Shown here: positions 1 through 64,000 of the stretch, piece after piece
Numbering within the stretch: position 1 is the first letter of the stretch
Layout: the number at the start of each line of letters is the position of its first letter
Notes under the pieces: generated by a model
Database searches by the model: none
Told to the model about the DNA's origin: nothing
The model's input: the letters and a program-made list of their open reading frames with translations, nothing else
Program-made: the position numbers and the translations under genes
IMG/VR virus record: IMGVR_UViG_3300042564_002819
Span: 186,001 to 250,000 of that record
Length of the DNA: 64,000 nt
Strand: one strand, 5' to 3'

Positions 1-1
1 C

Positions 2-349
2 GATCTCGGTGCTGAATTTTATAATATGGGACTAATGCTTTTTAATTCAAATAATTTTAAAAAGTACTTAAAAAATCAAACTCCAAGAGAATTTATATCT
101 AGACCGGAATTTAAAGATTTTGTTGACGGAGTTGGATTTTATAGATGGTCAACGGATCAAATGCTGTTAAACTGGTGGGTTAAAAAAGAATCCATGAATG
201 TTAAAAACTTAGATTGGCGATGGAACGGTTTGTACAAAGGTATTGATGATAAGTACTTACAAGATGCACATTTTGTACATTTCTTCTTAAAGGATCTATT
301 GCCCGACCGTGGTGAAAATGTAGACCAACTCATGAAAGCTATTCGATGA
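2..349 (+). CDS. glycosyltransferase, C-terminal part (5' truncated by window)
   Basis: Frame open from position 2; DQ..LN and WN...HF motifs of GT-A/GT8-like enzymes; in GT cluster. Confidence 0.65.
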   Translation, partial: DLGAEFYNMGLMLFNSNNFKKYLKNQTPREFISRPEFKDFVDGVGFYRWSTDQMLLNWWVKKESMNVKNLDWRWNGLYKGIDDKYLQDAHFVHFFLKDLLPDRGENVDQLMKAIR

Positions 350-1020
350 AGAATATTATCCTACAGCATTTTGACGGCGAACTGAGAGAACTGGATAAAC
401 TTTCAATCGACAATATTAGTCAATATGCTGACATGATTGGTGCAGAATATAAACTTATTAGAGGTAAACCCTTTGACGACAGTTTAACTTCTCCGTGCCA
501 AAAGGTCCATATGATTGCTGAAGAGTGGGACGAATACAGTAATGTTCTGATGTTAGACATTGACATGTTTGCTCCTATTGGAATGGATGTAAATGTTTTT
601 GAACAACCCGGTGTAGGTCTTTATGGAGATGTACAAAAAAAACTTCATAAAGAACTTGTCAAAAAATACAAGTTGTTAGGAAGCTATTCAGCACCGTACT
701 GGGGTGGTGCAATCTATAAAATGTCTAGACCCATGAGACAATCTTTAAGAAACGGCCTAAACACAGACACTTCCTGGATGTTAAATTTTAGTCAACCCTA
801 TCGGTTTGAAGACGAAGGAATTATACACGTTCTAGCATATCTAGCTGGATTACTATCCAGTGACGACATGTACCTAGAACCTAAGTGGTGTCAATGCAGT
901 TTTCTACCAAATCCCGAGCAGGCCGGTTTTATACATATTAGGACAAAGGTAACTCCGCAAGGTCCTAAAAGAGAAAAAATAGAAAATTATAACGCTTTAG
1001 TAGAAGCAGGTGTCCTATGA
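346..1020 (+). CDS. GT-A fold glycosyltransferase
   Basis: LMLDIDMF DxD motif; YADMIGAEY N-terminus shared with next gene; ATGA coupling. Confidence 0.65.
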   Translation: MKNIILQHFDGELRELDKLSIDNISQYADMIGAEYKLIRGKPFDDSLTSPCQKVHMIAEEWDEYSNVLMLDIDMFAPIGMDVNVFEQPGVGLYGDVQKKLHKELVKKYKLLGSYSAPYWGGAIYKMSRPMRQSLRNGLNTDTSWMLNFSQPYRFEDEGIIHVLAYLAGLLSSDDMYLEPKWCQCSFLPNPEQAGFIHIRTKVTPQGPKREKIENYNALVEAGVL

Positions 1021-1835
1021 AAAATTTAATCTATCAAGTTTGGGCAGGCAAATTAAGACCTGGATGTGAATATAGTGCTAAACTTGTAAAAGAATATGCC
1101 GATCGTATCGGAGCCGATTATCGTCTTGATATCGATCCTAATATTGCAAGTTCTAAATGTGACGTTCCAATGTATTTTGAGTGGCTGAATCCTCTTTTGG
1201 ATGATTCATTCCTTGAGTACGATAATGTTGCTGTACTAGACCTAGACGTATATCCTGTAGACGGGTTAACAGAAGATATTTTCCAAGTTAGCTTAGGATA
1301 TGACTGTGGTATTTGTACAGAACCTTTCCAGGGTAAGTATCGTGCTTCTACTACTATAGGCGGACATATTAATGCTCAGAATGACGATGCATGGGCAAAG
1401 TCTGTAAAGAAACTGTATGATGTAGATCTTCCGAGAGACAGCGACGGTTATCTAAAAGTTTATAATGCTGGTGTAGTAGTGTTCTCTAAAGAGGCACTTA
1501 ATATCGCTCGTCGTAGTTTTATTCCCTTTCAACAGTACATCAATGACATGCGTAAAGAAGGATTTAGACGATTCTATACAGTAGATCAAAACTATTTCCA
1601 CGTTATGATGTGTAAGTACTACAACTATATAGAAATGCACAAGGGTTGGAACAGCTATATTCATTACGTTCGTGGCCCGTTGGGTGTGAAAACTCCTATA
1701 CATGATGGAAGACCTTCTGGCGATGATGGAGAAACACGGTTGGTCCATATCCAGCTAAGTAATGCTGATTATTTCTCTGACGAAAAGCTTTATAACATCA
1801 CAAATAAGCCAATCTCTGAATGGAAGCTTGATTAA
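1017..1835 (+). CDS. GT8-like glycosyltransferase
   Basis: VLDLDVY DxD, YNAGVV, DQNYF, WN and H motifs. Confidence 0.7.
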   Translation: MKNLIYQVWAGKLRPGCEYSAKLVKEYADRIGADYRLDIDPNIASSKCDVPMYFEWLNPLLDDSFLEYDNVAVLDLDVYPVDGLTEDIFQVSLGYDCGICTEPFQGKYRASTTIGGHINAQNDDAWAKSVKKLYDVDLPRDSDGYLKVYNAGVVVFSKEALNIARRSFIPFQQYINDMRKEGFRRFYTVDQNYFHVMMCKYYNYIEMHKGWNSYIHYVRGPLGVKTPIHDGRPSGDDGETRLVHIQLSNADYFSDEKLYNITNKPISEWKLD

Positions 1836-1877
1836 AGAGTTTGATTGTTTTTGAGATTTAAATGGAGGTAAAAAAGA

Positions 1878-2456
1878 TTGATTAACGCAGAATTGGGTCA
1901 TGTAAAAAATTTAATAGAGTTCAATGAAGACATTCGTAAACAGCACGAAGAAGCTCACGGAGAAGATTATTGCCAAATCTTTGATGCTATTACCAAATAC
2001 ATGAAAGAATGCAAAACTTATATGGAACTCGGTACTCACCACGGCGGCACGGCATCTGCGGCAATGCTTACTAAACCAGATCGAGTTCTATTAGTTGATA
2101 TAGACATGTCAAGATATAATAAATTCTTAGCATCAATTGCACAAGAATGGTGCAATCAAAACAACATCGAATTGATTGTAAAAGAAGCAGATTCTACTTC
2201 CGTTGACACAACTAGTATAACTGATATGTTAGTTATTGATTCCTATCATCATCCAAAGCATATGAAAAAAGAATTAAATCTTCACGGTAGCAATGTTCGT
2301 AAGTACATTATTGCCCACGATACAAGTATTGTTAATGGCGAGCCAAATGATTCGCTTTATCAATGTATGAAACAATTTGCCGACGTAAACGGATGGGAAG
2401 TTGTGGAACGCGGCACTACTAATGTCGGTTATACTGTATTAAAGAAAATACAATAA
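1878..2456 (+). CDS. class I SAM-dependent methyltransferase (Methyltransf_24-like)
   Basis: MELGTHHGG motif I, IDSYH, IIAHDT. Confidence 0.7.
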   Translation: MINAELGHVKNLIEFNEDIRKQHEEAHGEDYCQIFDAITKYMKECKTYMELGTHHGGTASAAMLTKPDRVLLVDIDMSRYNKFLASIAQEWCNQNNIELIVKEADSTSVDTTSITDMLVIDSYHHPKHMKKELNLHGSNVRKYIIAHDTSIVNGEPNDSLYQCMKQFADVNGWEVVERGTTNVGYTVLKKIQ

Positions 2457-3193
2457 TGCTCTGGGATACACTTTTAATTGAGATAGAAGCTGAACTTAAG
2501 TCTAGAGAAGACGATTTCTTAAGAGGTCCTACTATAGCAAAAACTGTATGTCCTGTTGGTACAAAAACAGTTCCAGAATTATTAGAAACTCTTAGAATAA
2601 AAGATACAGATATATTAAGCGTAATGAAAGATACAAAATGGGGGAAACCCGTGTTGCATCCTGTATTTAAAGTTAGTCTTTCAACAGCACAAACAGGCCG
2701 TTATATCAAATTAATGAAAGACTATTTCAATATTATACCTTATACAGACTTGGATCATATCGTTGATCTCGGCGGCGGCTTCGGAAACATGTATAGGATA
2801 ATGAGCACACTAGGTTATAAGAAAAAATATCAAATAATTGATTTTCCTATAATGCACAAATTGCAAAGAAAATATTTGTCAAAAATTTGTACTGATATAT
2901 CGAACCTAGAACAAATCGATCTTGATATGGAAAAGGCCGTCCCAACAGGTAAATCTATGTTGATTGCTACGCATTCTGTAAACGAAATGCCCATGGATAC
3001 TAGAAAAAAGATAGAATCTTACTACAAGAATTATGATTATATATTCTTTAATCATAATAAAACGTTTGACGATATAGATAATATCCAGTATTTCCAAGAA
3101 TTAATGGACATGTTAAAATCTGACTATCGTATTCACGATTTTAATTGTAATATACACCAATCTCATCATTTTAAATTATTTCAAAGACTCTGA
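2456..3193 (+). CDS. putative sugar O-methyltransferase
   Basis: IVDLGGGFGN SAM motif, IIDFP...LQ.KYL, S.NEMP. Confidence 0.65.
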   Translation: MLWDTLLIEIEAELKSREDDFLRGPTIAKTVCPVGTKTVPELLETLRIKDTDILSVMKDTKWGKPVLHPVFKVSLSTAQTGRYIKLMKDYFNIIPYTDLDHIVDLGGGFGNMYRIMSTLGYKKKYQIIDFPIMHKLQRKYLSKICTDISNLEQIDLDMEKAVPTGKSMLIATHSVNEMPMDTRKKIESYYKNYDYIFFNHNKTFDDIDNIQYFQELMDMLKSDYRIHDFNCNIHQSHHFKLFQRL

Positions 3194-3194
3194 T

Positions 3195-3854
3195 ATGAAA
3201 GCATATATCATTACAATTTTTGATAATCAAGATAGTGTCAAACATGCAAATATCTGCCTACAGTCGATTAAAGATACAAACTCTGATCTTGATGCTCAAC
3301 TATTCTCAGCAATCACGCCGGATACTATGTTTAATGTAACCTGGACGTGGCCTGCACGTAAAAAACAAACGTGTAATAAAACTGGACTTATTTTAACCGC
3401 TTATAAAAATGCAGACATTAACAAAAGAATTGCCTGTGCTCAAAGTCATTATATGCTTTGGAAAAAATGTGTAGAATTAAACGAAACTATTTGTATTTTA
3501 GAGCATGATGCTTTTTTTATAAAAAAATTTAATTTAACAGATTTTTCTGGCGGTGCAATGTCAATAAACTCGCCGTTAGATGCTACATTTAAAGATCGAG
3601 AGTATGACTCTTTGTTAGAAAATAAAGAAAACGAAGTCCCGTGGGTCACTGAAATAAATATACCGCAAGGACTTCCTGGCAATAGTGCTTATATAATTAA
3701 ACCTTGGGCTGCTAAAAAAGCAATAGAATTACAAGACACCGTTGGATGGTGGCCAAATGATGCTATACTTTGTAAACAGTTATGTTCGTGGTTAACAGTT
3801 TATAAACCTTACTTTACTATATTACAGAATATCAAATCAACAACAGTGAATTAA
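3195..3854 (+). CDS. glycosyltransferase family 25
   Basis: AC..SH..LW.KC, ILEHDA, AYII.P.AA motifs. Confidence 0.8.
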   Translation: MKAYIITIFDNQDSVKHANICLQSIKDTNSDLDAQLFSAITPDTMFNVTWTWPARKKQTCNKTGLILTAYKNADINKRIACAQSHYMLWKKCVELNETICILEHDAFFIKKFNLTDFSGGAMSINSPLDATFKDREYDSLLENKENEVPWVTEINIPQGLPGNSAYIIKPWAAKKAIELQDTVGWWPNDAILCKQLCSWLTVYKPYFTILQNIKSTTVN

Positions 3855-4517
3855 ATGATAGATTTAAAAAAATATAAAGCAGATAGATCTGCAATGAATA
3901 TTACTGCGGAAGACGCATTGTGGGCCAGTAACATTCTTAATGATGATTTTATAAAAAATTGGATTGAACGTAATCCGGAAAATTATTTTGCAAGAGAAAA
4001 ATATTACCCACCTTTTGAAAAGAAAACCAATGAAAAGGTTGCAGTAATTAATTTTTTAAAATTAAAAAACTCTAGTCCAAAAACTGTGCTAGATATTAGT
4101 ACAGGTGCTGGACAGTTTATTAAACTATGTAAAGAATTAGGACACGATGTCGAAGGTACTGAAACACAGCAAAAGTTAGATACTACTGCTACAGAAATAC
4201 ACACCCACTATGGTGTAAACGTTTTTGAACTTACAATACAACACGGTAAAGAAATAAAGTTTGAAAAAAGCTACGACTATATTACATCTTTAAGAACACA
4301 ATTTAACGATCTTGGAGTTTTATGGACTAGTAATGATTGGAAAAACTTTAAAGAAAACATGTTTGATTATTTAAACCCTAACGGAACACTTTTTTTAAAA
4401 ACTAATTTAAAAATTCAAAAGCACGATGTTGGAAGAAAGCAGCAAGAAATGATAAACGCTTTCGGCCCACCTCTTCTTGGCTGGAATAGTTTTACATATT
4501 GTCTCAAAAAAGTATAA
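3855..4517 (+). CDS. SAM-dependent methyltransferase
   Basis: VLDISTGAG motif I; YD.I; LNPNG. Confidence 0.7.
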   Translation: MIDLKKYKADRSAMNITAEDALWASNILNDDFIKNWIERNPENYFAREKYYPPFEKKTNEKVAVINFLKLKNSSPKTVLDISTGAGQFIKLCKELGHDVEGTETQQKLDTTATEIHTHYGVNVFELTIQHGKEIKFEKSYDYITSLRTQFNDLGVLWTSNDWKNFKENMFDYLNPNGTLFLKTNLKIQKHDVGRKQQEMINAFGPPLLGWNSFTYCLKKV

Positions 4518-4533
4518 CCAGAAAAAAGCGGGT

Positions 4534-4541
4534 TATAAATA
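4534..4541 (+). promoter_or_regulatory. T4-type late promoter TATAAATA
   Basis: Exact T4 late consensus 5 nt upstream of ATG 4547. Confidence 0.6.
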
Positions 4542-4546
4542 GTTGC

Positions 4547-5314
4547 ATGGATAAACGAATTGTACTTATTACTGGCGGGTTCGACCCATTACACAGCGGA
4601 CACATTGCATATTTTAAAGCAGCAAAGTCTTTAGGAAATTATTTAATTGTCGGCGTTAACAGTGATGCATGGTTAACTAGAAAAAAAGGTAAACCTTTTA
4701 TGCCATGGACAGAACGAGCTGAGATTATAAAAGAGCTTGGTATGGTCGATGAAGTTATTGATTTTGATGACAACGATAACAGTGCAAATTTTGCAATATA
4801 TAAATGTTTACAAAAATATCCTAATCACAAAATTATTTTTGCAAATGGAGGGGATCGTGTTCCTGAAAACTGTCCAGAATACATTTATAAAAATACTCCG
4901 TGGGTAGAATTTGCTTTTGGTGTCGGTGGCGAAGACAAGAAAAATTCATCTAGTTGGATTTTAGAAGAATGGAAAAATCCAAAAACTTTAAGAGACTGGG
5001 GTTGGTATAGAGTACTTGACGACAAACCTGGATACAAAGTAAAAGAACTTGTTATCGAACCTGGAAAAAGTCTAAGTGATCAAAGACACTTTTTAAGATT
5101 AGAACATTGGTATGTTCTAAAAGGATCCTGTACTCTTAAAACAGAATATAAAAATATTACGCAAAAAATAGAATTAAATGAACTAACTTCCGGATATGTA
5201 ATAGGAAAAGAGGTATGGCATAAAGTTACTAATAATACAGAAAACTTTTGTCATATTTTAGAAGTACAATACGGCGAAAAATGTGTGGAGAATGATATTG
5301 AACGAAGAAATTAA
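4547..5314 (+). CDS. cytidylyltransferase-family domain fused to mannose-6-phosphate isomerase type II cupin
   Basis: TGGFDPLHSGH (HIGH-like), ANGGDR, KNSSS; C-terminal RDWG.Y, SLS.QRH..R.EHW cupin. Confidence 0.85.
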   Translation: MDKRIVLITGGFDPLHSGHIAYFKAAKSLGNYLIVGVNSDAWLTRKKGKPFMPWTERAEIIKELGMVDEVIDFDDNDNSANFAIYKCLQKYPNHKIIFANGGDRVPENCPEYIYKNTPWVEFAFGVGGEDKKNSSSWILEEWKNPKTLRDWGWYRVLDDKPGYKVKELVIEPGKSLSDQRHFLRLEHWYVLKGSCTLKTEYKNITQKIELNELTSGYVIGKEVWHKVTNNTENFCHILEVQYGEKCVENDIERRN

Positions 5315-6104
5315 ACCGTTAAAAATTTTTATAGGTTGGGATAGCAGAGAAGATATTGCATACCAAGTTGCTAGACAAAGCATCTTAGACCATGCAACTG
5401 TTCCTGTAGAAATTGTTCCTCTAAAACAAAAGCAACTTAAAAAAGAAGATTTATACTGGCGGGCAGTTGATAAACTAGCTGCAACAGAATTTACATATAC
5501 TCGATATCTAATTCCGGAACTTACTAATTTCGAAGGTTGGGCTCTCTTTATTGATTGTGACTTTTTATTTTTAGAAGATGTTGCTAAGTTATTTGAACTA
5601 GTAGATGACAAGTATGCAATAATGTGTGCTCAGCACGATTATAATCCTCCTACTGGTGTAAAGATGGATGGTAAATTGCAGACTCAATATCCTAGAAAGA
5701 ATTGGTCTAGCATGATGTTAATAAACTGCGGCCATCCAAAAAACAAAGTTTTAACAAAAGATCTTGTTAACAATCCTGCAAAAACTGGTGCTTATTTTCA
5801 TAGATTTTCTTGGCTAGATGACACTGATATTGGTTCTGTAAGTTACGAGTGGAACTGGCTTGTAAATTGGTATCAAGAACCCACTGACGGCAAACCAAAA
5901 GTATTACATTATACAGAAGGCGGCCCGTGGTTTGAAGAATATCAAGATTGCGAATACGCAGCAGAGTGGTGCAAAGTTGCTAATAGATGCTATGCATCTA
6001 TTGTTGATAACTTAACAAAAGAAATAAAGACAATCAGTAACCGACACATTGACATAGATGATATAACTTATACAAATCAAAAAAAAAATTATTTAAACAC
6101 ATAA
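5292..6104 (+). CDS. glycosyltransferase (GT-A), possibly frameshift-fused to next ORF
   Basis: IFIGWDSRE, TEFTYTR, FIDCDF, YPRKNWSS, HYTEGGPW; ends just after an A10 run. Confidence 0.8.
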   Translation: MILNEEIKPLKIFIGWDSREDIAYQVARQSILDHATVPVEIVPLKQKQLKKEDLYWRAVDKLAATEFTYTRYLIPELTNFEGWALFIDCDFLFLEDVAKLFELVDDKYAIMCAQHDYNPPTGVKMDGKLQTQYPRKNWSSMMLINCGHPKNKVLTKDLVNNPAKTGAYFHRFSWLDDTDIGSVSYEWNWLVNWYQEPTDGKPKVLHYTEGGPWFEEYQDCEYAAEWCKVANRCYASIVDNLTKEIKTISNRHIDIDDITYTNQKKNYLNT

Positions 6105-6181
6105 TACACTCTATAATAGATCCTAATGAAAAATATTATCCTTTATCGAAGGAAGAAGCACTAAAGTTATGGAATAACGAA

Positions 6182-6997
6182 ATGGGAAATAAAATTGCAG
6201 CAATCGACAGCGAAGGTGGCGTAAATTATAAATCAAAAGGCCATTTGTATGACCCGTATCTTACTAACTTTATTATAGGATCTGGTGGATATATTAGCAG
6301 TTGGTCAGAAGAAGAAAACACTGATACTTCGTTAGTTATACGAGGCCTCGGCGGCGGTAGCAGAAAAGCTATAAAACATTGCTGGAAAACAGGCCGAACA
6401 TTTTACGCTATCGACACTGGATATTTAGGAAATGTAAAGACTAAAATTTGGAATAGAGTTAGTAAAAATTCATTACAAAATTTAGGTCCTATCGTTAATA
6501 GACCAACTGATCGACTTAAACTGTTGAACTATAAATTTAATCAATTTACCCCGGGTAGAAAAATATTAATATGTCCACCTAGTGATAAAGTAATGGATCT
6601 TTGGGATCAACCATCCCCGCAACAATGGACAGAAAATGTTATAAAAGAATTAAAACAATACACAGACCGACCTATTGAAGTTCGACTTAAGCCGGATAGA
6701 ACCGAGCGTGTTAATAATAATTCTATTCAATCTGCATTAAGCGACGATGTTTACTGCTTGGTTACATATAATAGTATAGCAGCAACCGAGGCATTGTTAT
6801 TTGGAAAACCTGCAATTGCACTAGGACAAAACGCTGCACAAGTTTTGTGTAACAAAGAATTAAAAGACATAGAAAATCTAAAAATTCCAAAAAAGGATGA
6901 GATGTTAGCATTTGCTGCTCATTTAAGTTATTGTCAATTTAATCAGGCCGAATTTGCTAACGGTACAGCATGGCGTATAGTAAATGAGAGTCGTTAG
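6182..6997 (+). CDS. KpsS/KpsC-like capsule polysaccharide glycosyltransferase
   Basis: VRLKP, VTYNS.AA.EAL..GKP GT-B-type C-terminal motif. Confidence 0.55.
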   Translation: MGNKIAAIDSEGGVNYKSKGHLYDPYLTNFIIGSGGYISSWSEEENTDTSLVIRGLGGGSRKAIKHCWKTGRTFYAIDTGYLGNVKTKIWNRVSKNSLQNLGPIVNRPTDRLKLLNYKFNQFTPGRKILICPPSDKVMDLWDQPSPQQWTENVIKELKQYTDRPIEVRLKPDRTERVNNNSIQSALSDDVYCLVTYNSIAATEALLFGKPAIALGQNAAQVLCNKELKDIENLKIPKKDEMLAFAAHLSYCQFNQAEFANGTAWRIVNESR

Positions 6998-7919
6998 TTA
7001 TATTAATGTTGTACCTTTAAAAAATAAATCACAAGAGAAGTCTGATCTTTTAACAAAGTTTATTAAAGGTGTAAATGCATCAGGAGATACAGGAATTATA
7101 CATACTGGATATAATCTTGTAGATTCGGATGTTGCAATAATTCAAGGTTGGCAACACGAGAGGGGCAAAAATGCCCCTCATCTACAATTAAGACAACAGA
7201 TTATTGATACTCAAATATCTAAGAAAAAATTTGTATGTACTGCTGACAGTAATCTATTTCTTTACGCAAACAAGTCTAACGAACCTTATCATTATTTAAG
7301 ATACAGTTTAAACGGTGTTTTTCCTAATACAGGAATATATTTTGACAAAAATACTGATCCGTCGAGGTGGGATCAAATACAACGTGATACAAGTATAGCC
7401 CTACAATCTCAAAAAACAACAGGAAAAAATATTGTGCTGTTTTGTCAAAGAAACGGCGGATGGAGCATGGGATCTGAAAATGTAACCGATTGGGTTAAAA
7501 GCACTGTTTTTAAAATTAGAAAATATTCCGATAGACCCATTGTTGTTCGACCACATCCTGGAGACAAACAAGCTGCTGAATACTTTAATCCAAAAAAGAC
7601 TAGTTTAAGACATCTAAATAATGTAACTATTAGTAACTTTGATACTCCATTAGAAATAGATTTAAAGGATGCATGGTGTGTGGTTAACCATAACAGCAGT
7701 AGTATAGTTGGTCCTATAATAAAAGGATATCCAGCATTTATAACAGATCCTATCAAAAGTCAGTGTGCCGAAGTTACACACCATTCGTTTGAGTTTATAG
7801 AGAATCCTAAAGAGTTTGATAGACTATCGTGGTTACAAAGAATTTCCATGTTTCATTGGAAATTTAGCGAACTAGAAGATGGCAGTGCGTGGAAGCATAT
7901 ACGAAATTACTGCCAATAA
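6984..7919 (+). CDS. KpsS/KpsC-like glycosyltransferase
   Basis: FCQ, VRPHP, VV.HNSS...GYP motifs. Confidence 0.55.
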   Translation: MRVVSYINVVPLKNKSQEKSDLLTKFIKGVNASGDTGIIHTGYNLVDSDVAIIQGWQHERGKNAPHLQLRQQIIDTQISKKKFVCTADSNLFLYANKSNEPYHYLRYSLNGVFPNTGIYFDKNTDPSRWDQIQRDTSIALQSQKTTGKNIVLFCQRNGGWSMGSENVTDWVKSTVFKIRKYSDRPIVVRPHPGDKQAAEYFNPKKTSLRHLNNVTISNFDTPLEIDLKDAWCVVNHNSSSIVGPIIKGYPAFITDPIKSQCAEVTHHSFEFIENPKEFDRLSWLQRISMFHWKFSELEDGSAWKHIRNYCQ

Positions 7920-8743
7920 CTATTTTTATGTTGTGTGATTATATCTGTTTTTTTAGATTTTCCAAGTGACTTTCTGTCACCCTTCATATGATCCATCCAC
8001 TTACCTAGTTTACTGTTAATCAACGGATGGCCGCCACCACCTGATTTTGCACCAATCAATTTTAGTTCGGCTGTATAATCGATAACATTAGGATGTCTAA
8101 TTTTTAAAGAATTAAGAATCTTTCCAAATACAAATGAGTCATGCCATTCATCTAATTTAAAAATTCCATTTTCTGCATCTTCGTACATGCGTTCAAACTC
8201 TTGTAAAAATTCTTTACATGTTACATCGTGCAAGTTAAGTCCGTAGAAACCACATTCGGGCCATGACTGAGATTCCGAACCTCTTCCTACATAAGTAATC
8301 CAACTGGTTTTTGGCAATATTTCTAACCAATCATCATAATTCCAAGTTGAATGTATGAAGCTATCTGCATCCATCCACACAACCCAGTCGTCACCTTTTG
8401 TACATGCATCAAAAACTGCATATACTTTATTTGCAAATCTCACAGCATCCCATTTAAATTCTTTATGAAAATCTCTAGGACGACGTTCTGGCCACGGACA
8501 CTTACCATTTGCTTTTGGAACATTTTTCCACTTTTCTTTAAATTTAGATAATTTAGGAAGAACTTCTTTGGCGTTTAGTATAGTAATTTGATTTGTGTCT
8601 GGATTAATAGGAAAGCAGTCTTCTGCATACACAACTAATTTTATTTTTTTATCAACATTTTTTGAAAATGAATCAATGAATCGTTGACCATATAAATCCA
8701 TCCCGGGTTTATGAAAAGTTGTAATCACAGTTATGTTAGTCAT
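7907..8743 (-). CDS. GT-A glycosyltransferase
   Basis: RF..KVYA, WMDADS DxD, ECGF, WHDS, H.KG.RK. Confidence 0.7.
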   Translation of the reverse strand: MTNITVITTFHKPGMDLYGQRFIDSFSKNVDKKIKLVVYAEDCFPINPDTNQITILNAKEVLPKLSKFKEKWKNVPKANGKCPWPERRPRDFHKEFKWDAVRFANKVYAVFDACTKGDDWVVWMDADSFIHSTWNYDDWLEILPKTSWITYVGRGSESQSWPECGFYGLNLHDVTCKEFLQEFERMYEDAENGIFKLDEWHDSFVFGKILNSLKIRHPNVIDYTAELKLIGAKSGGGGHPLINSKLGKWMDHMKGDRKSLGKSKKTDIITQHKNSYWQ

Positions 8744-8779
8744 GAGTTGTCCTTATTAAATAGCTATAGGTATTTACAA

Positions 8780-9637
8780 ATGAAATTTAAACTATGGAGA
8801 GAATACGGTGCATTGAATTCAAAGCCAGTCTTTGATGCATTTGCCAAGGGGCTTGAAAATTTAGGCTACAAATCTGTAAATGATAACTCAGCCGATGTTG
8901 ATGTAATATGGAGTGTATTATTTCAGGGTCGCATGTTACTAAACAAAACTGTTTGGGATAATGCAAAACGAGCAGGAAGACCGGTAATTGTTTTAGAAGT
9001 AGGCGGAATATCAAGAGGAACAACGTGGAAAATTGGTCTAAACGGTATCAACAAAGGTTCGTACTTTAAACCCGAATCTGCTGACAATAGCAGAGCTGCA
9101 CAACTAGGACTAACCCTACAACCGTGGAGAATCAACGGAGAGTTCATCATTATCTGTGGTCAACATAACAAAAGTTTACAATGGCATAACATGCCGGCAA
9201 TGAGTAAGTGGGTTATGGATACCATAGACACTATTCAACAATTTTCAAAACGTACTATAATTATTAGACCACACCCTAGATGCCCGTTGCCGCATATTGA
9301 AAATCAATTTAAAAATGTTTACAATCAAACACCTATTCATATAAGCGGAACTTACGATAGCTTTAATCTAAACTTTTCGAACACGTGGGCAACTGTAAGT
9401 TGGAATTCAAATCCTGGATCTCAAAGTATAATTGCAGGTGTCCCTGCATTTGTAAGTGAAAGCAGTTTAGCTAGTCCGGTAGCAAATATAGATTTGTCAA
9501 ATATCGAAAATCCTTCAATGCCAGACAGACAACAGTGGCTTAACGAACTAGCATACACAGAATATACTATAAAAGAAATAGAAAACGGAATGCCTATAAA
9601 AAACTTGACACATATGATGCAACATGTTAAGTTTTAA
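8780..9637 (+). CDS. KpsS/KpsC-like glycosyltransferase
   Basis: ICGQ, IRPHPR, VSWNS.PG..S..AGVP; paralog of 6984..7919. Confidence 0.55.
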   Translation: MKFKLWREYGALNSKPVFDAFAKGLENLGYKSVNDNSADVDVIWSVLFQGRMLLNKTVWDNAKRAGRPVIVLEVGGISRGTTWKIGLNGINKGSYFKPESADNSRAAQLGLTLQPWRINGEFIIICGQHNKSLQWHNMPAMSKWVMDTIDTIQQFSKRTIIIRPHPRCPLPHIENQFKNVYNQTPIHISGTYDSFNLNFSNTWATVSWNSNPGSQSIIAGVPAFVSESSLASPVANIDLSNIENPSMPDRQQWLNELAYTEYTIKEIENGMPIKNLTHMMQHVKF

Positions 9638-9639
9638 AA

Positions 9640-10815
9640 ATGACCCAAACCATAGAAGATATTCTTAGCATAGTAGTGTCTGTTAGCGATGCAGTTCTGC
9701 CAACAGACAAAGGAATTCTGGCCAGCATTGACAGGCAAATCAAACGTGGATCTGCACTAACTGATCGTCAATACGAATTGGTTAGGACAAAACTACTAAC
9801 GTACAGAGATTTTTTGACTTCTGTTGGTGTCGCAGATCTAAACGAAACACTGGATAATCTAAAGTATCCTCTGCGGTCGGTGGATAGATCTAAGTCTGTT
9901 GTTATCAATAACAACCTAATCGAAGTCAGATTTCCTTTTAATAAAAAAACAATTTTGTTGCTAACCGAAGTAATCAAAAAATGTAAGCGGTTTTATCAAC
10001 ACGAAAAAGGAACAACTGTACACAAATTTAAAATTAACGAGACAACAGTTGACGAGATTGTAAGTGTGTTTATGTCGAAGAACTTTTACATAGATCCTAC
10101 AATTCTTGAAATCTACAAAAAAATCAACGAGGCCAAAATGGATAAAGAATCAATTCTTCCAGGAATCTATAATAACGAACTAAAGAATTTTAAAAAGTCG
10201 GCCCTTGACTTAATGAACCAAGAACTTGGACCTTTGACCAGCGAAAACTTAATTAAATTTTACGATCGCAGACGTCGTTACGGAATCTGCGAAATCGAGT
10301 GTTCTGCACACAGAAACACGTTAACCGAAACTATTGCATTCCGCGAAGAAACTGAAATTGCAGTTAATCCGGAAATTTATTCACTAGATTCTATAGTAGA
10401 CGCAGTGCTTAAACTTGAAAGATTTCCACTGTTGGTATTGGTTGATCCTGAAAATCCATTGCACGATGTTTCTAAAATCTATAACGCATTCAATGGAGTA
10501 GTTCCTAACGAAAAACAAACAGTATTGTTTAGAGTAGACAATACTGAAACTTATAACTTGAATAACTTTATTCATGACAACAAATTAAACAATTGGCTTG
10601 ACACAAGCACAGAAATTGTTTATATTAATAAGAATAAGCTTCCAAAATTGTTAGTTCGTGACAGTTGGAAACCTATGACCACGTTAGCATTATCAAGCTA
10701 TCGTTCTAATTCCCACGTTTCTCTGTATGTTAAGGACGTGTGTGATCTTATCATTTATCATGATAAGAGTATGAGTATTATCGGTAACAAACAAAAGTAT
10801 GGCAACTACTACTAA
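9640..10815 (+). CDS. hypothetical protein upstream of UvsW helicase
   Basis: 391-aa ORF coupled to helicase; no recognised motif. Confidence 0.6.
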   Translation: MTQTIEDILSIVVSVSDAVLPTDKGILASIDRQIKRGSALTDRQYELVRTKLLTYRDFLTSVGVADLNETLDNLKYPLRSVDRSKSVVINNNLIEVRFPFNKKTILLLTEVIKKCKRFYQHEKGTTVHKFKINETTVDEIVSVFMSKNFYIDPTILEIYKKINEAKMDKESILPGIYNNELKNFKKSALDLMNQELGPLTSENLIKFYDRRRRYGICEIECSAHRNTLTETIAFREETEIAVNPEIYSLDSIVDAVLKLERFPLLVLVDPENPLHDVSKIYNAFNGVVPNEKQTVLFRVDNTETYNLNNFIHDNKLNNWLDTSTEIVYINKNKLPKLLVRDSWKPMTTLALSSYRSNSHVSLYVKDVCDLIIYHDKSMSIIGNKQKYGNYY

Positions 10816-12262
10816 ACTAATAATCGAAGACGAAGTAAATATAAAATTCGAAGGCCTAAGTGTAGACGTAAGACGTAAACTTTCAAACGCATTAAAGTTT
10901 GATGTTCCGTATGCTCGCCATATGCCCCATTACAAACTAGGGCGTTGGGACGGTAAGGTTGGATTTTTTGGTATCGGCGGGTCTGGCTATCTAAATCATT
11001 TAGATGTTTTATTACCAATACTTGAACAAAGTAACGTCACTATCTCTGAGATTGAAGATAGAAGGCATCCAGTTAGTTTAAAGTTTGAACCGATTGCAGA
11101 AGACTTTTGGGGAGACATAAGCTGGCCCAAAGGACATCGCTTTGCGGGCGAACCGATCAGACTGCGTGATGACCAAGTAGAAGTTATTAATCGCTTCTTA
11201 GAAAATCCCCAAGCACTTCAGGAAGTTTCTACAGGTGCAGGTAAAACCATCACAACTGCTACACTGAGTAAACTGTGCGAACCGTACGGACGCACACTTG
11301 TGATTGTACCCAACAAAAGTCTTGTAGAACAAACACTTGACGACTACGTCAATTGTCAGTTGGACGTTGGCGTTTACTACGGCGACAGAAAAGATTTTGG
11401 CAAAATGCATACTATCTGTACTTGGCAAAGTCTTAACATTCTTGAAAAAAGATTCAAAGATCATGAAAGCACCTTCGGACTCGACGAGTTTTTAGAAGGT
11501 GTATCTGCGGTAATTGTTGATGAAGTGCATCAGGCAAAAGCAGAAGTACTAAAAACAATATTAACAAGAAATTTAAGTCATTGCCCCATACGTTGGGGTT
11601 TGACTGGAACAGTACCAAAAGAAGCATTTGAATTCCAAAGTATTTTAGCAAGTTTGGGTCCTGTAGTAGGATCAGTGACTGCTAAAGAATTACAAGACAA
11701 AGGAATTTTATCTTCATGTCATGTTAATATATGTCAGTTAATCGATATAAAAGAATTTAGAGATTATCAAGCTGAATTAAAATATCTTGTAACAGACGAA
11801 CAACGATTAAATTACATTAGCAAACTTTTATTAAAAATCAAAGATTCAGGCAACACACTTATTTTAGTAGATAGAATTACAGCAGGCGAACAACTACAAA
11901 AACTTATCCCGGGTTCCGTTTTTATTAACGGTTCAGTTAAAACTAAGGATCGTAAGGAAACATATGATGAAGTACAAGAAGCTGACGACATGGTTATTAT
12001 CGCTACCTACGGTGTGGCGGCTGTTGGTATTAATATACCTCGCATATTTAATCTTGTGCTTTTTGAGCCTGGTAAGTCTTTTGTACGTGTTATTCAAAGT
12101 ATAGGTCGCGGCGTTAGAAAAGCAAAAGACAAAGACTTTGTACAAATATGGGATATTACAAGCACTTGCAAGTACGCAAAAAAACATTTAACCGAGCGTA
12201 AAAAGTTTTACAAGGATGCACAATATCCATTTACAATAGAAAAAATAGACTGGAAAAAATAA
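10799..12262 (+). CDS. uvsW: UvsW-like SF2 DNA helicase
   Basis: TGAGKT, DEVH, GLTGT, QSIGRGVR; N-terminal WDGK typical of T4-like UvsW. Confidence 0.85.
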   Translation: MATTTKLIIEDEVNIKFEGLSVDVRRKLSNALKFDVPYARHMPHYKLGRWDGKVGFFGIGGSGYLNHLDVLLPILEQSNVTISEIEDRRHPVSLKFEPIAEDFWGDISWPKGHRFAGEPIRLRDDQVEVINRFLENPQALQEVSTGAGKTITTATLSKLCEPYGRTLVIVPNKSLVEQTLDDYVNCQLDVGVYYGDRKDFGKMHTICTWQSLNILEKRFKDHESTFGLDEFLEGVSAVIVDEVHQAKAEVLKTILTRNLSHCPIRWGLTGTVPKEAFEFQSILASLGPVVGSVTAKELQDKGILSSCHVNICQLIDIKEFRDYQAELKYLVTDEQRLNYISKLLLKIKDSGNTLILVDRITAGEQLQKLIPGSVFINGSVKTKDRKETYDEVQEADDMVIIATYGVAAVGINIPRIFNLVLFEPGKSFVRVIQSIGRGVRKAKDKDFVQIWDITSTCKYAKKHLTERKKFYKDAQYPFTIEKIDWKK

Positions 12263-12266
12263 TAAC

Positions 12267-12773
12267 ATGAGGATTTTAACCCTTGAAAATAAAACATTTG
12301 AACTAAATCACTTACCCGATACCGTAGAAGAAACTGTTAGATTTGCAGTTTTGGATAACAGCAATCCTGCAGATCCGGATTTCTTTTTTAATCCGCTGAT
12401 TTTTTTAGAAAGTTTTAACAGTCCTGCAATTGTACTTGAAATTGGAGGTCACGAAATCACCATGCCGTTGGACTGGTGTATTGCAGTAGGATGCAGCGAT
12501 GCAGGAAGTGACTTAGAAATACTTCCTCTTACTAGCTTAAACGACAGAGGTTTTGAAGCATTTTTATTCAATCCTCTAACTGGATCTTACCCACAATTTG
12601 GCAAGATCGAAATACTAAATTTTTACAATGACGTAAAGTGGTATTTTCCAAAAATGCGTAATGGACAATTGTTAAGTGTTCCTATAACAGATACTAAAAA
12701 CCCCCAGTGTGCATTTTTTGTAAAAGACATTAGTCGTCAAAGTGAAATTATTGACTTTGGAAAATTATTATAA
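12267..12773 (+). CDS. hypothetical protein
   Basis: 168-aa ORF in operon. Confidence 0.6.
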   Translation: MRILTLENKTFELNHLPDTVEETVRFAVLDNSNPADPDFFFNPLIFLESFNSPAIVLEIGGHEITMPLDWCIAVGCSDAGSDLEILPLTSLNDRGFEAFLFNPLTGSYPQFGKIEILNFYNDVKWYFPKMRNGQLLSVPITDTKNPQCAFFVKDISRQSEIIDFGKLL

Positions 12774-12800
12774 ATTAAGGCATAACGAAAGGTTTTAAAA

Positions 12801-13583
12801 ATGCTCATTCAAACTAACAAGGCCCCGTCTCTATTTATTACCAAAAAAAATACATTAAAAGGTAAAGTGTCCTACAGCGAATATGTAGAAAAGACAGAAT
12901 ATAATTCTGAAGTATTAAAAAGAATAGTTAAAAATAATGAACCTCTAAACTTATTGTTAACACAAGTTTATACTTACGACAACAACCCTGGAGACATCCA
13001 TTGGTCACTGTTGCAGCCAAAATGGGCCGACATTATACCAGCAACGTTCTTAGGTCATTTAGCTATTACAAATGATAACAACGGAGCCGACGGTATGCGT
13101 TATTGTAATAATAATAATTCGTTTGCTGAAACTGAATATAAGATTTGTACAGTTAGAAGTAGTAACATAAATGTAGGTCCAAAGGGTGGCTTGAATATTC
13201 CGTCAAGTAATAAAAGTACATACCCAACAGGTATTAGTAGTGCAATTTCGGCGGCATATTGCATTCACTCAAACGAAAATCTCGATACTAAAAACAGAGA
13301 AACTTATCTTTGCTTAACAGATGTTAATAACAAAGATTTTCATTTTATCGACTTTTGGAGATTGTCAGGCGAAGTGGCTCTTGCATCTTTACAAGAATCG
13401 GACAAAAAGCAGAGAATGATTTCTCTTGCAAAGTTTATAAATTACGGCGAAACTATCGAAGCAGTTGTTCCTACATATTCTTGGCAATTGTTTGAACTAG
13501 ATCAAAAAAGAAAAAAGCATCCTGATACAAAAGAACGAAAAAAATATGAAAAATTATACAAAGCTCTTAAGGATGCAAAATGA
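12801..13583 (+). CDS. hypothetical protein
   Basis: 260-aa ORF with AAGG upstream. Confidence 0.55.
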   Translation: MLIQTNKAPSLFITKKNTLKGKVSYSEYVEKTEYNSEVLKRIVKNNEPLNLLLTQVYTYDNNPGDIHWSLLQPKWADIIPATFLGHLAITNDNNGADGMRYCNNNNSFAETEYKICTVRSSNINVGPKGGLNIPSSNKSTYPTGISSAISAAYCIHSNENLDTKNRETYLCLTDVNNKDFHFIDFWRLSGEVALASLQESDKKQRMISLAKFINYGETIEAVVPTYSWQLFELDQKRKKHPDTKERKKYEKLYKALKDAK

Positions 13584-13699
13584 GTATCAGAGCAGGTTGG
13601 ATAGATATCATTAACGAACGTAAAGCATTGGTAAATGATATTATTAATTGGGCTCCTACAGCTGGTGTAAAAATTAAATCTATTAAAGTATATGTATAA
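13580..13699 (+). CDS. small hypothetical protein (39 aa)
   Basis: ATGA overlap with previous stop; fills gap before cupin gene; below ORF-track cutoff. Confidence 0.4.
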   Translation: MSIRAGWIDIINERKALVNDIINWAPTAGVKIKSIKVYV

Positions 13700-13708
13700 G
13701 GAGAACAC

Positions 13709-14068
13709 ATGGGAATACGTGCAGGAAAAATTTGGGGTAATACCGAACTAATACACGCCAATGGTGTATTAGAGTTTCACCGTATAGAATTTAAAGCAGG
13801 TTACAAATGTTCAGAACACGAACACAAATTTAAGTGGAATGGCTTCTTTGTTGAAAGTGGCAAGATGCTAATACGTGTTTGGCAAGACGGCGATCAAAAC
13901 GGTCTAGTTGATGAAACAATACTGGAAGCAGGACAATTTACTCAAGTAAAACCTGGCAAAATACATCAATTCGAAGGTCTTGAAGATGGCGTTGCTTTTG
14001 AACTTTATTGGGCAGAATTTAACCACGACGACATCGTAAGAAGAACAATAGGTAAAAAAATTGGGTAA
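13709..14068 (+). CDS. cupin-fold protein (sugar isomerase-like)
   Basis: K.WG, CSEH.H..K, F.V.SG, PG..HQF; SD AGGAG. Confidence 0.7.
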   Translation: MGIRAGKIWGNTELIHANGVLEFHRIEFKAGYKCSEHEHKFKWNGFFVESGKMLIRVWQDGDQNGLVDETILEAGQFTQVKPGKIHQFEGLEDGVAFELYWAEFNHDDIVRRTIGKKIG

Positions 14069-14297
14069 TCTAATTCCGGGTGAAAAATTAATTTACGAAC
14101 GTGTAGGTAAAGTTATCTATGCAAGATATTTTAATAGACCGGAAATACCCAGGTGGCCTATTGGCGGACAAGACATTGAAGAATACAGCGTTAAAGACTT
14201 GTCTAACATTGTTGAGTTAAGTAAAACAAATTTGACTCTTAAAAAAGAACTAGACAAACTAATGAATCTATATTATATTGTAAAGGATCACAAATGA
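14061..14297 (+). CDS. hypothetical protein
   Basis: Coupled ORF. Confidence 0.5.
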   Translation: MGNLIPGEKLIYERVGKVIYARYFNRPEIPRWPIGGQDIEEYSVKDLSNIVELSKTNLTLKKELDKLMNLYYIVKDHK

Positions 14298-15076
14298 AAA
14301 TAATTGCAGGCCCGTGTCAACATGAAACTTTAGCACAGAGTGCAGAAATTGCACGTGAATGCAAGCGTGTTTGTGAAAAATACGGCGTTGAATACTATTT
14401 TAAAGCTAGCTATGATAAGGCAAACAGAACTAGTATAAACGGACAACGCGGCGTAGGGCTCGAAGCTACAATGTACGATTTCAGAAGCCTTAAAGAAACT
14501 CTAGGCGTAAATACGTTAACAGATGTGCATGATATAAATCAACTAGTTTATATCAATACAGCTTGGGGTGATTATATAGATGTTTATCAAATCCCTGCTT
14601 TTCTTTGTCGCCAAACAGATCTTATCAGAGCTGCTGTGGAGACAGGCAAAACGGTCAACATTAAAAAAGGACAGTTTCTTGCGCCGTGGGATGTCTCGGG
14701 CATTCTATCGAAAACCCGAGGCGCCAAAGAAGTCTGGATAACTGAAAGAGGAACAAGTTTTGGCTATAACACCCTTGTTGTTGACTACACTGGTATGCAG
14801 TATATTATGGATAATTATGATGTTCCGTTTGTGTTCGATGCGACACATTCTGTTCAAAAGCCCGGCGGACAAGGAAACTCTAGTGGTGGTAACCGTAGTT
14901 ATGTTGCTGGCCTTTGCCGTGCTGCTAGTGCAATGGGTGTTGATAATTTCTTCTTAGAAGTTCACCCAGATCCAGACAATGCACCAAGCGACGGGCCTAA
15001 TATGTTACGTCTCGAAGACTTTGAACAAGTCGTAAAAGACATTTATGAATTTAATTATAACAGGAGAATACAATGA
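14294..15076 (+). CDS. kdsA: KDO8P synthase (3-deoxy-8-phosphooctulonate synthase)
   Basis: IAGPC, KASYDKANRTS, QIPAFLCRQTDL, KKGQFLAP, ERG.SFGY, DATHSVQ, A.SDG. Confidence 0.95.
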   Translation: MKIIAGPCQHETLAQSAEIARECKRVCEKYGVEYYFKASYDKANRTSINGQRGVGLEATMYDFRSLKETLGVNTLTDVHDINQLVYINTAWGDYIDVYQIPAFLCRQTDLIRAAVETGKTVNIKKGQFLAPWDVSGILSKTRGAKEVWITERGTSFGYNTLVVDYTGMQYIMDNYDVPFVFDATHSVQKPGGQGNSSGGNRSYVAGLCRAASAMGVDNFFLEVHPDPDNAPSDGPNMLRLEDFEQVVKDIYEFNYNRRIQ

Positions 15077-15585
15077 AGAAAATTACACTCATTGCAATGC
15101 TATTTGGTACCGCAGCATTTGCACAAACAACAACAACTACACCAGTTAATCCACAGATTACCGACGCAGTAACACAAGCACAACACGACGAACTTACTGC
15201 TAGAGTTTTAGAACTAGAATCAATAATGGACGAACTTTTTAGAAAAGATCAACTAGAACACACTAGAGCATTTTTTGCGTTTGATAGCTTTGTTGCAAAT
15301 GAACAAAGTAAACCAGTAGTAAACGAACTTGTTTCTTTTATGAAAGATTATCCTGCATACTTTCTCACTATCGAAGGACATGCCGACGAACGTGGCACAA
15401 GAGTATATAACTTGTCCATCGGCGAAAGACGTGCTAGTTGGATCAAACAAGAACTTGTAAAAAACGGAATTGATTCAAACAGAATTCAAACTGTTAGCTA
15501 CGGTAAGGAACGTCCAGCGGTAGTAGGATCAAATGAAGTTGCATGGTCACAAAACCGTCGCACTGTTTTTGTTTTGATCAAATGA
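15073..15585 (+). CDS. Pal/OmpA-family peptidoglycan-binding protein with signal peptide (no lipobox)
   Basis: IEGHADERGT..YNL..GERRA, VSYGKERP, QNRR; N-terminal AFA signal. Confidence 0.85.
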   Translation: MKKITLIAMLFGTAAFAQTTTTTPVNPQITDAVTQAQHDELTARVLELESIMDELFRKDQLEHTRAFFAFDSFVANEQSKPVVNELVSFMKDYPAYFLTIEGHADERGTRVYNLSIGERRASWIKQELVKNGIDSNRIQTVSYGKERPAVVGSNEVAWSQNRRTVFVLIK

Positions 15586-16256
15586 CTACTGCAATTTTAA
15601 TACCTGCTAGATTGTCTAGCACTAGATTTCCAAAAAAAATGCTAGCCAATCTCAACGGGCGTCCGTTAATACAACGTGTGTTTGAATCATGTTGGAACTC
15701 CGGATACGACACTTATGTTCTTACAGATAGTCAAGAAATTGCTGATATTCTTCCAACAAATCGAGTAATAATGACTAGAGAAGATCACGAGAACGGAACC
15801 AGCAGATGCATGGAAGTTATCGACGAAGTATTACAATATGACAGATATATTAACGTACAAGGCGACATGCCAGACGTTACTGCTGAAATGTTAATGAAAA
15901 TTGACATAGAATTAAAAACATATTCAGACGTTGCTACAGCATATTCTACTATGGACTTTAATGATCGTCAAAATCCAAATGTGGTCAAGATGATTCATAA
16001 CAGAGGCAGAGCTCATTGGTTTTTAAGAGCACCTCTGTCATATGGAGATAGACATTTAGGAATTTACGGTTATAATAGAATAGCAAAGTCATATTACACT
16101 GCAAGTAAGAAATATGTCGAAGAAGATATTGAAAAACTTGAACAACTTAGATGGATACAAAACGGTATTAAAATTGGTGTTGTTGAAGTTGAATTTAACG
16201 GCGTTGAAATCAATACTCCAGAGGATTTGGAATTATGGGAAAAAATAAAGAAGTAG
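15582..16256 (+). CDS. kdsB: CMP-Kdo synthetase (3-deoxy-manno-octulosonate cytidylyltransferase)
   Basis: IPARL.STRFP.K, NVQGD.P, H.GIYGY, E.LEQLR, INTPEDL. Confidence 0.9.
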   Translation: MTTAILIPARLSSTRFPKKMLANLNGRPLIQRVFESCWNSGYDTYVLTDSQEIADILPTNRVIMTREDHENGTSRCMEVIDEVLQYDRYINVQGDMPDVTAEMLMKIDIELKTYSDVATAYSTMDFNDRQNPNVVKMIHNRGRAHWFLRAPLSYGDRHLGIYGYNRIAKSYYTASKKYVEEDIEKLEQLRWIQNGIKIGVVEVEFNGVEINTPEDLELWEKIKK

Positions 16257-16705
16257 ACTTGTTCGAAGACATGATTCCTGCAATTGATCTCAATATAAAA
16301 GAGTTGTGGGATGCATCGAACGAAGCAGGTCAAAAAGAAATCAAAGGCGACATGTGGACTCTTAATCGCTACATCAGCAGCGTAAAAGGAAACAGAGAAA
16401 AGCAAGAGCTTGCTGTTTTTAAAACCAATGAGTATTATAATAAAAATTGGAATTCCATAGGACTGCGTCACCCAAAATTACAGTGGCAACTTTTGTGTAT
16501 TTCTGGAAATACAGGGAAAAAAGAATTCCATCCGTGGATAGGATTAAAACAAGCCAAAGGTGTAAACACTAAGGCTGTTAAATTTTTAGAAGAAATATAT
16601 CCAACTAAAAAAATAGACGAGATTGAATTAATTGCTAGAATATTTACAAAAACAGAACTTGAACAACTCGCTAGAGATCATGGCTACGAAAAAATTAGCT
16701 TTTGA
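16235..16705 (+). CDS. clamp loader small subunit (T4 gp62-like)
   Basis: LNRY.S, HP.LQW, K.FH.WI pattern; replication context. Confidence 0.5.
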   Translation: MGKNKEVDLFEDMIPAIDLNIKELWDASNEAGQKEIKGDMWTLNRYISSVKGNREKQELAVFKTNEYYNKNWNSIGLRHPKLQWQLLCISGNTGKKEFHPWIGLKQAKGVNTKAVKFLEEIYPTKKIDEIELIARIFTKTELEQLARDHGYEKISF

Positions 16706-17381
16706 TAAGCCTTTTGTATGCGAGTACTGTGGTACTGGATATGCAAAAGAAAAAACTCTTATGGTTCATATGTGTGAACAAAAAAGAAGGCACTTACAAA
16801 AGTCTGAGAAAAGAGTTCAACTTGGATATCAGACCTTTGTAAGATTTTATCAAAAATCGGCCGGACACAAGAATATAAAAACCTATGAAGAATTTTGCAA
16901 AAGTCCTTTCTACAATGCGTTTGTAAAATTTGGTTCATTTTTAAATAATGTAAAACCATTATACACCGAAAAGTATATTGACTACATTGTAACAAGCGGT
17001 GTTAAAATTGACCATTGGTGTAATGAAACACTTTATGAAAAATATGCTGTAGATTTAATAATGAAAGAAAATGTTGAAACAGCATTGGAAAGATCTGTTA
17101 ACACTATGATAGAATGGGGCGTAGCTCACAATGCACCTTGGAATCATTATTTCAATTATGTTTCTTTAAACAAAGCTACGTTTGATATCAAAGACGGAAA
17201 GATATCGCCGTGGCTTATATTAAATTGCAAGTCCGGCAAAGAAATGTTGTCTAAATTCAATGACGAACAGTTAAATATGATATATCATATAATGAACCCT
17301 GAACATTGGGCGTTGAGATTTAAACGCCAAAGTCGGGATGTTGAACTTGTAAAAAAAGTTGCTAAAGAAGGTAATTTGTAA
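16680..17381 (+). CDS. zinc-finger protein (C-x2-C...H-x-C)
   Basis: FVCEYCG.GY.KE.TL..HMCE. Confidence 0.6.
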   Translation: MATKKLAFDKPFVCEYCGTGYAKEKTLMVHMCEQKRRHLQKSEKRVQLGYQTFVRFYQKSAGHKNIKTYEEFCKSPFYNAFVKFGSFLNNVKPLYTEKYIDYIVTSGVKIDHWCNETLYEKYAVDLIMKENVETALERSVNTMIEWGVAHNAPWNHYFNYVSLNKATFDIKDGKISPWLILNCKSGKEMLSKFNDEQLNMIYHIMNPEHWALRFKRQSRDVELVKKVAKEGNL

Positions 17382-17936
17382 TTGGACGTTGACATAGACT
17401 TCGGTGATAGAGACGTTGTTCTCTCTAAAATTATGCATCATGTTGCTAAACTAGAAACCGGTAAAAAACATAATACTGGAATTTATGTTACTCCTATTCC
17501 TCACAATCCGATTACTAATATATCTACAATAGATTATAAAGATGCTGAAAGTAGAGGATATTTTAAATTAGACTTTCTTAACGTTTCATTATATAAGAAT
17601 GTTAAAGATGAATCGCATTTAATACATCTATCTAAAAAAGAACCAATGTGGGAATTGTTAGAACACAGCGAAGTGGTAGATCAACTATTTCACATTTCGG
17701 GTCACAGTGACATTTTAAAGAAACTAAAGCCCAAGTCTGTTTTAGAATTAGCATGTGTTCTTGCTATTATAAGACCTGCCAAGAGACATTTGTTAAACGA
17801 AAGCTGGGAGACTATACATCGTGAAGTGTGGACTAAACCGTCTAATGAACAATACTATTTTAAAAAATCTCATGCAGTGTCTTATGCATTAGCTGTAGTA
17901 GTTCATTTAAATTTGCTTTGTGAAAGCTTTACTTAA
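17382..17936 (+). CDS. miniature DNA polymerase III alpha (DnaE)-like protein
   Basis: DVDIDF, H.TGIY, KLDFL, LA.IRP, FKKSHA.SY in only 184 aa; TTG start. Confidence 0.75.
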   Translation: MDVDIDFGDRDVVLSKIMHHVAKLETGKKHNTGIYVTPIPHNPITNISTIDYKDAESRGYFKLDFLNVSLYKNVKDESHLIHLSKKEPMWELLEHSEVVDQLFHISGHSDILKKLKPKSVLELACVLAIIRPAKRHLLNESWETIHREVWTKPSNEQYYFKKSHAVSYALAVVVHLNLLCESFT

Positions 17937-18297
17937 CTTTTTTTATTAATTGAACGCTTTTGCGTTTTACTCTTTTTAGTGCAAGATTATTAAGATTAAC
18001 ACACGGGCCTATTACAATTTTAACATCTTTACTATTCATAGTCATCATACAATATCTTAGAGAGTCTATCTCTCGTCTTAAAAAGATGTTTATAGGAATC
18101 AATCTGTTTGACTCCCACCACCAAATTTCCCCAAGATCAAGCAGTAATCTTTTGTGGTCTTCGGTTTTTAAATTTGTGTATACAAACATTGTTGTAACAT
18201 ACTGATCTTGGTTTGAGATGATGCCGACGTATTCGCTGCCGCCATATGCAACCACACTTACGTAAGGGAATTGGTGTTCTATTTCTTTTAATAACAT
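17929..18297 (-). CDS. hypothetical protein
   Basis: 122-aa ORF (WWWESNR.IPI). Confidence 0.6.
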   Translation of the reverse strand: MLLKEIEHQFPYVSVVAYGGSEYVGIISNQDQYVTTMFVYTNLKTEDHKRLLLDLGEIWWWESNRLIPINIFLRREIDSLRYCMMTMNSKDVKIVIGPCVNLNNLALKRVKRKSVQLIKKVK

Positions 18298-18332
18298 TCT
18301 TGCAATAAATATAATATAGTTAAGGATTCGGT

Positions 18333-19127
18333 ATGCAACTAGCCCCTAGATATTTAGTCAACGAGAGAATAAATGTTATTACAAACGATGCCGGATTCTT
18401 TGTGGAGTATAGACCTGTGTATAGTAGAACCTTAAATGTGTATAAAAACATCGATAATACAATATCGTTTAGATTATTAAACGCAGATCAAAAACCTGTA
18501 CCAATAACAAACGGTGTTCCGTATATTGTAATATTTGATGAAAATCAAACAAAGATTCTAGAAAGAGAATGCACTGTAACTGACGACGGTTCTACAACAG
18601 CAACTAGAGGAATGTTTCAAGTTACTATAACAGAAACAGACATGCTGGATATAAAACAACAGTATTTACAATACAACATTTATATGTTAAATTCAAATAA
18701 TACAAAAACAGTTACATATGCAGGAAGAAATTTTTCAAGTGCAGGAAGAATCTTTTTAGATGCAGGAGCATACCCTGGACCAAAAGGCAGTATAGAAATC
18801 ACAAACTTTTTTGCCGAAGGACTATATTGGGTTGCAGGATCTGACACAGAAGACAAAATATCTGCCGAACCAGAAATCAATGGTGCAACTGCTTTACATA
18901 CTGTTGCAATCTACAACGACGGATATGCAGGCAATGTTGAAATACAAGCAACATTAGATAATCAACTTTCTATGTCAAGCAACTGGGCAACTGTTAGCAC
19001 TATCACACTAACTGGCGACGAAACAGAACCTGTGCCTGCTAACTTTAATGGATCATTCACATTCGTAAGATTTAAATTTAACAACGATCCAACAGCGACA
19101 ATTACTAGAATACTTCTAAGAAACTAA
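18333..19127 (+). CDS. probable virion structural protein
   Basis: Beta-rich, T/N-rich; ATAAATA late-type motif at ~18305. Confidence 0.5.
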   Translation: MQLAPRYLVNERINVITNDAGFFVEYRPVYSRTLNVYKNIDNTISFRLLNADQKPVPITNGVPYIVIFDENQTKILERECTVTDDGSTTATRGMFQVTITETDMLDIKQQYLQYNIYMLNSNNTKTVTYAGRNFSSAGRIFLDAGAYPGPKGSIEITNFFAEGLYWVAGSDTEDKISAEPEINGATALHTVAIYNDGYAGNVEIQATLDNQLSMSSNWATVSTITLTGDETEPVPANFNGSFTFVRFKFNNDPTATITRILLRN

Positions 19128-19162
19128 TTGACATTGAGATTCTAAAATGCTAGTATACTGAC

Positions 19163-20155
19163 ATGAGCATCGTGTCAGAAACAATATCCTCTTTTCTGCC
19201 GTCTAAGCGTAAACAAACGCCTAGTGGATGGTTGTCATTTAACGGTCCTTGTTGTGTACACAACGGTACTTCTGCTGATAACAGAATGCGGGCTGGTATT
19301 ATCGAAGAAGGTGAATCTGTATCCTACCACTGCTTTAACTGCGGATACAAAGCTTCGTGGCAACCCGGTCGACACATTTCTTTTAAACTAAAACAGTTAA
19401 TGATCTGGCTCGGTGTACCAGACGATGCTATTAACAAACTTGCAATAGAAGTTCTTAAAATTAACGAAGGTGTTGAAACACAGTATCGTTCAATTGAACT
19501 GCCAACTTTTGAAAGTGTTCCGTTACCAGAAAACGCTGTAAAAATACATGACGATCCCTGCGATGTTTCAACACAGTTAACCGAAGTTAAAGAATACATG
19601 TCCGGACGAAAACTCTGGATAGACGAAGGGTATGAATACTACTGGAGCTCTAGTTTAGCCTACAGAGATAGATTGATTATTCCTTTCTACTATGAAGGAA
19701 GAATTGTAGGGTGGACTGCTAGAACAGTAAAGTCTGATAAAAAACCAAAATACATTACAGAATCACAGCCGGGATTTGTTTTTAACTTAGATGAACAAAG
19801 ACCGCAAAAAGTATTTTGTATTGTAGTTGAAGGTCCTATTGACGCTATACACATAGACGGTGTTGCACTTATGCGGGCCGAAATAAACGATCAACAGGCA
19901 ATGTTAATTGATCGTTTAAACAGAGAAGTTATAGTGTTGCCCGACAGAGACAAAACAGGTGCAGCACTGATCGAACAAGCAATTGATCGCGGGTGGTCAG
20001 TATCTATGCCTGATTGGGCACCAGAAATCAAAGACGTAAATGATGCAGTTCTTAAATACGGTAGACTATATACACTGTATAGTATTGTTTCGGCAGCCGA
20101 AACATCTCCTTTAAAAATTAGATTGAGAGCGAAAAAATGGTACGTAAATTTGTAA
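19163..20155 (+). CDS. DNA primase (T4 gp61-like)
   Basis: Zn finger (CC.H...YHCFNCG), RLIIP, TOPRIM VEGPIDA, PDRD, KDVND; sigma70-like TTGACA...TAGTAT upstream. Confidence 0.9.
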   Translation: MSIVSETISSFLPSKRKQTPSGWLSFNGPCCVHNGTSADNRMRAGIIEEGESVSYHCFNCGYKASWQPGRHISFKLKQLMIWLGVPDDAINKLAIEVLKINEGVETQYRSIELPTFESVPLPENAVKIHDDPCDVSTQLTEVKEYMSGRKLWIDEGYEYYWSSSLAYRDRLIIPFYYEGRIVGWTARTVKSDKKPKYITESQPGFVFNLDEQRPQKVFCIVVEGPIDAIHIDGVALMRAEINDQQAMLIDRLNREVIVLPDRDKTGAALIEQAIDRGWSVSMPDWAPEIKDVNDAVLKYGRLYTLYSIVSAAETSPLKIRLRAKKWYVNL

Positions 20156-20253
20156 ACTTCGTAACTTGGCCTTATCGATATATTCGCGATGAGTTAGCTT
20201 TAAGAAAAAAAATTAAAGAATTGCGTAAACGTGATCCGTTCATATACAAATGA
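20137..20253 (+). CDS. small protein (38 aa, ...ELRKRDPFIYK) coupled to carbamoyltransferase
   Basis: Overlaps primase end and shares ATGA with 20250. Confidence 0.55.
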   Translation: MVRKFVNFVTWPYRYIRDELALRKKIKELRKRDPFIYK

Positions 20254-21734
20254 AAGTATGGGGTATTAGTGCAAACAGTCACGACGCTGCTCTGGCTGTT
20301 TTTGATAAAAACACACAAGGTAAACTAACACTGGAATTTGCTAGTCACAGTGAACGTTTCAGCGGAATAAAAAATGACCCGCACCTAAATGCTGAGATGA
20401 TTTCTTATGCAGCCAAAAACTATGGCAAACCAGATCGAGTAGTTTGGTATGAACAGCCTTTTAAAAAAACCATGCGACAATTTCTTGCCGGGCAAGGTTG
20501 GAATTATCAAGAAAACAATATACGAAAGTATTTGAAAAAATACAGCATAGATGCTCCTATTTCCTATGTGAGTCATCATCATGCCCACGCCGCAGCCGGT
20601 TATTATACCAGCCAGTTTGCTGATGCAACTATTATTGTGATAGACAGCATCGGCGAGTTTGAAACAATGACCATATGGGAAGCCGAAGGCACAACTCTTA
20701 AAAAGAAGTTTTCTCAAGGTTATCCTAACAGCATCGGATTGTGGTATAGTTCAATGACCGATCGTGTTGGTTTAAAAGCCAACGAAGACGAATATATCCT
20801 AATGGGCATGGCCGCATACGGAAATCCGTTAAAACATTATTGGGATATAACCGGAGACTTTTTTAAGTCATTTGGCAATGAATACGATATCAAAATCGAA
20901 TTTGCAAAAAATTTACACCGAGGTTGTAGAGATTGGCGTCCACAACTGAGAAGTCAACAAGACTATTTCAACATTGCTGCTGCTACTCAAGAAGTATATG
21001 AAGCACTGTTATTAAACATCAGCAGTTGGGCATTAAAAAATTGTAAATCAAAAAACCTAGTTCTCATGGGCGGATGTGCTTTAAACTGCAAAGCAAATTC
21101 TCGAATTAAAAACCATTGGGACAATGTATGGATAATGCCAAATCCGGGTGACGCTGGCAGTGCAATAGGTGCAGTGCTTGCACACTATAAACAACCTGTT
21201 GAATGGCCTGGACCTTATTTAGGATTCAACATCAATCGCCCTTACCCGGTTGACTCACTGATAAGAGAACTTAAAAGATCTGGCATAGCAGGTGTAGCCA
21301 ACGGTCGTGCTGAATTCGGCCCACGAGCTCTTGGCAATCGCAGCTTGCTTGCTGATCCACGCGGCCCTACCATCAAACATCGTGTAAACGAAATCAAAAG
21401 ACGTCAGCAGTTTAGACCTTTTGCTCCGGTTATACTGGCGGAGTTTGCTGAAGAGTATTTTAGTGGACCGGTCAGTTCTTATATGCAGTATACTGCCGTC
21501 TGCAAATTTCCGGATCAGTTTCCAGCTATTGTGCATCGAGATGGCACCAGTAGAGTGCAAACAGTTTCAGCAGCTGACAATTCTGGATTGAGACAACTGC
21601 TGGAACAGTGGTATGCAGAAACCGGCTGTCCTATGCTGCTAAACACCAGTTTGAATATCAAAGGACGACCTATGGTTAATACCTGGGAAGATGGCCAAAA
21701 ATTTGCTAGATATTATAATGTTAATGTTTATTGA
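20250..21734 (+). CDS. carbamoyltransferase (NodU/CmcH/TobZ family)
   Basis: HDAA, ERF...K, HH.AHA, GGCALN, PGDAG, EFGPRALGNRS, RPFAP, H.DGTSRVQ, LNTSLN. Confidence 0.95.
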   Translation: MKVWGISANSHDAALAVFDKNTQGKLTLEFASHSERFSGIKNDPHLNAEMISYAAKNYGKPDRVVWYEQPFKKTMRQFLAGQGWNYQENNIRKYLKKYSIDAPISYVSHHHAHAAAGYYTSQFADATIIVIDSIGEFETMTIWEAEGTTLKKKFSQGYPNSIGLWYSSMTDRVGLKANEDEYILMGMAAYGNPLKHYWDITGDFFKSFGNEYDIKIEFAKNLHRGCRDWRPQLRSQQDYFNIAAATQEVYEALLLNISSWALKNCKSKNLVLMGGCALNCKANSRIKNHWDNVWIMPNPGDAGSAIGAVLAHYKQPVEWPGPYLGFNINRPYPVDSLIRELKRSGIAGVANGRAEFGPRALGNRSLLADPRGPTIKHRVNEIKRRQQFRPFAPVILAEFAEEYFSGPVSSYMQYTAVCKFPDQFPAIVHRDGTSRVQTVSAADNSGLRQLLEQWYAETGCPMLLNTSLNIKGRPMVNTWEDGQKFARYYNVNVY

Positions 21735-21764
21735 CGTTTAAGAGTTTTATAGTATAATTAGAAT

Positions 21765-23189
21765 ATGACAACAAGACAAAATACAGACTACGGTTACGAT
21801 ATACAAAAGCTTTATTTGGAAATGATGCTAACCGACGCCGAAACATTCATTAGGTGTCAGAGTGTGTTTGATTCAAACAATTTTGATAGACGTCTGCAAC
21901 CAGCAGCACGGTTCATCAACGACTATGTAACCGAACACAATGCTATGCCCACCTTTGACATGGTAAATGCAACCACCAAGTCAGGACTAAACAATCCTGG
22001 CGAATTGCAAGAAGAACACTACGACTGGTTGTTGATAGAATTCGAAACATTCAGTAGACACAAAGCACTGGAAGCAGCAATCTTAAAAAGTGCAGACCTG
22101 TTGGAAAAAGGCGAATACGGTCCAGTAGAAGATCTTGTAAAACGTGCAGTGCAGATTGGTTTGCAAAAAGATCTGGGCACAGACTATTTTCGTGATCCTC
22201 GCAAAAGACTAGAAGCGATCAAAGATAAAAACGGACAGGTAAGCACTGGTTGGGCCAGTCTTGATCAAAAACTATTTGGCGGCTTCAACAGAGGCGAACT
22301 CAATATTTTTGCTGGCGGTTCCGGTGCAGGCAAAAGTTTGTTCTTGGCAAATCTAGGAGTCAACTGGGCTCTGGCTGGAATGAACGTGCTGTATCTAACT
22401 TTCGAACTCTCAGAAAACCTAGTCAGTATGCGTATTGACAGTATGGTTACAGGTGTTCCCACACGTGACGTTTTTAAAAGCATTGATGACGTAGAAATGC
22501 GAGTCCGGATGATTGGCAAAAAATCCGGTGCTATGCAGGTCAAATACATGCCCACTGGTAAAACAGCCAATGACCTTAGATCTTATGTTAAAGAATATGA
22601 AATCAAAACTGGCAAAAAGATAGACGCAGTATTGGTAGACTATCTCGATCTTATGATGCCAGTTTCAGTTAAGGTATCACCAGAAAATCTGTTTATCAAA
22701 GACAAGTATGTAAGTGAAGAACTGCGTAACCTAGCAATGGAATTGAACACAGTGTTTGTTACTGCAAGTCAGCTCAACAGAGGTGCAGTTGAAGAAATTG
22801 AATTTGACCATAGCCACATTAGTGGCGGCTTAAGTAAGATTCAAACCGCAGACAACGTATTTGGTATCTTCACCAGCAGAGCCATGCGAGAACGTGGACG
22901 CTATCAGCTACAGCTAATGAAAACACGTAGCAGTAGTGGTGTTAACAGCAAAATTGATCTAGAGTTTGATGTGGACACACTGCGTATTTCAGATACCGAA
23001 CAGGAAGAAGATTCAGCTGGTGCAGCACCACAATCTGCAGGATCTGCAATAGTTTCTGCTCTCAAGAGAAACAACACAGTGAACACTGCCCCGGATCATC
23101 CGGATCGCGGCCAATCTATGCCAAAAGTCTCCGCTGAAGTTGACAGCACTAGATTGAGAAACTTCATCAACAATCTGGGCAGCGAATAA
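21765..23189 (+). CDS. DnaB-like replicative helicase (T4 gp41-like)
   Basis: GGSGAGKS Walker A, VDYLDLM, TASQLNR, KTR. Confidence 0.92.
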   Translation: MTTRQNTDYGYDIQKLYLEMMLTDAETFIRCQSVFDSNNFDRRLQPAARFINDYVTEHNAMPTFDMVNATTKSGLNNPGELQEEHYDWLLIEFETFSRHKALEAAILKSADLLEKGEYGPVEDLVKRAVQIGLQKDLGTDYFRDPRKRLEAIKDKNGQVSTGWASLDQKLFGGFNRGELNIFAGGSGAGKSLFLANLGVNWALAGMNVLYLTFELSENLVSMRIDSMVTGVPTRDVFKSIDDVEMRVRMIGKKSGAMQVKYMPTGKTANDLRSYVKEYEIKTGKKIDAVLVDYLDLMMPVSVKVSPENLFIKDKYVSEELRNLAMELNTVFVTASQLNRGAVEEIEFDHSHISGGLSKIQTADNVFGIFTSRAMRERGRYQLQLMKTRSSSGVNSKIDLEFDVDTLRISDTEQEEDSAGAAPQSAGSAIVSALKRNNTVNTAPDHPDRGQSMPKVSAEVDSTRLRNFINNLGSE

Positions 23190-23190
23190 A

Positions 23191-23694
23191 CTAGCTGAGA
23201 TACAAACGCATCTGCACTGAACGAATCACTGGTCTAGTGCTGGAAGGATATCTTGGGTGCGGTGCTAGATCCAACACAACACCGAACCCAGATTCGGTAT
23301 AGGGCACAGCCCCCGAGATGCCCCAAGTGTTGTTTGCTGCCCCATAACGTTGTACAGAATCATAGCTGTCGCTGGCTAGGTTCTTGCCCAGCAAACCGTT
23401 GAAATACAGTTGCACCACAGAGTCACAGATGCGATTCAATCTCAACACATGTGTTTCCACTTCAATGCCCAACACTGTACCAGATTCAGTGATGCCAAAA
23501 CCACTGAACTGCAAACTGTTGCCACCGTACACATTCACTGCTGACTCCGCAGCAGACGTGCCTACTCCATAAAGAGGTGCTACAGAAATCAATTTTGACG
23601 GGCGATCCAATACAGAATCTCCATCGGTGTAATCTATTTCGTTTTGAGTTAAAACTGCGACCTGTTGAGGTCTATACCATTGTGTCCATGCCAT
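23191..23694 (-). CDS. hypothetical late protein, possibly structural
   Basis: ATG 4 nt after GTAAATA motif on minus strand. Confidence 0.55.
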   Translation of the reverse strand: MAWTQWYRPQQVAVLTQNEIDYTDGDSVLDRPSKLISVAPLYGVGTSAAESAVNVYGGNSLQFSGFGITESGTVLGIEVETHVLRLNRICDSVVQLYFNGLLGKNLASDSYDSVQRYGAANNTWGISGAVPYTESGFGVVLDLAPHPRYPSSTRPVIRSVQMRLYLS

Positions 23695-23856
23695 ACGGTA
23701 TTTACCACAGGCCCTGGCCGCGAAGCGGTGCGTAGCAAATTTTTTAAGCAAATTTTTTACCCTATAATATACTCAGTTAACGGTAGAACAACAGAAAATC
23801 TACTGTGCCAGCGACCAGAGTACTATTGCAACGTAAAATCGAAAAAAATGTAAGAC

Positions 23857-23905
23857 CACGTCATACGGCCCCGTATGACACGTCGTTAGCCACCGTATGA
23901 CACGG
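23857..23905. repeat. CCGTATGAC repeat and palindrome; left arm of 19-bp inverted repeat with 41299-41317
   Basis: GTCATACGG-CC-CCGTATGAC palindrome plus a further CCGTATGACAC copy. Confidence 0.8.
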
Positions 23906-23931
23906 TCTTGATTTTTAGCTCATTTTATATA

Positions 23932-24171
23932 TTAGACTACACGTTGTATAACAATGTTCGACCCACTGTAGCGAAGCAGGTAGAGTGTTATAGCACTGTC
24001 TGAACCATGACTCACTGACAATGCTGCCCGACCGGATTCGGGCATTGGGCAAACAGTGAATCCTAGACTTTCAAATTGTGCAGCCACAGGCCGGAGTATC
24101 AGTGCATGTAGAGCACGAGTATAACTGGAAGCCGTAACAGCAGGATCTACTGAGATGTGCCACGTTGCCAT
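23932..24171 (-). CDS. hypothetical protein, paralog of 24173..24418
   Basis: Shared TW.I...F...GFTV.P...V.H...SAIT pattern. Confidence 0.55.
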   Translation of the reverse strand: MATWHISVDPAVTASSYTRALHALILRPVAAQFESLGFTVCPMPESGRAALSVSHGSDSAITLYLLRYSGSNIVIQRVV

Positions 24172-24172
24172 G

Positions 24173-24418
24173 CTAGTCTGCTGACTCTGCTGTTATTTGT
24201 ATACTGCTGTTATCCCAAGACAGCATAAACACTGTGATAGCACTGGCTCGACTGTGCTGTACTGTAAACTGTCTACGTCGATGAGGATTGTAGTAAGAGT
24301 CCACTGGAGGCAGCACGGTAAACCCATGTTTTAAAAATGTTTGTTTAGCATATTCAATGCTGATGTTTTGATCTGACCATATATTACGAATATGAATCTG
24401 AATGTTCCAAGTGTACAT
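24173..24418 (-). CDS. hypothetical protein, paralog of 23932..24171
   Basis: Tandem paralogy. Confidence 0.55.
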   Translation of the reverse strand: MYTWNIQIHIRNIWSDQNISIEYAKQTFLKHGFTVLPPVDSYYNPHRRRQFTVQHSRASAITVFMLSWDNSSIQITAESAD

Positions 24419-24474
24419 ACAAATAAACTAACACAAACGTAGAGCAAGGTCAACCTGCCCTACGGGCAGTACCG

Positions 24475-24760
24475 GTACCCCGGAGGGGTACTCGTATGAT
24501 AAAAAAATTTGCTGCAAAAAAAATTACAGGAGTACTTACAGTACCACGGTGGTCAGTTTTTGGCCCAAGGGGTTCCTGGGTTGTAAAAAAATTCTGCCGA
24601 GAAAATTTATATAGAAGTACTTACAGTTTCAGGGTGGTGATTCGGCAACCCCAGGTTTGGCGTAGCGTGGGGGAAAGATTTGGCTGCCGCTGCGTTAAAA
24701 ACTGTGTCAAGCATAAAACGCATACGACCCCCCCGAGAAAAAAATATTTTTTTTATTTTA
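24475..24760. repeat. noncoding block: GTACCCC/GGGGTAC hairpin, ~85-bp imperfect direct repeat with A-tracts, C7 run and A/T tract
   Basis: AGTACTTACAGT at 24531 and 24616, each preceded by AAAAAATT.TGC and followed by GGTGGT. Confidence 0.65.
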
Positions 24761-24829
24761 CTATACGACACTTGACAAAAGTATTTTTGTTAGTGCAAGC
24801 ACAGCACTTGCACTAACAGTTAGCTTATG

Positions 24830-25192
24830 TTACGCTGCGTGTTGTTGCTGTGCAACACTAGCGTTTTTGTATGCTTGCAACACTTGCAAAGCACTATGCA
24901 AGCAAAAATTAGTGTGTTGCTGTGCATACTTTTGTTTGCTTTGTGCAACAAGTATTGCAGCATTAATTGCGTGTTGCATGTTGTGCTGTGTTGCACATTT
25001 GCAAACATGTGCTGTGCAAGTGCAGCGTGTAGCATTGTTTGCTTGTGCAGCATAGTGCATGTTAAGCTGCATAAGTGCAACACTGTGCTGCACATAAGCT
25101 TTTGTTGCATTGTATTTGTAATAGTTAGCTTTTGCAGTGCTGTTATGCTGCGTTTGCTTTTTTGCGTAAGTGTTAAGCAAGTTGTTAAGCAT
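24830..25192 (-). CDS. early protein lacking Asp, Glu, Gly, Pro and Trp
   Basis: 120-aa ORF with promoter upstream and hairpin (24791-24815) downstream. Confidence 0.6.
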   Translation of the reverse strand: MLNNLLNTYAKKQTQHNSTAKANYYKYNATKAYVQHSVALMQLNMHYAAQANNATRCTCTAHVCKCATQHNMQHAINAAILVAQSKQKYAQQHTNFCLHSALQVLQAYKNASVAQQQHAA

Positions 25193-25229
25193 GTTGTGCT
25201 ACTTTGCTGTTTGTGTTGCTGTTACATAC

Positions 25230-25258
25230 TGTTTACAGTATTGCGTTAGCTAATGCAA
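25230..25258 (-). promoter_or_regulatory. sigma70-type promoter TTGCAT-N17-TAAACA
   Basis: 17-bp spacing; same architecture as other early promoters. Confidence 0.55.
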
Positions 25259-25336
25259 GTAAAATAACGCATAATAAAATTGCTTTATTAGTGCAAACAA
25301 CGCAATATTATTACGTGCTTTTTTTGCATTTTGTTG

Positions 25337-25365
25337 TTGCGTTTGCTGTGCTGTGCTGCTATACA
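25337..25365 (+). promoter_or_regulatory. sigma70-type promoter TTGCGT-N17-TATACA with extended -10 TG
   Basis: 17-bp spacing, upstream of 25403. Confidence 0.6.
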
Positions 25366-25402
25366 GTATGCATACAGCAACTAACAGCAAAGTGTAACAC
25401 AC

Positions 25403-25705
25403 ATGCAATACGCAAACTATGCTAGCGTTGTTAACGCTATTAACTGTTATGACGACACTGTGCTTCGTGAAGCACAGCAGCTTGCACTAGCTATAGCACA
25501 GCACAACGAAGACTACTGCACAGACAGCTTGTTTGACGCAGTTAACGAAAGCGTTGACGACTTGGGTATGCAAGCTTGTTGGCAGCACACGGAAATGCGT
25601 AGTGCAATTGAACAGTATAACGACGAGTGCTACAGCACAGCAATTTACGAGCTTGTAATTGCAATGCTAAAGCGTAGCTCAGCATACGAGCAAGCGTTTA
25701 CGTAA
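25403..25705 (+). CDS. acidic early protein, candidate Ocr-like DNA mimic
   Basis: ~16 D/E versus 4 K/R; TDSLFDAVNESVDD and AIYELV resemble T7 Ocr segments. Confidence 0.5.
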   Translation: MQYANYASVVNAINCYDDTVLREAQQLALAIAQHNEDYCTDSLFDAVNESVDDLGMQACWQHTEMRSAIEQYNDECYSTAIYELVIAMLKRSSAYEQAFT

Positions 25706-25730
25706 CGCAAGCTTTTAAAAAAAACAAGCA

Positions 25731-25754
25731 CAGTGCAAGTGTAAGCTTGCACTG
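25731..25754. terminator. AGTGCAAG/CTTGCACT hairpin between convergent genes
   Basis: CAGTGCAAG-N6-CTTGCACTG; family copies at 24791, 25829, 26099, 26515, 26786. Confidence 0.5.
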
Positions 25755-25864
25755 TGTCGTCGTTTGTGCAGTTTGTTATTTTGTTATTTTGTTATTTTGG
25801 GGCGGGCCGGGGGATAGAACTTGGGGTAGCTAGTGCAAGCATTACACTTGCACTGGCTGTTTTT

Positions 25865-26047
25865 TTACAGTTTGTTTATGCGGCGCAGGCAGTAGGCGAA
25901 TTGACGTGCAGGACGGGTGCGAGTGCTAATAGACATGCTGTTAGCATAGTATTCGTAAACTTCGTTATAAAGGGCTCCGGAGCTGTCAAGTTCTTTTGTT
26001 TGTTTGTATACTGCAAGTTCCTGCTTTGCTGCGTTGCTAAGTTCCAT
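25865..26047 (-). CDS. small early hypothetical protein
   Basis: AGGA SD; promoter TTGCAC-N17-TATACA at ~26080-26108. Confidence 0.55.
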   Translation of the reverse strand: MELSNAAKQELAVYKQTKELDSSGALYNEVYEYYANSMSISTRTRPARQFAYCLRRINKL

Positions 26048-26162
26048 TTTGCAGTTTCCTTTTTGCTGTTTGTTTGTATTGTATAGCAGCTTGTATTAGC
26101 TAGTGCAAGCATTATTTTACTTGCACTAGCAATTAACAGCGGGGCCTTAGTAGACCCGTTTG

Positions 26163-26462
26163 TTACAAAACACAGTATTCCGTTTGAGGAACAAGTTCGT
26201 TTTCCTCAATGTAACGCAACACGCTAACAAACTGCTCCCGCATGTCAGTGTCAAAATACACAATTGTCGTGTGCAGTTCAACAGCGTCGCTCGTTGCAAT
26301 AAACGAAGCAAGTGCGTCAGCAGCACGGGCAATGTCGTTTGCAAACATTGCAATGTGTTCCTGAGGAATTGCAGTTGCAAAATAGTTTTGCGTGTAAGCT
26401 GCAATAGCGTCACGCATTGCTTTTACAGTGTAAAACTTACGCAGCACAGTCATTTTACGCAT
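26163..26462 (-). CDS. early hypothetical protein
   Basis: GAGGG SD; promoter TTGCAC-N17-TATACA at ~26496-26524. Confidence 0.6.
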   Translation of the reverse strand: MRKMTVLRKFYTVKAMRDAIAAYTQNYFATAIPQEHIAMFANDIARAADALASFIATSDAVELHTTIVYFDTDMREQFVSVLRYIEENELVPQTEYCVL

Positions 26463-26553
26463 TGTGTATTCCCTCTATGCGTTGCTTATGTGTACTGTAT
26501 AGCAGACAGTGTCGGCTAGTGCAAGCACAAAATGCACTTGCACCGGCAGTTTT

Positions 26554-26733
26554 TTAGTCTTGCAATTGCAATTGCAATGTGTTAAGCTTTTGCAGTGCAG
26601 CGTCTTCTTCTGCTAGTGCAAGCTTATAAACTGCATAGCTGCCGCCTTGCATAGCTTCTGCTCGGCACTGTGCAGTAAGTGCTACAGCGTTTGCGTAACG
26701 CTTTTGTGCATTAGCAAGTTTTTTGTTTTGCAT
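26554..26733 (-). CDS. small early protein (59 aa, MQNKKLANAQKRY...)
   Basis: GGAG SD; promoter TTGCAC-N17-TATAAA; below ORF-track cutoff. Confidence 0.55.
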   Translation of the reverse strand: MQNKKLANAQKRYANAVALTAQCRAEAMQGGSYAVYKLALAEEDAALQKLNTLQLQLQD

Positions 26734-26828
26734 AGCGTGTGCTCCGTTTTGCTACGTTATGCGTTGTTTATAGCAGCTTGTGTCTGCTAGTGCAAGCATT
26801 ATTTTACTTGCACTAGCAGTTTTTTGTG

Positions 26829-27020
26829 TTACGCTTCGTCTGCGTCTTCCTCAATTTGCTCCAACATAGCCGTAATGTCGTAGCCAACCGTCTGCATTGC
26901 AATAACAATCTGTTTCGCTGCTTCGTATGCATCCCAGCTTTGCACTTCGTCAGCATCCGTGCTGTCGTATGCATTAGCAGCAATTTGTGCAATGTTAGCA
27001 AACAGTTCTTCGCGTGTCAT
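26829..27020 (-). CDS. small acidic early protein
   Basis: GAGGG SD; TTGACA-N17-TATACA promoter. Confidence 0.6.
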   Translation of the reverse strand: MTREELFANIAQIAANAYDSTDADEVQSWDAYEAAKQIVIAMQTVGYDITAMLEQIEEDADEA

Positions 27021-27110
27021 GTGCAGTCCCTCTTGTGTTGCCCTATGTGTTATGTATAGCACAGCACACAGCACTTGTCAAGTAAAAAGTGCTGTGTGCT
27101 GCAAGTTTTT

Positions 27111-27377
27111 TTAAATATTACACGCTATAAGTGCTTCGTCAAGCATGTCGTGTACTGCACTGTCGTACGCATAGTTATACTCCGTAGCAAAATCCACGTC
27201 GCTGCTGCACATAATTGTGTCATATTTGTTAATGTTATACTGTTTAAATGCAGCAATTATGTCGTTTGCACTATTACAAAAAACGTCAACAGTTTTATTA
27301 ATACGCAGTACAATTGCGTTTGTAGCGTCGTCAAGCATTACAAAAACGTAATTAGTATTTGCTACAGTGTTTTGCAT
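27111..27377 (-). CDS. early protein (no Gly, Pro or Trp)
   Basis: GAGGAG SD; TTGCAA-N16-TATAAC promoter. Confidence 0.6.
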   Translation of the reverse strand: MQNTVANTNYVFVMLDDATNAIVLRINKTVDVFCNSANDIIAAFKQYNINKYDTIMCSSDVDFATEYNYAYDSAVHDMLDEALIACNI

Positions 27378-27504
27378 ATTGTGCTCCTCGCATATGCTGT
27401 GTTGCTTACAAATACAGTTATACACTATGCAGCACAGTTTGCAAGTAACGTTTTGTTACAGTTTTAGTGCGTGTTGTAACAATACGTTATCTCCTACCTC
27501 TGCC

Positions 27505-27852
27505 TCACTCTACACCCCAGCCACAGTATTTCTTCCCACGCACAATATCAAAAAACTCTGCACCTGCAACCGCACCAATCCAGTCGTAAATGTAGTCTCG
27601 TGCTGCCGTGTCCATCTCCCACAGCCGGTCTTCAACCAATCGCCAATCACCTTCGGCTAGCAGCACACAAACATCAAGCCCAGCACTGGCATCTCCCAAC
27701 AGCATAGCTCGCATAGAACGATCCGCTGCCCAACGCTCCTGGTCCGTCCGCATCTTTTCCATTACCAGCAGTTCCACTTGAAGTGCAAGTTCCTGCCAGT
27801 TGATGTGGACAGTGCCGGTAAGAGTGGGTTCATTTACAGTTACGATAGACAT
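27505..27852 (-). CDS. early hypothetical protein
   Basis: GAGG SD; TTGACC-N17-TATACA promoter. Confidence 0.6.
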   Translation of the reverse strand: MSIVTVNEPTLTGTVHINWQELALQVELLVMEKMRTDQERWAADRSMRAMLLGDASAGLDVCVLLAEGDWRLVEDRLWEMDTAARDYIYDWIGAVAGAEFFDIVRGKKYCGWGVE

Positions 27853-27900
27853 CTGTTTGTCCTCTGTGTTGCTGTCTGTTGTATGCTGTATACAGTGTTT

Positions 27901-28074
27901 TCAGCTTGGGGTCAACCCCAAACGATCGTTTAGGATTGAATTGATTTTACGGAGGATCATGTCTTTGATGCATGGCGGCGCAGGATCGTCCTCCAGCAGC
28001 ATAATTGCATCCAGCAGTTGCATATCCGTGCAGGCCTCAAGACGAGCCAGTTCTTCAGCCATTTCTTTTTGCAT
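27901..28074 (-). CDS. small early protein (57 aa)
   Basis: AGGAG SD; TTGCAT-N17-TATAAC promoter. Confidence 0.5.
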   Translation of the reverse strand: MQKEMAEELARLEACTDMQLLDAIMLLEDDPAPPCIKDMILRKINSILNDRLGLTPS

Positions 28075-28132
28075 TGCAGTTTCTCCTGTGCTGTGCCGTT
28101 GTTATACAGACTGTAGGAGCCGAATGCAACCG

Positions 28133-28405
28133 TTATTTTCGCCGGCCTGGGAACTGAATTACTGTGGCAGATTCTGCCACATCTGCTGGCATCAGATCAC
28201 TATACAGCGGGGCCGAATCCAGTGTATAGTCTTCAACAGCCATCAGTTGTGCTGTAACATCAAATACCGTTTCCAGGTTCTCTGGGTAGCTGTCGGTACC
28301 GTATGAGTCGATGGCTGTGTTGACCGCAGCACGTAGAGCTCGCAGCACAATCTCAGGTGCAGTGTAGCTCTCAAGAATTCTTCGCAGTTGTTCAGTAGGG
28401 TCCAC
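28133..28405 (-). CDS. acidic hypothetical protein
   Basis: AAGGA SD, GTG start. Confidence 0.55.
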   Translation of the reverse strand: MDPTEQLRRILESYTAPEIVLRALRAAVNTAIDSYGTDSYPENLETVFDVTAQLMAVEDYTLDSAPLYSDLMPADVAESATVIQFPGRRK

Positions 28406-28462
28406 AATCTGTTTCCTTGGGTTGGAGGTGTTCGCCTACTGTGGGCGAACACCCATTGTTGA

Positions 28463-28807
28463 TTAGTCCAGACGCGAGCCAGCGTAGGCAGTGAAGCCAT
28501 AACGCTTCAGCACTTCTGCGGCAGCACGAGCACCAGCTTCTTTGGTTTCGATGTTTTGTGCACCGTGACGGCTTGGGTTCCAGCATTCGTAAGCCTTGCC
28601 GGTCCAGTCTTTGCGGAAGCCCAGAGCTTCGATATCGCGACGTTCAATCTTACCATCGCGGGTGTTGCCCTTGTGCTTGGGATAGATCGTAACCCAAGCA
28701 AAGCCACACATGCCGCGGTCTACTCCGCCCATTTGTTCAGCAAAGAACTGGTTGGCAGCATCACGGGCAGCAGTTTCAAACTCTTCGCGGATTGCAGTGG
28801 TGTCCAT
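28463..28807 (-). CDS. phage protein (CGFAWV motif)
   Basis: AAGGAG SD; own promoter. Confidence 0.65.
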   Translation of the reverse strand: MDTTAIREEFETAARDAANQFFAEQMGGVDRGMCGFAWVTIYPKHKGNTRDGKIERRDIEALGFRKDWTGKAYECWNPSRHGAQNIETKEAGARAAAEVLKRYGFTAYAGSRLD

Positions 28808-28931
28808 CAGTGGTCTCCTTGTTTGCTCTATGCCTAATGTATAGCAGATCACAGTCTCGGGGTCAACAGGAAAAATAACCCGCACAATCAGATTGTGCAA
28901 ACCGTTTCGCATATCGTATACAGCGGGGCCA

Positions 28932-29237
28932 TCAGTTGTGGTAGGTCTTGGTTACGCGGAGAACTTCGCCATAGCAGTTGATCTCGTAGAGGTATGTCCA
29001 ATGACGACGATATTCAACTTCCTGACGGCATACACGGTAAGGATCTGGCTCTTGGTAATAAACCACAGGCGGCGGATATTCGGTTTGTGGATACACCACC
29101 TGCGGGCGTGGCGCCTTGAGTGCATCTACTACGATTGCACCCACAATGAATCCGCCGAGGATCTTTTCGAAGTCACCTGCGTGAACGGGTGCAGCAAATC
29201 CCAGTGCCACCATTGAGGCAAGAATCATTTTACGCAT
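28932..29237 (-). CDS. secreted or membrane hypothetical protein
   Basis: Signal peptide (VHA), glycine-zipper-like segment. Confidence 0.6.
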   Translation of the reverse strand: MRKMILASMVALGFAAPVHAGDFEKILGGFIVGAIVVDALKAPRPQVVYPQTEYPPPVVYYQEPDPYRVCRQEVEYRRHWTYLYEINCYGEVLRVTKTYHN

Positions 29238-29272
29238 GTTCGGTCTCCTTGTATGCTCTTACAGTATATATC

Positions 29273-29476
29273 TTAAGAGCAGATGTCAACCCTCTTTGAA
29301 CGAGCAAACCTAATTAGATCTCTGTCGACGGAGGTCAATCTTTGGACATCGTATCCAAAAGGTGTATTGACACTTTCCAATCGAGCTGCTAAGTTGGCTG
29401 CGGCATTAGCAATGGTGTCGTTCGAGGAATTCTCAGCTAGGTCTCTGAGATCTTGCATTATACTGTATAAGGTCAT
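29273..29476 (-). CDS. hypothetical protein
   Basis: ORF in early array. Confidence 0.45.
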   Translation of the reverse strand: MTLYSIMQDLRDLAENSSNDTIANAAANLAARLESVNTPFGYDVQRLTSVDRDLIRFARSKRVDICS

Positions 29477-29526
29477 TTTCTTCTTTTTGTTGACGGGCAG
29501 TTTAGTGTCTTGCCCAGGACACCGTC

Positions 29527-29700
29527 TCATTCGAGAGGTTCAGTGCAGTCGCAGTCCACAAACTCGTAGCGGCCTGCGTCAATCTTGGCTAGCCATTTGC
29601 CAAATCCTGTAGGATCTTCCAGTGCAATAATCAGTAGCACTATCGTAAACAACAGGAAAAAGCTCAGCAGCATATCGCGGATGTCGGCAAAAACGTTCAT
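29527..29700 (-). CDS. small membrane protein (57 aa)
   Basis: One hydrophobic helix; overlaps stop of upstream gene. Confidence 0.45.
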   Translation of the reverse strand: MNVFADIRDMLLSFFLLFTIVLLIIALEDPTGFGKWLAKIDAGRYEFVDCDCTEPLE

Positions 29701-29876
29701 TGGCATTCCTCTAGATTATAGTGTTCACAGTCAGCAAGGTACTCAGGATCCAATTGGGAAGCTAGGAAATTTTCGTGTGCAGCCCGGTCGGCCAATGCTT
29801 CGGCCGGTGAAGTTAATACAGGTACGTCGCCACAAGCAGCTAACGTCAGTGCGGAAATCAACATCATCCACTTCAT
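29697..29876 (-). CDS. small lipoprotein
   Basis: MKWMMLISALTLAAC lipobox; own promoter. Confidence 0.55.
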   Translation of the reverse strand: MKWMMLISALTLAACGDVPVLTSPAEALADRAAHENFLASQLDPEYLADCEHYNLEECQ

Positions 29877-29939
29877 CTGCAGGGCCCTTTCTCTTGCTCT
29901 GTATCTTTTTATAGCATCAAGCGACACTGAGGTCAACCA

Positions 29940-30308
29940 TTACCAGACGTGAATAGAAAGACTTTCTGTGTTGTGTTTCCAGTTCATTTCTTTGCCGCCT
30001 GCTGATTCAATGCTTTTGCGGAATGCCGTGCTGTCACGACGGCTCTTAAGCACATACCGTTGAACTTTGACTTCGGTGTGTGCAGGACGACGCTTGGTTG
30101 CAGGACGTGCAGTTTCATAGACTGCACCGTAGCTGGCAAAGTAGTCCTTGACACAGTCAACAACAGCGGCTACGGCTGTTTGGTGTGCAAACGATCCAAA
30201 CACATCCGGATGACGGTCCATGGCTGCTTCTGCACGACGATTGATGTCTTCGATAGCAAACCAACTGGAGCCGACACTGTGTGTCTCTTTGGTTTCTTCC
30301 TTAATCAT
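29940..30308 (-). CDS. hypothetical protein
   Basis: AGGAG SD. Confidence 0.55.
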   Translation of the reverse strand: MIKEETKETHSVGSSWFAIEDINRRAEAAMDRHPDVFGSFAHQTAVAAVVDCVKDYFASYGAVYETARPATKRRPAHTEVKVQRYVLKSRRDSTAFRKSIESAGGKEMNWKHNTESLSIHVW

Positions 30309-30588
30309 AGTAATCTCCTACTAAGATGTATGTTGCAGGTGCACATTCTTCATTATCATTAGCATAGAGCAATCCGTCCTCGCGGTCAAGGAAAAAGTCC
30401 TTGCTTTCAGGATCGATATCATCTACATCAACGAATTCAACCTGGCCGAGATAGGCAAAATCGTCGAGGCACCCGCAGCTTTGAACAAAGCGATACACTC
30501 CAGGCTTATCAACAGTCTTGCCGATAATATCACTGGCTTCTCTCTGCGAGAATTCGTTGAGGTAGTCGATGCTGACTTTAATCATCAC
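30301..30588 (-). CDS. acidic hypothetical protein
   Basis: Coupled ORF. Confidence 0.55.
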   Translation of the reverse strand: MMIKVSIDYLNEFSQREASDIIGKTVDKPGVYRFVQSCGCLDDFAYLGQVEFVDVDDIDPESKDFFLDREDGLLYANDNEECAPATYILVGDYYD

Positions 30589-30728
30589 AGCTCTCCCTTG
30601 CGATGCTTTTGTTTGCGGGTGTATTTGGTTTTGTCACGCACAGTGCGGACGCGGAACTGAGGTGTGGCAAGTTCACGTGCAACAGGGTTGCGACGCTGAA
30701 TGTCTTCTGCACGGATTTGGATTTTCAT
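30585..30728 (-). CDS. ArfA-like small basic protein (47 aa)
   Basis: NPVARELATPQFRVR...KYTRKQKH; GAGGAG SD; own promoter. Confidence 0.55.
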   Translation of the reverse strand: MKIQIRAEDIQRRNPVARELATPQFRVRTVRDKTKYTRKQKHRKGEL

Positions 30729-30773
30729 CGTGTTGCTCCTCGTTTGCCCTATACCGTTTATATAGCATTGAGT

Positions 30774-30980
30774 TCAGTTGGTGTCAACCATTATCTTCTC
30801 AAGTTCGTCGACGTGATACATATAGCGTTGGCGAGTCTTGAACCTTTTATCAAGCCGCACACGAAGCCAACCTTCAACAAAGCCTTCATCTTCAACAGTG
30901 CCCAACAGGCCCTGGGTGGGACGAAGTGCTGGAGCACGGACCTTCACACGGTCTCCAATTTGGATTGTCATCTCTTTCAA
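30774..30980 (-). CDS. small SH3-like protein
   Basis: IGDRVKV...GTV...VRLD. Confidence 0.45.
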   Translation of the reverse strand: MKEMTIQIGDRVKVRAPALRPTQGLLGTVEDEGFVEGWLRVRLDKRFKTRQRYMYHVDELEKIMVDTN

Positions 30981-30983
30981 CCT

Positions 30984-31241
30984 CTATTTGAACTCTACTC
31001 TAACCAAATCGCCTTGTGGATTGAACATGGTGCAGACTCTGTTGCCCACCGCCTTGACAGTGGTACGAGTTTGCCACCACAGTTCGGCTTCTGCCTCAGT
31101 GTCTACCAACACCGCATTCCACTCCAACGGTCCACCAGGATTATCTGCTGGTGGTTTGGAGAACTGTGTTCTTACTTGCCACATCTGAATTCTCCGTGTT
31201 GCCCTATGCTCGGTTATAGCATAGGGCAAGGGTGGTGTCAA
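30984..31241 (-). CDS. hypothetical protein (true start may be downstream)
   Basis: ORF; a promoter lies within its annotated 5' part. Confidence 0.45.
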   Translation of the reverse strand: MTPPLPYAITEHRATRRIQMWQVRTQFSKPPADNPGGPLEWNAVLVDTEAEAELWWQTRTTVKAVGNRVCTMFNPQGDLVRVEFK

Positions 31242-31825
31242 CCTCTGTCTGTGTAGAAGATGTGATTGTCGATACGCACCACACGTTCAAAACTCTTGGC
31301 CCAAGTGGGCTTGACAGATGCAGCGTGGAAGTAGGTCGCTCCCTCAGTGGGATCACGTTCTACTCCGTATGACTGTAGGACTTCTTCTGCAACGACTTGT
31401 GCAGTTGCCCAAGCGGCTTGGTCCTTAGGTCTATCGCTCTTGCCATCGTGTGTCCAGGAGAACTGTTGATCTTCCCACACTACAGCACAGATGGTATCGG
31501 GGAAGTCCGAGTCCATTACTCTGTTGAGTGTAACCCAGCCTACAAACTCCTGTCCTACCTTGCTCTCGCCACGAGATTCAAAATAGACATTCAGTGCTAG
31601 GCAGTGTCGGTCTTCTTTGCTGACCTCAGCAAAGATGGCTTCGGGATCAGGGCGTGGCTGCATAGGTACAGGCACATGAACAATCCGTTCTACCACTCTG
31701 TCGATATACACTACTTCTTTGGGTTCGACGGCCGCTTTTGCCTCATCTGCCGTCAAGTAAACCACTGCCATTGCAACGATCACGGCTGAAGAAGCAACGC
31801 CGCCGATGATGGTACTCATCCTCAT
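31238..31825 (-). CDS. cell wall hydrolase (SleB/Hydrolase_2 family)
   Basis: CLALNVYFESRGE, V.LNRV, FP.TIC.VV, QFSW, GATYFH, I.NHIFY; N-terminal anchor. Confidence 0.9.
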   Translation of the reverse strand: MRMSTIIGGVASSAVIVAMAVVYLTADEAKAAVEPKEVVYIDRVVERIVHVPVPMQPRPDPEAIFAEVSKEDRHCLALNVYFESRGESKVGQEFVGWVTLNRVMDSDFPDTICAVVWEDQQFSWTHDGKSDRPKDQAAWATAQVVAEEVLQSYGVERDPTEGATYFHAASVKPTWAKSFERVVRIDNHIFYTDRG

Positions 31826-31947
31826 TGGATTCTCCTTTTTGTCGTTCGTGTAATAGTTATACTGGTATTGCTCGGAGTAGTCAACGTATATAATAGGAGT
31901 CAGCGAGATCTTGCTGGTTCCTAAGCAGGTTCTTGCTTAGCCTAGAA

Positions 31948-32406
31948 TCAGAAGTTAGGCTCGTAGTCACCGAACTCTTTATGCGTCAGCATCACTTGTT
32001 TATACAGTTGCGCCGCAGTAAGCCCACGATGCAGTCGTGCTAGACGGCTCATCGCAACTTGAATACGCTCGTCTGTGGGCTCTACAAAGCCGTCGTCGTC
32101 CGCTGCTACAGCCGTCTGTGCAGGCTTTACAGCACGTTCTTTGGCTGCTTTAGGCTTAGGTGCAGCGGCAGGCTCTCGGGCTGCTACACGCTGCAACAGT
32201 GCTCGTGCATCAGGTGTGCAAAAGGGCGACTCCAGCAAGTGTGCAGCGGCTGCCTCTCGAGTCATTGCAGTGGGCAGCTGGATCAACTGGATGTCAGTGT
32301 TCTCGCAGCGTTCCAGCATAGCAATACGACCCGCAAGATCGTTTGCAACACGGAACTTAAGCTCACCATTTTCCTTGCTAGTGCCAGCAACAGTGAAAGT
32401 CTTCAT
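31948..32406 (-). CDS. phage protein, paralog of 33678..34145
   Basis: TFTVAG.S..NG..K.R.AN...R..ML......I....LP.AMT..AA..HL. Confidence 0.65.
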   Translation of the reverse strand: MKTFTVAGTSKENGELKFRVANDLAGRIAMLERCENTDIQLIQLPTAMTREAAAAHLLESPFCTPDARALLQRVAAREPAAAPKPKAAKERAVKPAQTAVAADDDGFVEPTDERIQVAMSRLARLHRGLTAAQLYKQVMLTHKEFGDYEPNF

Positions 32407-32417
32407 CTTGCATCTCC

Positions 32418-32540
32418 TTAGTCTGCATACTGAGCGTTGAACAATGCTGCCTTGAAGGTGCCACCGTGAACAATCTTGTTGTCTGCTAGGCGTTTGCCGA
32501 ACCAAACATTACCTGCATTCCAGAACGTCCAACCTTCCAT
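32418..32540 (-). CDS. small hypothetical protein (40 aa)
   Basis: RBS block identical to that of the next gene; own promoter. Confidence 0.45.
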   Translation of the reverse strand: MEGWTFWNAGNVWFGKRLADNKIVHGGTFKAALFNAQYAD

Positions 32541-32641
32541 CTTGCATCTCCTTGCGTTATGCACTGTGTATAGCAGAATCTTTCTGCCAGTGCAAGAGAA
32601 TAATTCCTCTTGATCCGGTGAGTTGTTTGTGTTATACAACT

Positions 32642-32745
32642 TGTGAGGCCGGAGAGTTCCGTACGGGAGGGCACGGAGCCCTGAACCTATGGTTTAATCA
32701 TTAAACCATTCAGTCAAGGGGAAAGGGTGCATTGCTGCACCCTTG
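32642..32745 (+). ncRNA. candidate small structured RNA, copy 1
   Basis: TTGATC-N17-TATACA promoter, GTGAGGCC start, CTGAACCTATGGTTTAATCATTAAACCA hairpin, terminator-like stem 32722-32743; related copy at 41020. Confidence 0.45.
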
Positions 32746-32752
32746 TTCTCGT

Positions 32753-33022
32753 TCACATCTGCCAATAAGCTTCGCTTGCGGGCGACATGTAGTTGGGCGT
32801 ATTCACCGACTCCATGTATGACTGTCCAGTCATCAAGTTAGTGCGTTCTACTTGACGCTCGATGTTGTCTTGGAAGTAGGTGTATTCAGCAACCGCATAG
32901 TCGTTCCAGTTCAGGTAGCGTGTCACATGACGCTTTGCTGCCTGCTCAGTTGCAAAGAACTCGTCGCCGTTTGCACGACGTGCGGTACGAGTAGTATCTT
33001 TACGGTAAACCACATAAGCCAT
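32753..33022 (-). CDS. phage hypothetical protein
   Basis: AAGGAG SD; NLMTG..Y.E..NTP....P.SE.YW C-terminus. Confidence 0.65.
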   Translation of the reverse strand: MAYVVYRKDTTRTARRANGDEFFATEQAAKRHVTRYLNWNDYAVAEYTYFQDNIERQVERTNLMTGQSYMESVNTPNYMSPASEAYWQM

Positions 33023-33084
33023 TGTGTCTCTCCTTGTTGCTTACAGTTACACAATATAGAAAAAGCGATAAGGGGTCAAGCCCC

Positions 33085-33588
33085 TTATTTCCACTCTTGT
33101 CCATCGGCACGGAGTGCAACAATACTGTCCATTGCGAACGTGCGGATAACAACCTTGTTCTCAAGTCCGCCTTGCTCGCCTTCACGCTTTTCCGGAAGAC
33201 CATCGATTGCCGATTCGTCAACCGGTTTTCCGTCGAGCAGGTATTGCACGTCGCCAGCACGGAGGAAGATTACTTCCAAGTAATGAGTACCTTTGTGTTC
33301 CACAAACGGCGTGCCTGCAATACGCTCGCCCCATGCACGAGGGCTGAGTTCAAAGCCGGCAGGGTCCTTGCCTTCTTGCTCCAAACGACGCAGCACCATT
33401 GCGTTATATGCACTGCCGTTGGTGTTGCTGAAGCACATAACAGTGGCACCAGTCATTGCCTTTGTAACACGGCCCTGCTGCGGGTTCTTCTTGCCACCTT
33501 TGAGCACAACCGAAGTCACAGTGTCCATGCCAACGAACGTGCCGCCTGCAAGTGTGTCGAACGCAGTCTTTACAGTTTGGAAGTCCAT
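33085..33588 (-). CDS. phage hypothetical protein
   Basis: AAGGA SD; own promoter. Confidence 0.65.
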   Translation of the reverse strand: MDFQTVKTAFDTLAGGTFVGMDTVTSVVLKGGKKNPQQGRVTKAMTGATVMCFSNTNGSAYNAMVLRRLEQEGKDPAGFELSPRAWGERIAGTPFVEHKGTHYLEVIFLRAGDVQYLLDGKPVDESAIDGLPEKREGEQGGLENKVVIRTFAMDSIVALRADGQEWK

Positions 33589-33677
33589 TGCGTAGTCCTT
33601 TCTGTTTGTCTATGCTCTAGTTATAGCACCTAAGAGAAAGCGGTGCAAGCGTTATTTTGCCTGTACCGCCATTTTTT

Positions 33678-34145
33678 TTAGGCAGCAACTTCGGTCTGCT
33701 CAGCAGCCTTTGCAGCAATACGAGCAGCCAGTTTGGCTTTCTGCTCTGCCTTCTTTGCAAGCGTTTCAGCAATCAGCTGATCCAGCAACGCTTGACGAGC
33801 TTCTTTGGAAAGGAACTTGCCGCCTTCGCCGTGCGTCGGAATTTCAGCAATGGTGGGCAGCTTCATCGGACGGCCACGCTTGCCAGCAGCCTTCGGAGCA
33901 TTCTTCTCAACGTAGGCTTCCAGTGCAGCCATCGCAAGTTCGGTTTGGAAAGCGGGCAGCGTCTTAAGGTGTGCCACAGCCGCCAGCTTGGTCATAGCTT
34001 CGGGCAGCTCAACGATCGCAATGTTCTCGTGGCCGGTGTATTCAAGCATATACAAACGAGTGTCAAAGCCATTGCTGAAGCGAGCTTTGGTCTTGCCGTT
34101 CAAAGTCGAAACGCCAGCAACAGTGTAGGTCTTGGTGTTGGTCAT
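33678..34145 (-). CDS. phage protein with Lys/Ala-rich tail and GRP (AT-hook-like) motif, paralog of 31948..32406
   Basis: Shared N-terminal domain; KRGRP. Confidence 0.65.
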   Translation of the reverse strand: MTNTKTYTVAGVSTLNGKTKARFSNGFDTRLYMLEYTGHENIAIVELPEAMTKLAAVAHLKTLPAFQTELAMAALEAYVEKNAPKAAGKRGRPMKLPTIAEIPTHGEGGKFLSKEARQALLDQLIAETLAKKAEQKAKLAARIAAKAAEQTEVAA

Positions 34146-34353
34146 TTTACAGTTCCTTTGTGTGTGTTTGTGTGTGTTTCTGTTGTTTAGTATTAGCATC
34201 ATTGCTAACACAAGTCTAGTTCTTTTTTTAGGCAGCCTGCAATTTTTTTGCGTCTTGCTTGCTGTCTATGTGTTGTTTATAGTTCCTATCGTTGTGTGTT
34301 GCAACCGAAAAGTTGTCTATATCTAAACTTTTTTTCGGTTGCATCTTTTTCTA

Positions 34354-34827
34354 TTACCAGCTAGAACAGTAATAAAATTCCCAATGTTTGGTAATCTCCT
34401 CGTTGCCAAGGATCTCTTCCAGGCCCTTTACAGTGTCTTCCAGGTCCCGCCAGTAATACTCGTCGTATTCAGTGCCGCCAAAGAAAAAGCCGCTTTGGGT
34501 AGGCAACAGTGCTTGGGCATTGGCAATTGCATTAGGGCCGTTGCGGCCTGCAAGAACAGAACGGCAAGTATTCAGCAGTTCGTTCAGCTGTTCATCAGAA
34601 ACGAAAGTCTCTTGACATTCGTCTTTGCCTTCCTGCACGTTATCAACGAACCATTTGTGGATCTGGTTCGACTTGCGCCAATACATCATCTCGCAGCTGA
34701 CTTCTTTGATGCGGCGGCCTTTGAGCTCGGGGAACAGCGGCTCTACCGCAGCTTGGATGTGCTGGTCCGGGCTGTCAGAGAAGCCCCAGATATAGCGACG
34801 TCCGGTAAGATACATATCAAGTCCCAT
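34354..34827 (-). CDS. phage protein (MGLDMY...YWRK.N.IH.WF)
   Basis: GAGGA SD; own promoter. Confidence 0.65.
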   Translation of the reverse strand: MGLDMYLTGRRYIWGFSDSPDQHIQAAVEPLFPELKGRRIKEVSCEMMYWRKSNQIHKWFVDNVQEGKDECQETFVSDEQLNELLNTCRSVLAGRNGPNAIANAQALLPTQSGFFFGGTEYDEYYWRDLEDTVKGLEEILGNEEITKHWEFYYCSSW

Positions 34828-34900
34828 GTGCATCCTCTTTTGCTGTTTGTGTTTACAAGTTAGCAGAATCAAAAAGCATGGTCAACCTAATAAATGAAAA

Positions 34901-34932
34901 TGCCCTAGCAGGGAGGGCATCCTGCTAGGGCA
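34901..34932 (-). terminator. intrinsic terminator-like hairpin
   Basis: TGCCCTAGCAGG/CCTGCTAGGGCA 12-bp stem followed by a T-run on the minus strand. Confidence 0.5.
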
Positions 34933-35056
34933 GTAAGCGAAGCGTTGAGAGGGCACCAACAACTTCGAAAGTGACAGGTTGACGAGGGCAGTCTTCCTGT
35001 CTTATACGCCCGAACAATGAGGGCAACTGCCCGGGCGACTTGACCGTAGTGCGGAG

Positions 35057-36055
35057 TTAGACTCGACGCATTACGGTGTTCTCTGCTATAGCTTCCCAAT
35101 CGTTCGGGAAAGCCTGGGCCAGATCTGCAACCTTAAGAACGGTTCGCAAGCTGAGCTCACGCAGTCGTTCACGGTTCTGATCCACAAACTCAACCACATC
35201 ATCTTTGATCTCGTCTGTGAGTTTGTAGTCATTGAGCATACCGTCACCAACCAATTGACGAATACGCAACATCTTTTCACGATCAGTATCGATGGTCAAG
35301 TCAATATAATGACAGCGTGATTCCAATGCAGTCAAGTGTTCACGCAGACGTCCACGCACCTTGCTGAACTTGATGTTGGTGATAAAGATCGCAGAACCTT
35401 CAAAGCGGAACGAATCCGGAATACCTTCTTCACGCAGCTTGCGGCTATCCGAGTTCCAGTGCAGTGTCCTGGTTTTCTTCGAATCCAGTGCAGCTTTGAG
35501 CAGGTTCAACGACGTTTCGTCTGTGAAGATGCTGTCGCAGTCATCGAACACAACCACACAGTCTTTGTCTGCATACTTGTAGAGCTTGCAATAAAGACCC
35601 AGCGGGCTTACAGCACCTTTGATCACTTCGTACTTCTTAGCACCGCCCATGTCTTCCAAAAGCTTGTGCCGATCCAGAACTTCTTCTACACCGTAGCTTT
35701 TGCCAACACCTGGAGGTCCTGACACGATCATTGCTCGCACATCACCACGCTTAACAGCTTTGGTCATTTCGGTAAGCATGTTAAAGCGGCTACGCATACG
35801 ATCAACAATCTCTTCGTCGGTTTCCTCGACCGTAACAGCGGGGCCTTCTGCGTCAGCAACTTCGACGCTTTCAGGTCCTGACACATATACCTTGATTGCA
35901 CGATCCGGAAAGCCCGGAACAGCTTTACCATTTACCATTACGTACCCACCACGAACTCCAACTCGGTAGCCACCGACCAACGGCATAACCTGGTTGGTCA
36001 TGTCAAAGTCTTTGCCACGAAGTTTAAATGTTCCTTCCAGAAATTTTACCTGCAT
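35057..36055 (-). CDS. AAA+ ATPase
   Basis: GPPGVGKS Walker A, VVVFDDCD Walker B, ALESR arginine finger. Confidence 0.85.
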   Translation of the reverse strand: MQVKFLEGTFKLRGKDFDMTNQVMPLVGGYRVGVRGGYVMVNGKAVPGFPDRAIKVYVSGPESVEVADAEGPAVTVEETDEEIVDRMRSRFNMLTEMTKAVKRGDVRAMIVSGPPGVGKSYGVEEVLDRHKLLEDMGGAKKYEVIKGAVSPLGLYCKLYKYADKDCVVVFDDCDSIFTDETSLNLLKAALDSKKTRTLHWNSDSRKLREEGIPDSFRFEGSAIFITNIKFSKVRGRLREHLTALESRCHYIDLTIDTDREKMLRIRQLVGDGMLNDYKLTDEIKDDVVEFVDQNRERLRELSLRTVLKVADLAQAFPNDWEAIAENTVMRRV

Positions 36056-36108
36056 GTTTGCCCTCTTCTTGTTCTTGCAGTTTACTAGTACACAGACCAG
36101 TTGTCAAC

Positions 36109-36285
36109 CTAAAGTTTCAGCGTTGTGAAGTGTAGGAATATCCCAAGAACGGCCAGAACGATCGCAATAGCAACCGGCGTATTGATCACAGCCCAAAGCT
36201 GCTTAACCAACCACAGTGCTACACTCAAACCTACTAGGCCGACCAAGATCAGCAGTATTAGTGTTTGAATATCTTCTGAAGTCAT
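36109..36285 (-). CDS. small two-helix membrane protein
   Basis: Two hydrophobic segments; AAGGAG SD. Confidence 0.5.
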   Translation of the reverse strand: MTSEDIQTLILLILVGLVGLSVALWLVKQLWAVINTPVAIAIVLAVLGIFLHFTTLKL

Positions 36286-36343
36286 TGGAACTCTCCTTAT
36301 ACTCCAACTTAACACAAACGCTCTACAGTGTCAACGAAAAAAA

Positions 36344-36420
36344 TGGTAGCCCCTGCAGGACTCGAACCTGCGACCCACCGCTTAGAAGGCGGTTGCTCTG
36401 ATCCGCTGAGCTAAGGAGCC
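36344..36420 (-). tRNA. tRNA-Arg(TCT)
   Basis: Cloverleaf; ACCGC-CTTCTAA-GCGGT anticodon arm; GTTCGA; encoded CCA. Confidence 0.92.
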
Positions 36421-36464
36421 ATTATTGTATCTTAAGCTGAGCTACGGAACCAGCAAAAGAAGTT

Positions 36465-36541
36465 TGGTAGGGGATACCGGACTTGAACCGATAACCTGCG
36501 GATTATGAGTCCGACGCTCTAACCAATTGAGCTAATCCCCC
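36465..36541 (-). tRNA. tRNA with CAT anticodon (Ile2 or elongator Met)
   Basis: CGGA-CTCATAA-TCCG; GTTCAA; CCA; lacks initiator GGG/CCC stem. Confidence 0.88.
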
Positions 36542-36548
36542 GAAACTT

Positions 36549-36630
36549 TGGTACCCGCTGCCGGACTCGAACCGGCACGCACTAGCGGGAGATTTTAAGT
36601 CTCCTGTGTCTACCATTCCACCAAGCGGGC
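36549..36630 (-). tRNA. tRNA-Leu(TAA)
   Basis: GGAGA-CTTAAAA-TCTCC; variable arm; GTTCGA; CCA. Confidence 0.92.
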
Positions 36631-36649
36631 ATCTCTTATTTATACTGGC

Positions 36650-36850
36650 TTAGACAGGCCAGTTGTCAAACTCAACACCACGTCCGACTGTAACGCTCAT
36701 GTCAACCATGCTGATGTCACGCATCAGATTGATCGCAACCTCTTCGTGCCGGCGATGCAACACAGTTGCAAGTCGTTCACGATCACCTTCGCTAAGATTA
36801 GCAATAGATTCAGCTACTTGTTCGACAACGGTTTTCACGTTCTGCTCCAT
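36650..36850 (-). CDS. hypothetical protein
   Basis: ORF directly after TTGACA-N17-TAAGAT promoter. Confidence 0.45.
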   Translation of the reverse strand: MEQNVKTVVEQVAESIANLSEGDRERLATVLHRRHEEVAINLMRDISMVDMSVTVGRGVEFDNWPV

Positions 36851-36887
36851 TTGTTATACAGTATCTTAACACTTTTGTCTGTGAGTG

Positions 36888-37178
36888 TCAACCGGTAATT
36901 GACAGTTCTTTTACCGGTTGCAACAGGCTTGCGTGGACCTTCCACACCGTAGCAGCGTTGCTCTGGCGCACTTGAATGGTCTTGATGTTGACTTTGGTCA
37001 CAGTGCCAACGACCTGCATCCCGCGAGCAGCAAAGCTAACACGGTCGCCTACTTGGAACGTAGCAGTCTTTTGACGTGCAAGGTAAGTGCGACGCAGCTT
37101 GATCGCTTCAACAACACGGTTGAGTTCGTCGTTGTCCATCTTGTGAATCGCAGTGACGGCAGTTGCAAAGTTGTTCAT
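36888..37178 (-). CDS. phage protein with SH3-like C-terminus
   Basis: VGDRVSF...GTVTKVN.KT....W.V..SLL; GAGG SD. Confidence 0.6.
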   Translation of the reverse strand: MNNFATAVTAIHKMDNDELNRVVEAIKLRRTYLARQKTATFQVGDRVSFAARGMQVVGTVTKVNIKTIQVRQSNAATVWKVHASLLQPVKELSITG

Positions 37179-37317
37179 CTTGTGGTCCTCTTGTTGCCCT
37201 ATGTGTTACTTGTAGCACCAATAGACAGGCTCGTCAACAGGAATCTCTTCATCTTCTTCTGCTTGCTTGAGCAGATGCTGTTCAAACTCCAGATATTCTT
37301 CCAGTGTCAAATCCATA

Positions 37318-37506
37318 TTATTTCTTCACCCGCACATAAGCTTTGCCAAAGAACGCAGTGAGCACAACCACAGCCAACCAGTTCCAGAAGGTGTAAGCGA
37401 TAGCAAAGCCGAACAGCGTGTTCACAGCCCAGATCGCAGCCAAGGGCCACAGTATGATCCAGGTAATCAGGAACACGACAATTCCGGCCTTGGTTAGATT
37501 TTTCAT
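37318..37506 (-). CDS. small membrane protein
   Basis: IWAVNTLF..I.YT...WLA; AGGAG SD. Confidence 0.6.
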   Translation of the reverse strand: MKNLTKAGIVVFLITWIILWPLAAIWAVNTLFGFAIAYTFWNWLAVVVLTAFFGKAYVRVKK

Positions 37507-37516
37507 TTCACTTCTC

Positions 37517-37723
37517 CTATTTGACAAAGTATTCACGACGGCTACCTGCGCCATCTGTTTGATTTGTAGGCAGATAACTGAAGCCTGCATAGCGTCCAGC
37601 TTCAAACAATACTGCTTCGATCATGCCGCAAACCGATTCGCGACCATCCGCAGTGCTGCTATCACTGGCAAGATAACTATTTGCACACTTCAGCACAAAT
37701 TCGACATCAACAGTTTTACGCAT
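37517..37723 (-). CDS. hypothetical protein
   Basis: AGGAGG SD; own promoter. Confidence 0.6.
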   Translation of the reverse strand: MRKTVDVEFVLKCANSYLASDSSTADGRESVCGMIEAVLFEAGRYAGFSYLPTNQTDGAGSRREYFVK

Positions 37724-37790
37724 CTTTGCAGCCCTCCTATTGCCCTATGCCGTGTTATAGCATAGGGCATGATTCGGTGTCAACCAGTTA

Positions 37791-38204
37791 TTAGTCTTCT
37801 TCTGTTTCAGTTTCCAGTGCAGTAGAAAGTTCGTAGATGCCGTTGTAGGTGTGAACTTGCCAGACAGCACCAGGAGTGAACAGGTAGTCGTATTCTTGCC
37901 CGTGTTCTGCACGGAACTGACGCCAGTTGTGCTCAGTGCAAGCATCAACATTATGCTCGCCGCGATCACGCCCGTATGCATTGCACTCGCCATCGGGAGC
38001 CGCATCAAAGTCGTGGGCAGTGCCAATCTCAGCACCAAGCGACGAAATGTTGCCAAGAGCAATCAGTTCACGCACCTTGGCTTCGTCAGCGTAGTGGTCT
38101 TGCAGGATTTGACCGTTGTGGCTGAGGTAGCCGTCCCAGTGGCAGTAGATGCCAGAGACAGTGCCGTCAGCGTTCTGGATTGCAATAGTCGAACGAGTTC
38201 CCAT
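37791..38204 (-). CDS. phage protein (MGTRS...YCHWDGY)
   Basis: GAGGG SD; own promoter. Confidence 0.65.
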   Translation of the reverse strand: MGTRSTIAIQNADGTVSGIYCHWDGYLSHNGQILQDHYADEAKVRELIALGNISSLGAEIGTAHDFDAAPDGECNAYGRDRGEHNVDACTEHNWRQFRAEHGQEYDYLFTPGAVWQVHTYNGIYELSTALETETEED

Positions 38205-38257
38205 TGTGTGTATCCCTCTACACAGTGTTGCGTTGTGTGTTAGTTATATGACAAGCC

Positions 38258-38539
38258 TTACGGCTTGTCAACCTTTTCCGGAAACATTGCTGCGACTTTT
38301 TCAACGCCAGCAGCAGTCAGATACAGCACACGATTGCGGGTAGCAGTCTCAACATACACGCAGCCAGCATCGTCGCCGCGGCCCTGGTTCCAAGTCTGCA
38401 GACGCATATCCGGGTTCTTCAGCAGTTGCGTTATAGCCCGTTTGCGAGCCAGCTCACCTTCGTTATAGTTGCCATTGCAGCCACACATGCAGCCAGGACG
38501 ACCCGAGTAAGCACGAACAGTATCCATAACAGTCAGCAT
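38258..38539 (-). CDS. hypothetical protein (YSG..GC.CGC.G.Y motif)
   Basis: GAGGG SD; own promoter. Confidence 0.6.
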   Translation of the reverse strand: MLTVMDTVRAYSGRPGCMCGCNGNYNEGELARKRAITQLLKNPDMRLQTWNQGRGDDAGCVYVETATRNRVLYLTAAGVEKVAAMFPEKVDKP

Positions 38540-38590
38540 CTTGTTTCCCTCTTCGTTGCTGTCTATGTGTTAGTTATAGCAATCATTGAC

Positions 38591-38989
38591 TCAAGCGTCA
38601 ACCACTTTCTCCATCTCAGCGAGCAGATTTTTCAGAGCAGCGATACGCTCTTGCGTAGGGAAGAAGCGACCCGAGTAGCTGTAGCCATCATTGAGTTCTT
38701 TCTCCATAGCACGAGCAATCCGCACCTGCTCCTTGCGACGAGCTTCACTGTCCTGGATGCTACGCAGTTTGGCGGCATGCATCAAGCTAGGACCATAATC
38801 GTCCTTGTATGCTGCGCCACGCTTGTTGAACACGAACTCACGATCATCGCTCTGGACAAAGATGTGCCCATGTCCGTTGATCTTAGTCACAGTGCCAAAG
38901 CGGGCAGTCAACAGCGTTCCGCTGTTGCGATGCTGCCGAGCAATACCAACTGTTTCACCAACTGCGGTAACGAAATCACCGTATGCCAT
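38591..38989 (-). CDS. hypothetical protein
   Basis: GAGGG SD; own promoter. Confidence 0.6.
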   Translation of the reverse strand: MAYGDFVTAVGETVGIARQHRNSGTLLTARFGTVTKINGHGHIFVQSDDREFVFNKRGAAYKDDYGPSLMHAAKLRSIQDSEARRKEQVRIARAMEKELNDGYSYSGRFFPTQERIAALKNLLAEMEKVVDA

Positions 38990-39054
38990 AGCGTGTATCC
39001 CTCTCTGCTATGTTTCTGTCTATGTGTTAGTTATAGCACCAGTACCAAGTGCTG

Positions 39055-39249
39055 TCAAGCAATCTTTTCGCCAGTGCGTAGATTGTATACAAAGCAGATA
39101 CCGCCCAGGGCATCACGAACTTTGATAACGTCGTAGAAGCCCTGCTCCTTCATCAATTGGTGAGCAATTTTGCCTTCAGCGGCGTTGTAAACTGTGGTTA
39201 CAAAAGTCTCAACTTGATTGCGGATGCCATAAACAGAATAGGAACGCAT
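39055..39249 (-). CDS. hypothetical protein
   Basis: GGAG SD; own promoter. Confidence 0.55.
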   Translation of the reverse strand: MRSYSVYGIRNQVETFVTTVYNAAEGKIAHQLMKEQGFYDVIKVRDALGGICFVYNLRTGEKIA

Positions 39250-39314
39250 AGCCTGTCTCCGTTGTGTTGCTCTACTCCAATACACTAGCATCAGAGTAGA
39301 GCCGTGTCAACCAG

Positions 39315-39782
39315 TTAGGCAAAAGTATAATTTTCTTCTGCTACACCGTTCACAGTGCCGTCCAACGAGCGACCAGTGCAGACATAAGGCCGGTTCCATT
39401 TGCCCACATTGATGTGCAGGTAGTAGGCTGTGTCGAAGTAGTCCGTCATGATGTCCGAACGATCATACCACAGGTTGCCACACATAGCAGCAGTCAGTTC
39501 GCGGAAGAACTGACCAACAGTATTGTCTGCATATTGATCCGGACGATAGGCGTTGGCCTGGTAGTAGTCCTTAACTTCGTGGAAACGCTGTCCGGTGCGT
39601 TCTGCATATTCACGATTGAAACGGTTTGCTTCGCCAATCAGATCCAGCTTGCCAGACTTGATTGTAACAACCAGACTGGAATAGTTATCTACTGAAATGG
39701 ACCCTTTCATGCCATACCGCTTGAACACGGCTTTGATAGCCGGTGCCAACTGTGCCTTCTGCTCTTGATTCATGTAAGCCAT
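39315..39782 (-). CDS. phage protein, LPD29-like C-terminal D.MTDYFD motif
   Basis: SDIMTDYFDTAYY; GAGGG SD; own promoter. Confidence 0.55.
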   Translation of the reverse strand: MAYMNQEQKAQLAPAIKAVFKRYGMKGSISVDNYSSLVVTIKSGKLDLIGEANRFNREYAERTGQRFHEVKDYYQANAYRPDQYADNTVGQFFRELTAAMCGNLWYDRSDIMTDYFDTAYYLHINVGKWNRPYVCTGRSLDGTVNGVAEENYTFA

Positions 39783-39846
39783 AACCGTTATCCCTCTTTG
39801 CTCGGTTGCGTCTATGTTCTAATTATAGCACCAGCTGACAGTGCTG

Positions 39847-40026
39847 TCAACAGATTTCAACACCTTCTGAGTTGGCAAAGTCAGTAAACTCGTCTGCTAT
39901 GTTGTTCAGCTGGTTGTGGAACTCGTAGCAGGCAGCAGGATGCCGCTCGCCCAGCAACGATTGCTGAATTGCATCTGCTTCATCCAGCAGGTCGATCAAC
40001 CGCTGCCATTTTTCTTGTTGGGTCAT
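39847..40026 (-). CDS. small acidic protein
   Basis: GGAGG SD; own promoter. Confidence 0.55.
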   Translation of the reverse strand: MTQQEKWQRLIDLLDEADAIQQSLLGERHPAACYEFHNQLNNIADEFTDFANSEGVEIC

Positions 40027-40090
40027 TGTTTCCTCCATTGTGTTGCCCTACTCCACATACATAGCATGTAGAGCAGGGCAGGTCAACCAG

Positions 40091-40330
40091 TTAGTAGATG
40101 AAATCCAACTCGCCGCGGATCACAGAGATCAGGTCGTAACCGTCACGGCTAGGCATATACTCTGCAATCTCTTCCGCACTCCAGTCGCTGTGATCGCACT
40201 CAGCAGCATAGGCAAGGTCTGCCCACTCGTTGGTATCCATTTGACGTGCATCAACTGCATCGCCCAACTCAACCAACGTGACCATATAGTCGTCGTCTTG
40301 GCCACGCCAGATAACAGTATACAGAGCCAT
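40091..40330 (-). CDS. highly acidic small protein
   Basis: ~19 D/E in 79 aa; GAGGAG SD. Confidence 0.6.
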   Translation of the reverse strand: MALYTVIWRGQDDDYMVTLVELGDAVDARQMDTNEWADLAYAAECDHSDWSAEEIAEYMPSRDGYDLISVIRGELDFIY

Positions 40331-40473
40331 TATTCTGTCTCCTCATATGCACCAGCTTCGATGTCAGCTTCGATTTCGTCTGCAATACCACGCAGGATCA
40401 TTACAATTTCCTGAGGATCCAGATTGCCTTCATTCAGCAAGTGCTCCACAGTCGCTTGCAGCATCGTGTCCAT
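40330..40473 (-). CDS. small acidic protein (47 aa)
   Basis: AAGGAG SD; TAATG coupling; below ORF-track cutoff. Confidence 0.5.
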   Translation of the reverse strand: MDTMLQATVEHLLNEGNLDPQEIVMILRGIADEIEADIEAGAYEETE

Positions 40474-40534
40474 TGTTTGCTCCTTGTTGCCCTACTCCAC
40501 ATACATAGCACATGGAGCAGGGCAGGTCAACAGT

Positions 40535-40903
40535 TTATTCAGGAAATTCCAAACGCAGTCGATCCTGCAAACGACGAACTTCTTGACGAGCTTGATCCAC
40601 GGCTTCTGCAAGCATGTCTTCAAGATAACCACCAATGCCCGACTCAATGTCATCAGCAGGATCACAGTTCACAGCATAGCAAGATCCCAACGACTCAGAT
40701 CCTACAAGATGCCCTGCATAGAACACTCGAACTCGTGCGATGTAATGAGTGTCAATGCCACGATTGCAACGATCAATCATGCTGTCGAGATCTGATACAG
40801 TCTCATCAAAGCAATCGCCTAATGCAGCCTGTTCGTAGGTCCAGTCTACAGTTACATCAAACTGATCCTTGCGGAAACGCTTGGCTTCGTAGTAATGGTT
40901 CAC
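40535..40903 (-). CDS. acidic hypothetical protein
   Basis: GGAGGG SD, GTG start; own promoter. Confidence 0.6.
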   Translation of the reverse strand: MNHYYEAKRFRKDQFDVTVDWTYEQAALGDCFDETVSDLDSMIDRCNRGIDTHYIARVRVFYAGHLVGSESLGSCYAVNCDPADDIESGIGGYLEDMLAEAVDQARQEVRRLQDRLRLEFPE

Positions 40904-41019
40904 AGTGTCCCTCCAGTGTTGCCCTATATCCAGACAATATAATACTGCCTACAGTGTGTCAACTGGAAAAAACTTTCAAAATCAGTATTGACCACAAGAA
41001 CAGAATTTGCTATACAACA

Positions 41020-41112
41020 AGTGAGGCCAGGAAAGGTTCACGGACATGAACTGAGTAGGGAACGCGAGGGTCGCCGAAATCTGAACCTACGGTTTAATGA
41101 TTAAACCATACA
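41020..41112 (+). ncRNA. candidate small structured RNA, copy 2
   Basis: TTGACC-N17-TATACA promoter; GTGAGGCC start; CTGAACCTACGGTTTAATGATTAAACCA hairpin. Confidence 0.45.
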
Positions 41113-41298
41113 ACCACCAAGTGTATAGTTGAACAGTAAACCACCCAGACTGAGATGGTTTAACGTTAAACTATCAAAGTGAATCCACCGAGATAACACC
41201 ACCACCACGGCCACCACCACAGTGGCCAAATCATACAAAATGAAATTCCGGTTTTCGAAATGAGATTAACCTTCCGTACGGTGGTTATCGGGACGCCG

Positions 41299-41364
41299 TA
41301 CGGGGCCGTATGACGTGTCGTTTGAGGCCGTTTGACGTGTCGTTTGAGGCCATATGACGTGGTT
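41299..41364. repeat. 22-bp tandem repeat (about 2.7 copies) and right arm of 19-bp inverted repeat
   Basis: GGCCGTATGACGTGTCGTTTGA units at 41304, 41326, 41348. Confidence 0.85.
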
Positions 41365-41690
41365 TTGAAAGGAAAAATTTTAAAGGTCCAAAATCTTATA
41401 TAAGAATTTTTTCGGTTGAGGCAGGTGATGAGAGGCATAGTGTAAATACTCTCGCCTCATCTTTTGTTTTTTCTCACCTTTCGGTTTTCTCACCCCATGT
41501 TCACGGTTCTATTCTCACAAACAGTTCTTCTATTCTATACAAGTGTTTGATATTGTTAAGTTTTCTTTACAGTATAAAAGATTGACATTTATCTTTAAAT
41601 CGTTTATATTAGCGTTATTGATACAGTCTGTTCTAGCAGGATTCGTACCGTAACGCAGTTGCAGTCTGTATTATCTTTTATGATTGTTCT

Positions 41691-41882
41691 ATGATAGTAT
41701 GCCAATGTAATAAGCTCACAACAGATCAGATAGTCACAGCTATTCGATCAATATCATCAGCTGGATCACAGCCTACTCCACAGTCTGTGGTTTCTCATTT
41801 GGGTTGCAGTTTCGATTGTGCCAACGATGTGCCATTGATATTGGGTATAACCAAAACGATACAGCGGGGCCGCACTGTATAG
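41691..41882 (+). CDS. bacterioferritin-associated ferredoxin (Bfd)-like protein
   Basis: MIVC.CN...I..AI...LGC..DC; fourth Cys appears replaced by Asp. Confidence 0.65.
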   Translation: MIVCQCNKLTTDQIVTAIRSISSAGSQPTPQSVVSHLGCSFDCANDVPLILGITKTIQRGRTV

Positions 41883-42031
41883 CGTAGTAGCTATAAAATA
41901 ATTTTAACCTTGAACAGTAACAGCGGGGCCACACTGCGGCTATATACTATTATGTATAGCGTAGATCAAATAGTCGCTGTTGCTATCTTTGTTATGATTC
42001 TTTTAACTGTGTGTATAGGGATCTCTGTATA

Positions 42032-42322
42032 GTGTATCTCTATATCATCTGTGACAGTTCAGAGTCGGTAGTAAAGATCGGATACAGTCGTGATCCGGAT
42101 TCTCGTTTACGATCATTACAAACAGGTCATCCTCTACCATTGCGTGTATATCATAGTGTATTGGTTTCAGAGGATCGTGTGCGTTTATTAGAGCGTCAGT
42201 TACATGCGGAGATGAATCACTATAGAACTCGCGGGGAGTGGTTTCGTATACCAGCAGGTCAGGCTCGTTTGTTATTAGATCACTGTGTAATACGTTGGTC
42301 GGATGATCCTCTGCTGGAGTAA
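42032..42322 (+). CDS. GIY-YIG (T5orf172/MUG113-like) nuclease family protein
   Basis: YLYII...VKIGYS.DP..RL..LQTG.P...E..LH...GEWF. Confidence 0.8.
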   Translation: MYLYIICDSSESVVKIGYSRDPDSRLRSLQTGHPLPLRVYHSVLVSEDRVRLLERQLHAEMNHYRTRGEWFRIPAGQARLLLDHCVIRWSDDPLLE

Positions 42323-42380
42323 CAGCGGGGCCTTTAGATCCGTTTGTTTTAATAAATATCTAAAACAATTGAGACAGTGA

Positions 42381-42689
42381 ATGGCATTTACACAGACCAC
42401 ATTAGACATCACTTCGGTGGAGATATTTACTGCTGACCGTACAGTAGCGATCACAGCATTATATTTGGTCAACACCAGCAGCAGTGCAGTCACGGTCACA
42501 GTGTATCTGGTTCCACCTGCTGGGTCGGCCAGTTCCAATCGAATAGTTTATTCAAACCTAAACTGTAATTCTGATGAAACAGTTGCAGTGCTCACAGAGC
42601 GTATAGTATTAACTGCTGGGGATAGTATCTGGGCTGAGTGTAGCAGTCAGTTTGCTGTGGTAGCCACTGTAGCAAGTGTAGCAGTATAA
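42381..42689 (+). CDS. small beta-rich late protein, probably structural
   Basis: ATAAATA upstream; T/V/S-rich. Confidence 0.5.
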   Translation: MAFTQTTLDITSVEIFTADRTVAITALYLVNTSSSAVTVTVYLVPPAGSASSNRIVYSNLNCNSDETVAVLTERIVLTAGDSIWAECSSQFAVVATVASVAV

Positions 42690-42692
42690 TTT

Positions 42693-42974
42693 TTAAAATA
42701 GCAGGTGTATCACTGTCCAGTCCGATTCAGTGAGTTCATGTTCATCTACGTATACTTCAACAGTAGGGCTATGTCTCGGATGTGGTCTGAATACAGTAAT
42801 TCTTTTTTCAATAAAACCAAACTGAGGTGGTGTTAGAGCAGCTCGTAACCACGCATCGTGCTGGTGAGCATTACGTGTGTTGGGTCGGCGTGTGTATGCT
42901 CTTGGTCCTAGGTGACTGAATACGCCACTGCGGCTGTATACCGCTACACTATTGATTTCTGATATCTTACGCAT
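42693..42974 (-). CDS. hypothetical protein
   Basis: ORF. Confidence 0.45.
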   Translation of the reverse strand: MRKISEINSVAVYSRSGVFSHLGPRAYTRRPNTRNAHQHDAWLRAALTPPQFGFIEKRITVFRPHPRHSPTVEVYVDEHELTESDWTVIHLLF

Positions 42975-43012
42975 TGCCGTTCTCTTAATCTCACAGGGTT
43001 AACAGCGGGGCC

Positions 43013-43330
43013 TTACACAGCTAACTGTAGCAGTGTTAGGTGTCGTTCTGAACGTAAGAACAAGCGTTCTTCTACCGTTTCTTGTATGCTGTTTTTAGAT
43101 GTATAGCGGCGGTACTGTGAACTCCACGTGCCCTCGGGGTTGCCGTACCGATAATAACGGTCCCCCAGTACTGAACCGGCTGCACGTTCGTATCGGGTTT
43201 TTTCTTGCCAAGGGTGACCCGGTTCAAATGCATTGCTGCTGGCTGGCCAACTCCACATCAGCATCAATTCAAAGCCTGCTCTGTGCATTCGATATCTACG
43301 ATCCAGTCGGACTGTTCTATATTGGCTCAT
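43013..43330 (-). CDS. hypothetical protein
   Basis: ATGA-coupled ORF. Confidence 0.5.
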   Translation of the reverse strand: MSQYRTVRLDRRYRMHRAGFELMLMWSWPASSNAFEPGHPWQEKTRYERAAGSVLGDRYYRYGNPEGTWSSQYRRYTSKNSIQETVEERLFLRSERHLTLLQLAV

Positions 43331-43563
43331 TCCAGTAACTCTCCTGAACTCACTATCAACTGCATAGCAAAACGTTGTCGCTCTGTCAACTCCGGTAGGT
43401 GTATCCAGTATTCACCGTCTGACACGCAGTAGAGGTGGTCGTCTCTCACAAAGTCGGGGTCGATGCCGGAACTGCGTAACCATGCAGCTAACTGATCCAA
43501 CTCACGATCAATCTGTGTGCCTTCGAACTGTGCTATCTCGCCGTAGTATATTCTATAACGCAT
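43327..43563 (-). CDS. hypothetical protein
   Basis: Coupled ORF. Confidence 0.5.
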   Translation of the reverse strand: MRYRIYYGEIAQFEGTQIDRELDQLAAWLRSSGIDPDFVRDDHLYCVSDGEYWIHLPELTERQRFAMQLIVSSGELLE

Positions 43564-43958
43564 CAGCGGCTCACAAGGTATAACAAAGCCAAAGCTGCCA
43601 GTATCCAAAAGCCCGGGGTCACAGTGCTGCTGGTGTTGCGAGGTCCTCTGCGTCGTTGGCGTTTTTTTGTACCAAATAGCAGGTTTCTCCAAAACTGTTG
43701 TGCTCGTCGGGCTTCTCTACGCCGCTGTGCTTCGGTAGGTGTACTGTTTCTAGAAATGGTCTTAGTGTGAACGAATCCAGCACCATCACGCCAGGTTTGT
43801 GTAATTTTACTACCGGTCTTGGAGTTACTGGTATAGGTAGTGCGAAAGTTTTTACTTCCGTTAGAAACAGAATTGGTAATGCTGCTGTTGCTGTTATTAA
43901 CAGTAGTGGTTCTTCTTGAACCCACGCCGGTTTTTTTAGAAGTTCTCTTGTATGCCAT
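43563..43958 (-). CDS. basic Ser/Thr-rich protein with C-terminal membrane anchor
   Basis: GAGG SD; TTGACA promoter at ~44007; hydrophobic C-terminus. Confidence 0.5.
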   Translation of the reverse strand: MAYKRTSKKTGVGSRRTTTVNNSNSSITNSVSNGSKNFRTTYTSNSKTGSKITQTWRDGAGFVHTKTISRNSTPTEAQRRREARRAQQFWRNLLFGTKKRQRRRGPRNTSSTVTPGFWILAALALLYLVSR

Positions 43959-44025
43959 TGATGCCTCGTTTGATTGCAGTCTAGCATAAACTGGTCTGGG
44001 TTGTCAACAGTAGATAAATATTCAC

Positions 44026-45186
44026 ATGCGATTTAATGAAATTTCAGTGACCGAAGCCACAGTAGACAACATTAGAGTGATAAGACAGCTGACCAATGCT
44101 ATTTGGAGCAGTATACCTGAAGTGCCTGAAGGTACAGTTCGTGATGTGTATCTAAGTCAACTCAGTGGCTTTGATAGAATATACAACATGTATAAGGATC
44201 ACAGTAAGTTCAGTAAGCCGTTTGCTGTTATGGAAACTACAAAGCTTCGCATTGTTAATGATCCTGAATACCAAGATCGTTACTACAAAAAGGAGCAAGG
44301 TGTTTGGGGATATCACAGTTCAAACGATAACCTATTGTTGGTGTGGTTAGACAATATAAGAGACAGTCTGGGCTACTCACCGGACAGTCATGCTCGCAGT
44401 ACACTGGCACACGAAATACGACATCTGTTCCAGTACGCACTGTATCCCAAGTACTTTAACGATCGTCAAGCGTTTTCTAAACCCTATGAAAGTCAGCAGA
44501 TTGAAATTGATGCTGTGTGGAGTCAGCTGTTAGGATCCGAACTTGACGTAGAAGATTATAGAGGTTATCCTCAAGACTTTGTTGAAGAAGTAATCAATCA
44601 GCTAACAGCTAGAAAAAAATTGAGTAATCGAGAAATCGAACACTACCGACGCAAAACTATAAAATACTATCGTCAGTTCTTTGACGAGAATACCGAAGCA
44701 GAATGGCGTAGGCTAATTGCTAACTGGGGCCGAGAAGTACAAAAGCACAGCCACTATTCAGTTGAAAACTTTGTTGGCGATGTAATGCAAGAGCTAGATG
44801 ACTACATTGAATACAAAATCAACAATCCAAAAATCAAACAACAGGTATTAGATTACTACGCTGGCGAAACACGCAAAGAATATAAAAAGCTATCGTCAGG
44901 TCACAGACAGAATCGCAAGAGAATGGCTGCAATTGAACGTTTAGTTCCTGTATGGCAAAAAATTGTTGATCAGTATCATGATCAATGGTTTGACCCTAAG
45001 GTCAGCAGTGTTAAACTAACGATGCAGATACTCGGTGACATGAGAGACAGCATGGACCAGATTGCCGGCTCGGATTATGATTTGAGAGGTAAACTTTCAG
45101 CATGGTTTGGCAACATGACTAGAGAAAGAATTGCTAACTCACGTGAATGGTCTAAGGCACCACCGACTCCGGGAAACAGTCAATGA
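44026..45186 (+). CDS. putative Zn metallopeptidase, probable internal virion protein
   Basis: LAHEIRH...EIDA (HExxH plus E); MRFNEI N-terminus; GATAAATA at 44013. Confidence 0.6.
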   Translation: MRFNEISVTEATVDNIRVIRQLTNAIWSSIPEVPEGTVRDVYLSQLSGFDRIYNMYKDHSKFSKPFAVMETTKLRIVNDPEYQDRYYKKEQGVWGYHSSNDNLLLVWLDNIRDSLGYSPDSHARSTLAHEIRHLFQYALYPKYFNDRQAFSKPYESQQIEIDAVWSQLLGSELDVEDYRGYPQDFVEEVINQLTARKKLSNREIEHYRRKTIKYYRQFFDENTEAEWRRLIANWGREVQKHSHYSVENFVGDVMQELDDYIEYKINNPKIKQQVLDYYAGETRKEYKKLSSGHRQNRKRMAAIERLVPVWQKIVDQYHDQWFDPKVSSVKLTMQILGDMRDSMDQIAGSDYDLRGKLSAWFGNMTRERIANSREWSKAPPTPGNSQ

Positions 45187-46040
45187 GATACAGTGAAATT
45201 GCAGAACGCAAACAGCAACGCACAGAAATTATGTATCACGGTACCAGCAGTAATCTTGTGCCCAGCATACTAAAGAATGGGCTGTTGGCTGCTCCACCAA
45301 AGAAAACATATGATATTGATACCTACGGTGCTTCGACTGCTAGTATGGGCGGAGTATATGTTACGCCCTCGAGAGAATACGCAGAGGAAATATCAAGAGA
45401 GTCTGCAGAAACACACGGCGGCAAACCTGCAATGGTAACCATACAGTATGTTAGAGGCAGTGCTGATCTTGACGAGGATGATATTGTTGCTGCAATAAGT
45501 CAAGCTGCTAGTGATGTAATGCGTCGTCTTTCTCAGAAAGCACCTGCCCAAGCTGCAACTAGAGATTTTGATACACAACAGACTGCACAGCCCGATCCGC
45601 TGTCACAGTACAGTTCGTTGAGTTATCCACAAGAAGGTTGGGCGACTGACCGAATGATACGTAACAAGAAAGCGTATGCTGTGGAGATAGCAAAACAATC
45701 AATACAGCAATTAAGCAAGAAGTCAAAGCCAAGACGCACTGCATATGATTTAATTGTACAGATTGCCGCAGGATTGCTTGACCAAGCTGCACAGGAATCG
45801 GATGTGAGAGAACGTTGGAATATGATACGTTTTGGTGCGTATGACGTAGTAAGACAAAACATGGAAGAGCCATTAGGACAACTAATGCGACAGATATCTC
45901 CAGATGTGGCAGGACAGGATAGTGAAGCACCTAGAAGAATCAACAGAGACGTTAAGTTCAGCGGCAAGACCAAGATAGTTAAAATAGAAGTAGGTGATCA
46001 AGTGATTTACCCAAGAGGACAACGTAATGAGATACAATGA
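45183..46040 (+). CDS. ADP-ribosyltransferase-fold protein
   Basis: YHGTS....SIL.NGL, GVYVT; MRYSEI N-terminus. Confidence 0.55.
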   Translation: MRYSEIAERKQQRTEIMYHGTSSNLVPSILKNGLLAAPPKKTYDIDTYGASTASMGGVYVTPSREYAEEISRESAETHGGKPAMVTIQYVRGSADLDEDDIVAAISQAASDVMRRLSQKAPAQAATRDFDTQQTAQPDPLSQYSSLSYPQEGWATDRMIRNKKAYAVEIAKQSIQQLSKKSKPRRTAYDLIVQIAAGLLDQAAQESDVRERWNMIRFGAYDVVRQNMEEPLGQLMRQISPDVAGQDSEAPRRINRDVKFSGKTKIVKIEVGDQVIYPRGQRNEIQ

Positions 46041-47292
46041 TATTAAAATCATATTAGAATACGATAGATCTCGAACTGTGCAACGCTTTGGTGATAAAAT
46101 CTCTGCAAGGGCAAAGTCAGAACCTACACTGCGTGGAATAAACCCTGATTCAGTAATAGATACTGTTATGCAGGAAATAGAACAAAGTGATCCTACAGCC
46201 AATAAACAATACGTTGTGTGGATGGCCACACAGTATATAAAAGGACAACTAAAGTTTGAAGACATCTACAAACTCAAAGCGGACCTAACACAGTTTTCTG
46301 ATCCTAAGTTTAGATCAGAAATGAAACGTAGAAACATCACAGCCGACATCAATCAGTATACTCCTAGAGGATTAGCGGATCTTGTTACAAAACTATCCTC
46401 TACAGATATTGCACAACCAGATGACACTGACACCGCAGTCGAAGGTGCAAAAGTATTGTATGATGGACCGTTGGGCAAGCTGGTCATTCCGGAAACTGAA
46501 GCGGCCAGTTGTGCTTTGGGTAGCGGAACTCGTTGGTGCACCGCAGCAGACAAAAACAACATGTTCAATACCTACAGCAGTCAAGGTCCGTTGTACATTT
46601 GGTTTGAACGTAAGAATAAAAGCATTGGCAAGAAGTTTCAGTTTCATTTTGAAAGTGGCCAGTTTATGGACGCACAGGATTCACCTATCAGTGGGGAAAT
46701 ATTAGATTACTTTGCTAATCAGAATCCGGTAACTGCTAAACTGTTCAAGCAAAAGAATCCGCAGATGTATGAGTTGGTGCAGGATTGGGCTGACTATCAA
46801 GAGCGTGAACCAGATGATGATGGCGATCGTCCGTACGACGACGCACTGGAAGATCTAGAAGTAGAAAATTTCATTCCAATGCTAACAGACGAACAGTTGT
46901 TGGCACTGTTGAAAAAATATCGTTACGTTACTGATCTAAGAAAAATGGTATTGCGTGTAATTGACAGCAGCAGGCCTGCATTATCAATGGAATTGAGTAC
47001 AAAATCTCCTGCCTCGGCATATGACTACGCAAAACGCAATCCTGGAAAGGTTTCGGATGAACACATTAAGCTGATAGCCAGCGATCCGAAAACTGCTTAT
47101 TTCTATGCACAGTACGAACTCAAAGGGCCTTTTCCTGAGGGCGAAGCTGCTATTGCAACAGAACCTTCTTACTCATTCTATTATGCAGATAAGGTATTGA
47201 ATGGCAGATTCCCTGCAGGAGAACCAGCAATGAAGACTAGACCCGAGACTTGGAATCAATATCAAAAGTATATTGCTAAGTCTGGTTCTTAG
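46027..47292 (+). CDS. probable internal virion protein (G.GTRWCTA domain plus AY.YA..L.G.FP.GE repeats)
   Basis: Motifs visible in translation; MRYNDI N-terminus. Confidence 0.55.
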   Translation: MRYNDIKIILEYDRSRTVQRFGDKISARAKSEPTLRGINPDSVIDTVMQEIEQSDPTANKQYVVWMATQYIKGQLKFEDIYKLKADLTQFSDPKFRSEMKRRNITADINQYTPRGLADLVTKLSSTDIAQPDDTDTAVEGAKVLYDGPLGKLVIPETEAASCALGSGTRWCTAADKNNMFNTYSSQGPLYIWFERKNKSIGKKFQFHFESGQFMDAQDSPISGEILDYFANQNPVTAKLFKQKNPQMYELVQDWADYQEREPDDDGDRPYDDALEDLEVENFIPMLTDEQLLALLKKYRYVTDLRKMVLRVIDSSRPALSMELSTKSPASAYDYAKRNPGKVSDEHIKLIASDPKTAYFYAQYELKGPFPEGEAAIATEPSYSFYYADKVLNGRFPAGEPAMKTRPETWNQYQKYIAKSGS

Positions 47293-47623
47293 GACTTAAT
47301 GGAAGTATTCCTGAGCTAGCTCTGTTAATAAGATCATAGTAGGATTGTTTTAGAGGAATACCGGCTGCATCTAAGTGATAGGCAGCTTCTTTAAGTGCAG
47401 CTAGCAGTTCTGGAGCACAAGCTATTAATTTTATATTGGCTTCTTGGTATTCGTTGGACAGCACGGGTTTGATATTGCTGTCACGCAATATTCCGGGCAT
47501 AACAGAAGTTGAATCCACAGTTAGTCGAGGATATGCCAATGGTATTACTGCAACCAAGTATCCTTCTCTGTCTACTATTACTCCGTTTTCTTGATCAATA
47601 ATAGTCCATGGCAACGGACTCAT
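47276..47623 (-). CDS. phage protein (P.PW...AN..LIA.APELL.AL family)
   Basis: Common phage motif. Confidence 0.5.
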   Translation of the reverse strand: MSPLPWTIIDQENGVIVDREGYLVAVIPLAYPRLTVDSTSVMPGILRDSNIKPVLSNEYQEANIKLIACAPELLAALKEAAYHLDAAGIPLKQSYYDLINRASSGILPLSPKNQT

Positions 47624-47696
47624 AGTATTGTTCTGAATAAAAAACATACAATATTTATAGCGATAAATATGTGTACTCAACAAAGGAGATCTTATC

Positions 47697-47909
47697 ATGA
47701 GCACACTTAATCGCATCACAGTAGACCTTGAACTTGGACAAACAATTCTAGTAGGACCAAACAACAAGCCTGCACAGATTACTAAGATTGAATATCATCC
47801 AAAGTCTGGCGAGATCTCCCTTAACACAACTCGCGGACCCCGCAATGCTTTAACTTTTAAATTGCCCCTGGCTGAAGAGCTCGAAGACCCTGCGGATCGA
47901 TTTAGATAA
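47697..47909 (+). CDS. hypothetical protein
   Basis: GATAAATA promoter; AAGGAG SD. Confidence 0.6.
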   Translation: MSTLNRITVDLELGQTILVGPNNKPAQITKIEYHPKSGEISLNTTRGPRNALTFKLPLAEELEDPADRFR

Positions 47910-47921
47910 GGTAAATACACT

Positions 47922-48167
47922 ATGAGAGTAGATGAAGTATTAACCCGTGAAGATGACGTAGAAGAATGGAAAGCCAGTAAAGAGCTTTGCAAATCTAGTC
48001 GTGGAAACAACTCTTTGGGTGCTTCAGCTTTGGCCAGCTGTAAGTCGCAAGGATATCGAAGACGAGATAGCAAAGTTAAACATACCATTGGTAAAAAGCG
48101 TCAGAATATATCCGGGCGAAAAATAAAAGGCAAAGCCTATGGCGGTCCGCTGCCTGACTGGAGTTAA
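47922..48167 (+). CDS. small basic late protein
   Basis: GTAAATA 4 nt before ATG; MRVDEV N-terminus. Confidence 0.6.
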   Translation: MRVDEVLTREDDVEEWKASKELCKSSRGNNSLGASALASCKSQGYRRRDSKVKHTIGKKRQNISGRKIKGKAYGGPLPDWS

Positions 48168-48169
48168 CT

Positions 48170-48697
48170 GTGAGCCGGGTCGGAAAATTCTTAATAACAC
48201 GGCCCACAGTTGATTTAGGATTTTTTAAACAGCAGGTTATATTGCTGTATGAAGAAACTCAAGCTGGTACTGCTGGTGTTTGCCTAACTTACCCTACTCA
48301 TCTTTGTTTAAAAGATATAGCATTGCAAATGGGAGTTGACTATCCTACAAAGCTTCATCCGATTTACAAAGGTGGTCCGATTGCTCAGTCATCGATAGTA
48401 ATGATTCACACAGATGAATTTATTACTGCTAACACTTTGCATACAGGTAAGGGTATAGACATATCATCAGACGACCTAATGATTCTAAAACTTTTGGAAG
48501 GCAACGAGCCAAAAAAGTTTAGATTGATTGCAGGAGGATGTCGATGGTTACCAGGACAGCTTGATCGAGAAATTGAAAGAGGATTTTGGTTAGTATCTAA
48601 TTTAAAAAAAGAAATAGCATTTGACTTAGATAAAGAACAACAGTGGAAGGCCGCAATCGAACATGCAAGTAGTGAGTTGGTTGCACAGTATTTTTAG
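48170..48697 (+). CDS. YqgE/AlgH (DUF179) family protein
   Basis: F...VILL, G..G..L, GGP, G...W..GQL..EI..G.W. Confidence 0.8.
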   Translation: MSRVGKFLITRPTVDLGFFKQQVILLYEETQAGTAGVCLTYPTHLCLKDIALQMGVDYPTKLHPIYKGGPIAQSSIVMIHTDEFITANTLHTGKGIDISSDDLMILKLLEGNEPKKFRLIAGGCRWLPGQLDREIERGFWLVSNLKKEIAFDLDKEQQWKAAIEHASSELVAQYF

Positions 48698-48705
48698 AGG
48701 TAATT

Positions 48706-49056
48706 ATGAAAAAAACAATAGCAGCACTACTAATAGCAACATCACCTGCACTAGCCCAAGAAGAAGAAAATCCATTTGGCACTGTACTGGAAGTACATGT
48801 TAAAGGATATTGTGCAACCAAGGGCGTGGGATATCTAAATGAAAGAAAGATATCTTACGGGGAAACACCTTTATTTTATGCAAATGGTGCATCAATTTTA
48901 GTCAACGAAGACAATTCAACGGTTGACTCACCCGGTACTCTCATAGTATTATCTAACCAAAGCACAGGAACAATGAGTGTTGCTATGCTTTACCCAGATG
49001 GAGTAGCTTGTGAGATATTAACTGGAATAGATTTCACACCGTACATAGAAAAATGA
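48706..49056 (+). CDS. secreted hypothetical protein
   Basis: Signal peptide ALA; two Cys. Confidence 0.55.
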   Translation: MKKTIAALLIATSPALAQEEENPFGTVLEVHVKGYCATKGVGYLNERKISYGETPLFYANGASILVNEDNSTVDSPGTLIVLSNQSTGTMSVAMLYPDGVACEILTGIDFTPYIEK

Positions 49057-49075
49057 AATAGAAAGAACTTAAAAA

Positions 49076-49606
49076 ATGTCAGACACATTGCTTATTAACG
49101 CAGACGGCCAGCCAGTTAGTCTAGTGCCTCTAAGTGCGGTAAGCTGGAAAGAAGCAATCCTATATATGTACCACGACAAGTGCGATGTATTGGAATGGTA
49201 CGACGATTGGGTTGTGCATTCGGCTAATTGGGAAACAAAAGTCCCGGCGGTAATCATGCTACGTGATTACCTACGCAGAAACACATCACCACGCTTCTCG
49301 AAGAGCAATGTGTATCTGCGTGACCTTTATACTTGCCAATACTGCAATACTAAAGTGACCAACAAGACTGCAACCATGGACCACGTAATTCCTTTGAGTC
49401 GTGGCGGAAAAACCAGTTGGGAAAATATTATCACAGCTTGTGCTCCGTGCAACAGTCGCAAAGCTAACTTTAGTCGCATGAAGCCTAACTACAAGCCGTA
49501 TCAACCGGGCTACTACGAATTAGTTCGCAAGCGTAAGCAAATGCCATTTGATGTCAAGCACGAAAGCTGGTATCAATGGTTAGGGCTTGATGACGTAATA
49601 GCGTAG
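49076..49606 (+). CDS. HNH endonuclease
   Basis: RD.Y.CQYC, DHVIP.SRGG...WEN...AC..CN..K. Confidence 0.9.
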   Translation: MSDTLLINADGQPVSLVPLSAVSWKEAILYMYHDKCDVLEWYDDWVVHSANWETKVPAVIMLRDYLRRNTSPRFSKSNVYLRDLYTCQYCNTKVTNKTATMDHVIPLSRGGKTSWENIITACAPCNSRKANFSRMKPNYKPYQPGYYELVRKRKQMPFDVKHESWYQWLGLDDVIA

Positions 49607-49608
49607 AA

Positions 49609-50019
49609 TCAACGCATCCAGGCAACACGCTTGCCGGATGCAACTCTACGATCATATTCTTCAGCTGACGACGGAAATCTCCAAGCCCAAATAGCTACCA
49701 ACGCTAAGAATATACCTGAATAAATTACAGCCTTGATGTTCCCTGTTGATAGCCAAGTTATCAACAGGGTGCTTCCCATTGTGACCAACATAAAGTATTT
49801 TAATTTCTGCGGGAATATTCTTTTTTCTTCCCATCCTCGCAGGAATGGTCCAAACAGTTTATGACTGTATATCCAACGATGCATACGATCACTGCTACGA
49901 GCAAAACAATATGCAGCACCAACAGCAGGTGTACTCCAAGGAATGCCGGGTGTAACCACACCAATATATGCAATTCCTAGTAATAATATCCCTAGACTAA
50001 ACCACAGTGTTTTTTTCAT
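49609..50019 (-). CDS. YbaN/DUF454 family membrane protein
   Basis: G.IG..PG.P.TP....AAYCFARSS.R...W...H..FGP. Confidence 0.8.
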   Translation of the reverse strand: MKKTLWFSLGILLLGIAYIGVVTPGIPWSTPAVGAAYCFARSSDRMHRWIYSHKLFGPFLRGWEEKRIFPQKLKYFMLVTMGSTLLITWLSTGNIKAVIYSGIFLALVAIWAWRFPSSAEEYDRRVASGKRVAWMR

Positions 50020-50201
50020 TGTTATTTTTTTCTTTTCGATGAACTGTGGTATCGTAATAATCAAATACACCGTAAACTGTGTATATTCTAATAATGCCCA
50101 TCTCAGCAAAAGATTCTTCTGCTAAAATCCAATCATTCCAACATTCTTTAATAAATTTCCACATACTGTATTTAACATAAATAATTCATAGGAGAGTTGT
50201 T

Positions 50202-50432
50202 ATGGAAGATGATGTAATCAAGGTTAATGTTGCACTTTTTATGCGTTTGTTAGAGCTTGCTAGAGAAGATGTCAAAGATGATATGAGTTTGCATTTTGTT
50301 ACTGAAATAGTCACACGACTCAGTCAAGACCGTGTTGTAACCATGGATGATTATGATAACATTCTTGCTTACATGAACAAGAATAAAAAGAGTGATGAAT
50401 TAGAGACTATCAAGCGACTAGGCGGAATATAA
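50202..50432 (+). CDS. hypothetical late protein
   Basis: ATAAATA; AGGAG SD. Confidence 0.6.
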   Translation: MEDDVIKVNVALFMRLLELAREDVKDDMSLHFVTEIVTRLSQDRVVTMDDYDNILAYMNKNKKSDELETIKRLGGI

Positions 50433-50737
50433 TGAGAGCAACTGATGTAATTAGAAGTGTATTAGATTTAATTGATCAAATGGATACAGGTAGTGGTCAT
50501 CGTCAGAACCCTCCCGAACTGTTACCCACATACAACGATGATGGAGAATTGGTATCTCGATTCCGTCAAATATATCAAATACTGGACAATCGAGATTCAC
50601 CAACACAGTACAGCAATACACCTAATGAGGTTGTAACTGATGTTGCTAGTGTAACAACTGATGTAGGCGGCGGTCCTAACGGTATCAAACATCCAGATGA
50701 TATACGTGTTAAAGATCCACAAGGATACAGACAATGA
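50432..50737 (+). CDS. hypothetical late protein
   Basis: Coupled ORF; MRATDV N-terminus. Confidence 0.6.
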   Translation: MRATDVIRSVLDLIDQMDTGSGHRQNPPELLPTYNDDGELVSRFRQIYQILDNRDSPTQYSNTPNEVVTDVASVTTDVGGGPNGIKHPDDIRVKDPQGYRQ

Positions 50738-51654
50738 GTGCAAACGGAATTAGCAATCTTGCAACAAAAGAACTAAGACAAAAAGCCAAACTTGAATTAG
50801 CTGCCGTTGAACGTGCTGCTGACGGTCGTAGATCAGTCTATGATTTATCCGAATTGCCTACAAAATATGTTGGAAACACTGTGGTAAACAATCTCAACAG
50901 TGGCGGACTAGTACTAGGACGTCCTTGGAGTTCTACTGAAACTCCTAACTTGTTCTCAGGGTTGGCCATATGGTATGACACAGCTACAGCATCAACTATC
51001 AACGGTGGTACATTCTCAGATGGCACTACTGTTACCGCATTAACCAACAGAGCAACTGGTACAAATGGTGCTGGAGGTGGTACTGGACGAGAGCCAACAG
51101 TGCAGAATGGTGTGGGTGATACACTCAACGGTTATCCTGTGATTAGATTTGCCACAGCCACTACATACGATAATATTAGATTTACCACCAATGCCTTTGA
51201 CAATGCCACAGGATGGACTGTGGTTATGTTAGCAAAAACAGTTATCACAGGGGGATTCAACCCTGCCTTGTTTATGATAACTGATTCTTCACAAGTCAGT
51301 ATAACTGGAGTTAGATATTTTGGCGGCAGTCAATTTATATTCTATACCCCTGCGGGATCAGCCAATGTAGCCAGCAGTATAGATCCAGACGGCACTTGGA
51401 AGATTATCACAATGCGTTACGATAGCACAGCAGCCGTGGCCAGTAGATGTACGTTTAGATGGGCTAAGGTAGCAAGAACTGTGACCAACGGTGGCACACC
51501 ACCAAGTGGAACTGTTCCGGCCACAGCGACCTATGTTGAAACTATGAGTGCATTTGACGGCGACCTTGCAGAACAAGTAGCTTACAACCGTGCGTTGTCA
51601 GACGCAGAAATCACAGCCCTAGAAGACTACCTCAGCAGCAAATGGGGAGTATAA
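50734..51654 (+). CDS. virion protein with LamG/lectin-like C-terminal domain
   Basis: L..WYD, NG.P.IRF, F.GDLAE...YNRALS..EI..LE.YL..KWG. Confidence 0.6.
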   Translation: MSANGISNLATKELRQKAKLELAAVERAADGRRSVYDLSELPTKYVGNTVVNNLNSGGLVLGRPWSSTETPNLFSGLAIWYDTATASTINGGTFSDGTTVTALTNRATGTNGAGGGTGREPTVQNGVGDTLNGYPVIRFATATTYDNIRFTTNAFDNATGWTVVMLAKTVITGGFNPALFMITDSSQVSITGVRYFGGSQFIFYTPAGSANVASSIDPDGTWKIITMRYDSTAAVASRCTFRWAKVARTVTNGGTPPSGTVPATATYVETMSAFDGDLAEQVAYNRALSDAEITALEDYLSSKWGV

Positions 51655-51657
51655 CCT

Positions 51658-53502
51658 GTGCCTAATTTAAATCCCAACAGCACCAACTACGTTCACAGTT
51701 ACGAGCCAAACACCAATGACCTTACCATGGCCATGGACTACAACACCAACGGCGAACCAGTCATACGCACCATTGTCGAAGGTGTTACCATTGAAGGTGA
51801 TGTTACTGTAGACAAAGTTAGACTGTGGGACGGCACCAACGATCTGTTCTTTGATTCAACAGTCAACGACGGAGAATCATCTCCTACCGCGGTATTGCCC
51901 ACAGAAAGTCACAGCATGGTTTACAACGGTTCGACTTGGGACCGCTTGCGTGGCAATATCACAGATGGTGTACTTACACAGATCAGCAACGATTACCTAG
52001 CCATCAGCAAAGACACCAATGCCAACAGCGACAGCAATCGCATCTTTGTTAATGCTACGGGCACTGTAGAACTAGGTACCACAACACTGGCAGCATTGGA
52101 AACAATCACAGTTAACCAAGGTACCAATCCATGGACTGTAAACGGCAATATCAATGCTACCATCGACGGCGAAGTATCAGTAGCAGGATCCAATCCAGAC
52201 GCATTTGGTCGTGCTAGAATCAGCGAACTGTTTACTCTAGGCGACTACAAACATATCTATGCTGTAGATCCAAACTTCCTTGACGGGTTAGCCAATGGCG
52301 GTTCTGTGACATTTCTTCCTGATCAAGCCGCTTGTGTGTTAGCCACCAGCAGCAACTCTGCTAGTTCTGCCATACACCAAACCAAATTCTATCATCACTA
52401 CCAACCAGGCAAGAGTCAGTTAATCTACAGCAGTTTCAACTTCCGTGCTCCTAATCGCAATGTGACCAAACGCACAGGATACTTTGATGCCAACGACGGT
52501 ATCTATTTTGAACAGGTGGGCAGTGACACAGCAGATGGAAGTACTGTAAGTCCTACTACGCAAACATTGAACTGGGTTATAAGATCTTATGTGGGCGGAA
52601 GTCCTAGCGAAGCAACTTTTAATACAACTGTTAATGGATTGGCCTATGTATATAAACGCCGTGTACCGCAAAGTGAATGGAACGTAGACAAATGTGATGG
52701 CACAGGACCTAGTGGATTTAAATTAGATATTACCAAAACACAGTTAGCCTGGATAGATTTCCAATGGTTGGGTGTAGGCCGTGTTCGTTGCGGATTCGCC
52801 CACCAAGGAGAACTGATCACCGCACACGAATACTATCACGACAATGTTTTGCCCACAGTCTATTTGAGCAATCCTAACCTTCCTGTTCGCTGTGAAATAC
52901 GCAATACTGGAACAACCCCAGGAGGTGCCTTTGATCAGATCTGTGCCACTGTGATGAGTGAAGGCGGCTATGTGGAATCGGGCATTGACTGGAGCGTGTA
53001 TACCGCACCTCGTACTACACCTACTCCAGGACAGACACGTTTTCCTTTGATTGCTATTAGATTGAAAAACACATTTAATGGTTATCCTAATAGATTGAGT
53101 GTGCGTCCTAACAGCCTAGGATTGTATGCTGAAACCAACAGTATCTTATTTGAAGTAGTTAAGTTCCCTAATGCTGCTAGTCTTAGCACCACCGATCCTG
53201 GGGGGCTGGTGTGGACATCGGCAGATGCTGACAGTGGCGTAGAATACTGTGTAAATGCCACAAGTTTCACAGCCGCAAATGGTGATCGATTTGCTTCTGG
53301 ATATGTGCCTAGCGGATCAAGTCAAAACAGTCTAAGTCCGGTGGCTACCGGTACTCTGACTGCGGCAAAGAAAAATATCATCAGTCAAAACATTGACAGC
53401 ACCAATTCTGAAGTATATTGTGTATTAGTCAGCACAGTTAATGCTGGCAATCAAACTACAGCCACAGTGGCCGCAACTATACAGTGGCGAGAGATTTATT
53501 AA
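51658..53502 (+). CDS. virion structural protein (tail or fibre-associated)
   Basis: DAFGR.R.S, YQPGKS, DFQWLGVGRVR.G motifs; T/S/N-rich. Confidence 0.6.
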   Translation: MPNLNPNSTNYVHSYEPNTNDLTMAMDYNTNGEPVIRTIVEGVTIEGDVTVDKVRLWDGTNDLFFDSTVNDGESSPTAVLPTESHSMVYNGSTWDRLRGNITDGVLTQISNDYLAISKDTNANSDSNRIFVNATGTVELGTTTLAALETITVNQGTNPWTVNGNINATIDGEVSVAGSNPDAFGRARISELFTLGDYKHIYAVDPNFLDGLANGGSVTFLPDQAACVLATSSNSASSAIHQTKFYHHYQPGKSQLIYSSFNFRAPNRNVTKRTGYFDANDGIYFEQVGSDTADGSTVSPTTQTLNWVIRSYVGGSPSEATFNTTVNGLAYVYKRRVPQSEWNVDKCDGTGPSGFKLDITKTQLAWIDFQWLGVGRVRCGFAHQGELITAHEYYHDNVLPTVYLSNPNLPVRCEIRNTGTTPGGAFDQICATVMSEGGYVESGIDWSVYTAPRTTPTPGQTRFPLIAIRLKNTFNGYPNRLSVRPNSLGLYAETNSILFEVVKFPNAASLSTTDPGGLVWTSADADSGVEYCVNATSFTAANGDRFASGYVPSGSSQNSLSPVATGTLTAAKKNIISQNIDSTNSEVYCVLVSTVNAGNQTTATVAATIQWREIY

Positions 53503-53517
53503 GAGATAAATAACATT

Positions 53518-53808
53518 ATGCGTATGGACGAGATCACAATAAACATTCCGATTACCATTGATCTAGATGGGGTTAAACCACGTGTGAATGTTGCAGGCAA
53601 GGATGCCAAGGACGATGAAGAACTTGATCAAAATCCTGTGATGATGAATCCACTACAACAAGAACTAGAACTCAAGAAAGCAGAGTTGGGCAAAAAGTCA
53701 CCGGTTATCAATAAAATGATCGATGACGAAACTATAGGCGAAGAACCAGCAGATGATCAAGAAGATAGCATTGCTAATCTAAAAACACTAGCAGGTTTGC
53801 AACGATAA
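53518..53808 (+). CDS. acidic late protein
   Basis: GATAAATA 5 nt before ATG; MRMDEI. Confidence 0.6.
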   Translation: MRMDEITINIPITIDLDGVKPRVNVAGKDAKDDEELDQNPVMMNPLQQELELKKAELGKKSPVINKMIDDETIGEEPADDQEDSIANLKTLAGLQR

Positions 53809-53830
53809 ATACTCTAACTAGGGTATTTAG

Positions 53831-56467
53831 ATGGCATTCACACAAGATTTTCGCACTCAAAGACGCAATTACAATGACGGCGATACTCGCTTAGGCGAAA
53901 AGGATCGTCTGTGGTATGATAGTATTACCAACAGCATACGCATCGGCGACGGCGAAACTCCTGGCGGTGTAGCAGTCGGAGGAGCAGGTGGTAGCAGCTA
54001 CACATTGCCTACTGCAACTACCACAGTCAAAGGTGGTGTTAAAATCGATGGCACCACTATCACAATCAACAACCAAGTTATAAGTGGATTCAGTGGCAGT
54101 TACAACGACCTAACCAACAAGCCCACAATACCCACAAACACCAATCAGTTGACCAACGGTGCTGGATTTATTACCGGTTATACAGAAACTGATCCGGTGT
54201 TTGTAGGACATGCGTCCTACAATATAACCAGCACACAGATAACAAACTGGGATACAGCATATGGGTGGGGTGATCATGCCGGCGCAGGATACTTAACATC
54301 AGTTGGTACAATCAGTTACAACGATTTATCAAACAAACCCACACTATTCTCAGGTAGTTATACTGATTTGTCTAATAAGCCTACACTGTTCTCGGGTAGT
54401 TATAATGACCTAACAGATAAACCTAATCTCAGTAGCACATATCAATTTTCAGTTGCAGGCGACGATTCGACTCAACGACTAATAAGCACAGGCGAAACAG
54501 TTAAATTTATAGGCGCAGGCGGAATCACCACCAGTAGCGATGCAGAAGGTGCTGTTACAATTACCCAGGGTAGCACAGATAACATAATTAAGGTTGCTGG
54601 ATCATTCGGGACTGAAAGCCCATTCAAGTCTGAAGTTGTTGCTGATCTTGCCACTGGTGTTAGAATTAGCACTTGGTGGGGTCTTCCAGCATTTGCTACT
54701 GAAGAACGCTGGCAGTTTGACTATGACGGGATACTAACATTCCCGGACGGTACAGAACAAGCAACCGCCTGGACTGGTACAAGCACCACCCTACAATGGA
54801 CTGCCGCTGAATTTTTCCCAAGTGCCCCTGCACAAACAACTATAACGGCCGGCGATGGTGCTGTTGATATCAATTTAGTAACAGGTATACCTGGTTCATC
54901 AACTTCGGTAAACTGGTCTTTCACTAATCAAGGTACTATTGAGTTCCCAGACAGCACTACACAATACTCTGCCTACACTGGCGATAGTTCTACCACTGAA
55001 GCACTGACTATTGGCACAGGACTGAGTGGAACAAGTTTCAACGGCAGCACCGCAGTTACTATTGCACTGGATGATAACTATGGCGACACAAAGAATCCTT
55101 ATGCCAGCAAGACGGCAAAATATTTCCTAGCTGCACCAAATGCAGACAACGGTGCTCCAACATTCCGTGCTATTGTTGCTTCAGATATACCTACACTAAA
55201 TCAAAACACCACAGGATCTGCCGCAACATTGACTACAGCCCGTGCTATCAATGGCGTAGACTTTGATGGTAGTGCGGCTATTACTATAACAGCCGCCGCA
55301 GGAACACTAACTGGCACAACATTAAACTCAACAGTAGTATCTAGTAGTTTAACCAGTGTAGGTACACTTACATCGTTGACTTCTAGTGGATTAGTAAGAT
55401 TCAACAATGCTGGAGTAGGCGCATCATATAATGCCGCTGGTAACTCTGTTAACATTGGCGGAGTATTAGGTGTCGCTTCAAACATCTATGCTAATGGTAA
55501 CATAGACATTGTTGCCGGTAGTGCTTACTACATAGGTGGTAATACTGTATTGAACGGCAACACATTAGGCAGTAACATTGTTAATAGTAGTTTAACATCA
55601 GTTGGAACACTAACAAGTTTAAGCAGTGGTGCTATCACAACAACAGGTACACTAGCACTAAATGCCAGTGGCGGTATTACTACCAATCAAACTACATTCC
55701 CGTTAGTTAACACAACGGCAACTACAGTAAACTTTGCCGGTGCAGCCACAGCATTGAATATGGGCGCAAGCACTGGTACTACCACAATCAACAATAACTT
55801 GTCAATGGCCAGTGGCAAAACTATAGGTACAACTGCTAGTATCACAAGTAATGCCGCAACAGCGTTCATTGCTGGTACTGCCGCTGAAAGTGGTGTAGCA
55901 TTACAAATGCCGCTTGAAGGTGCTCTACGTAATCTTACTAACGGACTTACTAATATGTATTTCGATGTTAGCACTGGCGGAACAACTCAGGGACAGTTCC
56001 AGTTCCGTAGTAGCAACGCATTCACCAATGTGTTGACTATGAGTCCTACTGCGTTTAATGTTAACACTGGCGCAACTGTAACAGCAAGAACACCTAGTCT
56101 TGGTAGACTGCCATTCAATTCTGCAATCGACACTGAACTAACCATTGATGATATGCGTTTCCGCATCAGCAACCAAGGCGGTATATTTCCGCAGGTTATT
56201 GGCAACGGTTCATCAAGGAATCTTGCCTGGACAGTAGTAGCCGCAAGAAACGGTAGTGCAATTCAACAAACAGGTAGCACCGGTACTATTGTATCAAGCA
56301 GTGCTTGGACTAGTTTATATACTGCTGCCGGCATGGACGCCTCTGGCGATACTTATACAGCTACACTACAGGATAAAGCAGCAGGTCGTATCTATCGTGT
56401 GACATTTATGCGTAGCGACAACGGTACTACAACAGGTTACAATATTATAGCCGAACGTATATTATAA
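53831..56467 (+). CDS. tail fibre protein
   Basis: 878 aa, T/G/S-rich; IGDG.TPGG, FSGSYNDL.NKP repeats, FPD.T.Q, SSLTSVGTLTSL twice. Confidence 0.8.
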   Translation: MAFTQDFRTQRRNYNDGDTRLGEKDRLWYDSITNSIRIGDGETPGGVAVGGAGGSSYTLPTATTTVKGGVKIDGTTITINNQVISGFSGSYNDLTNKPTIPTNTNQLTNGAGFITGYTETDPVFVGHASYNITSTQITNWDTAYGWGDHAGAGYLTSVGTISYNDLSNKPTLFSGSYTDLSNKPTLFSGSYNDLTDKPNLSSTYQFSVAGDDSTQRLISTGETVKFIGAGGITTSSDAEGAVTITQGSTDNIIKVAGSFGTESPFKSEVVADLATGVRISTWWGLPAFATEERWQFDYDGILTFPDGTEQATAWTGTSTTLQWTAAEFFPSAPAQTTITAGDGAVDINLVTGIPGSSTSVNWSFTNQGTIEFPDSTTQYSAYTGDSSTTEALTIGTGLSGTSFNGSTAVTIALDDNYGDTKNPYASKTAKYFLAAPNADNGAPTFRAIVASDIPTLNQNTTGSAATLTTARAINGVDFDGSAAITITAAAGTLTGTTLNSTVVSSSLTSVGTLTSLTSSGLVRFNNAGVGASYNAAGNSVNIGGVLGVASNIYANGNIDIVAGSAYYIGGNTVLNGNTLGSNIVNSSLTSVGTLTSLSSGAITTTGTLALNASGGITTNQTTFPLVNTTATTVNFAGAATALNMGASTGTTTINNNLSMASGKTIGTTASITSNAATAFIAGTAAESGVALQMPLEGALRNLTNGLTNMYFDVSTGGTTQGQFQFRSSNAFTNVLTMSPTAFNVNTGATVTARTPSLGRLPFNSAIDTELTIDDMRFRISNQGGIFPQVIGNGSSRNLAWTVVAARNGSAIQQTGSTGTIVSSSAWTSLYTAAGMDASGDTYTATLQDKAAGRIYRVTFMRSDNGTTTGYNIIAERIL
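54313..54423 (+). repeat. 42-bp (14-aa) coding tandem repeat SY.DL.NKPTLFSG
   Basis: Three units; a fourth related unit near 54090. Confidence 0.8.
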
Positions 56468-56591
56468 GCGGATGCATGATTAGAGGTGCGTAAAACGTTT
56501 AACCCCTGCTAGCATTACACTAACAGGGGCTTTCTATAATATATAATAAACAGGCTATGCCCGGATCTTTAATAATAAGTTTACAGTTTAT

Positions 56592-56903
56592 TTAATCTTT
56601 TTTACCAACATTACCGTTTACAAAGTTGTAGAACTTTTCAGCAGCTTCCAGCACTTGGTCAGCACCAGGTACTTGCGGCATTTCTACTTTGGTTACAACT
56701 TCCTTGCCATCTTTTGAAACACTGGTTTCATACTGGCCCCACTTGGTGTGGTAGTCTTGCCAGACTTGGCTTTGAGCCATTTCAAGGACCTGGGCTCTAA
56801 TTTCATATCCATTTTTATTAAAAGTTACTCGAGGCATTGCTGCCTTTAGTTGTTCGCCGAATGCCTGTGCGGCTTCTTGCATTTGTTTCGCGTAATCGTT
56901 CAT
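56592..56903 (-). CDS. hypothetical protein
   Basis: AGGAG SD; KNGYEIR..VL.MA. Confidence 0.6.
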   Translation of the reverse strand: MNDYAKQMQEAAQAFGEQLKAAMPRVTFNKNGYEIRAQVLEMAQSQVWQDYHTKWGQYETSVSKDGKEVVTKVEMPQVPGADQVLEAAEKFYNFVNGNVGKKD

Positions 56904-57034
56904 TTTGTGTTCTCCTGTATCTGTGTGTTTGTGTTACGTGTTGTTAATGTAACAGAGTATTTACTGTTTGTCAACTGGTTTAGATTCCTTTGTAGGAATC
57001 TTTTCTTCTTCGTTGTAGTATGGTATGTGAGCCA

Positions 57035-57154
57035 TTATTCAATCTCCAAAATTAGTTTTCTAGCAAGATCATGATATCCTTGTCTTGCAAGTTCAGCAGA
57101 TGCTCTAGTACGGCCAACACGTTCAAAGAAGTTGGCAATACGATGCCACATCAT
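57035..57154 (-). CDS. small protein (39 aa)
   Basis: GR.RA.AELARQGY; coupled within small-ORF chain. Confidence 0.5.
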   Translation of the reverse strand: MMWHRIANFFERVGRTRASAELARQGYHDLARKLILEIE

Positions 57155-57212
57155 TTGCCGCCTTTTTTCTTTTCGCTGTAATCGCGATAGTAACTGTGAT
57201 CTGGATCTATCA

Positions 57213-57377
57213 TCATGTCCACCCTGCTAGATTTTGATTTGCTCGGATCTGCCACGGTGCTTCGTGACGATCGATTCTTCTAATACGATTCTCTAAATCA
57301 ACAAGATCAACTGCCTCAGCTAGGTATTCTTCGATCTGATCTTTTTCAGTTCTTGCTTTGAATAGATTTTTAAACAT
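57213..57377 (-). CDS. DUF3563-like small protein
   Basis: EEYLAEAVDL.DLE.R.R..D; AAGGAGG SD. Confidence 0.6.
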   Translation of the reverse strand: MFKNLFKARTEKDQIEEYLAEAVDLVDLENRIRRIDRHEAPWQIRANQNLAGWT

Positions 57378-57540
57378 AGCGAGCCTCCTTGCCATAAGCA
57401 GCCTCTAATGCAATTTGCTCAATCGAACTATGACTTAATCCCAAGTCCTTGAGTTGATGCACAGTCAACGAACTGAGTTCTTTGTAGGTTTTTCTGTAGG
57501 TTCGGTTTCTAGCATACCATTCTGTCAACAGTGATATCAT
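57370..57540 (-). CDS. DUF1127 (YjiS-like) small protein (56 aa)
   Basis: R.YR.T..EL..L...QL.DLGL....I; not in ORF track. Confidence 0.7.
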   Translation of the reverse strand: MISLLTEWYARNRTYRKTYKELSSLTVHQLKDLGLSHSSIEQIALEAAYGKEARYV

Positions 57541-57707
57541 CGTGTTACTCCAAATTTAGGAGCAACCCCGTACTGCTTCATATGAAAGTATGCGTATTCA
57601 GCATCCTTCTTGTATTCGGTGCGAGCCCATATGGCCAGATCACGATCTGACATAGTGGGTTTAGTGATTTTGGTTATACTATCAAAAAGTTTTAGTGTTA
57701 ACATCAT
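57537..57707 (-). CDS. small protein (56 aa, WARTEY..D..YAY)
   Basis: ATGA coupling to DUF1127 gene. Confidence 0.5.
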   Translation of the reverse strand: MMLTLKLFDSITKITKPTMSDRDLAIWARTEYKKDAEYAYFHMKQYGVAPKFGVTR

Positions 57708-57899
57708 TTCTCTCTTTTGTTCTGTGTGTTTGTATATCTGTGTTCAAATGCAGAATTATGCTGCACTTGCACACTATATTTACTATAAAATGTTGACAAA
57801 AACGAGCGTGATTATTGCAAAGACGATATGCGTGTAGTGCATAGCACAAAAACTTCTTGACAAATGCTACTACATAATAAATACTATAAGGACAAGGCA

Positions 57900-58154
57900 A
57901 TGAAGAAAAAAACACGTGGTATCTTAGAAGAACTTTCCAGTGTAGGTCGAAAAACTTACACTGATGAATTCATACAAACTACTGGAAGCAACCTTATTGA
58001 AAGTGCTGTTAATCTTTTGACAAAGATACATGAGACATATCCTGAAGAAGTTGCTATAGATTTGGAAAGACGTTTTCTAAATGCAATACGGGGGTCCAAT
58101 CCTCGTAAGTTTAGATACGGTGTTGAAAAAATAATAGAATCAAAAAAGAAGTAA
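57900..58154 (+). CDS. late hypothetical protein
   Basis: ATAAATA; AAGG SD. Confidence 0.6.
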   Translation: MKKKTRGILEELSSVGRKTYTDEFIQTTGSNLIESAVNLLTKIHETYPEEVAIDLERRFLNAIRGSNPRKFRYGVEKIIESKKK

Positions 58155-58156
58155 AA

Positions 58157-58837
58157 ATGGGCGGAAATGTATTCATAGATGTTGTGCCATTTGACCATTC
58201 TCAAATAGGTGCAATTGCAGAACATTTAGATTCTGTACTGTCTCAGATTGGAGTTTCTGTTATTCCAATTGGTAGTACAGCCAATCCGGTTGTAGGTAAA
58301 AAAAGCGGAGACTTCGACGTTCTTGTTGAAGAAAGAATCCTAGCACAGGTTTTCAATGAAGACAATCCTAGAAACATTAGAAAAAAATTAAAAGACTTAT
58401 TTGATAAGTCTGGCGATACAACTACATTAAATGGAATTGCCGTTCATGTACGAGTTCCAATTAACAACGAAGCTTATCAAGCAGATATATTAGTCACACC
58501 TCAGGCAAAAGAAGTAAGCAAGTTTCACATACACAAAATACCTGCCAATTCTAAGTACAAAGGTGTACATAAGCATCTTGCTATGATGTACCTTGCAAAA
58601 TCAAAAGGTTTGCTTTGGAGTGCGTTTCAAGGTTTGTTTAATAGAAACAAAGAAGGAAAACGTGGAGACTTTATAACTAACAAATTAGATACAATTGCTT
58701 ACTTGTTGATCGGAGTAAACGGTAAAGAACAAGACTTTGATTGTTTTGAAAGTATTGTAGCAGCACTTCCTGTTGATGTTGCAAATAAAATGATTGCAGA
58801 CTTGAAAGAAGATCCTAGCTGGAAAGAAATTGCATGA
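58157..58837 (+). CDS. Pol-beta-superfamily nucleotidyltransferase-like protein
   Basis: IGS.......SGDFDVLV and later QAD. Confidence 0.6.
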   Translation: MGGNVFIDVVPFDHSQIGAIAEHLDSVLSQIGVSVIPIGSTANPVVGKKSGDFDVLVEERILAQVFNEDNPRNIRKKLKDLFDKSGDTTTLNGIAVHVRVPINNEAYQADILVTPQAKEVSKFHIHKIPANSKYKGVHKHLAMMYLAKSKGLLWSAFQGLFNRNKEGKRGDFITNKLDTIAYLLIGVNGKEQDFDCFESIVAALPVDVANKMIADLKEDPSWKEIA

Positions 58838-59769
58838 AAATTTTTGAAGTAATTAGAAGTAATGAAATAAATCCTAACATGGCCAGAACAGCAGAGTTGA
58901 CAGCTGACTATGCTGACCGAGTAACACCAACCAATCACAAAATTGGCAACTGGAATATATTTGAAATTAAGCCTGGAGTACGTAGCCGTGCTGAATTAAT
59001 GCTATTTGTTGGGGTCGAAGACGGACCTAATGAATTACCTGAATTGTACGGACAGCTTGCATTACTAAAGCAACCGCACCAAGGCAAAGACTTTGTGTTT
59101 TCCGAAATATACTTTGATCCTGTTTTACAAGGAAAAGGAATTGCATTACAGTTGTACAAACTGGCTATAGAAAAATATGGATACACAATTGTAAGCGACA
59201 CCAGTCAAACAAAGGGCAGTGAAAAACTTTGGAATTCTCTTGCAAGAGATCCACGCATTAATGTTTATGCATGGGAAACCGATAGCGATTCTTTTAGAGA
59301 ATTTGACCCAGATGATCCAGACGATGTGTATTATGATCCTAGCGAAATAAACATACTTAAAAAAGAACTATCAGACATACAAGATCGTCTACATCAGCAA
59401 TACATGTCTGGCAATATCGACGACGATGAATACGGAAATTTATTAAAACAGTATGCTGATCCGATATATGACGACCTAGAAGCAATGGAAAGAGCACAAG
59501 ACACTCGTTTGGTTGCAACAGCAAAAAATATAAAGACAACAGTATCTGAGGCTGTACTCAACGAACAGCCAGTTCTTTCTAGTTGGATAACTGACATTAC
59601 CTTACAAAAAAATGAACGTGATGTCACAATGACATTGGGCAACGGACGTAGATATAAGGTTGCAAGTGTTGGCAGACCTGTGTATACTGCTTGGGTAAAC
59701 AGCAACTCTAAGGGAAAATTTTGGCACACAAATATCAAACGTCGTCATCGAGTATTGAGACTTTTGTAA
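58834..59769 (+). CDS. GNAT-like domain plus C-terminal KTSC-like domain protein
   Basis: LQGKGIA..LY, SD..QT.G...LW..L; C-terminal SS.I...Y.....VY..W..S.SKGKF...NIK. Confidence 0.55.
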   Translation: MKIFEVIRSNEINPNMARTAELTADYADRVTPTNHKIGNWNIFEIKPGVRSRAELMLFVGVEDGPNELPELYGQLALLKQPHQGKDFVFSEIYFDPVLQGKGIALQLYKLAIEKYGYTIVSDTSQTKGSEKLWNSLARDPRINVYAWETDSDSFREFDPDDPDDVYYDPSEINILKKELSDIQDRLHQQYMSGNIDDDEYGNLLKQYADPIYDDLEAMERAQDTRLVATAKNIKTTVSEAVLNEQPVLSSWITDITLQKNERDVTMTLGNGRRYKVASVGRPVYTAWVNSNSKGKFWHTNIKRRHRVLRLL

Positions 59770-60803
59770 AACCAAGAGTAGGCAGAGAATTTCAGCACCT
59801 TGAAGACCTGGTCTTTATTGAAGGGAGTGCGGGTGCAGAACGTGCATTGCATGTAATTAAAAATCTAAGAGAAGCTTCGGTTAAGTGGGACGGAAATCCT
59901 ACGATATATTGGGGACGCAATGCACTTGGACAGTTTGTACTTGTAAATAAAAATGCATGGGGCAAAGCTGAATGCACTAGCCCGGATATGCTAGAAGAAT
60001 TTATTCTAACTAGTGGCCGAGGAGAACCCTGGCGTCCTGCATTTGCAGAAAGTCTTGTGCGTATTTGGCCACTTTTAGAAGCAGCTACTCCAAAATGGAC
60101 ACAAGGATATGTGTACGGGGATTTGCTTTTCTATCCTAATCGCCCTGCACAAATTGCAAACGAGTCTGTAGAGTTTACTCCAAACAAAGTAACTTACAAA
60201 GTTAATACAAACACAGCATTGGGTGCAAAACTAGATGAAGCAAAAGTATGCATTGCTGCCCACAAGTTTTATCGCAAATTTGGAGATGCAGATGGTGTAT
60301 TCTTTCAGCATGAAAATGTGTATGAAAGCACAAGTGTATCTGTAATTACACAAACTAGAATTAAATCTAACATTGTAGTTGAGCAAAACAAAATTGCAAA
60401 ATTGCAAAACATAATTTCAGAGTCGGATATAGACAGTTTTCTTGCACCTATAGCAGGATTAGGCGATCTTAAAAATATTATCTATACATATGTAAATCAA
60501 ACAAGTAAAGCAGGAAAGTTAGATACACTAGGAGAAACTTTTTTTGATTGGCTAGCAACTTCAAAGGTGAGTCATCCAAAACAATCTAAGATCGCTAAAT
60601 TAGCTGAAGAGCATCCTTATGCATTGCCCACTATCTTTAATTTAGTAAAAGGTATCATGGAATTAAAAAATAATATAATCGAGCAGTTTGACTCTGTGTC
60701 AGAAATACAGTCGTACACACTAAACGAAAGCGGCGGCGAAGGATATATGATTCTTGATGAACAAATTAAGCTAGTGCCCAGACATCGATGGGTTCCTGAT
60801 TAA
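59721..60803 (+). CDS. ATP-dependent ligase-fold protein (DUF6267-like); start uncertain
   Basis: HLEDL, KWDG (motif I), YGDL, GEGY (IV), IKLV (V). Confidence 0.6.
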   Translation: MAHKYQTSSSSIETFVKPRVGREFQHLEDLVFIEGSAGAERALHVIKNLREASVKWDGNPTIYWGRNALGQFVLVNKNAWGKAECTSPDMLEEFILTSGRGEPWRPAFAESLVRIWPLLEAATPKWTQGYVYGDLLFYPNRPAQIANESVEFTPNKVTYKVNTNTALGAKLDEAKVCIAAHKFYRKFGDADGVFFQHENVYESTSVSVITQTRIKSNIVVEQNKIAKLQNIISESDIDSFLAPIAGLGDLKNIIYTYVNQTSKAGKLDTLGETFFDWLATSKVSHPKQSKIAKLAEEHPYALPTIFNLVKGIMELKNNIIEQFDSVSEIQSYTLNESGGEGYMILDEQIKLVPRHRWVPD

Positions 60804-60911
60804 TTCGTGTTTTAACCCCATTATCATAAGTATTTTTGCTTCTATGGTAAATAATAATAACAATACTTACGGAGCGTAAGTTTGTTGCCATAGAGTACAA
60901 GGAGATTTAAA

Positions 60912-61322
60912 ATGGCAGACGTATATTCAGTATCAGTTGGCGCAACTACAGTTGGCGCAAACGCTCGTGTAGCAAAAGCAAATTATGCATTTGGTACACC
61001 AAACCTAAAGTTCGTTAAAGTTGCAGCAGTTAACAGTGCCGCAGCAGTTAACTTTTCAGCAGAAACTGCAAACAGCAACTTCTACAAAGCACTAAATGCT
61101 CTACAAGGTTTTGCTGAAATTTATTGGGCAGATGGCGGCACTGAAGGTTTCATCGTAGCATACAATGAAAACACTGCAAACAGTGGTTCAGCAGCAACAC
61201 CATCAGTAAGCAACGGCTCATGGGGTGCAGCAGAAGCAGCAATTCTAGCAGCAATTGGTGCAGACACTTCATGCACAATCACAGCAGTTGATTTGGCAAC
61301 TAACGGTCTATCGATCGACTAA
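60912..61322 (+). CDS. abundant small virion protein
   Basis: GTAAATA promoter, AAGGAG SD, strong GCA/AAC codon bias, terminator after. Confidence 0.6.
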   Translation: MADVYSVSVGATTVGANARVAKANYAFGTPNLKFVKVAAVNSAAAVNFSAETANSNFYKALNALQGFAEIYWADGGTEGFIVAYNENTANSGSAATPSVSNGSWGAAEAAILAAIGADTSCTITAVDLATNGLSID

Positions 61323-61341
61323 TAGTTGTAAAACTAAAATC

Positions 61342-61372
61342 AAAGGGTTCGCGTTTTGCGGACCCTTTTTTT
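61342..61372 (+). terminator. rho-independent terminator
   Basis: AAAGGGTTCGC-GTTTT-GCGGACCC-TTTTTTT. Confidence 0.85.
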
Positions 61373-61391
61373 ATGACCGATAAGTAATGTT

Positions 61392-61793
61392 ATGAGATTT
61401 CAGTTATTAACACTTATAGATATTACACAGACTCGTGCTCGAAAAGGTGACGACAGTTTTTTACAAAAGCAACAGCAAAACTATCTTACTGCCATACAAA
61501 CTATAAGTATGCGAGCAAATCCAGAAATACGCACAACAACTAGTTGTGATGACAGAGATATAACAGGATTAGGTTTTGGCACATTGTATAAAGGCAACCA
61601 TCGAGTATGGAAACTAAATTTTAATTTTGAGTTTGACAACAGTCATTCAATTGACACATTAAAGTTTGATTTTAATTTAGTCCCTGTTATTAAAAACTTA
61701 AACGAAACAGTTGACTTAGAAGATGCTGCGTTTATAACAAGCTCAGAAGAACTCAACAACATAGTGTTTCTCAACTTAGACGATTTTACATAA
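61392..61793 (+). CDS. hypothetical late protein
   Basis: TLIDIT.T motif; GATAAGTA before ATG. Confidence 0.6.
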   Translation: MRFQLLTLIDITQTRARKGDDSFLQKQQQNYLTAIQTISMRANPEIRTTTSCDDRDITGLGFGTLYKGNHRVWKLNFNFEFDNSHSIDTLKFDFNLVPVIKNLNETVDLEDAAFITSSEELNNIVFLNLDDFT

Positions 61794-61866
61794 TATGATA
61801 AATATACAAAAGGCAAGAACAAAGGCATTTAAAAATATTCATTACTGTCGCAAAATGGAGAAATAA

Positions 61867-62106
61867 ATGTCGACTGCCTTAACAACTGACTTAGAAAAAG
61901 AAAGCCTTGAAGCACACGTTGATTTATGTGCATTAAGATATCAACAACTAGATAATCGTTTGACCAAGGTAGAAGGAAAACTTGATAGTATTTCTGCAGA
62001 AATGAAATCAGCCAACCAATCATTAGTCAAGGTTATAATCGGTGCCGCTGCTACTATTAGTTCTGGCTTGCTCGGAACAATCGTAGTAATGTTAATGAAA
62101 TTCTAA
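61867..62106 (+). CDS. coiled-coil protein with C-terminal membrane helix
   Basis: LEAHVDLCA.RY; hydrophobic C-terminus; GGAG SD. Confidence 0.6.
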   Translation: MSTALTTDLEKESLEAHVDLCALRYQQLDNRLTKVEGKLDSISAEMKSANQSLVKVIIGAAATISSGLLGTIVVMLMKF

Positions 62107-62123
62107 ACACGATAAATAACTTT

Positions 62124-62399
62124 ATGTTATTGCGTGAATTATTTGATCAACCTGTAAATGAAAAAGTAGTGTGGGGGAGAACTGGTAAATCAGTTGTTCG
62201 CAAATATCGTTGCTCCGGCGGGAAACGACACGGTCGTGTTGTTAGCAAAATGGCACAATGTTTTGCTCCACTTGACTTTAAACAGAGTGCAAGTTTTAAG
62301 CGAACCAAATCGAGATTTGGCAGACGCATGGCTAGAAAAGCTGGAAGAACAAAGCGTGTAAATCCTGCTAGTCGTAGAATACAAGCGTTGAACAGATAA
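62124..62399 (+). CDS. small basic late protein
   Basis: GATAAATA 5 nt before ATG; MLLREL. Confidence 0.6.
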   Translation: MLLRELFDQPVNEKVVWGRTGKSVVRKYRCSGGKRHGRVVSKMAQCFAPLDFKQSASFKRTKSRFGRRMARKAGRTKRVNPASRRIQALNR

Positions 62400-62428
62400 C
62401 AAACAGCGGACAGAAAGAAAATAAGATA

Positions 62429-62860
62429 ATGCGAGCAGATGAATTTATTAACAGCGACGAAAAGCTAGACGAAATATTACCTCTTATTGGAATGGCTGCC
62501 GGGGCGGCTGCTAGATCAGTAGCAGGCATGGCTGCTAAACAGGTTGGAAAAGCTGTAGCAGGCGCCGCTGCACAGAAAATAGGACAAAAAGTTGCCGGAA
62601 TGGCAGGCTCGCAAAAACAACCAACATTGCCCGGCGATAACACAGCCTATGCAGACGTTGATAGAGCAAAAGATGCTTTATTGCAACCGGGAAAAAAGTT
62701 AGTGCTTCCAACTCAAGCCGGAACCCCTCAAGCATTCAAGATTACAAAAGTAGCAGGCGATGAAGTAGAAATAGAAAACCCGGATGCAATTAAAGATCCT
62801 AGCCAGCCAGATAAAATTACTTATAACAAGCAAGATATTAAGAAATCGATATCAATATGA
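62429..62860 (+). CDS. probable internal head protein
   Basis: MRADEF...LDEILP, Ala/Gly-rich. Confidence 0.55.
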   Translation: MRADEFINSDEKLDEILPLIGMAAGAAARSVAGMAAKQVGKAVAGAAAQKIGQKVAGMAGSQKQPTLPGDNTAYADVDRAKDALLQPGKKLVLPTQAGTPQAFKITKVAGDEVEIENPDAIKDPSQPDKITYNKQDIKKSISI

Positions 62861-63063
62861 AATTTAATGAGTTAATTAAAGAATTTTCAATACAGATGAG
62901 CAATGAAGAAAAAACATTGCTTGACAAGATATCAAAACCGTGTTATGTTGAGTCATTCTCACAGAGAGAACAATATGTGATTGAAAACTTAATTAAAAAA
63001 AGTTTGCTTTCAAAGGTATATTATAAAGGTAGCACGGTAGTAATTCCAAATGAAAGACCTTGA
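62857..63063 (+). CDS. hypothetical protein
   Basis: Coupled ORF; MKFNEL. Confidence 0.55.
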   Translation: MKFNELIKEFSIQMSNEEKTLLDKISKPCYVESFSQREQYVIENLIKKSLLSKVYYKGSTVVIPNERP

Positions 63064-63478
63064 CATAGCTATTCAGGAACTTGAAGACATAATCGACTCT
63101 AAAATGAACAATTTTTCGTTGCCTTATAAAAAGGGCAACAGTGTCAGACTCGGACATATTGTCATAAGAAAAAGCAAAAATCTCGGATATATAGTATTCG
63201 ATACTAAACTAAACAAACCCATAACAACTACTTTTAGTATAACAGGGGCTCTTGCCGTAGCAAAAGCTTCTATTAAAAAGTCTCCAATTTATACTATTAT
63301 GAAATACGATAACATAATAGAAAAAAATTATAATGACAGTCAATTTTATTCTCACATCATACATGGAAACGCCAGCGAGTCTCGCAAAAAAGCAGTAGCT
63401 TCTCGTCTTGAAATATCGAAGACAAAAATCGATGCTGCAAAAAATGCTCTTGATGAGTTCATTATGAAAGATATGTGA
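63050..63478 (+). CDS. hypothetical protein
   Basis: Coupled ORF. Confidence 0.55.
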   Translation: MKDLDIAIQELEDIIDSKMNNFSLPYKKGNSVRLGHIVIRKSKNLGYIVFDTKLNKPITTTFSITGALAVAKASIKKSPIYTIMKYDNIIEKNYNDSQFYSHIIHGNASESRKKAVASRLEISKTKIDAAKNALDEFIMKDM

Positions 63479-63510
63479 TAAATAAATTAAACAATTCCAG
63501 GAACCCAACC

Positions 63511-64000
63511 ATGAACATAAGAGAATTTGCTAAACCAGTTACTGCTAAGTCGTTAAACGAAAGCCTTGCTGCTCGATTCGGACAAAAGATTAATTTAGAG
63601 CGTTTTACAATAGAACAGCTTCAAGATGCACGTAATAGATTGCGTACAAAACTAAGTCAAGTAGAAACAAACGAATCGTTTGACGCTGTTCATAATGAAA
63701 CTTATCAAAAATCAAAAATGATGCTTGATGTATTAAATGCTGCTCTTTCCGAAAGAGGACATGTTGAAGAAGACACTTCAACTAAGCGTTTAAGAGAAGG
63801 CGAAGAAGACAAAGCTGAATTGGTAATGTCAGCTAAAGACATGGTTGATCGTCTAACTGGTTGGATGGAAGATGTAGCAGAAATGCAAACAGAATCTATG
63901 CTTGAACTTGCTGACGCAATTCGCGACGAGCTAGGACAAGAATCTTCAGAAGCATTTGTTGGATTGGTAAAGCCTGCACTTGACAGCCTCTACCAAGCTA
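63511..64000 (+). CDS. acidic helical late protein, possibly prohead core (3' truncated by window)
   Basis: MNIREF...; GATAAATA and AGGA upstream; frame open to the window end. Confidence 0.55.
   Translation, partial: MNIREFAKPVTAKSLNESLAARFGQKINLERFTIEQLQDARNRLRTKLSQVETNESFDAVHNETYQKSKMMLDVLNAALSERGHVEEDTSTKRLREGEEDKAELVMSAKDMVDRLTGWMEDVAEMQTESMLELADAIRDELGQESSEAFVGLVKPALDSLYQA

Follow-up and report, generated by a model that had tools for sequence, protein, structure and literature searches.

We analyzed a 64,000-nt window (bases 186001-250000) of a 330,024-bp IMG/VR jumbo-phage record, focusing on a small island around ORF 24830-25192 on the - strand, hereafter ORF120. The DnaB-type helicase of this phage is 52% identical to that of Pseudomonas phage PA5oct and 62-82% identical to those of many uncultured aquatic phages, while no DNA similarity to cultured phages was detected. 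KDO-8-phosphate synthase-like (KdsA-like, DAHP_synth_1), OmpA-family and CMP-KDO synthetase-like (KdsB-like) genes at 14294-16256, next to a carbamoyltransferase (20250-21734), together with sigma-70-like promoters and GGAG ribosome sites, point to a Gram-negative host. G+C jumps across the island, from 31-40% (1-20000) to 47-52% (28000-40000), and the high-GC block lies mostly on the - strand and holds tRNA-Arg(TCT), tRNA-Met and tRNA-Leu(TAA) at 36344-36630. The features of the island are as follows (YC denotes CC or TC, and GR denotes GG or GA):

24830..25192, - strand: ORF120, a conserved basic protein of 120 aa written in 15 amino acids
24775..25450, - strand: stretch without CC or TC on the - strand (the ORF120 sense strand), that is, without GG or GA on the + strand
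24734..25678, + strand: stretch without CC or TC on the + strand, with one exception at 25465, covering the predicted antisense RNA of ORF120 and the + strand gene 25403-25705
25230..25258, - strand: sense promoter-like element, TTGCAT (25258-25253), 17 nt, TAAACA (25235-25230), with the same layout as the promoters of the neighboring - strand genes
25193..25222, - strand: CA-rich leader without a Shine-Dalgarno sequence (ACAGCAACACAAACAGCAAAGTAGCACAAC, then ATG), with a core that is invariant in relatives, and about 80% identical to the leader of gene 25403-25705
24788..24818: palindromic hairpin TGTTAGTGCAAG/CTTGCACTAACA (12-bp arms, 100% complementary) just after the stop codon, which ends the sense-strand zone and carries the -35 box of the antisense promoter-like element
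24808..24836, + strand: antisense promoter-like element, TTGCAC (24808-24813), 17 nt, TG-n-TACGCT (24828-24836), overlapping the invariant Ala-Ala-stop codons
25300..25325, + strand: weak hairpin (ACGCAAT/ATTACGT) followed by T7, a candidate terminator of the antisense RNA, about 110-135 nt upstream of the ORF120 ATG
25403..25705, + strand: divergent gene for an acidic, proline-free protein of 100 aa, with a promoter-like TTGCGT-N17-TATACA (25337-25365) and a YC-free sense strand
25728..25757: bidirectional terminator-like hairpin where the + unit and the - gene array converge
25799..25825, - strand: non-coding C-rich patch (ccccaagttctatcccccggcccgcccc on the - strand, GGGGCGGGCCGGGGG on the + strand) at the 3' end of the - array
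26665..27626, - strand: 962 nt without CC or TC on the - strand, holding small acidic, proline-free genes (27111-27377, 26829-27020, 26554-26733), each with a Shine-Dalgarno sequence and a hairpin-embedded promoter
26103..26814: three of six GTGCAAG-loop-CTTGCAC hairpins, starting at 26103, 26519 and 26790, in which the 3' arm supplies TTGCAC 17 nt before TG-c-TATA(A/C)A, upstream of each - strand gene

ORF120 is built from A, Q, N, L, T, K, H, Y, V, S, C, M, I, R and F, has a pI of 9.6, and contains no D, E, G, P or W. These five residues make up 24% of the residues in the long ORFs of this phage, so a 120-aa protein without them has a chance probability of about 1e-15. The cause is in the DNA: the 676 bp of 24775-25450 contain no GG, CC, GA or TC on either strand, a stretch unique in the genome (log10 P = -54.8). 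In the whole genome, only these four dinucleotides show anomalous gaps, of 757-1210 nt against an expected maximum of 170-320, while the other 12 behave normally. The original prediction of a 120-aa protein with a restricted alphabet, its own promoter-like element and a downstream hairpin is confirmed, as are its statements that neighbor 27111-27377 lacks G, P and W and that 26163-26462 lacks G and W. It requires two corrections: TC is excluded as well as GA, GG and CC, and in the neighboring genes the exclusion applies only to the sense strand.

Conservation of ORF120 and origin of its reduced alphabet

Because TGA and TCA cannot occur in the zone, three long ORFs overlap there (140, 120 and 96 aa), and the 140-aa + strand ORF is the exact codon-for-codon shadow of ORF120. 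ORF length is therefore weak evidence (a Markov null gives P = 0.03 for a longest ATG ORF of at least 120 aa), and one could suppose that the frame is a neutral mutational footprint rather than a gene. Comparative analysis refutes this for practical purposes. We found 22 homologues of 111-128 aa at 64-91% identity, in which indels are in whole codons, and C57, C59, C64, C66 (RCTCTAHxCKC) and H16, H36, H62 and H93 are invariant among the 23 aligned close sequences. For eight DNA sequences the median dN/dS is 0.17, and variable columns number 48, 43 and 97 of 111 at codon positions 1, 2 and 3, a pattern that only the ORF120 frame fits. A profile search of 1.8 billion representatives found 11 more distant members, and a search with the leader found three more ORF120 loci in metagenomes but nothing in IMG/VR. 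Single-protein scans of IMG/VR with ORF120 and gene 25403 found nothing, as did a tblastn search of ORF120 against cultured phages.

To ask whether the reduced alphabet reflects the protein or the DNA, we compared these homologues at the nucleotide level (loci of relatives are designated by L numbers). Five of eight homologues have 0 YC and 0 GR, although pS is 0.34-0.77. Back-translating ORF120 with the codon usage of the genome gives on average 13.9 YC and 5.2 GR, and never zero for both in 20,000 trials. In contrast, the distant homologues at L137 and L138 lie in normal DNA (39 and 23 YC, 14 and 13 GR, respectively), L138 has an ordinary AAAGGAG ribosome site, and their proteins contain D, E, G, P and W. 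Where all four unconstrained proteins have D, all nine constrained ones have N, and where all four have E, six of the nine have Q; these are the one-base changes that remove GA. The constraint also governs synonymous sites, codon junctions and non-coding flanks, which excludes codon- or tRNA-level explanations and selection on the protein alphabet itself. The original inference of a nucleotide-level constraint strong enough to reshape the protein is thus supported, and the alphabet is a by-product. Cytosine itself is not depleted: C content is 19-22% against a genome value of 18%, C is moved to AC and GC contexts (observed/expected 1.3-3.1), and C-ending codons are preferred where legal (AAC 79 versus AAT 13, CAC 44 versus 13, TGC 32 versus 3; AGC is also preferred), indicating selection against a word rather than decay of cytosine.

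The function of the protein is unknown. The AlphaFold model (pLDDT 72) shows predicted helical hairpins with a small beta knuckle at the four Cys, but this knuckle is an insertion that is absent in distant members of the family. Fold searches of the model in PDB, BFVD and AFDB clusters found only generic helical hairpins, with two uncharacterised proteins matching at probability 0.99, and the ESM Atlas had no usable hit. PDB profile hits to zinc-ribbon ribosomal proteins are not significant (E 0.03-0.16). Pfam and PHROG searches of ORF120, of all island genes and of genes of relatives gave no informative hit, and an Rfam search of 23500-28500 found nothing.

Strand specificity of the dinucleotide exclusion

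The exclusion is strand-specific. In the - array (26665-27626), YC is missing from the sense strand of the small genes and returns gradually in the two distal genes, 26163-26462 and 25865-26047; gene 25403-25705 is YC-free on the + strand. Relatives show the same pattern. L063 has 2077 nt without a single YC on the sense strand of six small genes, each preceded by TTGACA-N17-TATATT and GGAGCGTAC before the ATG, and L084, L110, L112 and L114 have similar arrays, always on the sense strand of the called genes. These gene families stay YC-free at a synonymous divergence of 0.47-0.66. The 204-aa YC-free gene L084:652-1266 (+) belongs to a family of 391 metagenomic proteins, many from Tara samples, in which 119 of 120 homologues, down to 58% identity, have no proline. 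Two further proteins with reduced alphabets lie in DNA of relatives that is YC/GR-free on both strands: one of 199 aa without E, G, P or W (L114:6463-7062, +), which uses the same promoter and CA-rich leader as ORF120, and one of 123 aa without D, E, G, P or W (L116:2459-2830, +). Neither has family hits.

The both-strand zone always accompanies ORF120, even where all its neighbors are ordinary (L108, L113), and an apparent convergent antisense promoter offers an explanation. The 3' arm of the hairpin downstream of the stop codon reads TTGCAC on the opposite strand, and exactly 17 nt further lies TG-n-TACGCT; this arrangement (TTGCRC-N17-TGnTACGCT) keeps its spacing in seven loci although the spacer sequence differs, whereas unconstrained distant homologues have a Shine-Dalgarno sequence and no such promoter. 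In the minimal loci (L108, L110, L113 and L136), the sense-strand zone runs from the -35 box to the end of the hairpin, 54-57 nt past the stop, and the antisense-strand zone runs from the hairpin to 95-152 nt upstream of the ATG, where a hairpin plus T-run sits, although runs of N interrupt L108 and L112 just upstream of the gene, so that their upstream boundaries could not be read. The zones match the predicted units in these loci, but in the window they overshoot by 100-230 nt: the - strand zone extends about 190 nt upstream of the ORF120 promoter, and into ORF 27505-27852. The promoters and terminators were read by eye and fall below the threshold of a consensus scan (the sense promoter-like element is conserved in four genomes), and no transcript has been observed, as no public RNA run holds this phage; both transcripts are therefore inferred. 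We interpret the locus as a fully overlapping sense/antisense pair in which both RNAs are YC-free. A YC-free antisense RNA forbids GG and GA in the mRNA, which would explain the loss of D, E, G, P and W codons, the missing Shine-Dalgarno sequence and the invariant CA-rich leader, while neighboring genes, transcribed in one direction, merely lose proline. In this reading the rule is "no CC/TC on any transcribed strand" rather than a symmetric DNA rule.

The island is accessory: the closest complete relative (357 kb, helicase 83%) has no zone and none of its genes. The six GTGCAAG-loop-CTTGCAC hairpins are confined to 24793-26814 in this genome, and because they are palindromes each offers a TTGCAC -35 box in both directions; a scan of IMG/VR for this hairpin gave only two unrelated chance matches. 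PA5oct (MK797984.1) has only short patches (150-310 nt) free of all four dinucleotides, at 264906-265148, 267253-267562 and 277055-277231, with the same TGCA/ACG-rich look; one holds tandem TTGCAA-N17-TATAAT promoters before a tRNA cluster, and two overlap small annotated CDSs (EST35_0386, EST35_0432). PA5oct relies on host RNA polymerase (PMC7318152). In one relative, an 835-aa protein with a Sigma70_r1_1 domain lies beside the helicase (L112:8356-10863), so some members of the clade may carry their own sigma-like factor.

Candidate readers of the excluded dinucleotides

We are confident (roughly 0.9) that ORF120 is a genuine gene and that a strand-specific nucleotide rule has been held through near-saturated synonymous divergence. 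The identity of the reader being evaded is inferred, and our leading hypothesis, termination factor Rho, remains tentative (about 0.4). The six primary binding clefts of Rho bind 5'-YC (PMC12360218), so a YC-free RNA offers no primary-site ligand, and Rho probably silences untranslated, antisense and foreign RNA. These transcripts, the untranslated antisense RNA above all, would then be completed before the phage has disarmed the host. Consistent with this, the target is YC, not C, and the untranslated antisense strand is the stricter one, with GR at 0 in L112 and L113, where the sense strand has 4 and 3 YC. In addition, YC-dense non-coding patches sit at the 3' ends of YC-free arrays: the patch at 25799-25825 lies in the second densest 40-nt YC window of the genome (window 25791), and L110 6400-6850 has 35% C and 20 YC per 100 nt. 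The densest window (27611-27650, + strand) also lies at an edge of the - strand array, but inside ORF 27505-27852. However, one or a few YC should not create a rut site, so Rho evasion predicts depletion rather than the observed absolute absence. Moreover, translated genes with good Shine-Dalgarno sequences are just as strictly purged (0 in 2077 nt), the same promoter cassette in L063 also drives ordinary YC-rich genes, and the four highly expressed ncRNAs of PA5oct are not YC-depleted.

Zero tolerance is better explained by a host defence enzyme that attacks cytosine in a 5'-YC context, such as a deaminase acting on the non-template strand of heavily transcribed DNA, or an endonuclease with that preference, because every site would be a hit. 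This alternative predicts the same strand and the same link with bidirectional transcription, would allow zones to extend somewhat upstream of promoters, where negative supercoiling opens DNA, and fits the probable TC/CC context of APOBEC3-type and DddA-type deaminases. We nevertheless consider it less likely than Rho: no bacterial antiphage enzyme with this specificity and mode of action was found in our literature searches, YC-dense patches sit right beside the zones inside the same transcription units, and the footprint of C-to-T erosion is absent, since C content is normal and TT (1.05-1.28) and CT (0.86-1.13) are barely raised (observed/expected). Self-immunity to a phage factor that binds or cuts nucleic acid at YC/GR and shuts down host expression appears unlikely. 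ORF120, a basic Cys/His protein and the one gene always inside a both-strand zone, could be that factor, and T4 Alc and RegB may be precedents in kind, acting on sequence or base features that part of the phage's own nucleic acid lacks. However, most genes of this phage contain YC and GR at normal density and would be hit too, the Cys knuckle is missing in distant family members, and no fold or family match points to a nuclease or nucleic-acid binder.

Rules acting on duplex DNA, such as avoidance of restriction sites, of CRISPR PAMs (type I-F CC, type I-C TTC) or of the target motif of a phage DNA modification, are very unlikely. The ORF120 zone is indeed symmetric, many restriction sites and PAMs appear to contain GG/CC or GA/TC, and the zones include non-transcribed promoter DNA. 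However, the zones of 26665-27626, L063, L084, L110 and L112 are purged on the sense strand only, which a duplex-reading enzyme would not produce; a 3-kb immune patch does not protect a 330-kb genome; and the I-E PAM AAG/CTT is abundant in the zone. No TGT/DpdA, C5-methyltransferase or TET gene was found in the phage genome, although the TET search is inconclusive because its control was silent. UV photoproduct avoidance was also rejected, because the strand is wrong and TT is not avoided.

A more speculative, and doubtful, extension of the Rho hypothesis is that the phage writes its first-needed genes and a regulatory antisense RNA without any 5'-YC, solving the bootstrap problem of expressing counter-measures before the host is disarmed, and that ORF120 is such a counter-measure, for example an anti-termination or anti-Rho factor. 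If our reading is right, a host factor reading a two-letter word can force a virus to rewrite whole genes, and the resulting 15-letter and nearly proline-free families are natural experiments on how much of the amino-acid alphabet a fold needs. Kilobase-long, strand-specific absence of CC/TC would also be a simple signature that could flag immediate-early or counter-defence genes in uncultured phage genomes. Our literature searches for dinucleotide avoidance, YC and Rho in phages, or restricted alphabets in phage proteins found nothing comparable.

Comparison with known systems

It is instructive to compare the island with systems that share some of its features. Like the PeSL (promoter-early stem-loop) cassettes that appear to occur in T4-type phages (Arbiol et al. 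2010), it consists of small orphan genes in a variable region, each preceded by a stem-loop and a sigma-70-like promoter, in cassettes that repeat and seem to move genes around. Here, however, the -35 box lies inside the palindromic stem, so that each hairpin can serve both directions, and a dinucleotide purge does not seem to have been described for PeSLs. As in sense/antisense gene pairs such as type I toxin-antitoxin loci, a small ORF is fully overlapped by a predicted convergent transcript with its own conserved promoter-like element, but the ORF120 protein is larger than typical type I toxins and is not hydrophobic.

In Rho-dependent termination and the countermeasures of phages (lambda N/Q antitermination, P4 Psu), the ligand of the Rho primary binding clefts is exactly the motif excluded here, the RNAs concerned (foreign, antisense, poorly translated) would be the usual prey of Rho, and C-rich patches follow the purged units. 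Known phages, however, appear to use trans-acting proteins or RNA elements to stop Rho (no Psu homologue was found in this genome, in a search whose control was silent), whereas the immunity proposed here is purely cis-acting, written into the transcript by removing every YC at the price of recoding proteins. Finally, in motif avoidance by viruses, such as restriction-site avoidance in phages and TC or CpG depletion in animal viruses facing APOBEC3 or ZAP, a short word is likewise removed from a viral genome, apparently to escape a host reader. Here the avoidance is absolute rather than statistical. It is confined to a 1-3 kb island, it is strand-specific and follows the predicted direction of transcription, and it is strong enough to delete five amino acids from a protein.

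What the first reader, a model, noticed from the sequence alone, without database searches (positions are those of the whole stretch)
26136..43012. Polarised 11-mer ACAGCGGGGCC, eight copies, all on the plus strand
Exact copies at 26136, 28204, 28920, 35835, 41861, 41920, 42322 and 43002, always preceded by TA or AT. I saw no copy outside 26-43 kb or on the minus strand. Orientation is independent of gene direction, and some copies lie inside CDSs (28133-28405, AAA ATPase, bfd), so it acts at DNA level. One copy intrudes GGGG/CC into the GR-depleted zone, implying selection. The CGGGGCC core recurs in the flanking inverted repeat. Inference: a directional signal (Chi- or KOPS-like, injection, packaging or protein-loading site).
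Basis: partly seen in the sequence, partly recalled or inferred. Interest (0 to 1): 0.75.

Follow-up and report, generated by a model that had tools for sequence, protein, structure and literature searches.

The report
Polar motif near jumbo-phage genome end
The 11-mer is real: it is the reverse reading of a strictly one-stranded, mostly intergenic signal (A-GGCCCCGCTG-Y) that a whole clade of uncultured lake jumbo phages carries as a small array beside a conserved non-coding junction module and as scattered copies between early genes; what reads it is still unknown.

Summary
Observation confirmed: 8 exact plus-strand copies, none on the other strand, no one-mismatch variants, none elsewhere in the 330-kb phage genome. 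The genes here run on the minus strand, so the element reads A-GGCCCCGCTG-Y(T/A)A on the sense strand of a block of small early genes, each with a sigma70-like promoter. It is conserved: 54 distinct AT-rich viral loci hold 151 exact copies on one strand and 0 on the other. Copies avoid ORFs strongly. They usually sit after a stop codon, before an SD-ATG, or in a 5' leader. No hairpin and no -35/-10 lies at a fixed distance. The core feature is an unphased array of 2-5 copies (31-73 bp apart), 40-600 nt upstream of a conserved box. That box is loosely collinear with the mapped genome end of phage PA5oct, which carries its own repeat array there. Not supported: Chi/KOPS-like host word (301 Burkholderiales genomes), sigma70 promoter, ops/boxA membership, nicking by the neighbouring T5orf172 nuclease. 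Best reading (about 0.35): a hairpin-independent polar signal read along early transcription (pause, termination or processing), with a fail-safe array before the junction. Main rival: a packaging or terminus recognition repeat.

The parts
43002..43012 (-). Motif copy (sense reading GGCCCCGCTGT-TA). It abuts the TAA stop of ORF 43013-43330 (-) and lies 27 nt before the ATG of ORF 42693-42974 (-).
42322..42332 (-). Motif copy ('copy 1' of the conserved module). It overlaps the stop codon of the antisense T5orf172 gene.
41920..41930 (-). Motif copy, first member of the tandem pair (59 bp start to start).
41861..41871 (-). Motif copy, second member of the pair. Here it can pair with CAGTGC just upstream to give a terminator-like hairpin (41880-41859, minus strand). 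This pairing is not seen in relatives.
35835..35845 (-). Motif copy inside the AAA-ATPase gene, read GGC CCC GCT GTT (GPAV), in the hypervariable linker. The same site carries the motif in L026 only.
28920..28930 (-). Motif copy 1 nt after the TGA of ORF 28932-29237 (-). A hairpin with a T run (28903-28877) follows, then an early promoter and the next gene.
28204..28214 (-). Motif copy 28 nt after the stop of ORF 28243-28500 (-), followed by a hairpin and an early promoter. It is inside only the doubtful orphan ORF 28133-28405, in a different frame (APLY).
26136..26146 (-). Motif copy 16 nt after the stop of ORF 26163-26462 (-). A perfect hairpin follows at once, and its 3' arm carries the -35 of the next early promoter.
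41424..41449 (-). Conserved box (consensus aAgtATTTgAACTATGCCTcTC..caCC), found downstream of the array in 36 distinct loci. It is loosely collinear with the PA5oct genome end; the equivalent of PA5oct base 1 (CACC) would be 41427-41424.
41469..41494 (-). Short direct repeats (GGTGAGAAAA, two copies) just upstream of the box. Relatives carry other, lineage-specific repeats at this position.
41297..41362 (.). Three 22-bp repeats around an 18-bp palindrome (TCATACGG-CC-CCGTATGA type), operator-like, about 60-130 nt beyond the box.
23857..23900 (.). Two copies of the same 22-bp repeat, inverted, at the far end of the early block. The position parallels the repeats at the distal end of PA5oct's 39-kb terminal repeat.
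42011..42322 (+). Antisense T5orf172/MUG113 (GIY-YIG clan) nuclease gene lying between 'copy 1' and the pair. It is the only one in the genome.
23191..41166 (-). Block of small early genes, nearly each with a TTGAC(A)/TTGCAC-N17-TGCTATA(A/C) promoter, a conserved CATAGGGCAA leader and an SD. GC is 45-52%. It includes the AAA ATPase (35057-36055) and three tRNA genes (36344-36630).

Best explanation
ACAGCGGGGCC is the antisense reading of a self-contained, asymmetric element of about 14-16 nt, A-GGCCCCGCTG-Y-(T/A)-A. It lies on the sense (non-template) strand of the early region of a clade of freshwater jumbo phages distantly related to PA5oct. I read it as a hairpin-independent polar signal met by the transcription machinery moving along the early strand. 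It could be read on the non-template DNA or on the nascent RNA, by host RNA polymerase with a conserved host factor, or by a conserved phage protein. Its effect would be to pause, terminate, release or cut transcripts at cistron boundaries. Single copies sit at gene ends and in leaders and would tune read-through into the next gene or hairpin-promoter cassette. The unphased array of 2-5 copies would act as a fail-safe insulator where upstream genes run into the conserved non-coding junction module, which is probably the boundary of a long terminal repeat. Shown here: existence, polarity, conservation, intergenic placement, the array-box synteny, and the absence of structure or promoter elements.
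For: (1) 151 exact copies on one strand against 0 on the other in 54 distinct AT-rich viral loci. Whole-record scans of 11 phage records give 55 against 0, always the strand of the AAA-ATPase and early genes. (2) In 75 of 80 copies the flanking DNA upstream is sense-coded by AT skew. (3) Copies avoid ORFs: 18/74 lie in any sense ORF of 40 aa or more, against 73% of bases; 5/74 lie in conserved ORFs, against 50% (p about 1e-15). 15% lie within 5 nt after the stop of an ORF of at least 50 codons, against 2% of random positions. (4) Typical layouts are stop-motif-(7-50 nt)-SD-ATG, promoter-motif-SD-ATG and stop-motif-hairpin-early promoter. All of these are transcribed positions where nut, ops or processing sites would sit. 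(5) Two copies lie 13 nt upstream of an ATG, with the SD in between, so they are inside the mRNA rather than promoters for it. (6) The array spacing (31-73 bp) is unphased and the spacers are not conserved, so the copies look like independent repeated units. (7) The 10-nt core is invariant across phages whose ATPase is only 56-71% identical, while the early-leader boxes and the iterons differ between lineages. This points to a very conserved reader. (8) A copy near the ATPase gene recurs at different exact places in different lineages, including the same variable linker in two non-sister lineages. That suggests selection for a copy along the transcription unit rather than for a fixed site.
Against: There are no transcript data: no RNA run was listed. 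About three quarters of the copies in box-bearing loci sit in the 700 nt before the box. That set was partly selected for pairs, but the pattern still points to a locus-specific role such as packaging or an origin. PA5oct has an analogous array of a different word exactly before its mapped genome end and nowhere else. In the window three copies lie among + strand genes (41.7-42.7 kb), where minus-strand transcription is unproven. In L255 the first copy follows an intrinsic-terminator-like hairpin. The match to the consensus pause and to ops is only partial. No phage NusG/RfaH was found, and the RegB scan was uninformative because its control did not ring. Intergenic bias could partly reflect the difficulty of encoding a fixed GC-rich 14-mer in an AT-rich genome.
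Confidence: 0.35

Rival explanations
1. Packaging or terminus recognition repeats. The array is the binding site of the small terminase subunit, or another end-processing protein, next to the cleavage site at the boundary of a long direct terminal repeat. Scattered copies are secondary sites or polar 'end is near' signals for the packaging motor, in the manner of lambda cosB/cosQ.
For: The array-then-box order holds in 36 distinct loci, with the array 40-560 nt upstream. 79 of 106 copies in those loci lie within 700 nt upstream of the box. PA5oct has PhageTerm-mapped ends and a 39-kb repeat full of early genes (PMC7318152). It carries 5-6 direct repeats (AATGAGTGA, spacing 36-90 bp) in the last 320 nt before its end and nowhere else in 287 kb. 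Its junction shows the same order of short blocks as the module here: TATTT..GAAC, CACC, AAAATTTT, GCT(C)TATAG. Both phages have short repeats just inside the start and at the far end of the (inferred) repeat. Contig depth is higher on the early-gene side: 15.6 against about 7 in X4 and 23.8 against 16.7 in X2, where the model predicts 1.65x and 1.47x. The L045 lineage changed all five copies together, which fits co-evolution with a phage protein.
Against: The alignment of the module to the PA5oct junction is not statistically secure (z from -1.7 to 3.3). The depth data come from contig means in mixed strains. Packaging does not explain 17-19 copies spread over 52 kb in G005, nor their placement between stop codons and SD sequences. 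PA5oct has no scattered copies. The lineage-specific iterons next to the box may be the better analogue of the PA5oct array.
Confidence: 0.22
2. RNA-level processing, decay or translation site. A sequence-specific endoribonuclease or RNA-binding protein recognises A-GGCCCCGCUG in early mRNAs, in the manner of T4 RegB at GGAG, and cuts or masks intercistronic regions.
For: The evidence on sense-strand polarity and intergenic placement is the same as for the best explanation. Many copies lie 7-30 nt upstream of an SD or right after a stop. Only a subset of early genes carries a copy, as with RegB sites.
Against: No RegB homologue was found, but the control did not ring, so this says little. An array of 2-5 sites in an ORF-poor leader and a site inside the ATPase mRNA are odd for a shut-off nuclease. 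There are no RNA data.
Confidence: 0.18
3. Chi-like or other DNA-tracking signal (RecBCD/AddAB, translocase, fork barrier, nick site), read on duplex or single-stranded DNA independently of transcription.
For: Strict polarity. The antisense word CAGCGGGG is G-rich and contains AGCGG (the Bacillus Chi, from memory). If the early block is the left terminal repeat, the four copies inside it are correctly oriented for an enzyme entering at that end (inference).
Against: In 301 Burkholderiales genomes the word is about as frequent as its reversed control. The outlier G255 has it on both strands throughout, which is a codon effect (GCC CCG CTG). A 15-mer scan of 185,579 species genomes gave only scattered single hits. 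The array would be internal and wrongly oriented in the virion. The strong ORF avoidance is unlike Chi or KOPS. The only nearby nuclease (T5orf172) is absent from five motif-bearing genomes. The host is unknown, so the test is incomplete.
Confidence: 0.1
4. Target or boundary of mobile DNA. The conserved word is the homing site of the T5orf172 endonuclease or a cassette junction, and has no function for the phage.
For: The T5orf172 gene, or a decayed remnant of one, lies antisense between 'copy 1' and the pair in the window, L012, L047, L230, L253, L285 and L235.
Against: Most motif-bearing genomes have no such gene. A homing site need not be repeated 8-19 times or be polar. Homing genes usually settle next to sequences that are conserved for other reasons.
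Confidence: 0.07
5. Promoter for a modified or phage-encoded RNA polymerase (middle-type promoter).
For: Polarity, intergenic position, tandem copies, and a 3' half (TG-Y-TA) that recalls the phage's own TGCTATAAC -10 element.
Against: The hexamer after TG(n) is not -10-like: T at its last position in 18% of class A copies. No -35 or -10 lies at any fixed distance. No T7-type polymerase or sigma70 region 2 is encoded. Some copies lie too close to the SD-ATG to start the mRNA.
Confidence: 0.05

Closest known systems
ops (operon polarity suppressor, GGCGGTAGCGTG), the RfaH loading site on the non-template strand
   Same: About 12 nt, linear, GC-rich and orientation-specific. It sits on the sense strand in leaders of long operons, sometimes repeated, and needs no RNA hairpin. 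Both begin with GG and contain a later TG (PMC5995543).
   Different: The spacing is wrong: GG-N6-TG here against GG-N8-TG in ops. The base after the candidate pause position is T/A, not G. No RfaH/NusG paralogue is encoded by the phage. Here copies also follow stop codons all along the region.
Lambda nut sites (boxA, CGCTCTTA) and rrn boxA
   Same: A linear RNA element in phage early operons, placed after a promoter or right after a gene and before a terminator. CGCTGTTA in five window copies differs from lambda boxA in one base (the boxA sequence is from memory).
   Different: The invariant part here is GGCCCCGCTG, not the U-rich part that matters in boxA. The 3' part varies (CTA, TAC, TGC, CGG). 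There is no boxB hairpin.
Repeat array before the physical end of phage PA5oct; lambda cosB/cosQ-type packaging signals
   Same: Direct repeats of 9-14 nt, spaced 31-90 bp, one orientation, a few hundred nt before a conserved junction sequence followed by a block of early genes.
   Different: A different word. PA5oct has no scattered copies. Homology of the junction is only suggestive. The ends of this phage are not mapped.
Chi (GCTGGTGG and its relatives) and KOPS
   Same: A short polar word, clustered, possibly near a DNA end.
   Different: It is 14-16 nt long rather than 5-8, is almost entirely intergenic, and is not enriched or skewed in the bacterial genomes sampled.
T7 class II (concatemer-junction) pause/termination signal ATCTGTT
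   Same: A hairpin-independent, polar, sequence-specific signal next to a concatemer junction. It shares CTGTT with the window's variant (from memory).
   Different: It is read by T7 RNA polymerase, which this phage lacks. It is a single site, not an array plus scattered copies.
T4 PeSL cassettes (stem-loop plus early promoter) and RegB sites (GGAG)
   Same: The early region is built of small genes separated by hairpin-plus-promoter cassettes. The motif sits just upstream of such cassettes in three window cases.
   Different: The motif is an extra element present at only 8 of about 45 junctions. It is not part of the hairpin or of the promoter.

Membership tests
Chi / KOPS-type host architecture words | Over-representation in the host chromosome | tested here: not met
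   In 301 Burkholderiales genomes the counts are about equal to the reversed control. Five genomes of other groups give the same result. The host itself is unknown.
Chi / KOPS-type host architecture words | Strand skew that follows the replichores | tested here: not met
   The outlier G255 has 47 + and 63 - copies interleaved along the chromosome.
Chi / KOPS-type host architecture words | Recognition by RecBCD/AddAB or FtsK | not testable with these tools
   Needs biochemistry and the host.
ops / RfaH recruitment site | Match to the consensus pause (G at -10, Y at -1, G at +1; TG at ops positions 11-12) | tested here: not met
   Either register satisfies only two of the three positions: GG-N6-TG-Y-(T/A).
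ops / RfaH recruitment site | A NusG paralogue to read it | tested here: inconclusive
   None is encoded in the phage. A host paralogue cannot be excluded.
boxA / nut antitermination site | Conserved GCUCUUUA-type core, with a boxB hairpin in lambdoid phages | tested here: not met
   The conserved part is GGCCCCGCTG, the 3' part varies, and no downstream structure is enriched.
sigma70 promoter (including extended -10) | A -10 hexamer TAnnnT and/or a -35 at fixed spacing | tested here: not met
   No conserved column lies outside -3..+14. T at the hexamer's last position in 18% (class A) and 38% (class B) of copies.
Intrinsic terminator | GC-rich hairpin followed by a T run | tested here: not met
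   Mean folding energy downstream is -12.3 kcal/mol against -12.8 for after-stop controls (p = 0.33). Only a few copies form part of a hairpin.
Terminase recognition repeats (pac/cosB-like) | Repeats adjacent to the DNA cleavage site | tested here: inconclusive
   The array lies 40-560 nt from a conserved box. The box is collinear with the PA5oct end, but the alignment z is at most 3.3. The ends of this phage are not mapped, and the depth hints are weak.
Terminase recognition repeats (pac/cosB-like) | Binding by the small terminase subunit | not testable with these tools
   Needs protein-DNA assays.
Site-specific nick sites (T5, tf, phiKMV type) | Strand breaks at the motif in virion DNA | not testable with these tools
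   Only assembled contigs of the runs were available.
Site-specific nick sites (T5, tf, phiKMV type) | A nickase present wherever the motif is | tested here: not met
   T5orf172 is absent from G001-G005, all of which carry the motif.
CRISPR repeat / solitary repeat unit | A repeat of at least 23 nt with conserved flanks or a hairpin | tested here: not met
   Conservation ends after about 16 nt. The shared CCCCGCTG in a 61-bp-period array of genome G074 is coincidental.
Protein-coding repeat | Constant reading frame | tested here: not met
   The two possible CDS copies use different frames (GPAV and APLY). Collagen-like GPAG repeats found in GC-rich phages are an unrelated class.

The most novel reading that the evidence does not exclude
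A previously undescribed polar 'punctuation' signal of a widespread clade of uncultured freshwater jumbo phages. It would be a hairpin-free 14-16-nt word read on the sense strand by host RNA polymerase or a conserved unknown factor. It would insulate the concatemer junction or terminal repeat from incoming transcription and set read-through between early genes. Alternatively, it would be a new kind of packaging signal that is also sown through the terminal repeat.
Probability: 0.3. Interest if true: 0.75.

Novelty: new variant of a known kind. Interest (0 to 1): 0.6.

Why it matters
Regulatory and packaging signals of jumbo phages are almost unknown, and this clade has no cultured member. A 10-nt core that stays invariant and strictly one-stranded across dozens of diverged genomes is a handle on a conserved machine, whether that is the transcription-elongation apparatus, the terminase or an unknown protein. 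Together with the conserved box, it offers a sequence-only way to locate the probable genome end and early region in metagenomic jumbo-phage contigs. It is short enough to test directly in vitro. No paper in the searched library mentions the word in this context.

Tried and rejected
- **sigma70 or extended -10 promoter:** rejected.
- **Phage-encoded polymerase or sigma factor:** no T7-type RNA polymerase, sigma70 region 2 or NusG domain in the genome. The RegB scan was uninformative because its control did not ring.
- **Terminator or conserved RNA structure:** no enrichment of downstream folding. Rfam finds only the three tRNAs. The roughly 175-nt segment between copy 1 and the pair has no convincing conserved fold.
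- **Protein-coding repeat:** rejected because the frames differ. The collagen-like hits in GC-rich phages are unrelated.
- **Chi/KOPS-like word:**
  - The species-genome scan gave scattered single hits. The three Microcystis hits are one orthologous gene.
  - 301 Burkholderiales genomes show no enrichment. That set includes one unpublished genome, G309, on which no claim rests.
  - An apparent all-plus skew in G255 was an artefact of the tool listing + matches first. The full list is mixed.
- **T5orf172 as the nickase or reader:** rejected, since it is absent from G001-G005.
- **PA5oct:** it has no copy of the motif and no analogous GC-rich polar word in its repeat.
- **GC skew:** the cumulative skew follows gene direction only and shows no origin signal.
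- **Sequencing runs:** no RNA run was listed. DNA runs are kept as contigs only, so read ends, nicks and local depth could not be examined.
- **Literature:** a search for the word found only unrelated primers.
- **Complementarity:** I checked by eye whether the motif pairs with the early-leader boxes, tRNAs or 16S rRNA. I found at most 4-6 bp and did not pursue it.

Full report
**Observation.** The pattern ACAGCGGGGCC occurs eight times in the window, at the stated coordinates, always on the + strand. None is expected in dinucleotide shuffles. Allowing two mismatches adds only four hits, which is chance level (5.4 expected), so there are no degenerate copies. The window is bases 186001-250000 of a 330,024-bp IMG/VR virus record that CheckV estimates to be 93% complete. 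The whole record holds just these eight copies and none on the other strand. Each copy is preceded by TA or AT.

**Setting.** The genome is about 36% G+C, but window 22-44 kb is 44-52% and has reversed AT skew. The genes there are on the minus strand:
- Minus-strand ORFs have the many and strong matches in relatives; plus-strand ORFs are shadows.
- Nearly every small gene is preceded, on the minus strand, by TTGAC(A)/TTGCAC-N17-TGCTATA(A/C), a conserved CATAGGGCAA leader, an SD and an ATG.

This is a T4/SPO1/PA5oct-style early region. The element should therefore be read as GGCCCCGCTGT on the sense strand. The AAA ATPase (35057-36055) is 47% identical to a PA5oct protein. PA5oct depends on the host polymerase and has a 39-kb terminal repeat full of early genes (PMC7318152). 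The runs that hold the sequence are lake-water metagenomes.

**Conservation.**
- Eighty IMG/VR loci encode relatives of the ATPase. Every relative with at least 56% identity and enough upstream flank carries the word, always on the ATPase strand.
- Whole-record scans give one-strand counts of 8, 3, 4, 2, 1, 17, 3, 3, 4 and 5 for ten records, plus five variant copies in G006. All copies cluster in the early region.
- A scan for two copies 20-50 nt apart hit more than 117 viral contigs. About 45 are genuine: 38-49% G+C, with A before the word. The rest are collagen-like coding repeats in GC-rich phages.
- In total, 54 distinct AT-rich loci hold 151 exact 10-mers on one strand and 0 on the other.
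- PA5oct itself has none.
- The logo of 68 unique copies is a(-3) w(-2) A(-1, 87%) GGCCCCGCTG Y T/A A, with nothing conserved further out on either side.
- One lineage (L045/G006) has GGTCACCGCTG in all five of its copies, at the place where its sister L051 has the canonical pair.

**Placement.**
- Copies avoid ORFs. 18 of 74 lie in any sense ORF of 40 aa or more, against 73% of bases. 5 of 74 lie in ORFs conserved in at least two loci, against 50%.
- 15% lie within 5 nt after the stop of an ORF of at least 50 codons, against 2% of random positions.
- In 75 of 80 copies the upstream DNA is sense-coded by AT skew.
- The usual layouts are stop-motif-(7-50 nt)-SD-ATG, promoter-motif-SD-ATG and stop-motif-hairpin-early promoter.
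- In the window, 43002, 28920, 28204 and 26136 lie 0, 1, 28 and 16 nt after a stop. The last three are followed by a hairpin and the next early promoter.
- The ATPase copy sits in a hypervariable linker. The same site carries the word in L026, which is not the closest relative. Other lineages have a copy just before or after the gene instead.
- The two candidate CDS copies use different frames, so the constraint is not on protein.
- Downstream folding is no stronger than after ordinary stop codons.
- The hexamer after TG(n) is not -10-like.

**The module.** The most constant feature is an array. Forty-two of 54 loci have 2-5 copies 31-73 bp apart, with no helical phasing and no conserved spacers. 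In 36 distinct loci the array lies 40-560 nt upstream of a conserved box, aAgtATTTgAACTATGCCTcTC..caCC (window 41449-41424, minus strand). The box is preceded by 2-4 lineage-specific short direct repeats and followed by an A/T run. Often a further copy lies 135-360 nt upstream of the pair. Between them is one of three things:
- about 175 nt of conserved non-coding DNA without a convincing fold;
- an antisense T5orf172 (GIY-YIG clan) gene, as in the window (42011-42322), L012 and L047;
- decayed remnants of such a gene.

It probably homed next to a conserved site.

**A possible genome end.** PA5oct's record starts at its PhageTerm-mapped left end. Its last 320 nt hold 5-6 direct repeats (AATGAGTGA, spacing 36-90 bp) that occur nowhere else in the genome. 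Its junction shows the same order of short blocks as the module here: TATTT..GAAC, then CACC at base 1, AAAATTTT, GCT(C)TATAG, and T-rich repeats. Both phages have short repeats just inside the start and at the far end of the known or inferred repeat: window 41297-41362 and 23857-23900, and PA5oct about +40 and 39,080. The pairwise alignments are not significant on their own (z from -1.7 to 3.3), so this is a lead and not a result. If it holds, the terminal repeat would span about 41427 to about 23860. Four window copies would lie inside it and four within 1.6 kb outside its start. Contig depths are higher on the early side: 15.6 against about 7 in X4 and 23.8 against 16.7 in X2, where the model predicts 1.65x and 1.47x. 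These are contig means in mixed strains.

**What it is not.**
- It is not a sigma70 promoter, an intrinsic terminator, a CRISPR repeat or a coding repeat.
- It fails the consensus-pause/ops register: GG-N6-TG here against GG-N8-TG (ops sequence from PMC5995543).
- It fails the boxA core.
- No phage NusG, T7-type polymerase or sigma70 region 2 is encoded.
- As a Chi/KOPS-like host word it finds no support. Counts equal the reversed control in 301 Burkholderiales genomes and in five genomes of other groups. The outlier G255 is a two-strand codon effect. The species-wide 15-mer scan gave single chance hits. The host is unknown, so this test is incomplete.

**Interpretation.** Existence, polarity, conservation, intergenic placement and the array-box synteny are shown.

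I favour a transcription-coupled polar signal (about 0.35). It is the only reading that covers both the scattered copies at cistron boundaries and an array placed where upstream genes run into the junction module. It also fits the invariance of the core across lineages whose other regulatory words differ.

The main rival is a packaging or terminus recognition repeat (about 0.22). The PA5oct parallel and the concentration of copies before the box favour it. It leaves the scattered, SD-adjacent copies unexplained.

The remaining readings are an RNA processing site (0.18), a Chi-like or other DNA-tracking signal (0.10), a homing target (0.07) and a promoter (0.05).

Raw-read end and depth analysis and a simple in vitro transcription test would separate these readings.

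Noticed in passing
window 23191-41166 (minus strand), e.g. 39058-39030, 38601-38573, 31241-31213: The early region is built of small genes, each with its own strong sigma70-like promoter (TTGACA-N17-TGCTATAAC), a conserved leader box CATAGGGCAA and an SD. Relatives share the promoter (AGGGGTTGACA) but have lineage-specific leader boxes, for example ACAGTGAGCGA in L045/L051.
   Followed up: partly
window 26099-26131 and 26785-26817; also 25249-25270: Perfect hairpins whose 3' arm carries the -35 of the next early promoter. These are PeSL-like stem-loop-plus-promoter cassettes, repeated several times.
   Followed up: no
window 41297-41362 and 23857-23900: 22-bp repeats around an 18-bp palindrome (TCATACGG-CC-CCGTATGA) at both ends of a 17.4-kb block. 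They look like operators. Relatives L017 and L012 have the same kind of site about 100 nt beyond the box.
   Followed up: partly
window 42011-42322 (+), 42381-42689 (+), 41691-41882 (+): A small + strand island inside the minus-strand region: a 103-aa T5orf172/MUG113 nuclease domain, an unassigned 102-aa ORF that might be its DNA-binding part, and a 63-aa ORF with a sub-threshold BFD-like [2Fe-2S] hit. A strong + strand promoter-like site lies at 41582-41610.
   Followed up: partly
window 40501-46500 in runs X2 and X4: Contig depth is about 1.4-2.1 times higher left of 43.3-44.3 kb than right of it. This is compatible with a collapsed terminal repeat or with strain mixtures.
   Followed up: partly
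L302:8638-8907, L303:12303-12506, L045:1199-1368, G008:7889-8044: In some relatives the array has grown into regular tandem repeats (units of 43-48 or 73 nt, 3-6 copies), some with GACCCCGCTG variants. This shows that arrays expand by unequal crossing-over.
   Followed up: no
L058:20380-20562 (G005 about 371.8-372.0 kb): One motif copy is embedded in a run of AGCAAGCGCATAGC-type tandem repeats at the point where the circular assembly was opened (128-bp end overlap).
   Followed up: no
G005 320293-364800 (L094, L058): Several motif copies precede paralogous small genes whose products begin MR(A/G/D)xEF. Some copies may have spread with gene duplications.
   Followed up: no
window 21765-23189 (+) and 31238-31825 (-): A DnaB-like replicative helicase lies next to the far end of the early block. 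A SleB-type cell-wall hydrolase (Hydrolase_2) lies among the early genes.
   Followed up: no
window 32688-32707 and 41091-41110: A perfect 20-nt inverted repeat (TATGGTTTAATCATTAAACC), itself palindromic, with its two copies 8.4 kb apart. Unexplained.
   Followed up: no
G074:C1:119997-124154 (a Burkholderiales genome): About 69 copies of CCCCGCTG at a 61-bp period: a type I-E-like CRISPR array whose repeat happens to share 8 nt with the motif.
   Followed up: no

What the first reader, a model, noticed from the sequence alone, without database searches (positions are those of the whole stretch)
32610..41112. Two related promoter-driven small RNA candidates oriented against the early genes
At 32610-32745 and 40988-41112 a plus-strand sigma70 promoter (TTGA.C-N17-TATACA) is followed by GTGAGGCC, a variable hairpin-forming middle and CTGAACCTAYGGTTTAATSATTAAACCAT. 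Neither has a credible ORF. A third similar palindrome (GATGGTTTAACGTTAAACTATC) lies at ~41155. I do not recognise the family. It could be a regulatory sRNA, an anti-defence decoy RNA, a replication primer or a protein operator.
Basis: partly seen in the sequence, partly recalled or inferred. Interest (0 to 1): 0.65.

Follow-up and report, generated by a model that had tools for sequence, protein, structure and literature searches.

The report
New early small RNA of lake phages
The two sites are copies of a previously undescribed small structured RNA gene that a group of large freshwater phages places behind a host-type early promoter, usually just before a row of short DNA palindromes; its function is unknown and it has not yet been seen as RNA.

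Summary
Units A (32610-32755) and B (40988-41109) are the only two copies in a 330-kb jumbo-phage genome. I found about 20 distinct homologues in lake, river and estuary phage contigs. All have a sigma70-type promoter whose -10 ends 4-6 nt before a conserved 5' UGAGG. The RNA body has a hairpin (P1) whose stem covaries, with 5 of 6 pairs changed on both sides in B-type units. A conserved hairpin (P2) has the loop ACGGA. All 17 one-sided changes give G.U on the + strand and none gives A.C. Homology between diverged relatives starts at the predicted start site and stops at the end of the first palindrome. No Rfam family matches and no ORF is conserved.

The palindrome is a separable module. Two relatives have the RNA with a U-tail and no palindrome. 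Most relatives have 4-12 palindromes at 29-30 bp spacing after the RNA, and these look like DNA protein sites. One relative has promoter plus array with a different RNA.

Best reading: a new early, host-polymerase-made small RNA family acting in trans, probably as a decoy resembling early-mRNA leaders. Expression is untested because no public RNA run holds the sequence.

The parts
32610..32638 (+). Unit A promoter: -35 TTGATC (32610-32615), 17-nt spacer, extended -10 TG (32630-32631), -10 TATACA (32633-32638)
   Evidence: Read. The same layout is kept in all 18 distinct homologues, with the -10 ending 4-6 nt before UGAGG.
32643..32709 (+). Unit A RNA body. 5' GUGAGG at 32643-32648. P1 CGGA-GAGU-UCCG at 32650-32661. 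P2 AGGGC-ACGGA-GCCCU at 32668-32682. Linker GAACCU. P3 palindrome hairpin at 32689-32709.
   Evidence: folds. P1 pairs covary (A-U to U-A and G-C; G-C to C-G) and P2 varies G-C to G.U. The covariance model scores it at 74.5 bits.
32723..32755 (.). Hairpin AAGGGTGCATTGCTGCACCCTT plus the tail GTTCTCGTT. It is the likely 3' end of RNA A (about 110 nt). It lies directly after the stop of the convergent gene 32753-33022 (-), so it may terminate both directions.
   Evidence: Terminator-like site on +. RNA A including this hairpin folds with z = -3.4 and -2.6. The tail is only moderately T-rich, and less so in the strain variant L016.
32567..32595 (-). Back-to-back early promoter for the leftward genes next to unit A: TTGCAC (32595..32590), N17, TATACA (32572..32567). 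It leads to the ATG at 32540.
   Evidence: Read. Strong Shine-Dalgarno sites and starts are listed.
40988..41016 (+). Unit B promoter: -35 TTGACC (40988-40993), 17-nt spacer ending TGC, -10 TATACA (41011-41016). A-tracts lie upstream.
   Evidence: It has the same class layout as the early gene promoters TTGAC(A/C)-N14-TGC-TAT....
41021..41109 (+). Unit B RNA body. 5' GUGAGG at 41021-41026. P1 GGUUCA-CGGACA-UGAACU at 41035-41052. GUAGG at 41055-41059 pairs with CCUAC at 41086-41090. GCGA-GGG-UCGC at 41064-41074. P3 palindrome hairpin at 41089-41109.
   Evidence: P1 has 5 of 6 pairs changed on both sides, the whole structure is 96% paired against 23-41% when slid, and 0 of 500 shuffles reach it. 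Covariance model 91 bits. Contigs of other strains align from 41019 to 41109 only.
41157..41172 (.). Second palindrome GGTTTAACGTTAAACT. It is the remnant of the array, which has 4-12 copies at 29-30 bp spacing in relatives.
   Evidence: Array length polymorphism is seen at 41109-41258 in other strains.
41110..41260 (+). Tract downstream of unit B with C above G, including CCACCACC runs. No intrinsic terminator on +.
   Evidence: in relatives the 120 nt after the array hold C 36-51 against G 11-21, with one exception (L029, C 27: G 32). The window has C 33: G 23. One search finds no + terminator between 41112 and 41690.
40934..40962 (-). Divergent early promoter TTGACA-N17-TATTGT. Its leader TAGGGCAAC lies at 40926..40918 and leads to the GTG start at 40903 of the first leftward early gene.

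Best explanation
Each unit is a gene for a small structured non-coding RNA of a new family. It is made early in infection by the host sigma70 RNA polymerase.

How it is built:
- Transcription starts at the purine(s) 5-7 nt after the -10, giving 5'-(A/G)UGAGG.
- The RNA folds into a variable hairpin P1, which differs between three unit types.
- A conserved hairpin P2 follows, AGGGC-ACGGA-GCYCU. B-type units instead have GCGA-GGG-UCGC enclosed by GUAGG/CCUAY.
- Long forms end in a 9-10-bp A/U-rich hairpin P3, which is the first palindrome.

How it ends:
- RNA A ends at the hairpin 32723-32744 and is about 110 nt long.
- RNA B has no intrinsic terminator. I infer that it ends in the C-rich, G-poor tract by Rho, or at protein bound to the palindromes, and is trimmed back to P3 (about 90 nt).

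Origin and action:
- The units appear derived from the phage's own early promoter-plus-leader cassettes.
- They keep purine-rich Shine-Dalgarno-like motifs: 5' GAGG, GGGAGGG, and GUAGGGAAC..GAGGG.
- The most likely action is therefore in trans, as a decoy for a factor that recognises early-mRNA leaders or SD-like motifs. That factor could be a translational repressor, a nuclease or the 30S subunit.
- The further palindromes behind the RNA gene are most likely DNA sites for a dimeric protein that blocks or insulates rightward read-through.

Shown: sequence family, promoter conservation, strand-specific structure conservation, and separability of RNA and palindromes.
Inferred: transcription itself, the 3' ends, the decoy action, and the role of the array.
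For: Family:
- A metagenome and IMG/VR pattern scan plus the covariance model gave about 20 distinct homologues.
- Every source holds one copy, except the window and L016 (two dispersed copies) and L010 (two in tandem).

Promoter:
- All 18 distinct units tabulated have TTGnnn, N16-18 and TAnnnT/A. Eleven have the extended -10 TG.
- The -10 ends 4-6 nt before UGAGG while spacer sequences differ.
- It is the same class as the early-gene promoters.

Structure:
- The P1 stem covaries around the fixed loop CGGACA. Variants include GGUUCA/UGAACU, GGUGUG/CGCACC, GCACCG/CGGAGC, GCAAGG/CUUUGC and GAUCAG/CUGAUU.
- P1 of the short forms and the GAUA hairpin of type 3 also covary.
- 17 one-sided changes give G.U on the + strand and none gives A.C.

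The RNA stands alone:
- L043 and L046 have promoter, UGAGG, P1, P2 and U5-6, with no palindrome.
- The 101-kb record of L043 has no such palindrome anywhere.

Boundaries:
- Contigs of other strains match the window only from 41019 to 41109.
- Summed contig depth there is 158 against 17-35 beside it.

Other points:
- No conserved ORF and no Rfam match.
- Leader resemblance is shown.
- The transcribed strand downstream is C-rich and G-poor.
Against: - There is no expression evidence. No RNA run holds the stretch.
- Folding energies of the bodies alone are not better than shuffles, with z from +0.4 to -1.6.
- TATACA is a weak -10 hexamer.
- The alignments hold few independent lineages. P2 and P3 show wobble changes but almost no double changes.
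- The decoy mechanism is only an inference. GGA motifs are not enriched over dinucleotide shuffles, 36 observed against 33.9 expected, P = 0.35.
- Neither the binding partner nor the host is known.
- In the close strain L016, unit B carries several changes in the 'invariant' linker and palindrome. Unit B may therefore be decaying in this lineage.
Confidence: 0.68

Rival explanations
1. Purely DNA-level element. The conserved block and the palindromes are binding sites (operator, iteron or centromere-like array) for a dimeric DNA-binding protein, and any transcript is incidental.
For: - Relatives carry 4-12 palindromes at 29-30 bp spacing with invariant half-sites GTTTAA/TTAAAC.
- At the outer array position the pairs are mixed: GC 28, GT 10, AC 8, AT 3. 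There is no strand-consistent wobble.
- Copy number differs between near-identical contigs, 12 against 8.
- The 16-mer is 12/16 identical to the canonical parS site (own knowledge).
- Similar palindrome pairs sit over a promoter in Enterococcus.
Against: - It cannot explain stem covariation with fixed loops, nor wobble pairs that fit the + strand only.
- It cannot explain the promoter kept at a fixed distance.
- It cannot explain RNA-only members with U-tails.
- No ParB_N or HTH_ParB domain is found in the genome.
- It may still be true for the array part alone.
Confidence: 0.1
2. The RNA and the array are one transcribed anti-defence decoy: a strong early promoter drives a leader followed by a variable number of identical hairpins. 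These would titrate a host RNA-binding defence protein, in the manner of pseudo-ToxI repeats or RNA anti-CRISPRs.
For: - Arrays always lie 3' of the promoter in the same orientation.
- They occur nowhere else in the genomes searched.
- Spacers are C/U-rich and G-poor on the transcribed strand only, C 270: G 121.
- Copy number varies between close strains.
Against: - Array hairpins are weak, with 5-8 A/U-rich pairs.
- Many have A.C at the outer pair on the + strand.
- Spacers are not conserved, so the repeat is not a full ToxI-like unit.
- The 29-30 nt period is too short for a CRISPR repeat plus spacer.
- No ToxN was found in the phage, though that control search was uninformative.
- The window genome itself has only 1-2 hairpins.
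Confidence: 0.1
3. cis-acting leader on rightward transcription: a put- or nut-like antitermination RNA, or an attenuator, rather than a free small RNA.
For: - It lies immediately downstream of an early promoter.
- It has two stem-loops, one with a 5-bp stem and a pentaloop like boxB (own knowledge of lambda nut and HK022 put).
- In unit B the direction leads towards the + strand genes from 41691.
Against: - Unit A points into the 3' end of a convergent gene and has nothing to read.
- L043 and L046 end in a U-tract, and the next gene has its own promoter.
- In unit B-type loci, 0.5-1 kb of non-coding DNA with further promoters, such as 41582-41610, separates the unit from the genes.
Confidence: 0.06
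4. Replication origin: the promoter gives a primer or activating transcript that runs into iterons (the palindromes).
For: - It sits at the divergence point of leftward and rightward transcription, at a local minimum of cumulative GC skew.
- The array is iteron-like.
- A DnaB-type helicase and an AAA+ protein are encoded nearby.
Against: - Array size runs from 0 to 12 and the array is nearly lost in the window genome, so it is not essential.
- The transcript over the array would be C-rich and G-poor, which is unfavourable for a stable R-loop.
- Whole-genome skew does not single out this site.
- The skew minimum is explained by the switch of gene strand.
Confidence: 0.05

Closest known systems
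Phage lambda oop RNA and similar short phage-encoded sRNAs made by host RNA polymerase (own knowledge)
   Same: A short (50-110 nt) non-coding transcript from a sigma70 promoter in the early control region. It ends at a hairpin and is oriented against neighbouring genes, as unit A is.
   Different: No sequence or structure similarity. oop acts as an antisense to cII, whereas these units overlap no coding sequence if they terminate as predicted.
CsrB/RsmZ-type protein-sponge RNAs (own knowledge: A(N)GGA in hairpin loops)
   Same: The invariant loops ACGGA (P2) and CGGACA (P1) plus single-stranded AGGA or GGGA motifs resemble CsrA/RsmE sites. The decoy logic is the same.
   Different: GGA is not enriched over composition. 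There are only 1-4 motifs. The host and the presence of CsrA are unknown. No Rfam CsrB or Rsm model matches.
F plasmid sopC and ParB-parS centromere arrays (own knowledge)
   Same: Tandem repeats that each hold a 16-bp palindrome, with variable copy number. The palindrome is 12/16 identical to canonical parS.
   Different: No ParB-family gene in the genome. The period is 29-30 bp rather than 43 bp. The array is dispensable in several relatives.
Untranslated repeat region (iss) next to the pre-early genes of phage T5 (bioRxiv 10.1101/866236)
   Same: A conserved non-coding region of about 1 kb or more, full of direct repeats and palindromes, bordering a block of small early genes. The region is more conserved than the neighbouring ORFs.
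   Different: No DnaA-box pattern was looked for or seen. There is no evidence of terminal repeats or two-step injection here. T5 has no described promoter-driven structured RNA at that place.
HK022 put and lambda nut RNA elements (own knowledge)
   Same: Promoter-proximal stem-loops in early transcripts, including a 5-bp stem with a pentaloop.
   Different: Unit A and the short forms have no downstream genes to antiterminate, and the short forms themselves end in a terminator.
Pseudo-ToxI repeats of phage PhiTE (own knowledge)
   Same: A phage-borne tandem short repeat behind a promoter, with copy number that changes between close strains.
   Different: Only the palindromic core is conserved, not the whole repeat. 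No partner toxin is known.

Membership tests
Any Rfam 15 family | Score at or above the family's gathering threshold | tested here: not met
   The whole window at gathering threshold gave only 3 tRNAs. In E-value mode over both units the best hits had E 0.36-10 and were far below threshold.
Bacterial/phage sRNA gene (generic kind) | Own promoter at a fixed distance from the conserved RNA 5' end | tested here: met
   All 18 distinct units tabulated have -35 and -10 elements, with the -10 ending 4-6 nt before UGAGG.
Bacterial/phage sRNA gene (generic kind) | Secondary structure kept by compensatory changes on the transcribed strand | tested here: met
   P1 has 5 of 6 pairs with changes on both sides, and 0 of 500 shuffles reach the score. 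Searches agree. Wobble pairs fit the + strand only.
Bacterial/phage sRNA gene (generic kind) | Defined terminator | tested here: inconclusive
   Unit A has a hairpin with a moderately T-rich tail. L043 and L046 have P2 plus U5-6. Unit B-type units have none, only a C-rich, G-poor tract.
Bacterial/phage sRNA gene (generic kind) | Detected transcript | not testable with these tools
   All 24 runs that hold the sequence are DNA metagenomes.
CsrB/Rsm sponge RNAs | Many GGA motifs, enriched and presented in hairpin loops | tested here: not met
   36 GGA observed against 33.9 in dinucleotide shuffles, P = 0.35. Only one loop per unit carries GGA.
ParABS / sopC-type centromere | A ParB-family protein encoded with the array | tested here: not met
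   PF02195 and PF17762 are absent from the 330-kb genome, while the control genomes rang.
ParABS / sopC-type centromere | Tandem palindromic sites with conserved half-sites | tested here: met
   Relatives have 4-12 copies at 29-30 bp spacing. The window keeps only 2.
Type III antitoxin RNA (ToxI-like) | Tandem identical repeats of about 34-45 nt next to a ToxN-type endoribonuclease gene | tested here: inconclusive
   The period is 29-30 nt and the spacers vary. There was no ToxN hit, but the control genomes did not ring either.
CRISPR array / repeat mimic | Repeats of 23-47 nt separated by unique spacers of similar length | tested here: not met
   The repeat core is 16-21 bp with 8-14-bp spacers. 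Host repeats could not be compared because the host is unknown.
Iteron-type replication origin | An array that is indispensable and conserved in all relatives | tested here: not met
   The array is absent in L043, L046 and L047 and reduced to 2 sites in the window.

The most novel reading that the evidence does not exclude
The unit and the palindrome array together form a two-part early takeover module of a kind not yet described. The structured RNA would mimic the phage's own early-mRNA leaders (UAGGGCAAC...GAGGG) to draw off a host or phage factor that acts on those leaders. It would be coupled in cis to an expandable array of hairpins or protein sites that sets its 3' end and dosage. A variant of this reading is that the whole transcript is an RNA decoy against a host RNA-binding defence protein.
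Probability: 0.15. Interest if true: 0.8.

Novelty: new variant of a known kind. Interest (0 to 1): 0.6.

Why it matters
Very few small RNAs of virulent phages are known, and almost none for uncultured jumbo phages. This one has unusually good comparative support:
- The promoter is conserved at a fixed distance from the RNA 5' end.
- Hairpin stems covary.
- Wobble pairs fit one strand only.

It is widespread. The window's stretch containing both units is found in metagenomes from 22 lake and river studies. It sits at the control point between the early and the rightward gene blocks.

It gives a concrete, testable handle on early host takeover in a phage group where nearly all early proteins are of unknown function. 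It also links an RNA gene to an expandable array of palindromes, and the logic of that link is unexplained.

Tried and rejected
- blastn of both units against GenBank phages found no match.
- Rfam at gathering and at permissive thresholds found nothing.
- Protein-anchored searches for relatives with the two flanking genes found nothing. DNA pattern scans worked instead.
- The CsrA-sponge idea fails on statistics, because GGA is not enriched.
- Base-pairing targets in the phage were sought. Complements of the conserved single-stranded 9-mer and of the 5' end occur only by chance inside genes, none at a start site.
- No ParB-encoded partner for the palindromes is present. ToxN was not found, but the control was uninformative.
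- A co-occurrence test failed. The best-conserved early protein (137 aa, 37791-38204) is also present in the array-less relative, so it is not the palindrome binder by that test.
- Pfam, PHROG and NCBIfam scans of about 30 neighbouring proteins gave no DNA- or RNA-binding candidate. The AAA+ protein at 35057-36055 has no solved relative by sequence.
- Thermodynamic stability of the RNA bodies alone is not distinctive.
- A long-range helix predicted in type-3 units (GGUUGGU with ACUAGC) is not kept in L013, L017 or L028, so I rejected it by eye on alignment A6.
- The coding reading is rejected. A 27-codon frame from the 5' GUG in unit B is not kept in the other unit types.
- A Flavobacteriaceae host, suggested by the binning of L029, is rejected. 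The promoters are classical TTGACA/TATAAT and the genes use strong AAGGAG ribosome sites.
- The chimeric-assembly explanation for the GC-rich domain is rejected. Relatives are syntenic across the boundary.

Full report
CONTEXT

The window is bases 186001-250000 of a 330,024-bp IMG/VR virus record that CheckV estimates 93% complete, so this is a jumbo phage. The genome averages about 36% G+C. Window 21000-57000 is a G+C-rich domain, reaching 45-52% at 28000-41000.

From about 27000 to 40903 the genes are small, lie on the minus strand and have strong AAGGAG ribosome sites. Three tRNA genes lie at 36344-36630. Plus-strand genes begin at 41691. Almost all neighbouring proteins are of unknown function. 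A DnaB-type helicase, an AAA+ protein, a cell-wall hydrolase, a T5orf172 protein, an HNH endonuclease and virion proteins were recognised.

Unit A lies in the 212-bp gap between two minus-strand genes (32541-32752). Unit B lies at the head of the minus-strand block, in the 787-bp divergent intergenic region (40904-41690).

THE OBSERVATION

The long shared motifs occur exactly twice, where shuffles expect none. There are no further copies in the whole genome by pattern or by covariance model.

The -10 hexamer TATACA lacks the conserved last T, so the generic promoter scan does not list either promoter. Each unit also sits back to back with a minus-strand promoter for the next early gene. These are TTGCAC-N17-TATACA for A and TTGACA-N17-TATTGT for B.

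RELATIVES

GenBank phages hold nothing similar. Pattern scans of IMG/VR and of JGI metagenomes found about 20 distinct homologous units, and a covariance model confirmed them. They come from lake, river and estuary contigs. The longer contigs are syntenic with the window on both sides, so these are true relatives and the G+C-rich domain is not an assembly chimera.

The units fall into these forms:
- Type 1 is like unit B.
- Type 2 is like unit A.
- Type 3 has a GAUA-loop hairpin.
- A short form occurs in L043 and L046.

Unit A is an extra copy peculiar to some lineages. The orthologous gap in L012, L022 and L024 has no unit. L011 has an A-type unit, and L010 has an A-like and a B-type unit in tandem 178 nt apart.

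EVIDENCE THAT THE CONSERVED BLOCK IS AN RNA GENE

Promoter:
- In all 18 distinct units tabulated there is a TTGnnn, a 16-18-nt spacer of unrelated sequence and a TAnnn(T/A) hexamer.
- The hexamer ends 4-6 nt before an invariant UGAGG. Eleven units have the extended -10 TG.
- The layout TTGAC(A/C)-N14-TGC-TAT... is the same as that of the phage's early-gene promoters.
- A-tracts lie upstream of several units.

Covariation:
- In the B-type alignment, the hairpin with the fixed loop CGGACA has a different stem in nearly every lineage. Five of its six pairs change on both sides.
- The whole proposed structure is 96% paired, against 23-41% when the partners are slid by 1-3 columns. No shuffle out of 500 reaches its covariation score.
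- The corresponding hairpin of the A-type and short forms covaries too: CGGA/UCCG, CGGU/ACCG and CCGG/CUGG.
- So does the GAUA hairpin of type 3: GGC/GCC, GAC/GUC and AGCU/GGCU.

Strand:
- Every change on one side only turns G-C into G.U as read on the plus strand (17 cells). None produces A.C, which is what G.U on the minus strand would look like.

Boundaries:
- When contigs from four other metagenomes were laid on 39500-42500, foreign strains matched only from 41019 to 41109.
- Summed depth there is 158, against 17-35 beside it. This interval runs from the predicted start site to the end of the first palindrome.

Other points:
- No reading frame is kept. The unit types differ by indels of 22 and 5 nt.
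- L043 and L046 have promoter, UGAGG, P1 and P2 followed directly by U5-6, with no palindrome.
- The 101-kb record that holds L043 has no such palindrome at all.

Weak points:
- No RNA data exist for this sequence. All 24 holders are DNA runs.
- The folding energy of the bodies alone is not better than that of shuffles. Only RNA A including its terminal hairpin stands out, at z = -2.6 to -3.4.
- The number of independent lineages is small.

ANATOMY

The common plan is as follows:
1. 5'-(A/G)UGAGG(C/U/A).
2. A variable hairpin P1.
3. (U/A)ACG(G/A/C)GAGGG, with P2 = AGGGC-ACGGA-GCYCU.
4. GA(AC/CU)CUAU.
5. P3, the palindrome.

In B-type units GCGA-GGG-UCGC replaces P2, and GUAGG pairs with CCUAY. 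L029 has GUAGGG with CUCUAU, which again differs only by wobble pairs.

The 5' GAGG can alternatively pair with the CYCU that forms the 3' arm of P2 (fold of L029). The data cannot decide between these two pairings.

The 5' UGAGGC resembles the conserved start UAGGGCAAC of the early mRNAs. B-type units also carry an internal GUAGGGAACGCGAGGG that resembles the early leader UAGGGCAACACUGGAGGG. In L027 the same promoter position carries an ordinary-looking early leader in front of three palindromes. The units therefore look derived from early promoter-plus-leader cassettes.

THE PALINDROMES

In most relatives the first palindrome is followed by 4-12 further copies of (G/A)GTTTAA-N2-3-TTAAAC(C/T) at 29-30 bp spacing. 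Their properties are:
- Copy number differs between otherwise identical contigs, 12 against 8, and between strains of the window's phage.
- They occur nowhere else in the genomes searched.
- The half-sites never vary. At the outermost position both G..T (10) and A..C (8) occur, so the array copies show no RNA-like strand preference.
- As RNA they would be weak hairpins. I take them as DNA sites for a dimeric protein. No such protein was found.
- Spacers and the following 120 nt are C-rich and G-poor on the transcribed strand in nearly all relatives. That is what a Rho loading region looks like, and it argues against an R-loop primer.

The first palindrome differs from the array copies:
- It is longer, at 21 bp.
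- It has a 3-nt centre.
- It belongs to the conserved RNA block.
- Its few changes are G.U or A-U on the plus strand.

In the close strain L016, unit A is intact but the linker and palindrome of unit B carry several substitutions.

MECHANISM

Shown:
- This is a conserved, promoter-linked, strand-specifically structured element.
- It is separable from the palindromes.

Inferred:
- It is transcribed early by host polymerase.
- RNA A ends at 32723-32755.
- RNA B ends by Rho or a protein roadblock and is trimmed to P3.
- The RNA acts in trans. Because it imitates early-mRNA leaders and SD-like motifs, my best guess is a decoy for a factor acting on those leaders.

A specific CsrA-sponge version is not supported. 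No base-pairing target was found in the phage. The rivals are a DNA-only site, a transcribed hairpin decoy array, a cis-acting leader and an origin primer. They are weighed in the fields above.

COMPARISON AND NOVELTY

No Rfam family matches. The closest analogues are functional, not homologous:
- Short phage RNAs such as lambda oop.
- Sponge RNAs of the CsrB type.
- sopC/parS-type arrays, for the palindromes.
- The conserved untranslated repeat region beside the pre-early genes of T5, for the surroundings.

I file it as a new variant of a known kind, phage-encoded early small RNA. Its unusual and unexplained feature is the link to an expandable palindrome array.

Noticed in passing
window 27045, 31206, 37201, 40050, 40494, 40926 (minus strand); also genome 293505 and 293923 (+), outside the window: The early genes share one promoter and leader cassette: (G)TTGAC(A/C)-N14-TGC-TAT(A/G)nn, then 6-7 nt, then the conserved transcript start TAGGGCAAC(A), a GGAG/GAGG ribosome site and ATG. 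The invariant leader start suggests a factor that recognises it. The sRNA units use the same promoter class.
   Followed up: partly
window 21000-57000: A G+C-rich domain of 42-52%, peaking at 28000-41000, inside a genome of about 36% G+C. It covers the early block and the start of the structural genes. Relatives are syntenic across it, so it is not a chimera.
   Followed up: partly
window 41274-41362: Direct repeats CCGTACGG (x2) and TGACGTGTCGTTTGAGGCC (x2), then ATGACGTGG. The same repeat type (GACGTGTCG, or its complement in some relatives) is kept at the equivalent place in L003, L004, L012, L026 and L029. It is probably a second protein-binding site set.
   Followed up: no
window about 41455-41490: A conserved non-coding block, GAGG...GAGAGGCATAGTGTAAATACT, is also present in L003, L004 and L012 just before the rightward genes. 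Its function is unknown.
   Followed up: no
L004, L012, L020, L026 and L027, intergenic region after the array: Several copies of AATGACTTA and its complement TAAGTCATTGA lie in relatives. Some are followed about 19 bp later by TATAAA or TATAGT. They may be a second promoter class or activator boxes. The window genome lacks most of them.
   Followed up: no
L008 versus L009; window 41109-41258 in run X19: The palindrome array changes copy number between near-identical contigs (12 against 8). It is replaced or shortened in co-occurring strains.
   Followed up: partly
L016:3930-4021 (strain about 95% identical to the window): Unit B of this close strain has CTAGACC in place of CTGAACC and a degraded palindrome (GGTTTACGGATTAAACT), while its unit A is intact. 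Unit B may be decaying where a second copy exists.
   Followed up: partly
L029 (RFXU01000450.1, 1115 bp): A contig carrying a B-type unit and array is binned in a Flavobacteriaceae MAG. The promoter type and strong Shine-Dalgarno use argue that this is phage DNA mis-binned, not a host clue.
   Followed up: partly
L030:777-821 and L031:4984-5029 (Enterococcus): Two GTTTAACGTTAAAC palindromes 29-30 bp apart lie immediately downstream of a TTGACA -35-like box, ahead of a ribosome-binding site and ATG, in two Enterococcus genomes. They are unrelated loci, but they show this palindrome type used as a bacterial operator pair.
   Followed up: no
window 36344-36630 (-): A tRNA cluster (Arg-TCT, Met-CAT, Leu-TAA) sits inside the early block and is conserved in relatives L004, L022 and L024.
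   Followed up: no
window 32418-32540 and 31948-32406 (-): Two consecutive early genes start with the identical context AAGGAGATGCAAGATG. This suggests a local duplication of the start region beside unit A.
   Followed up: no
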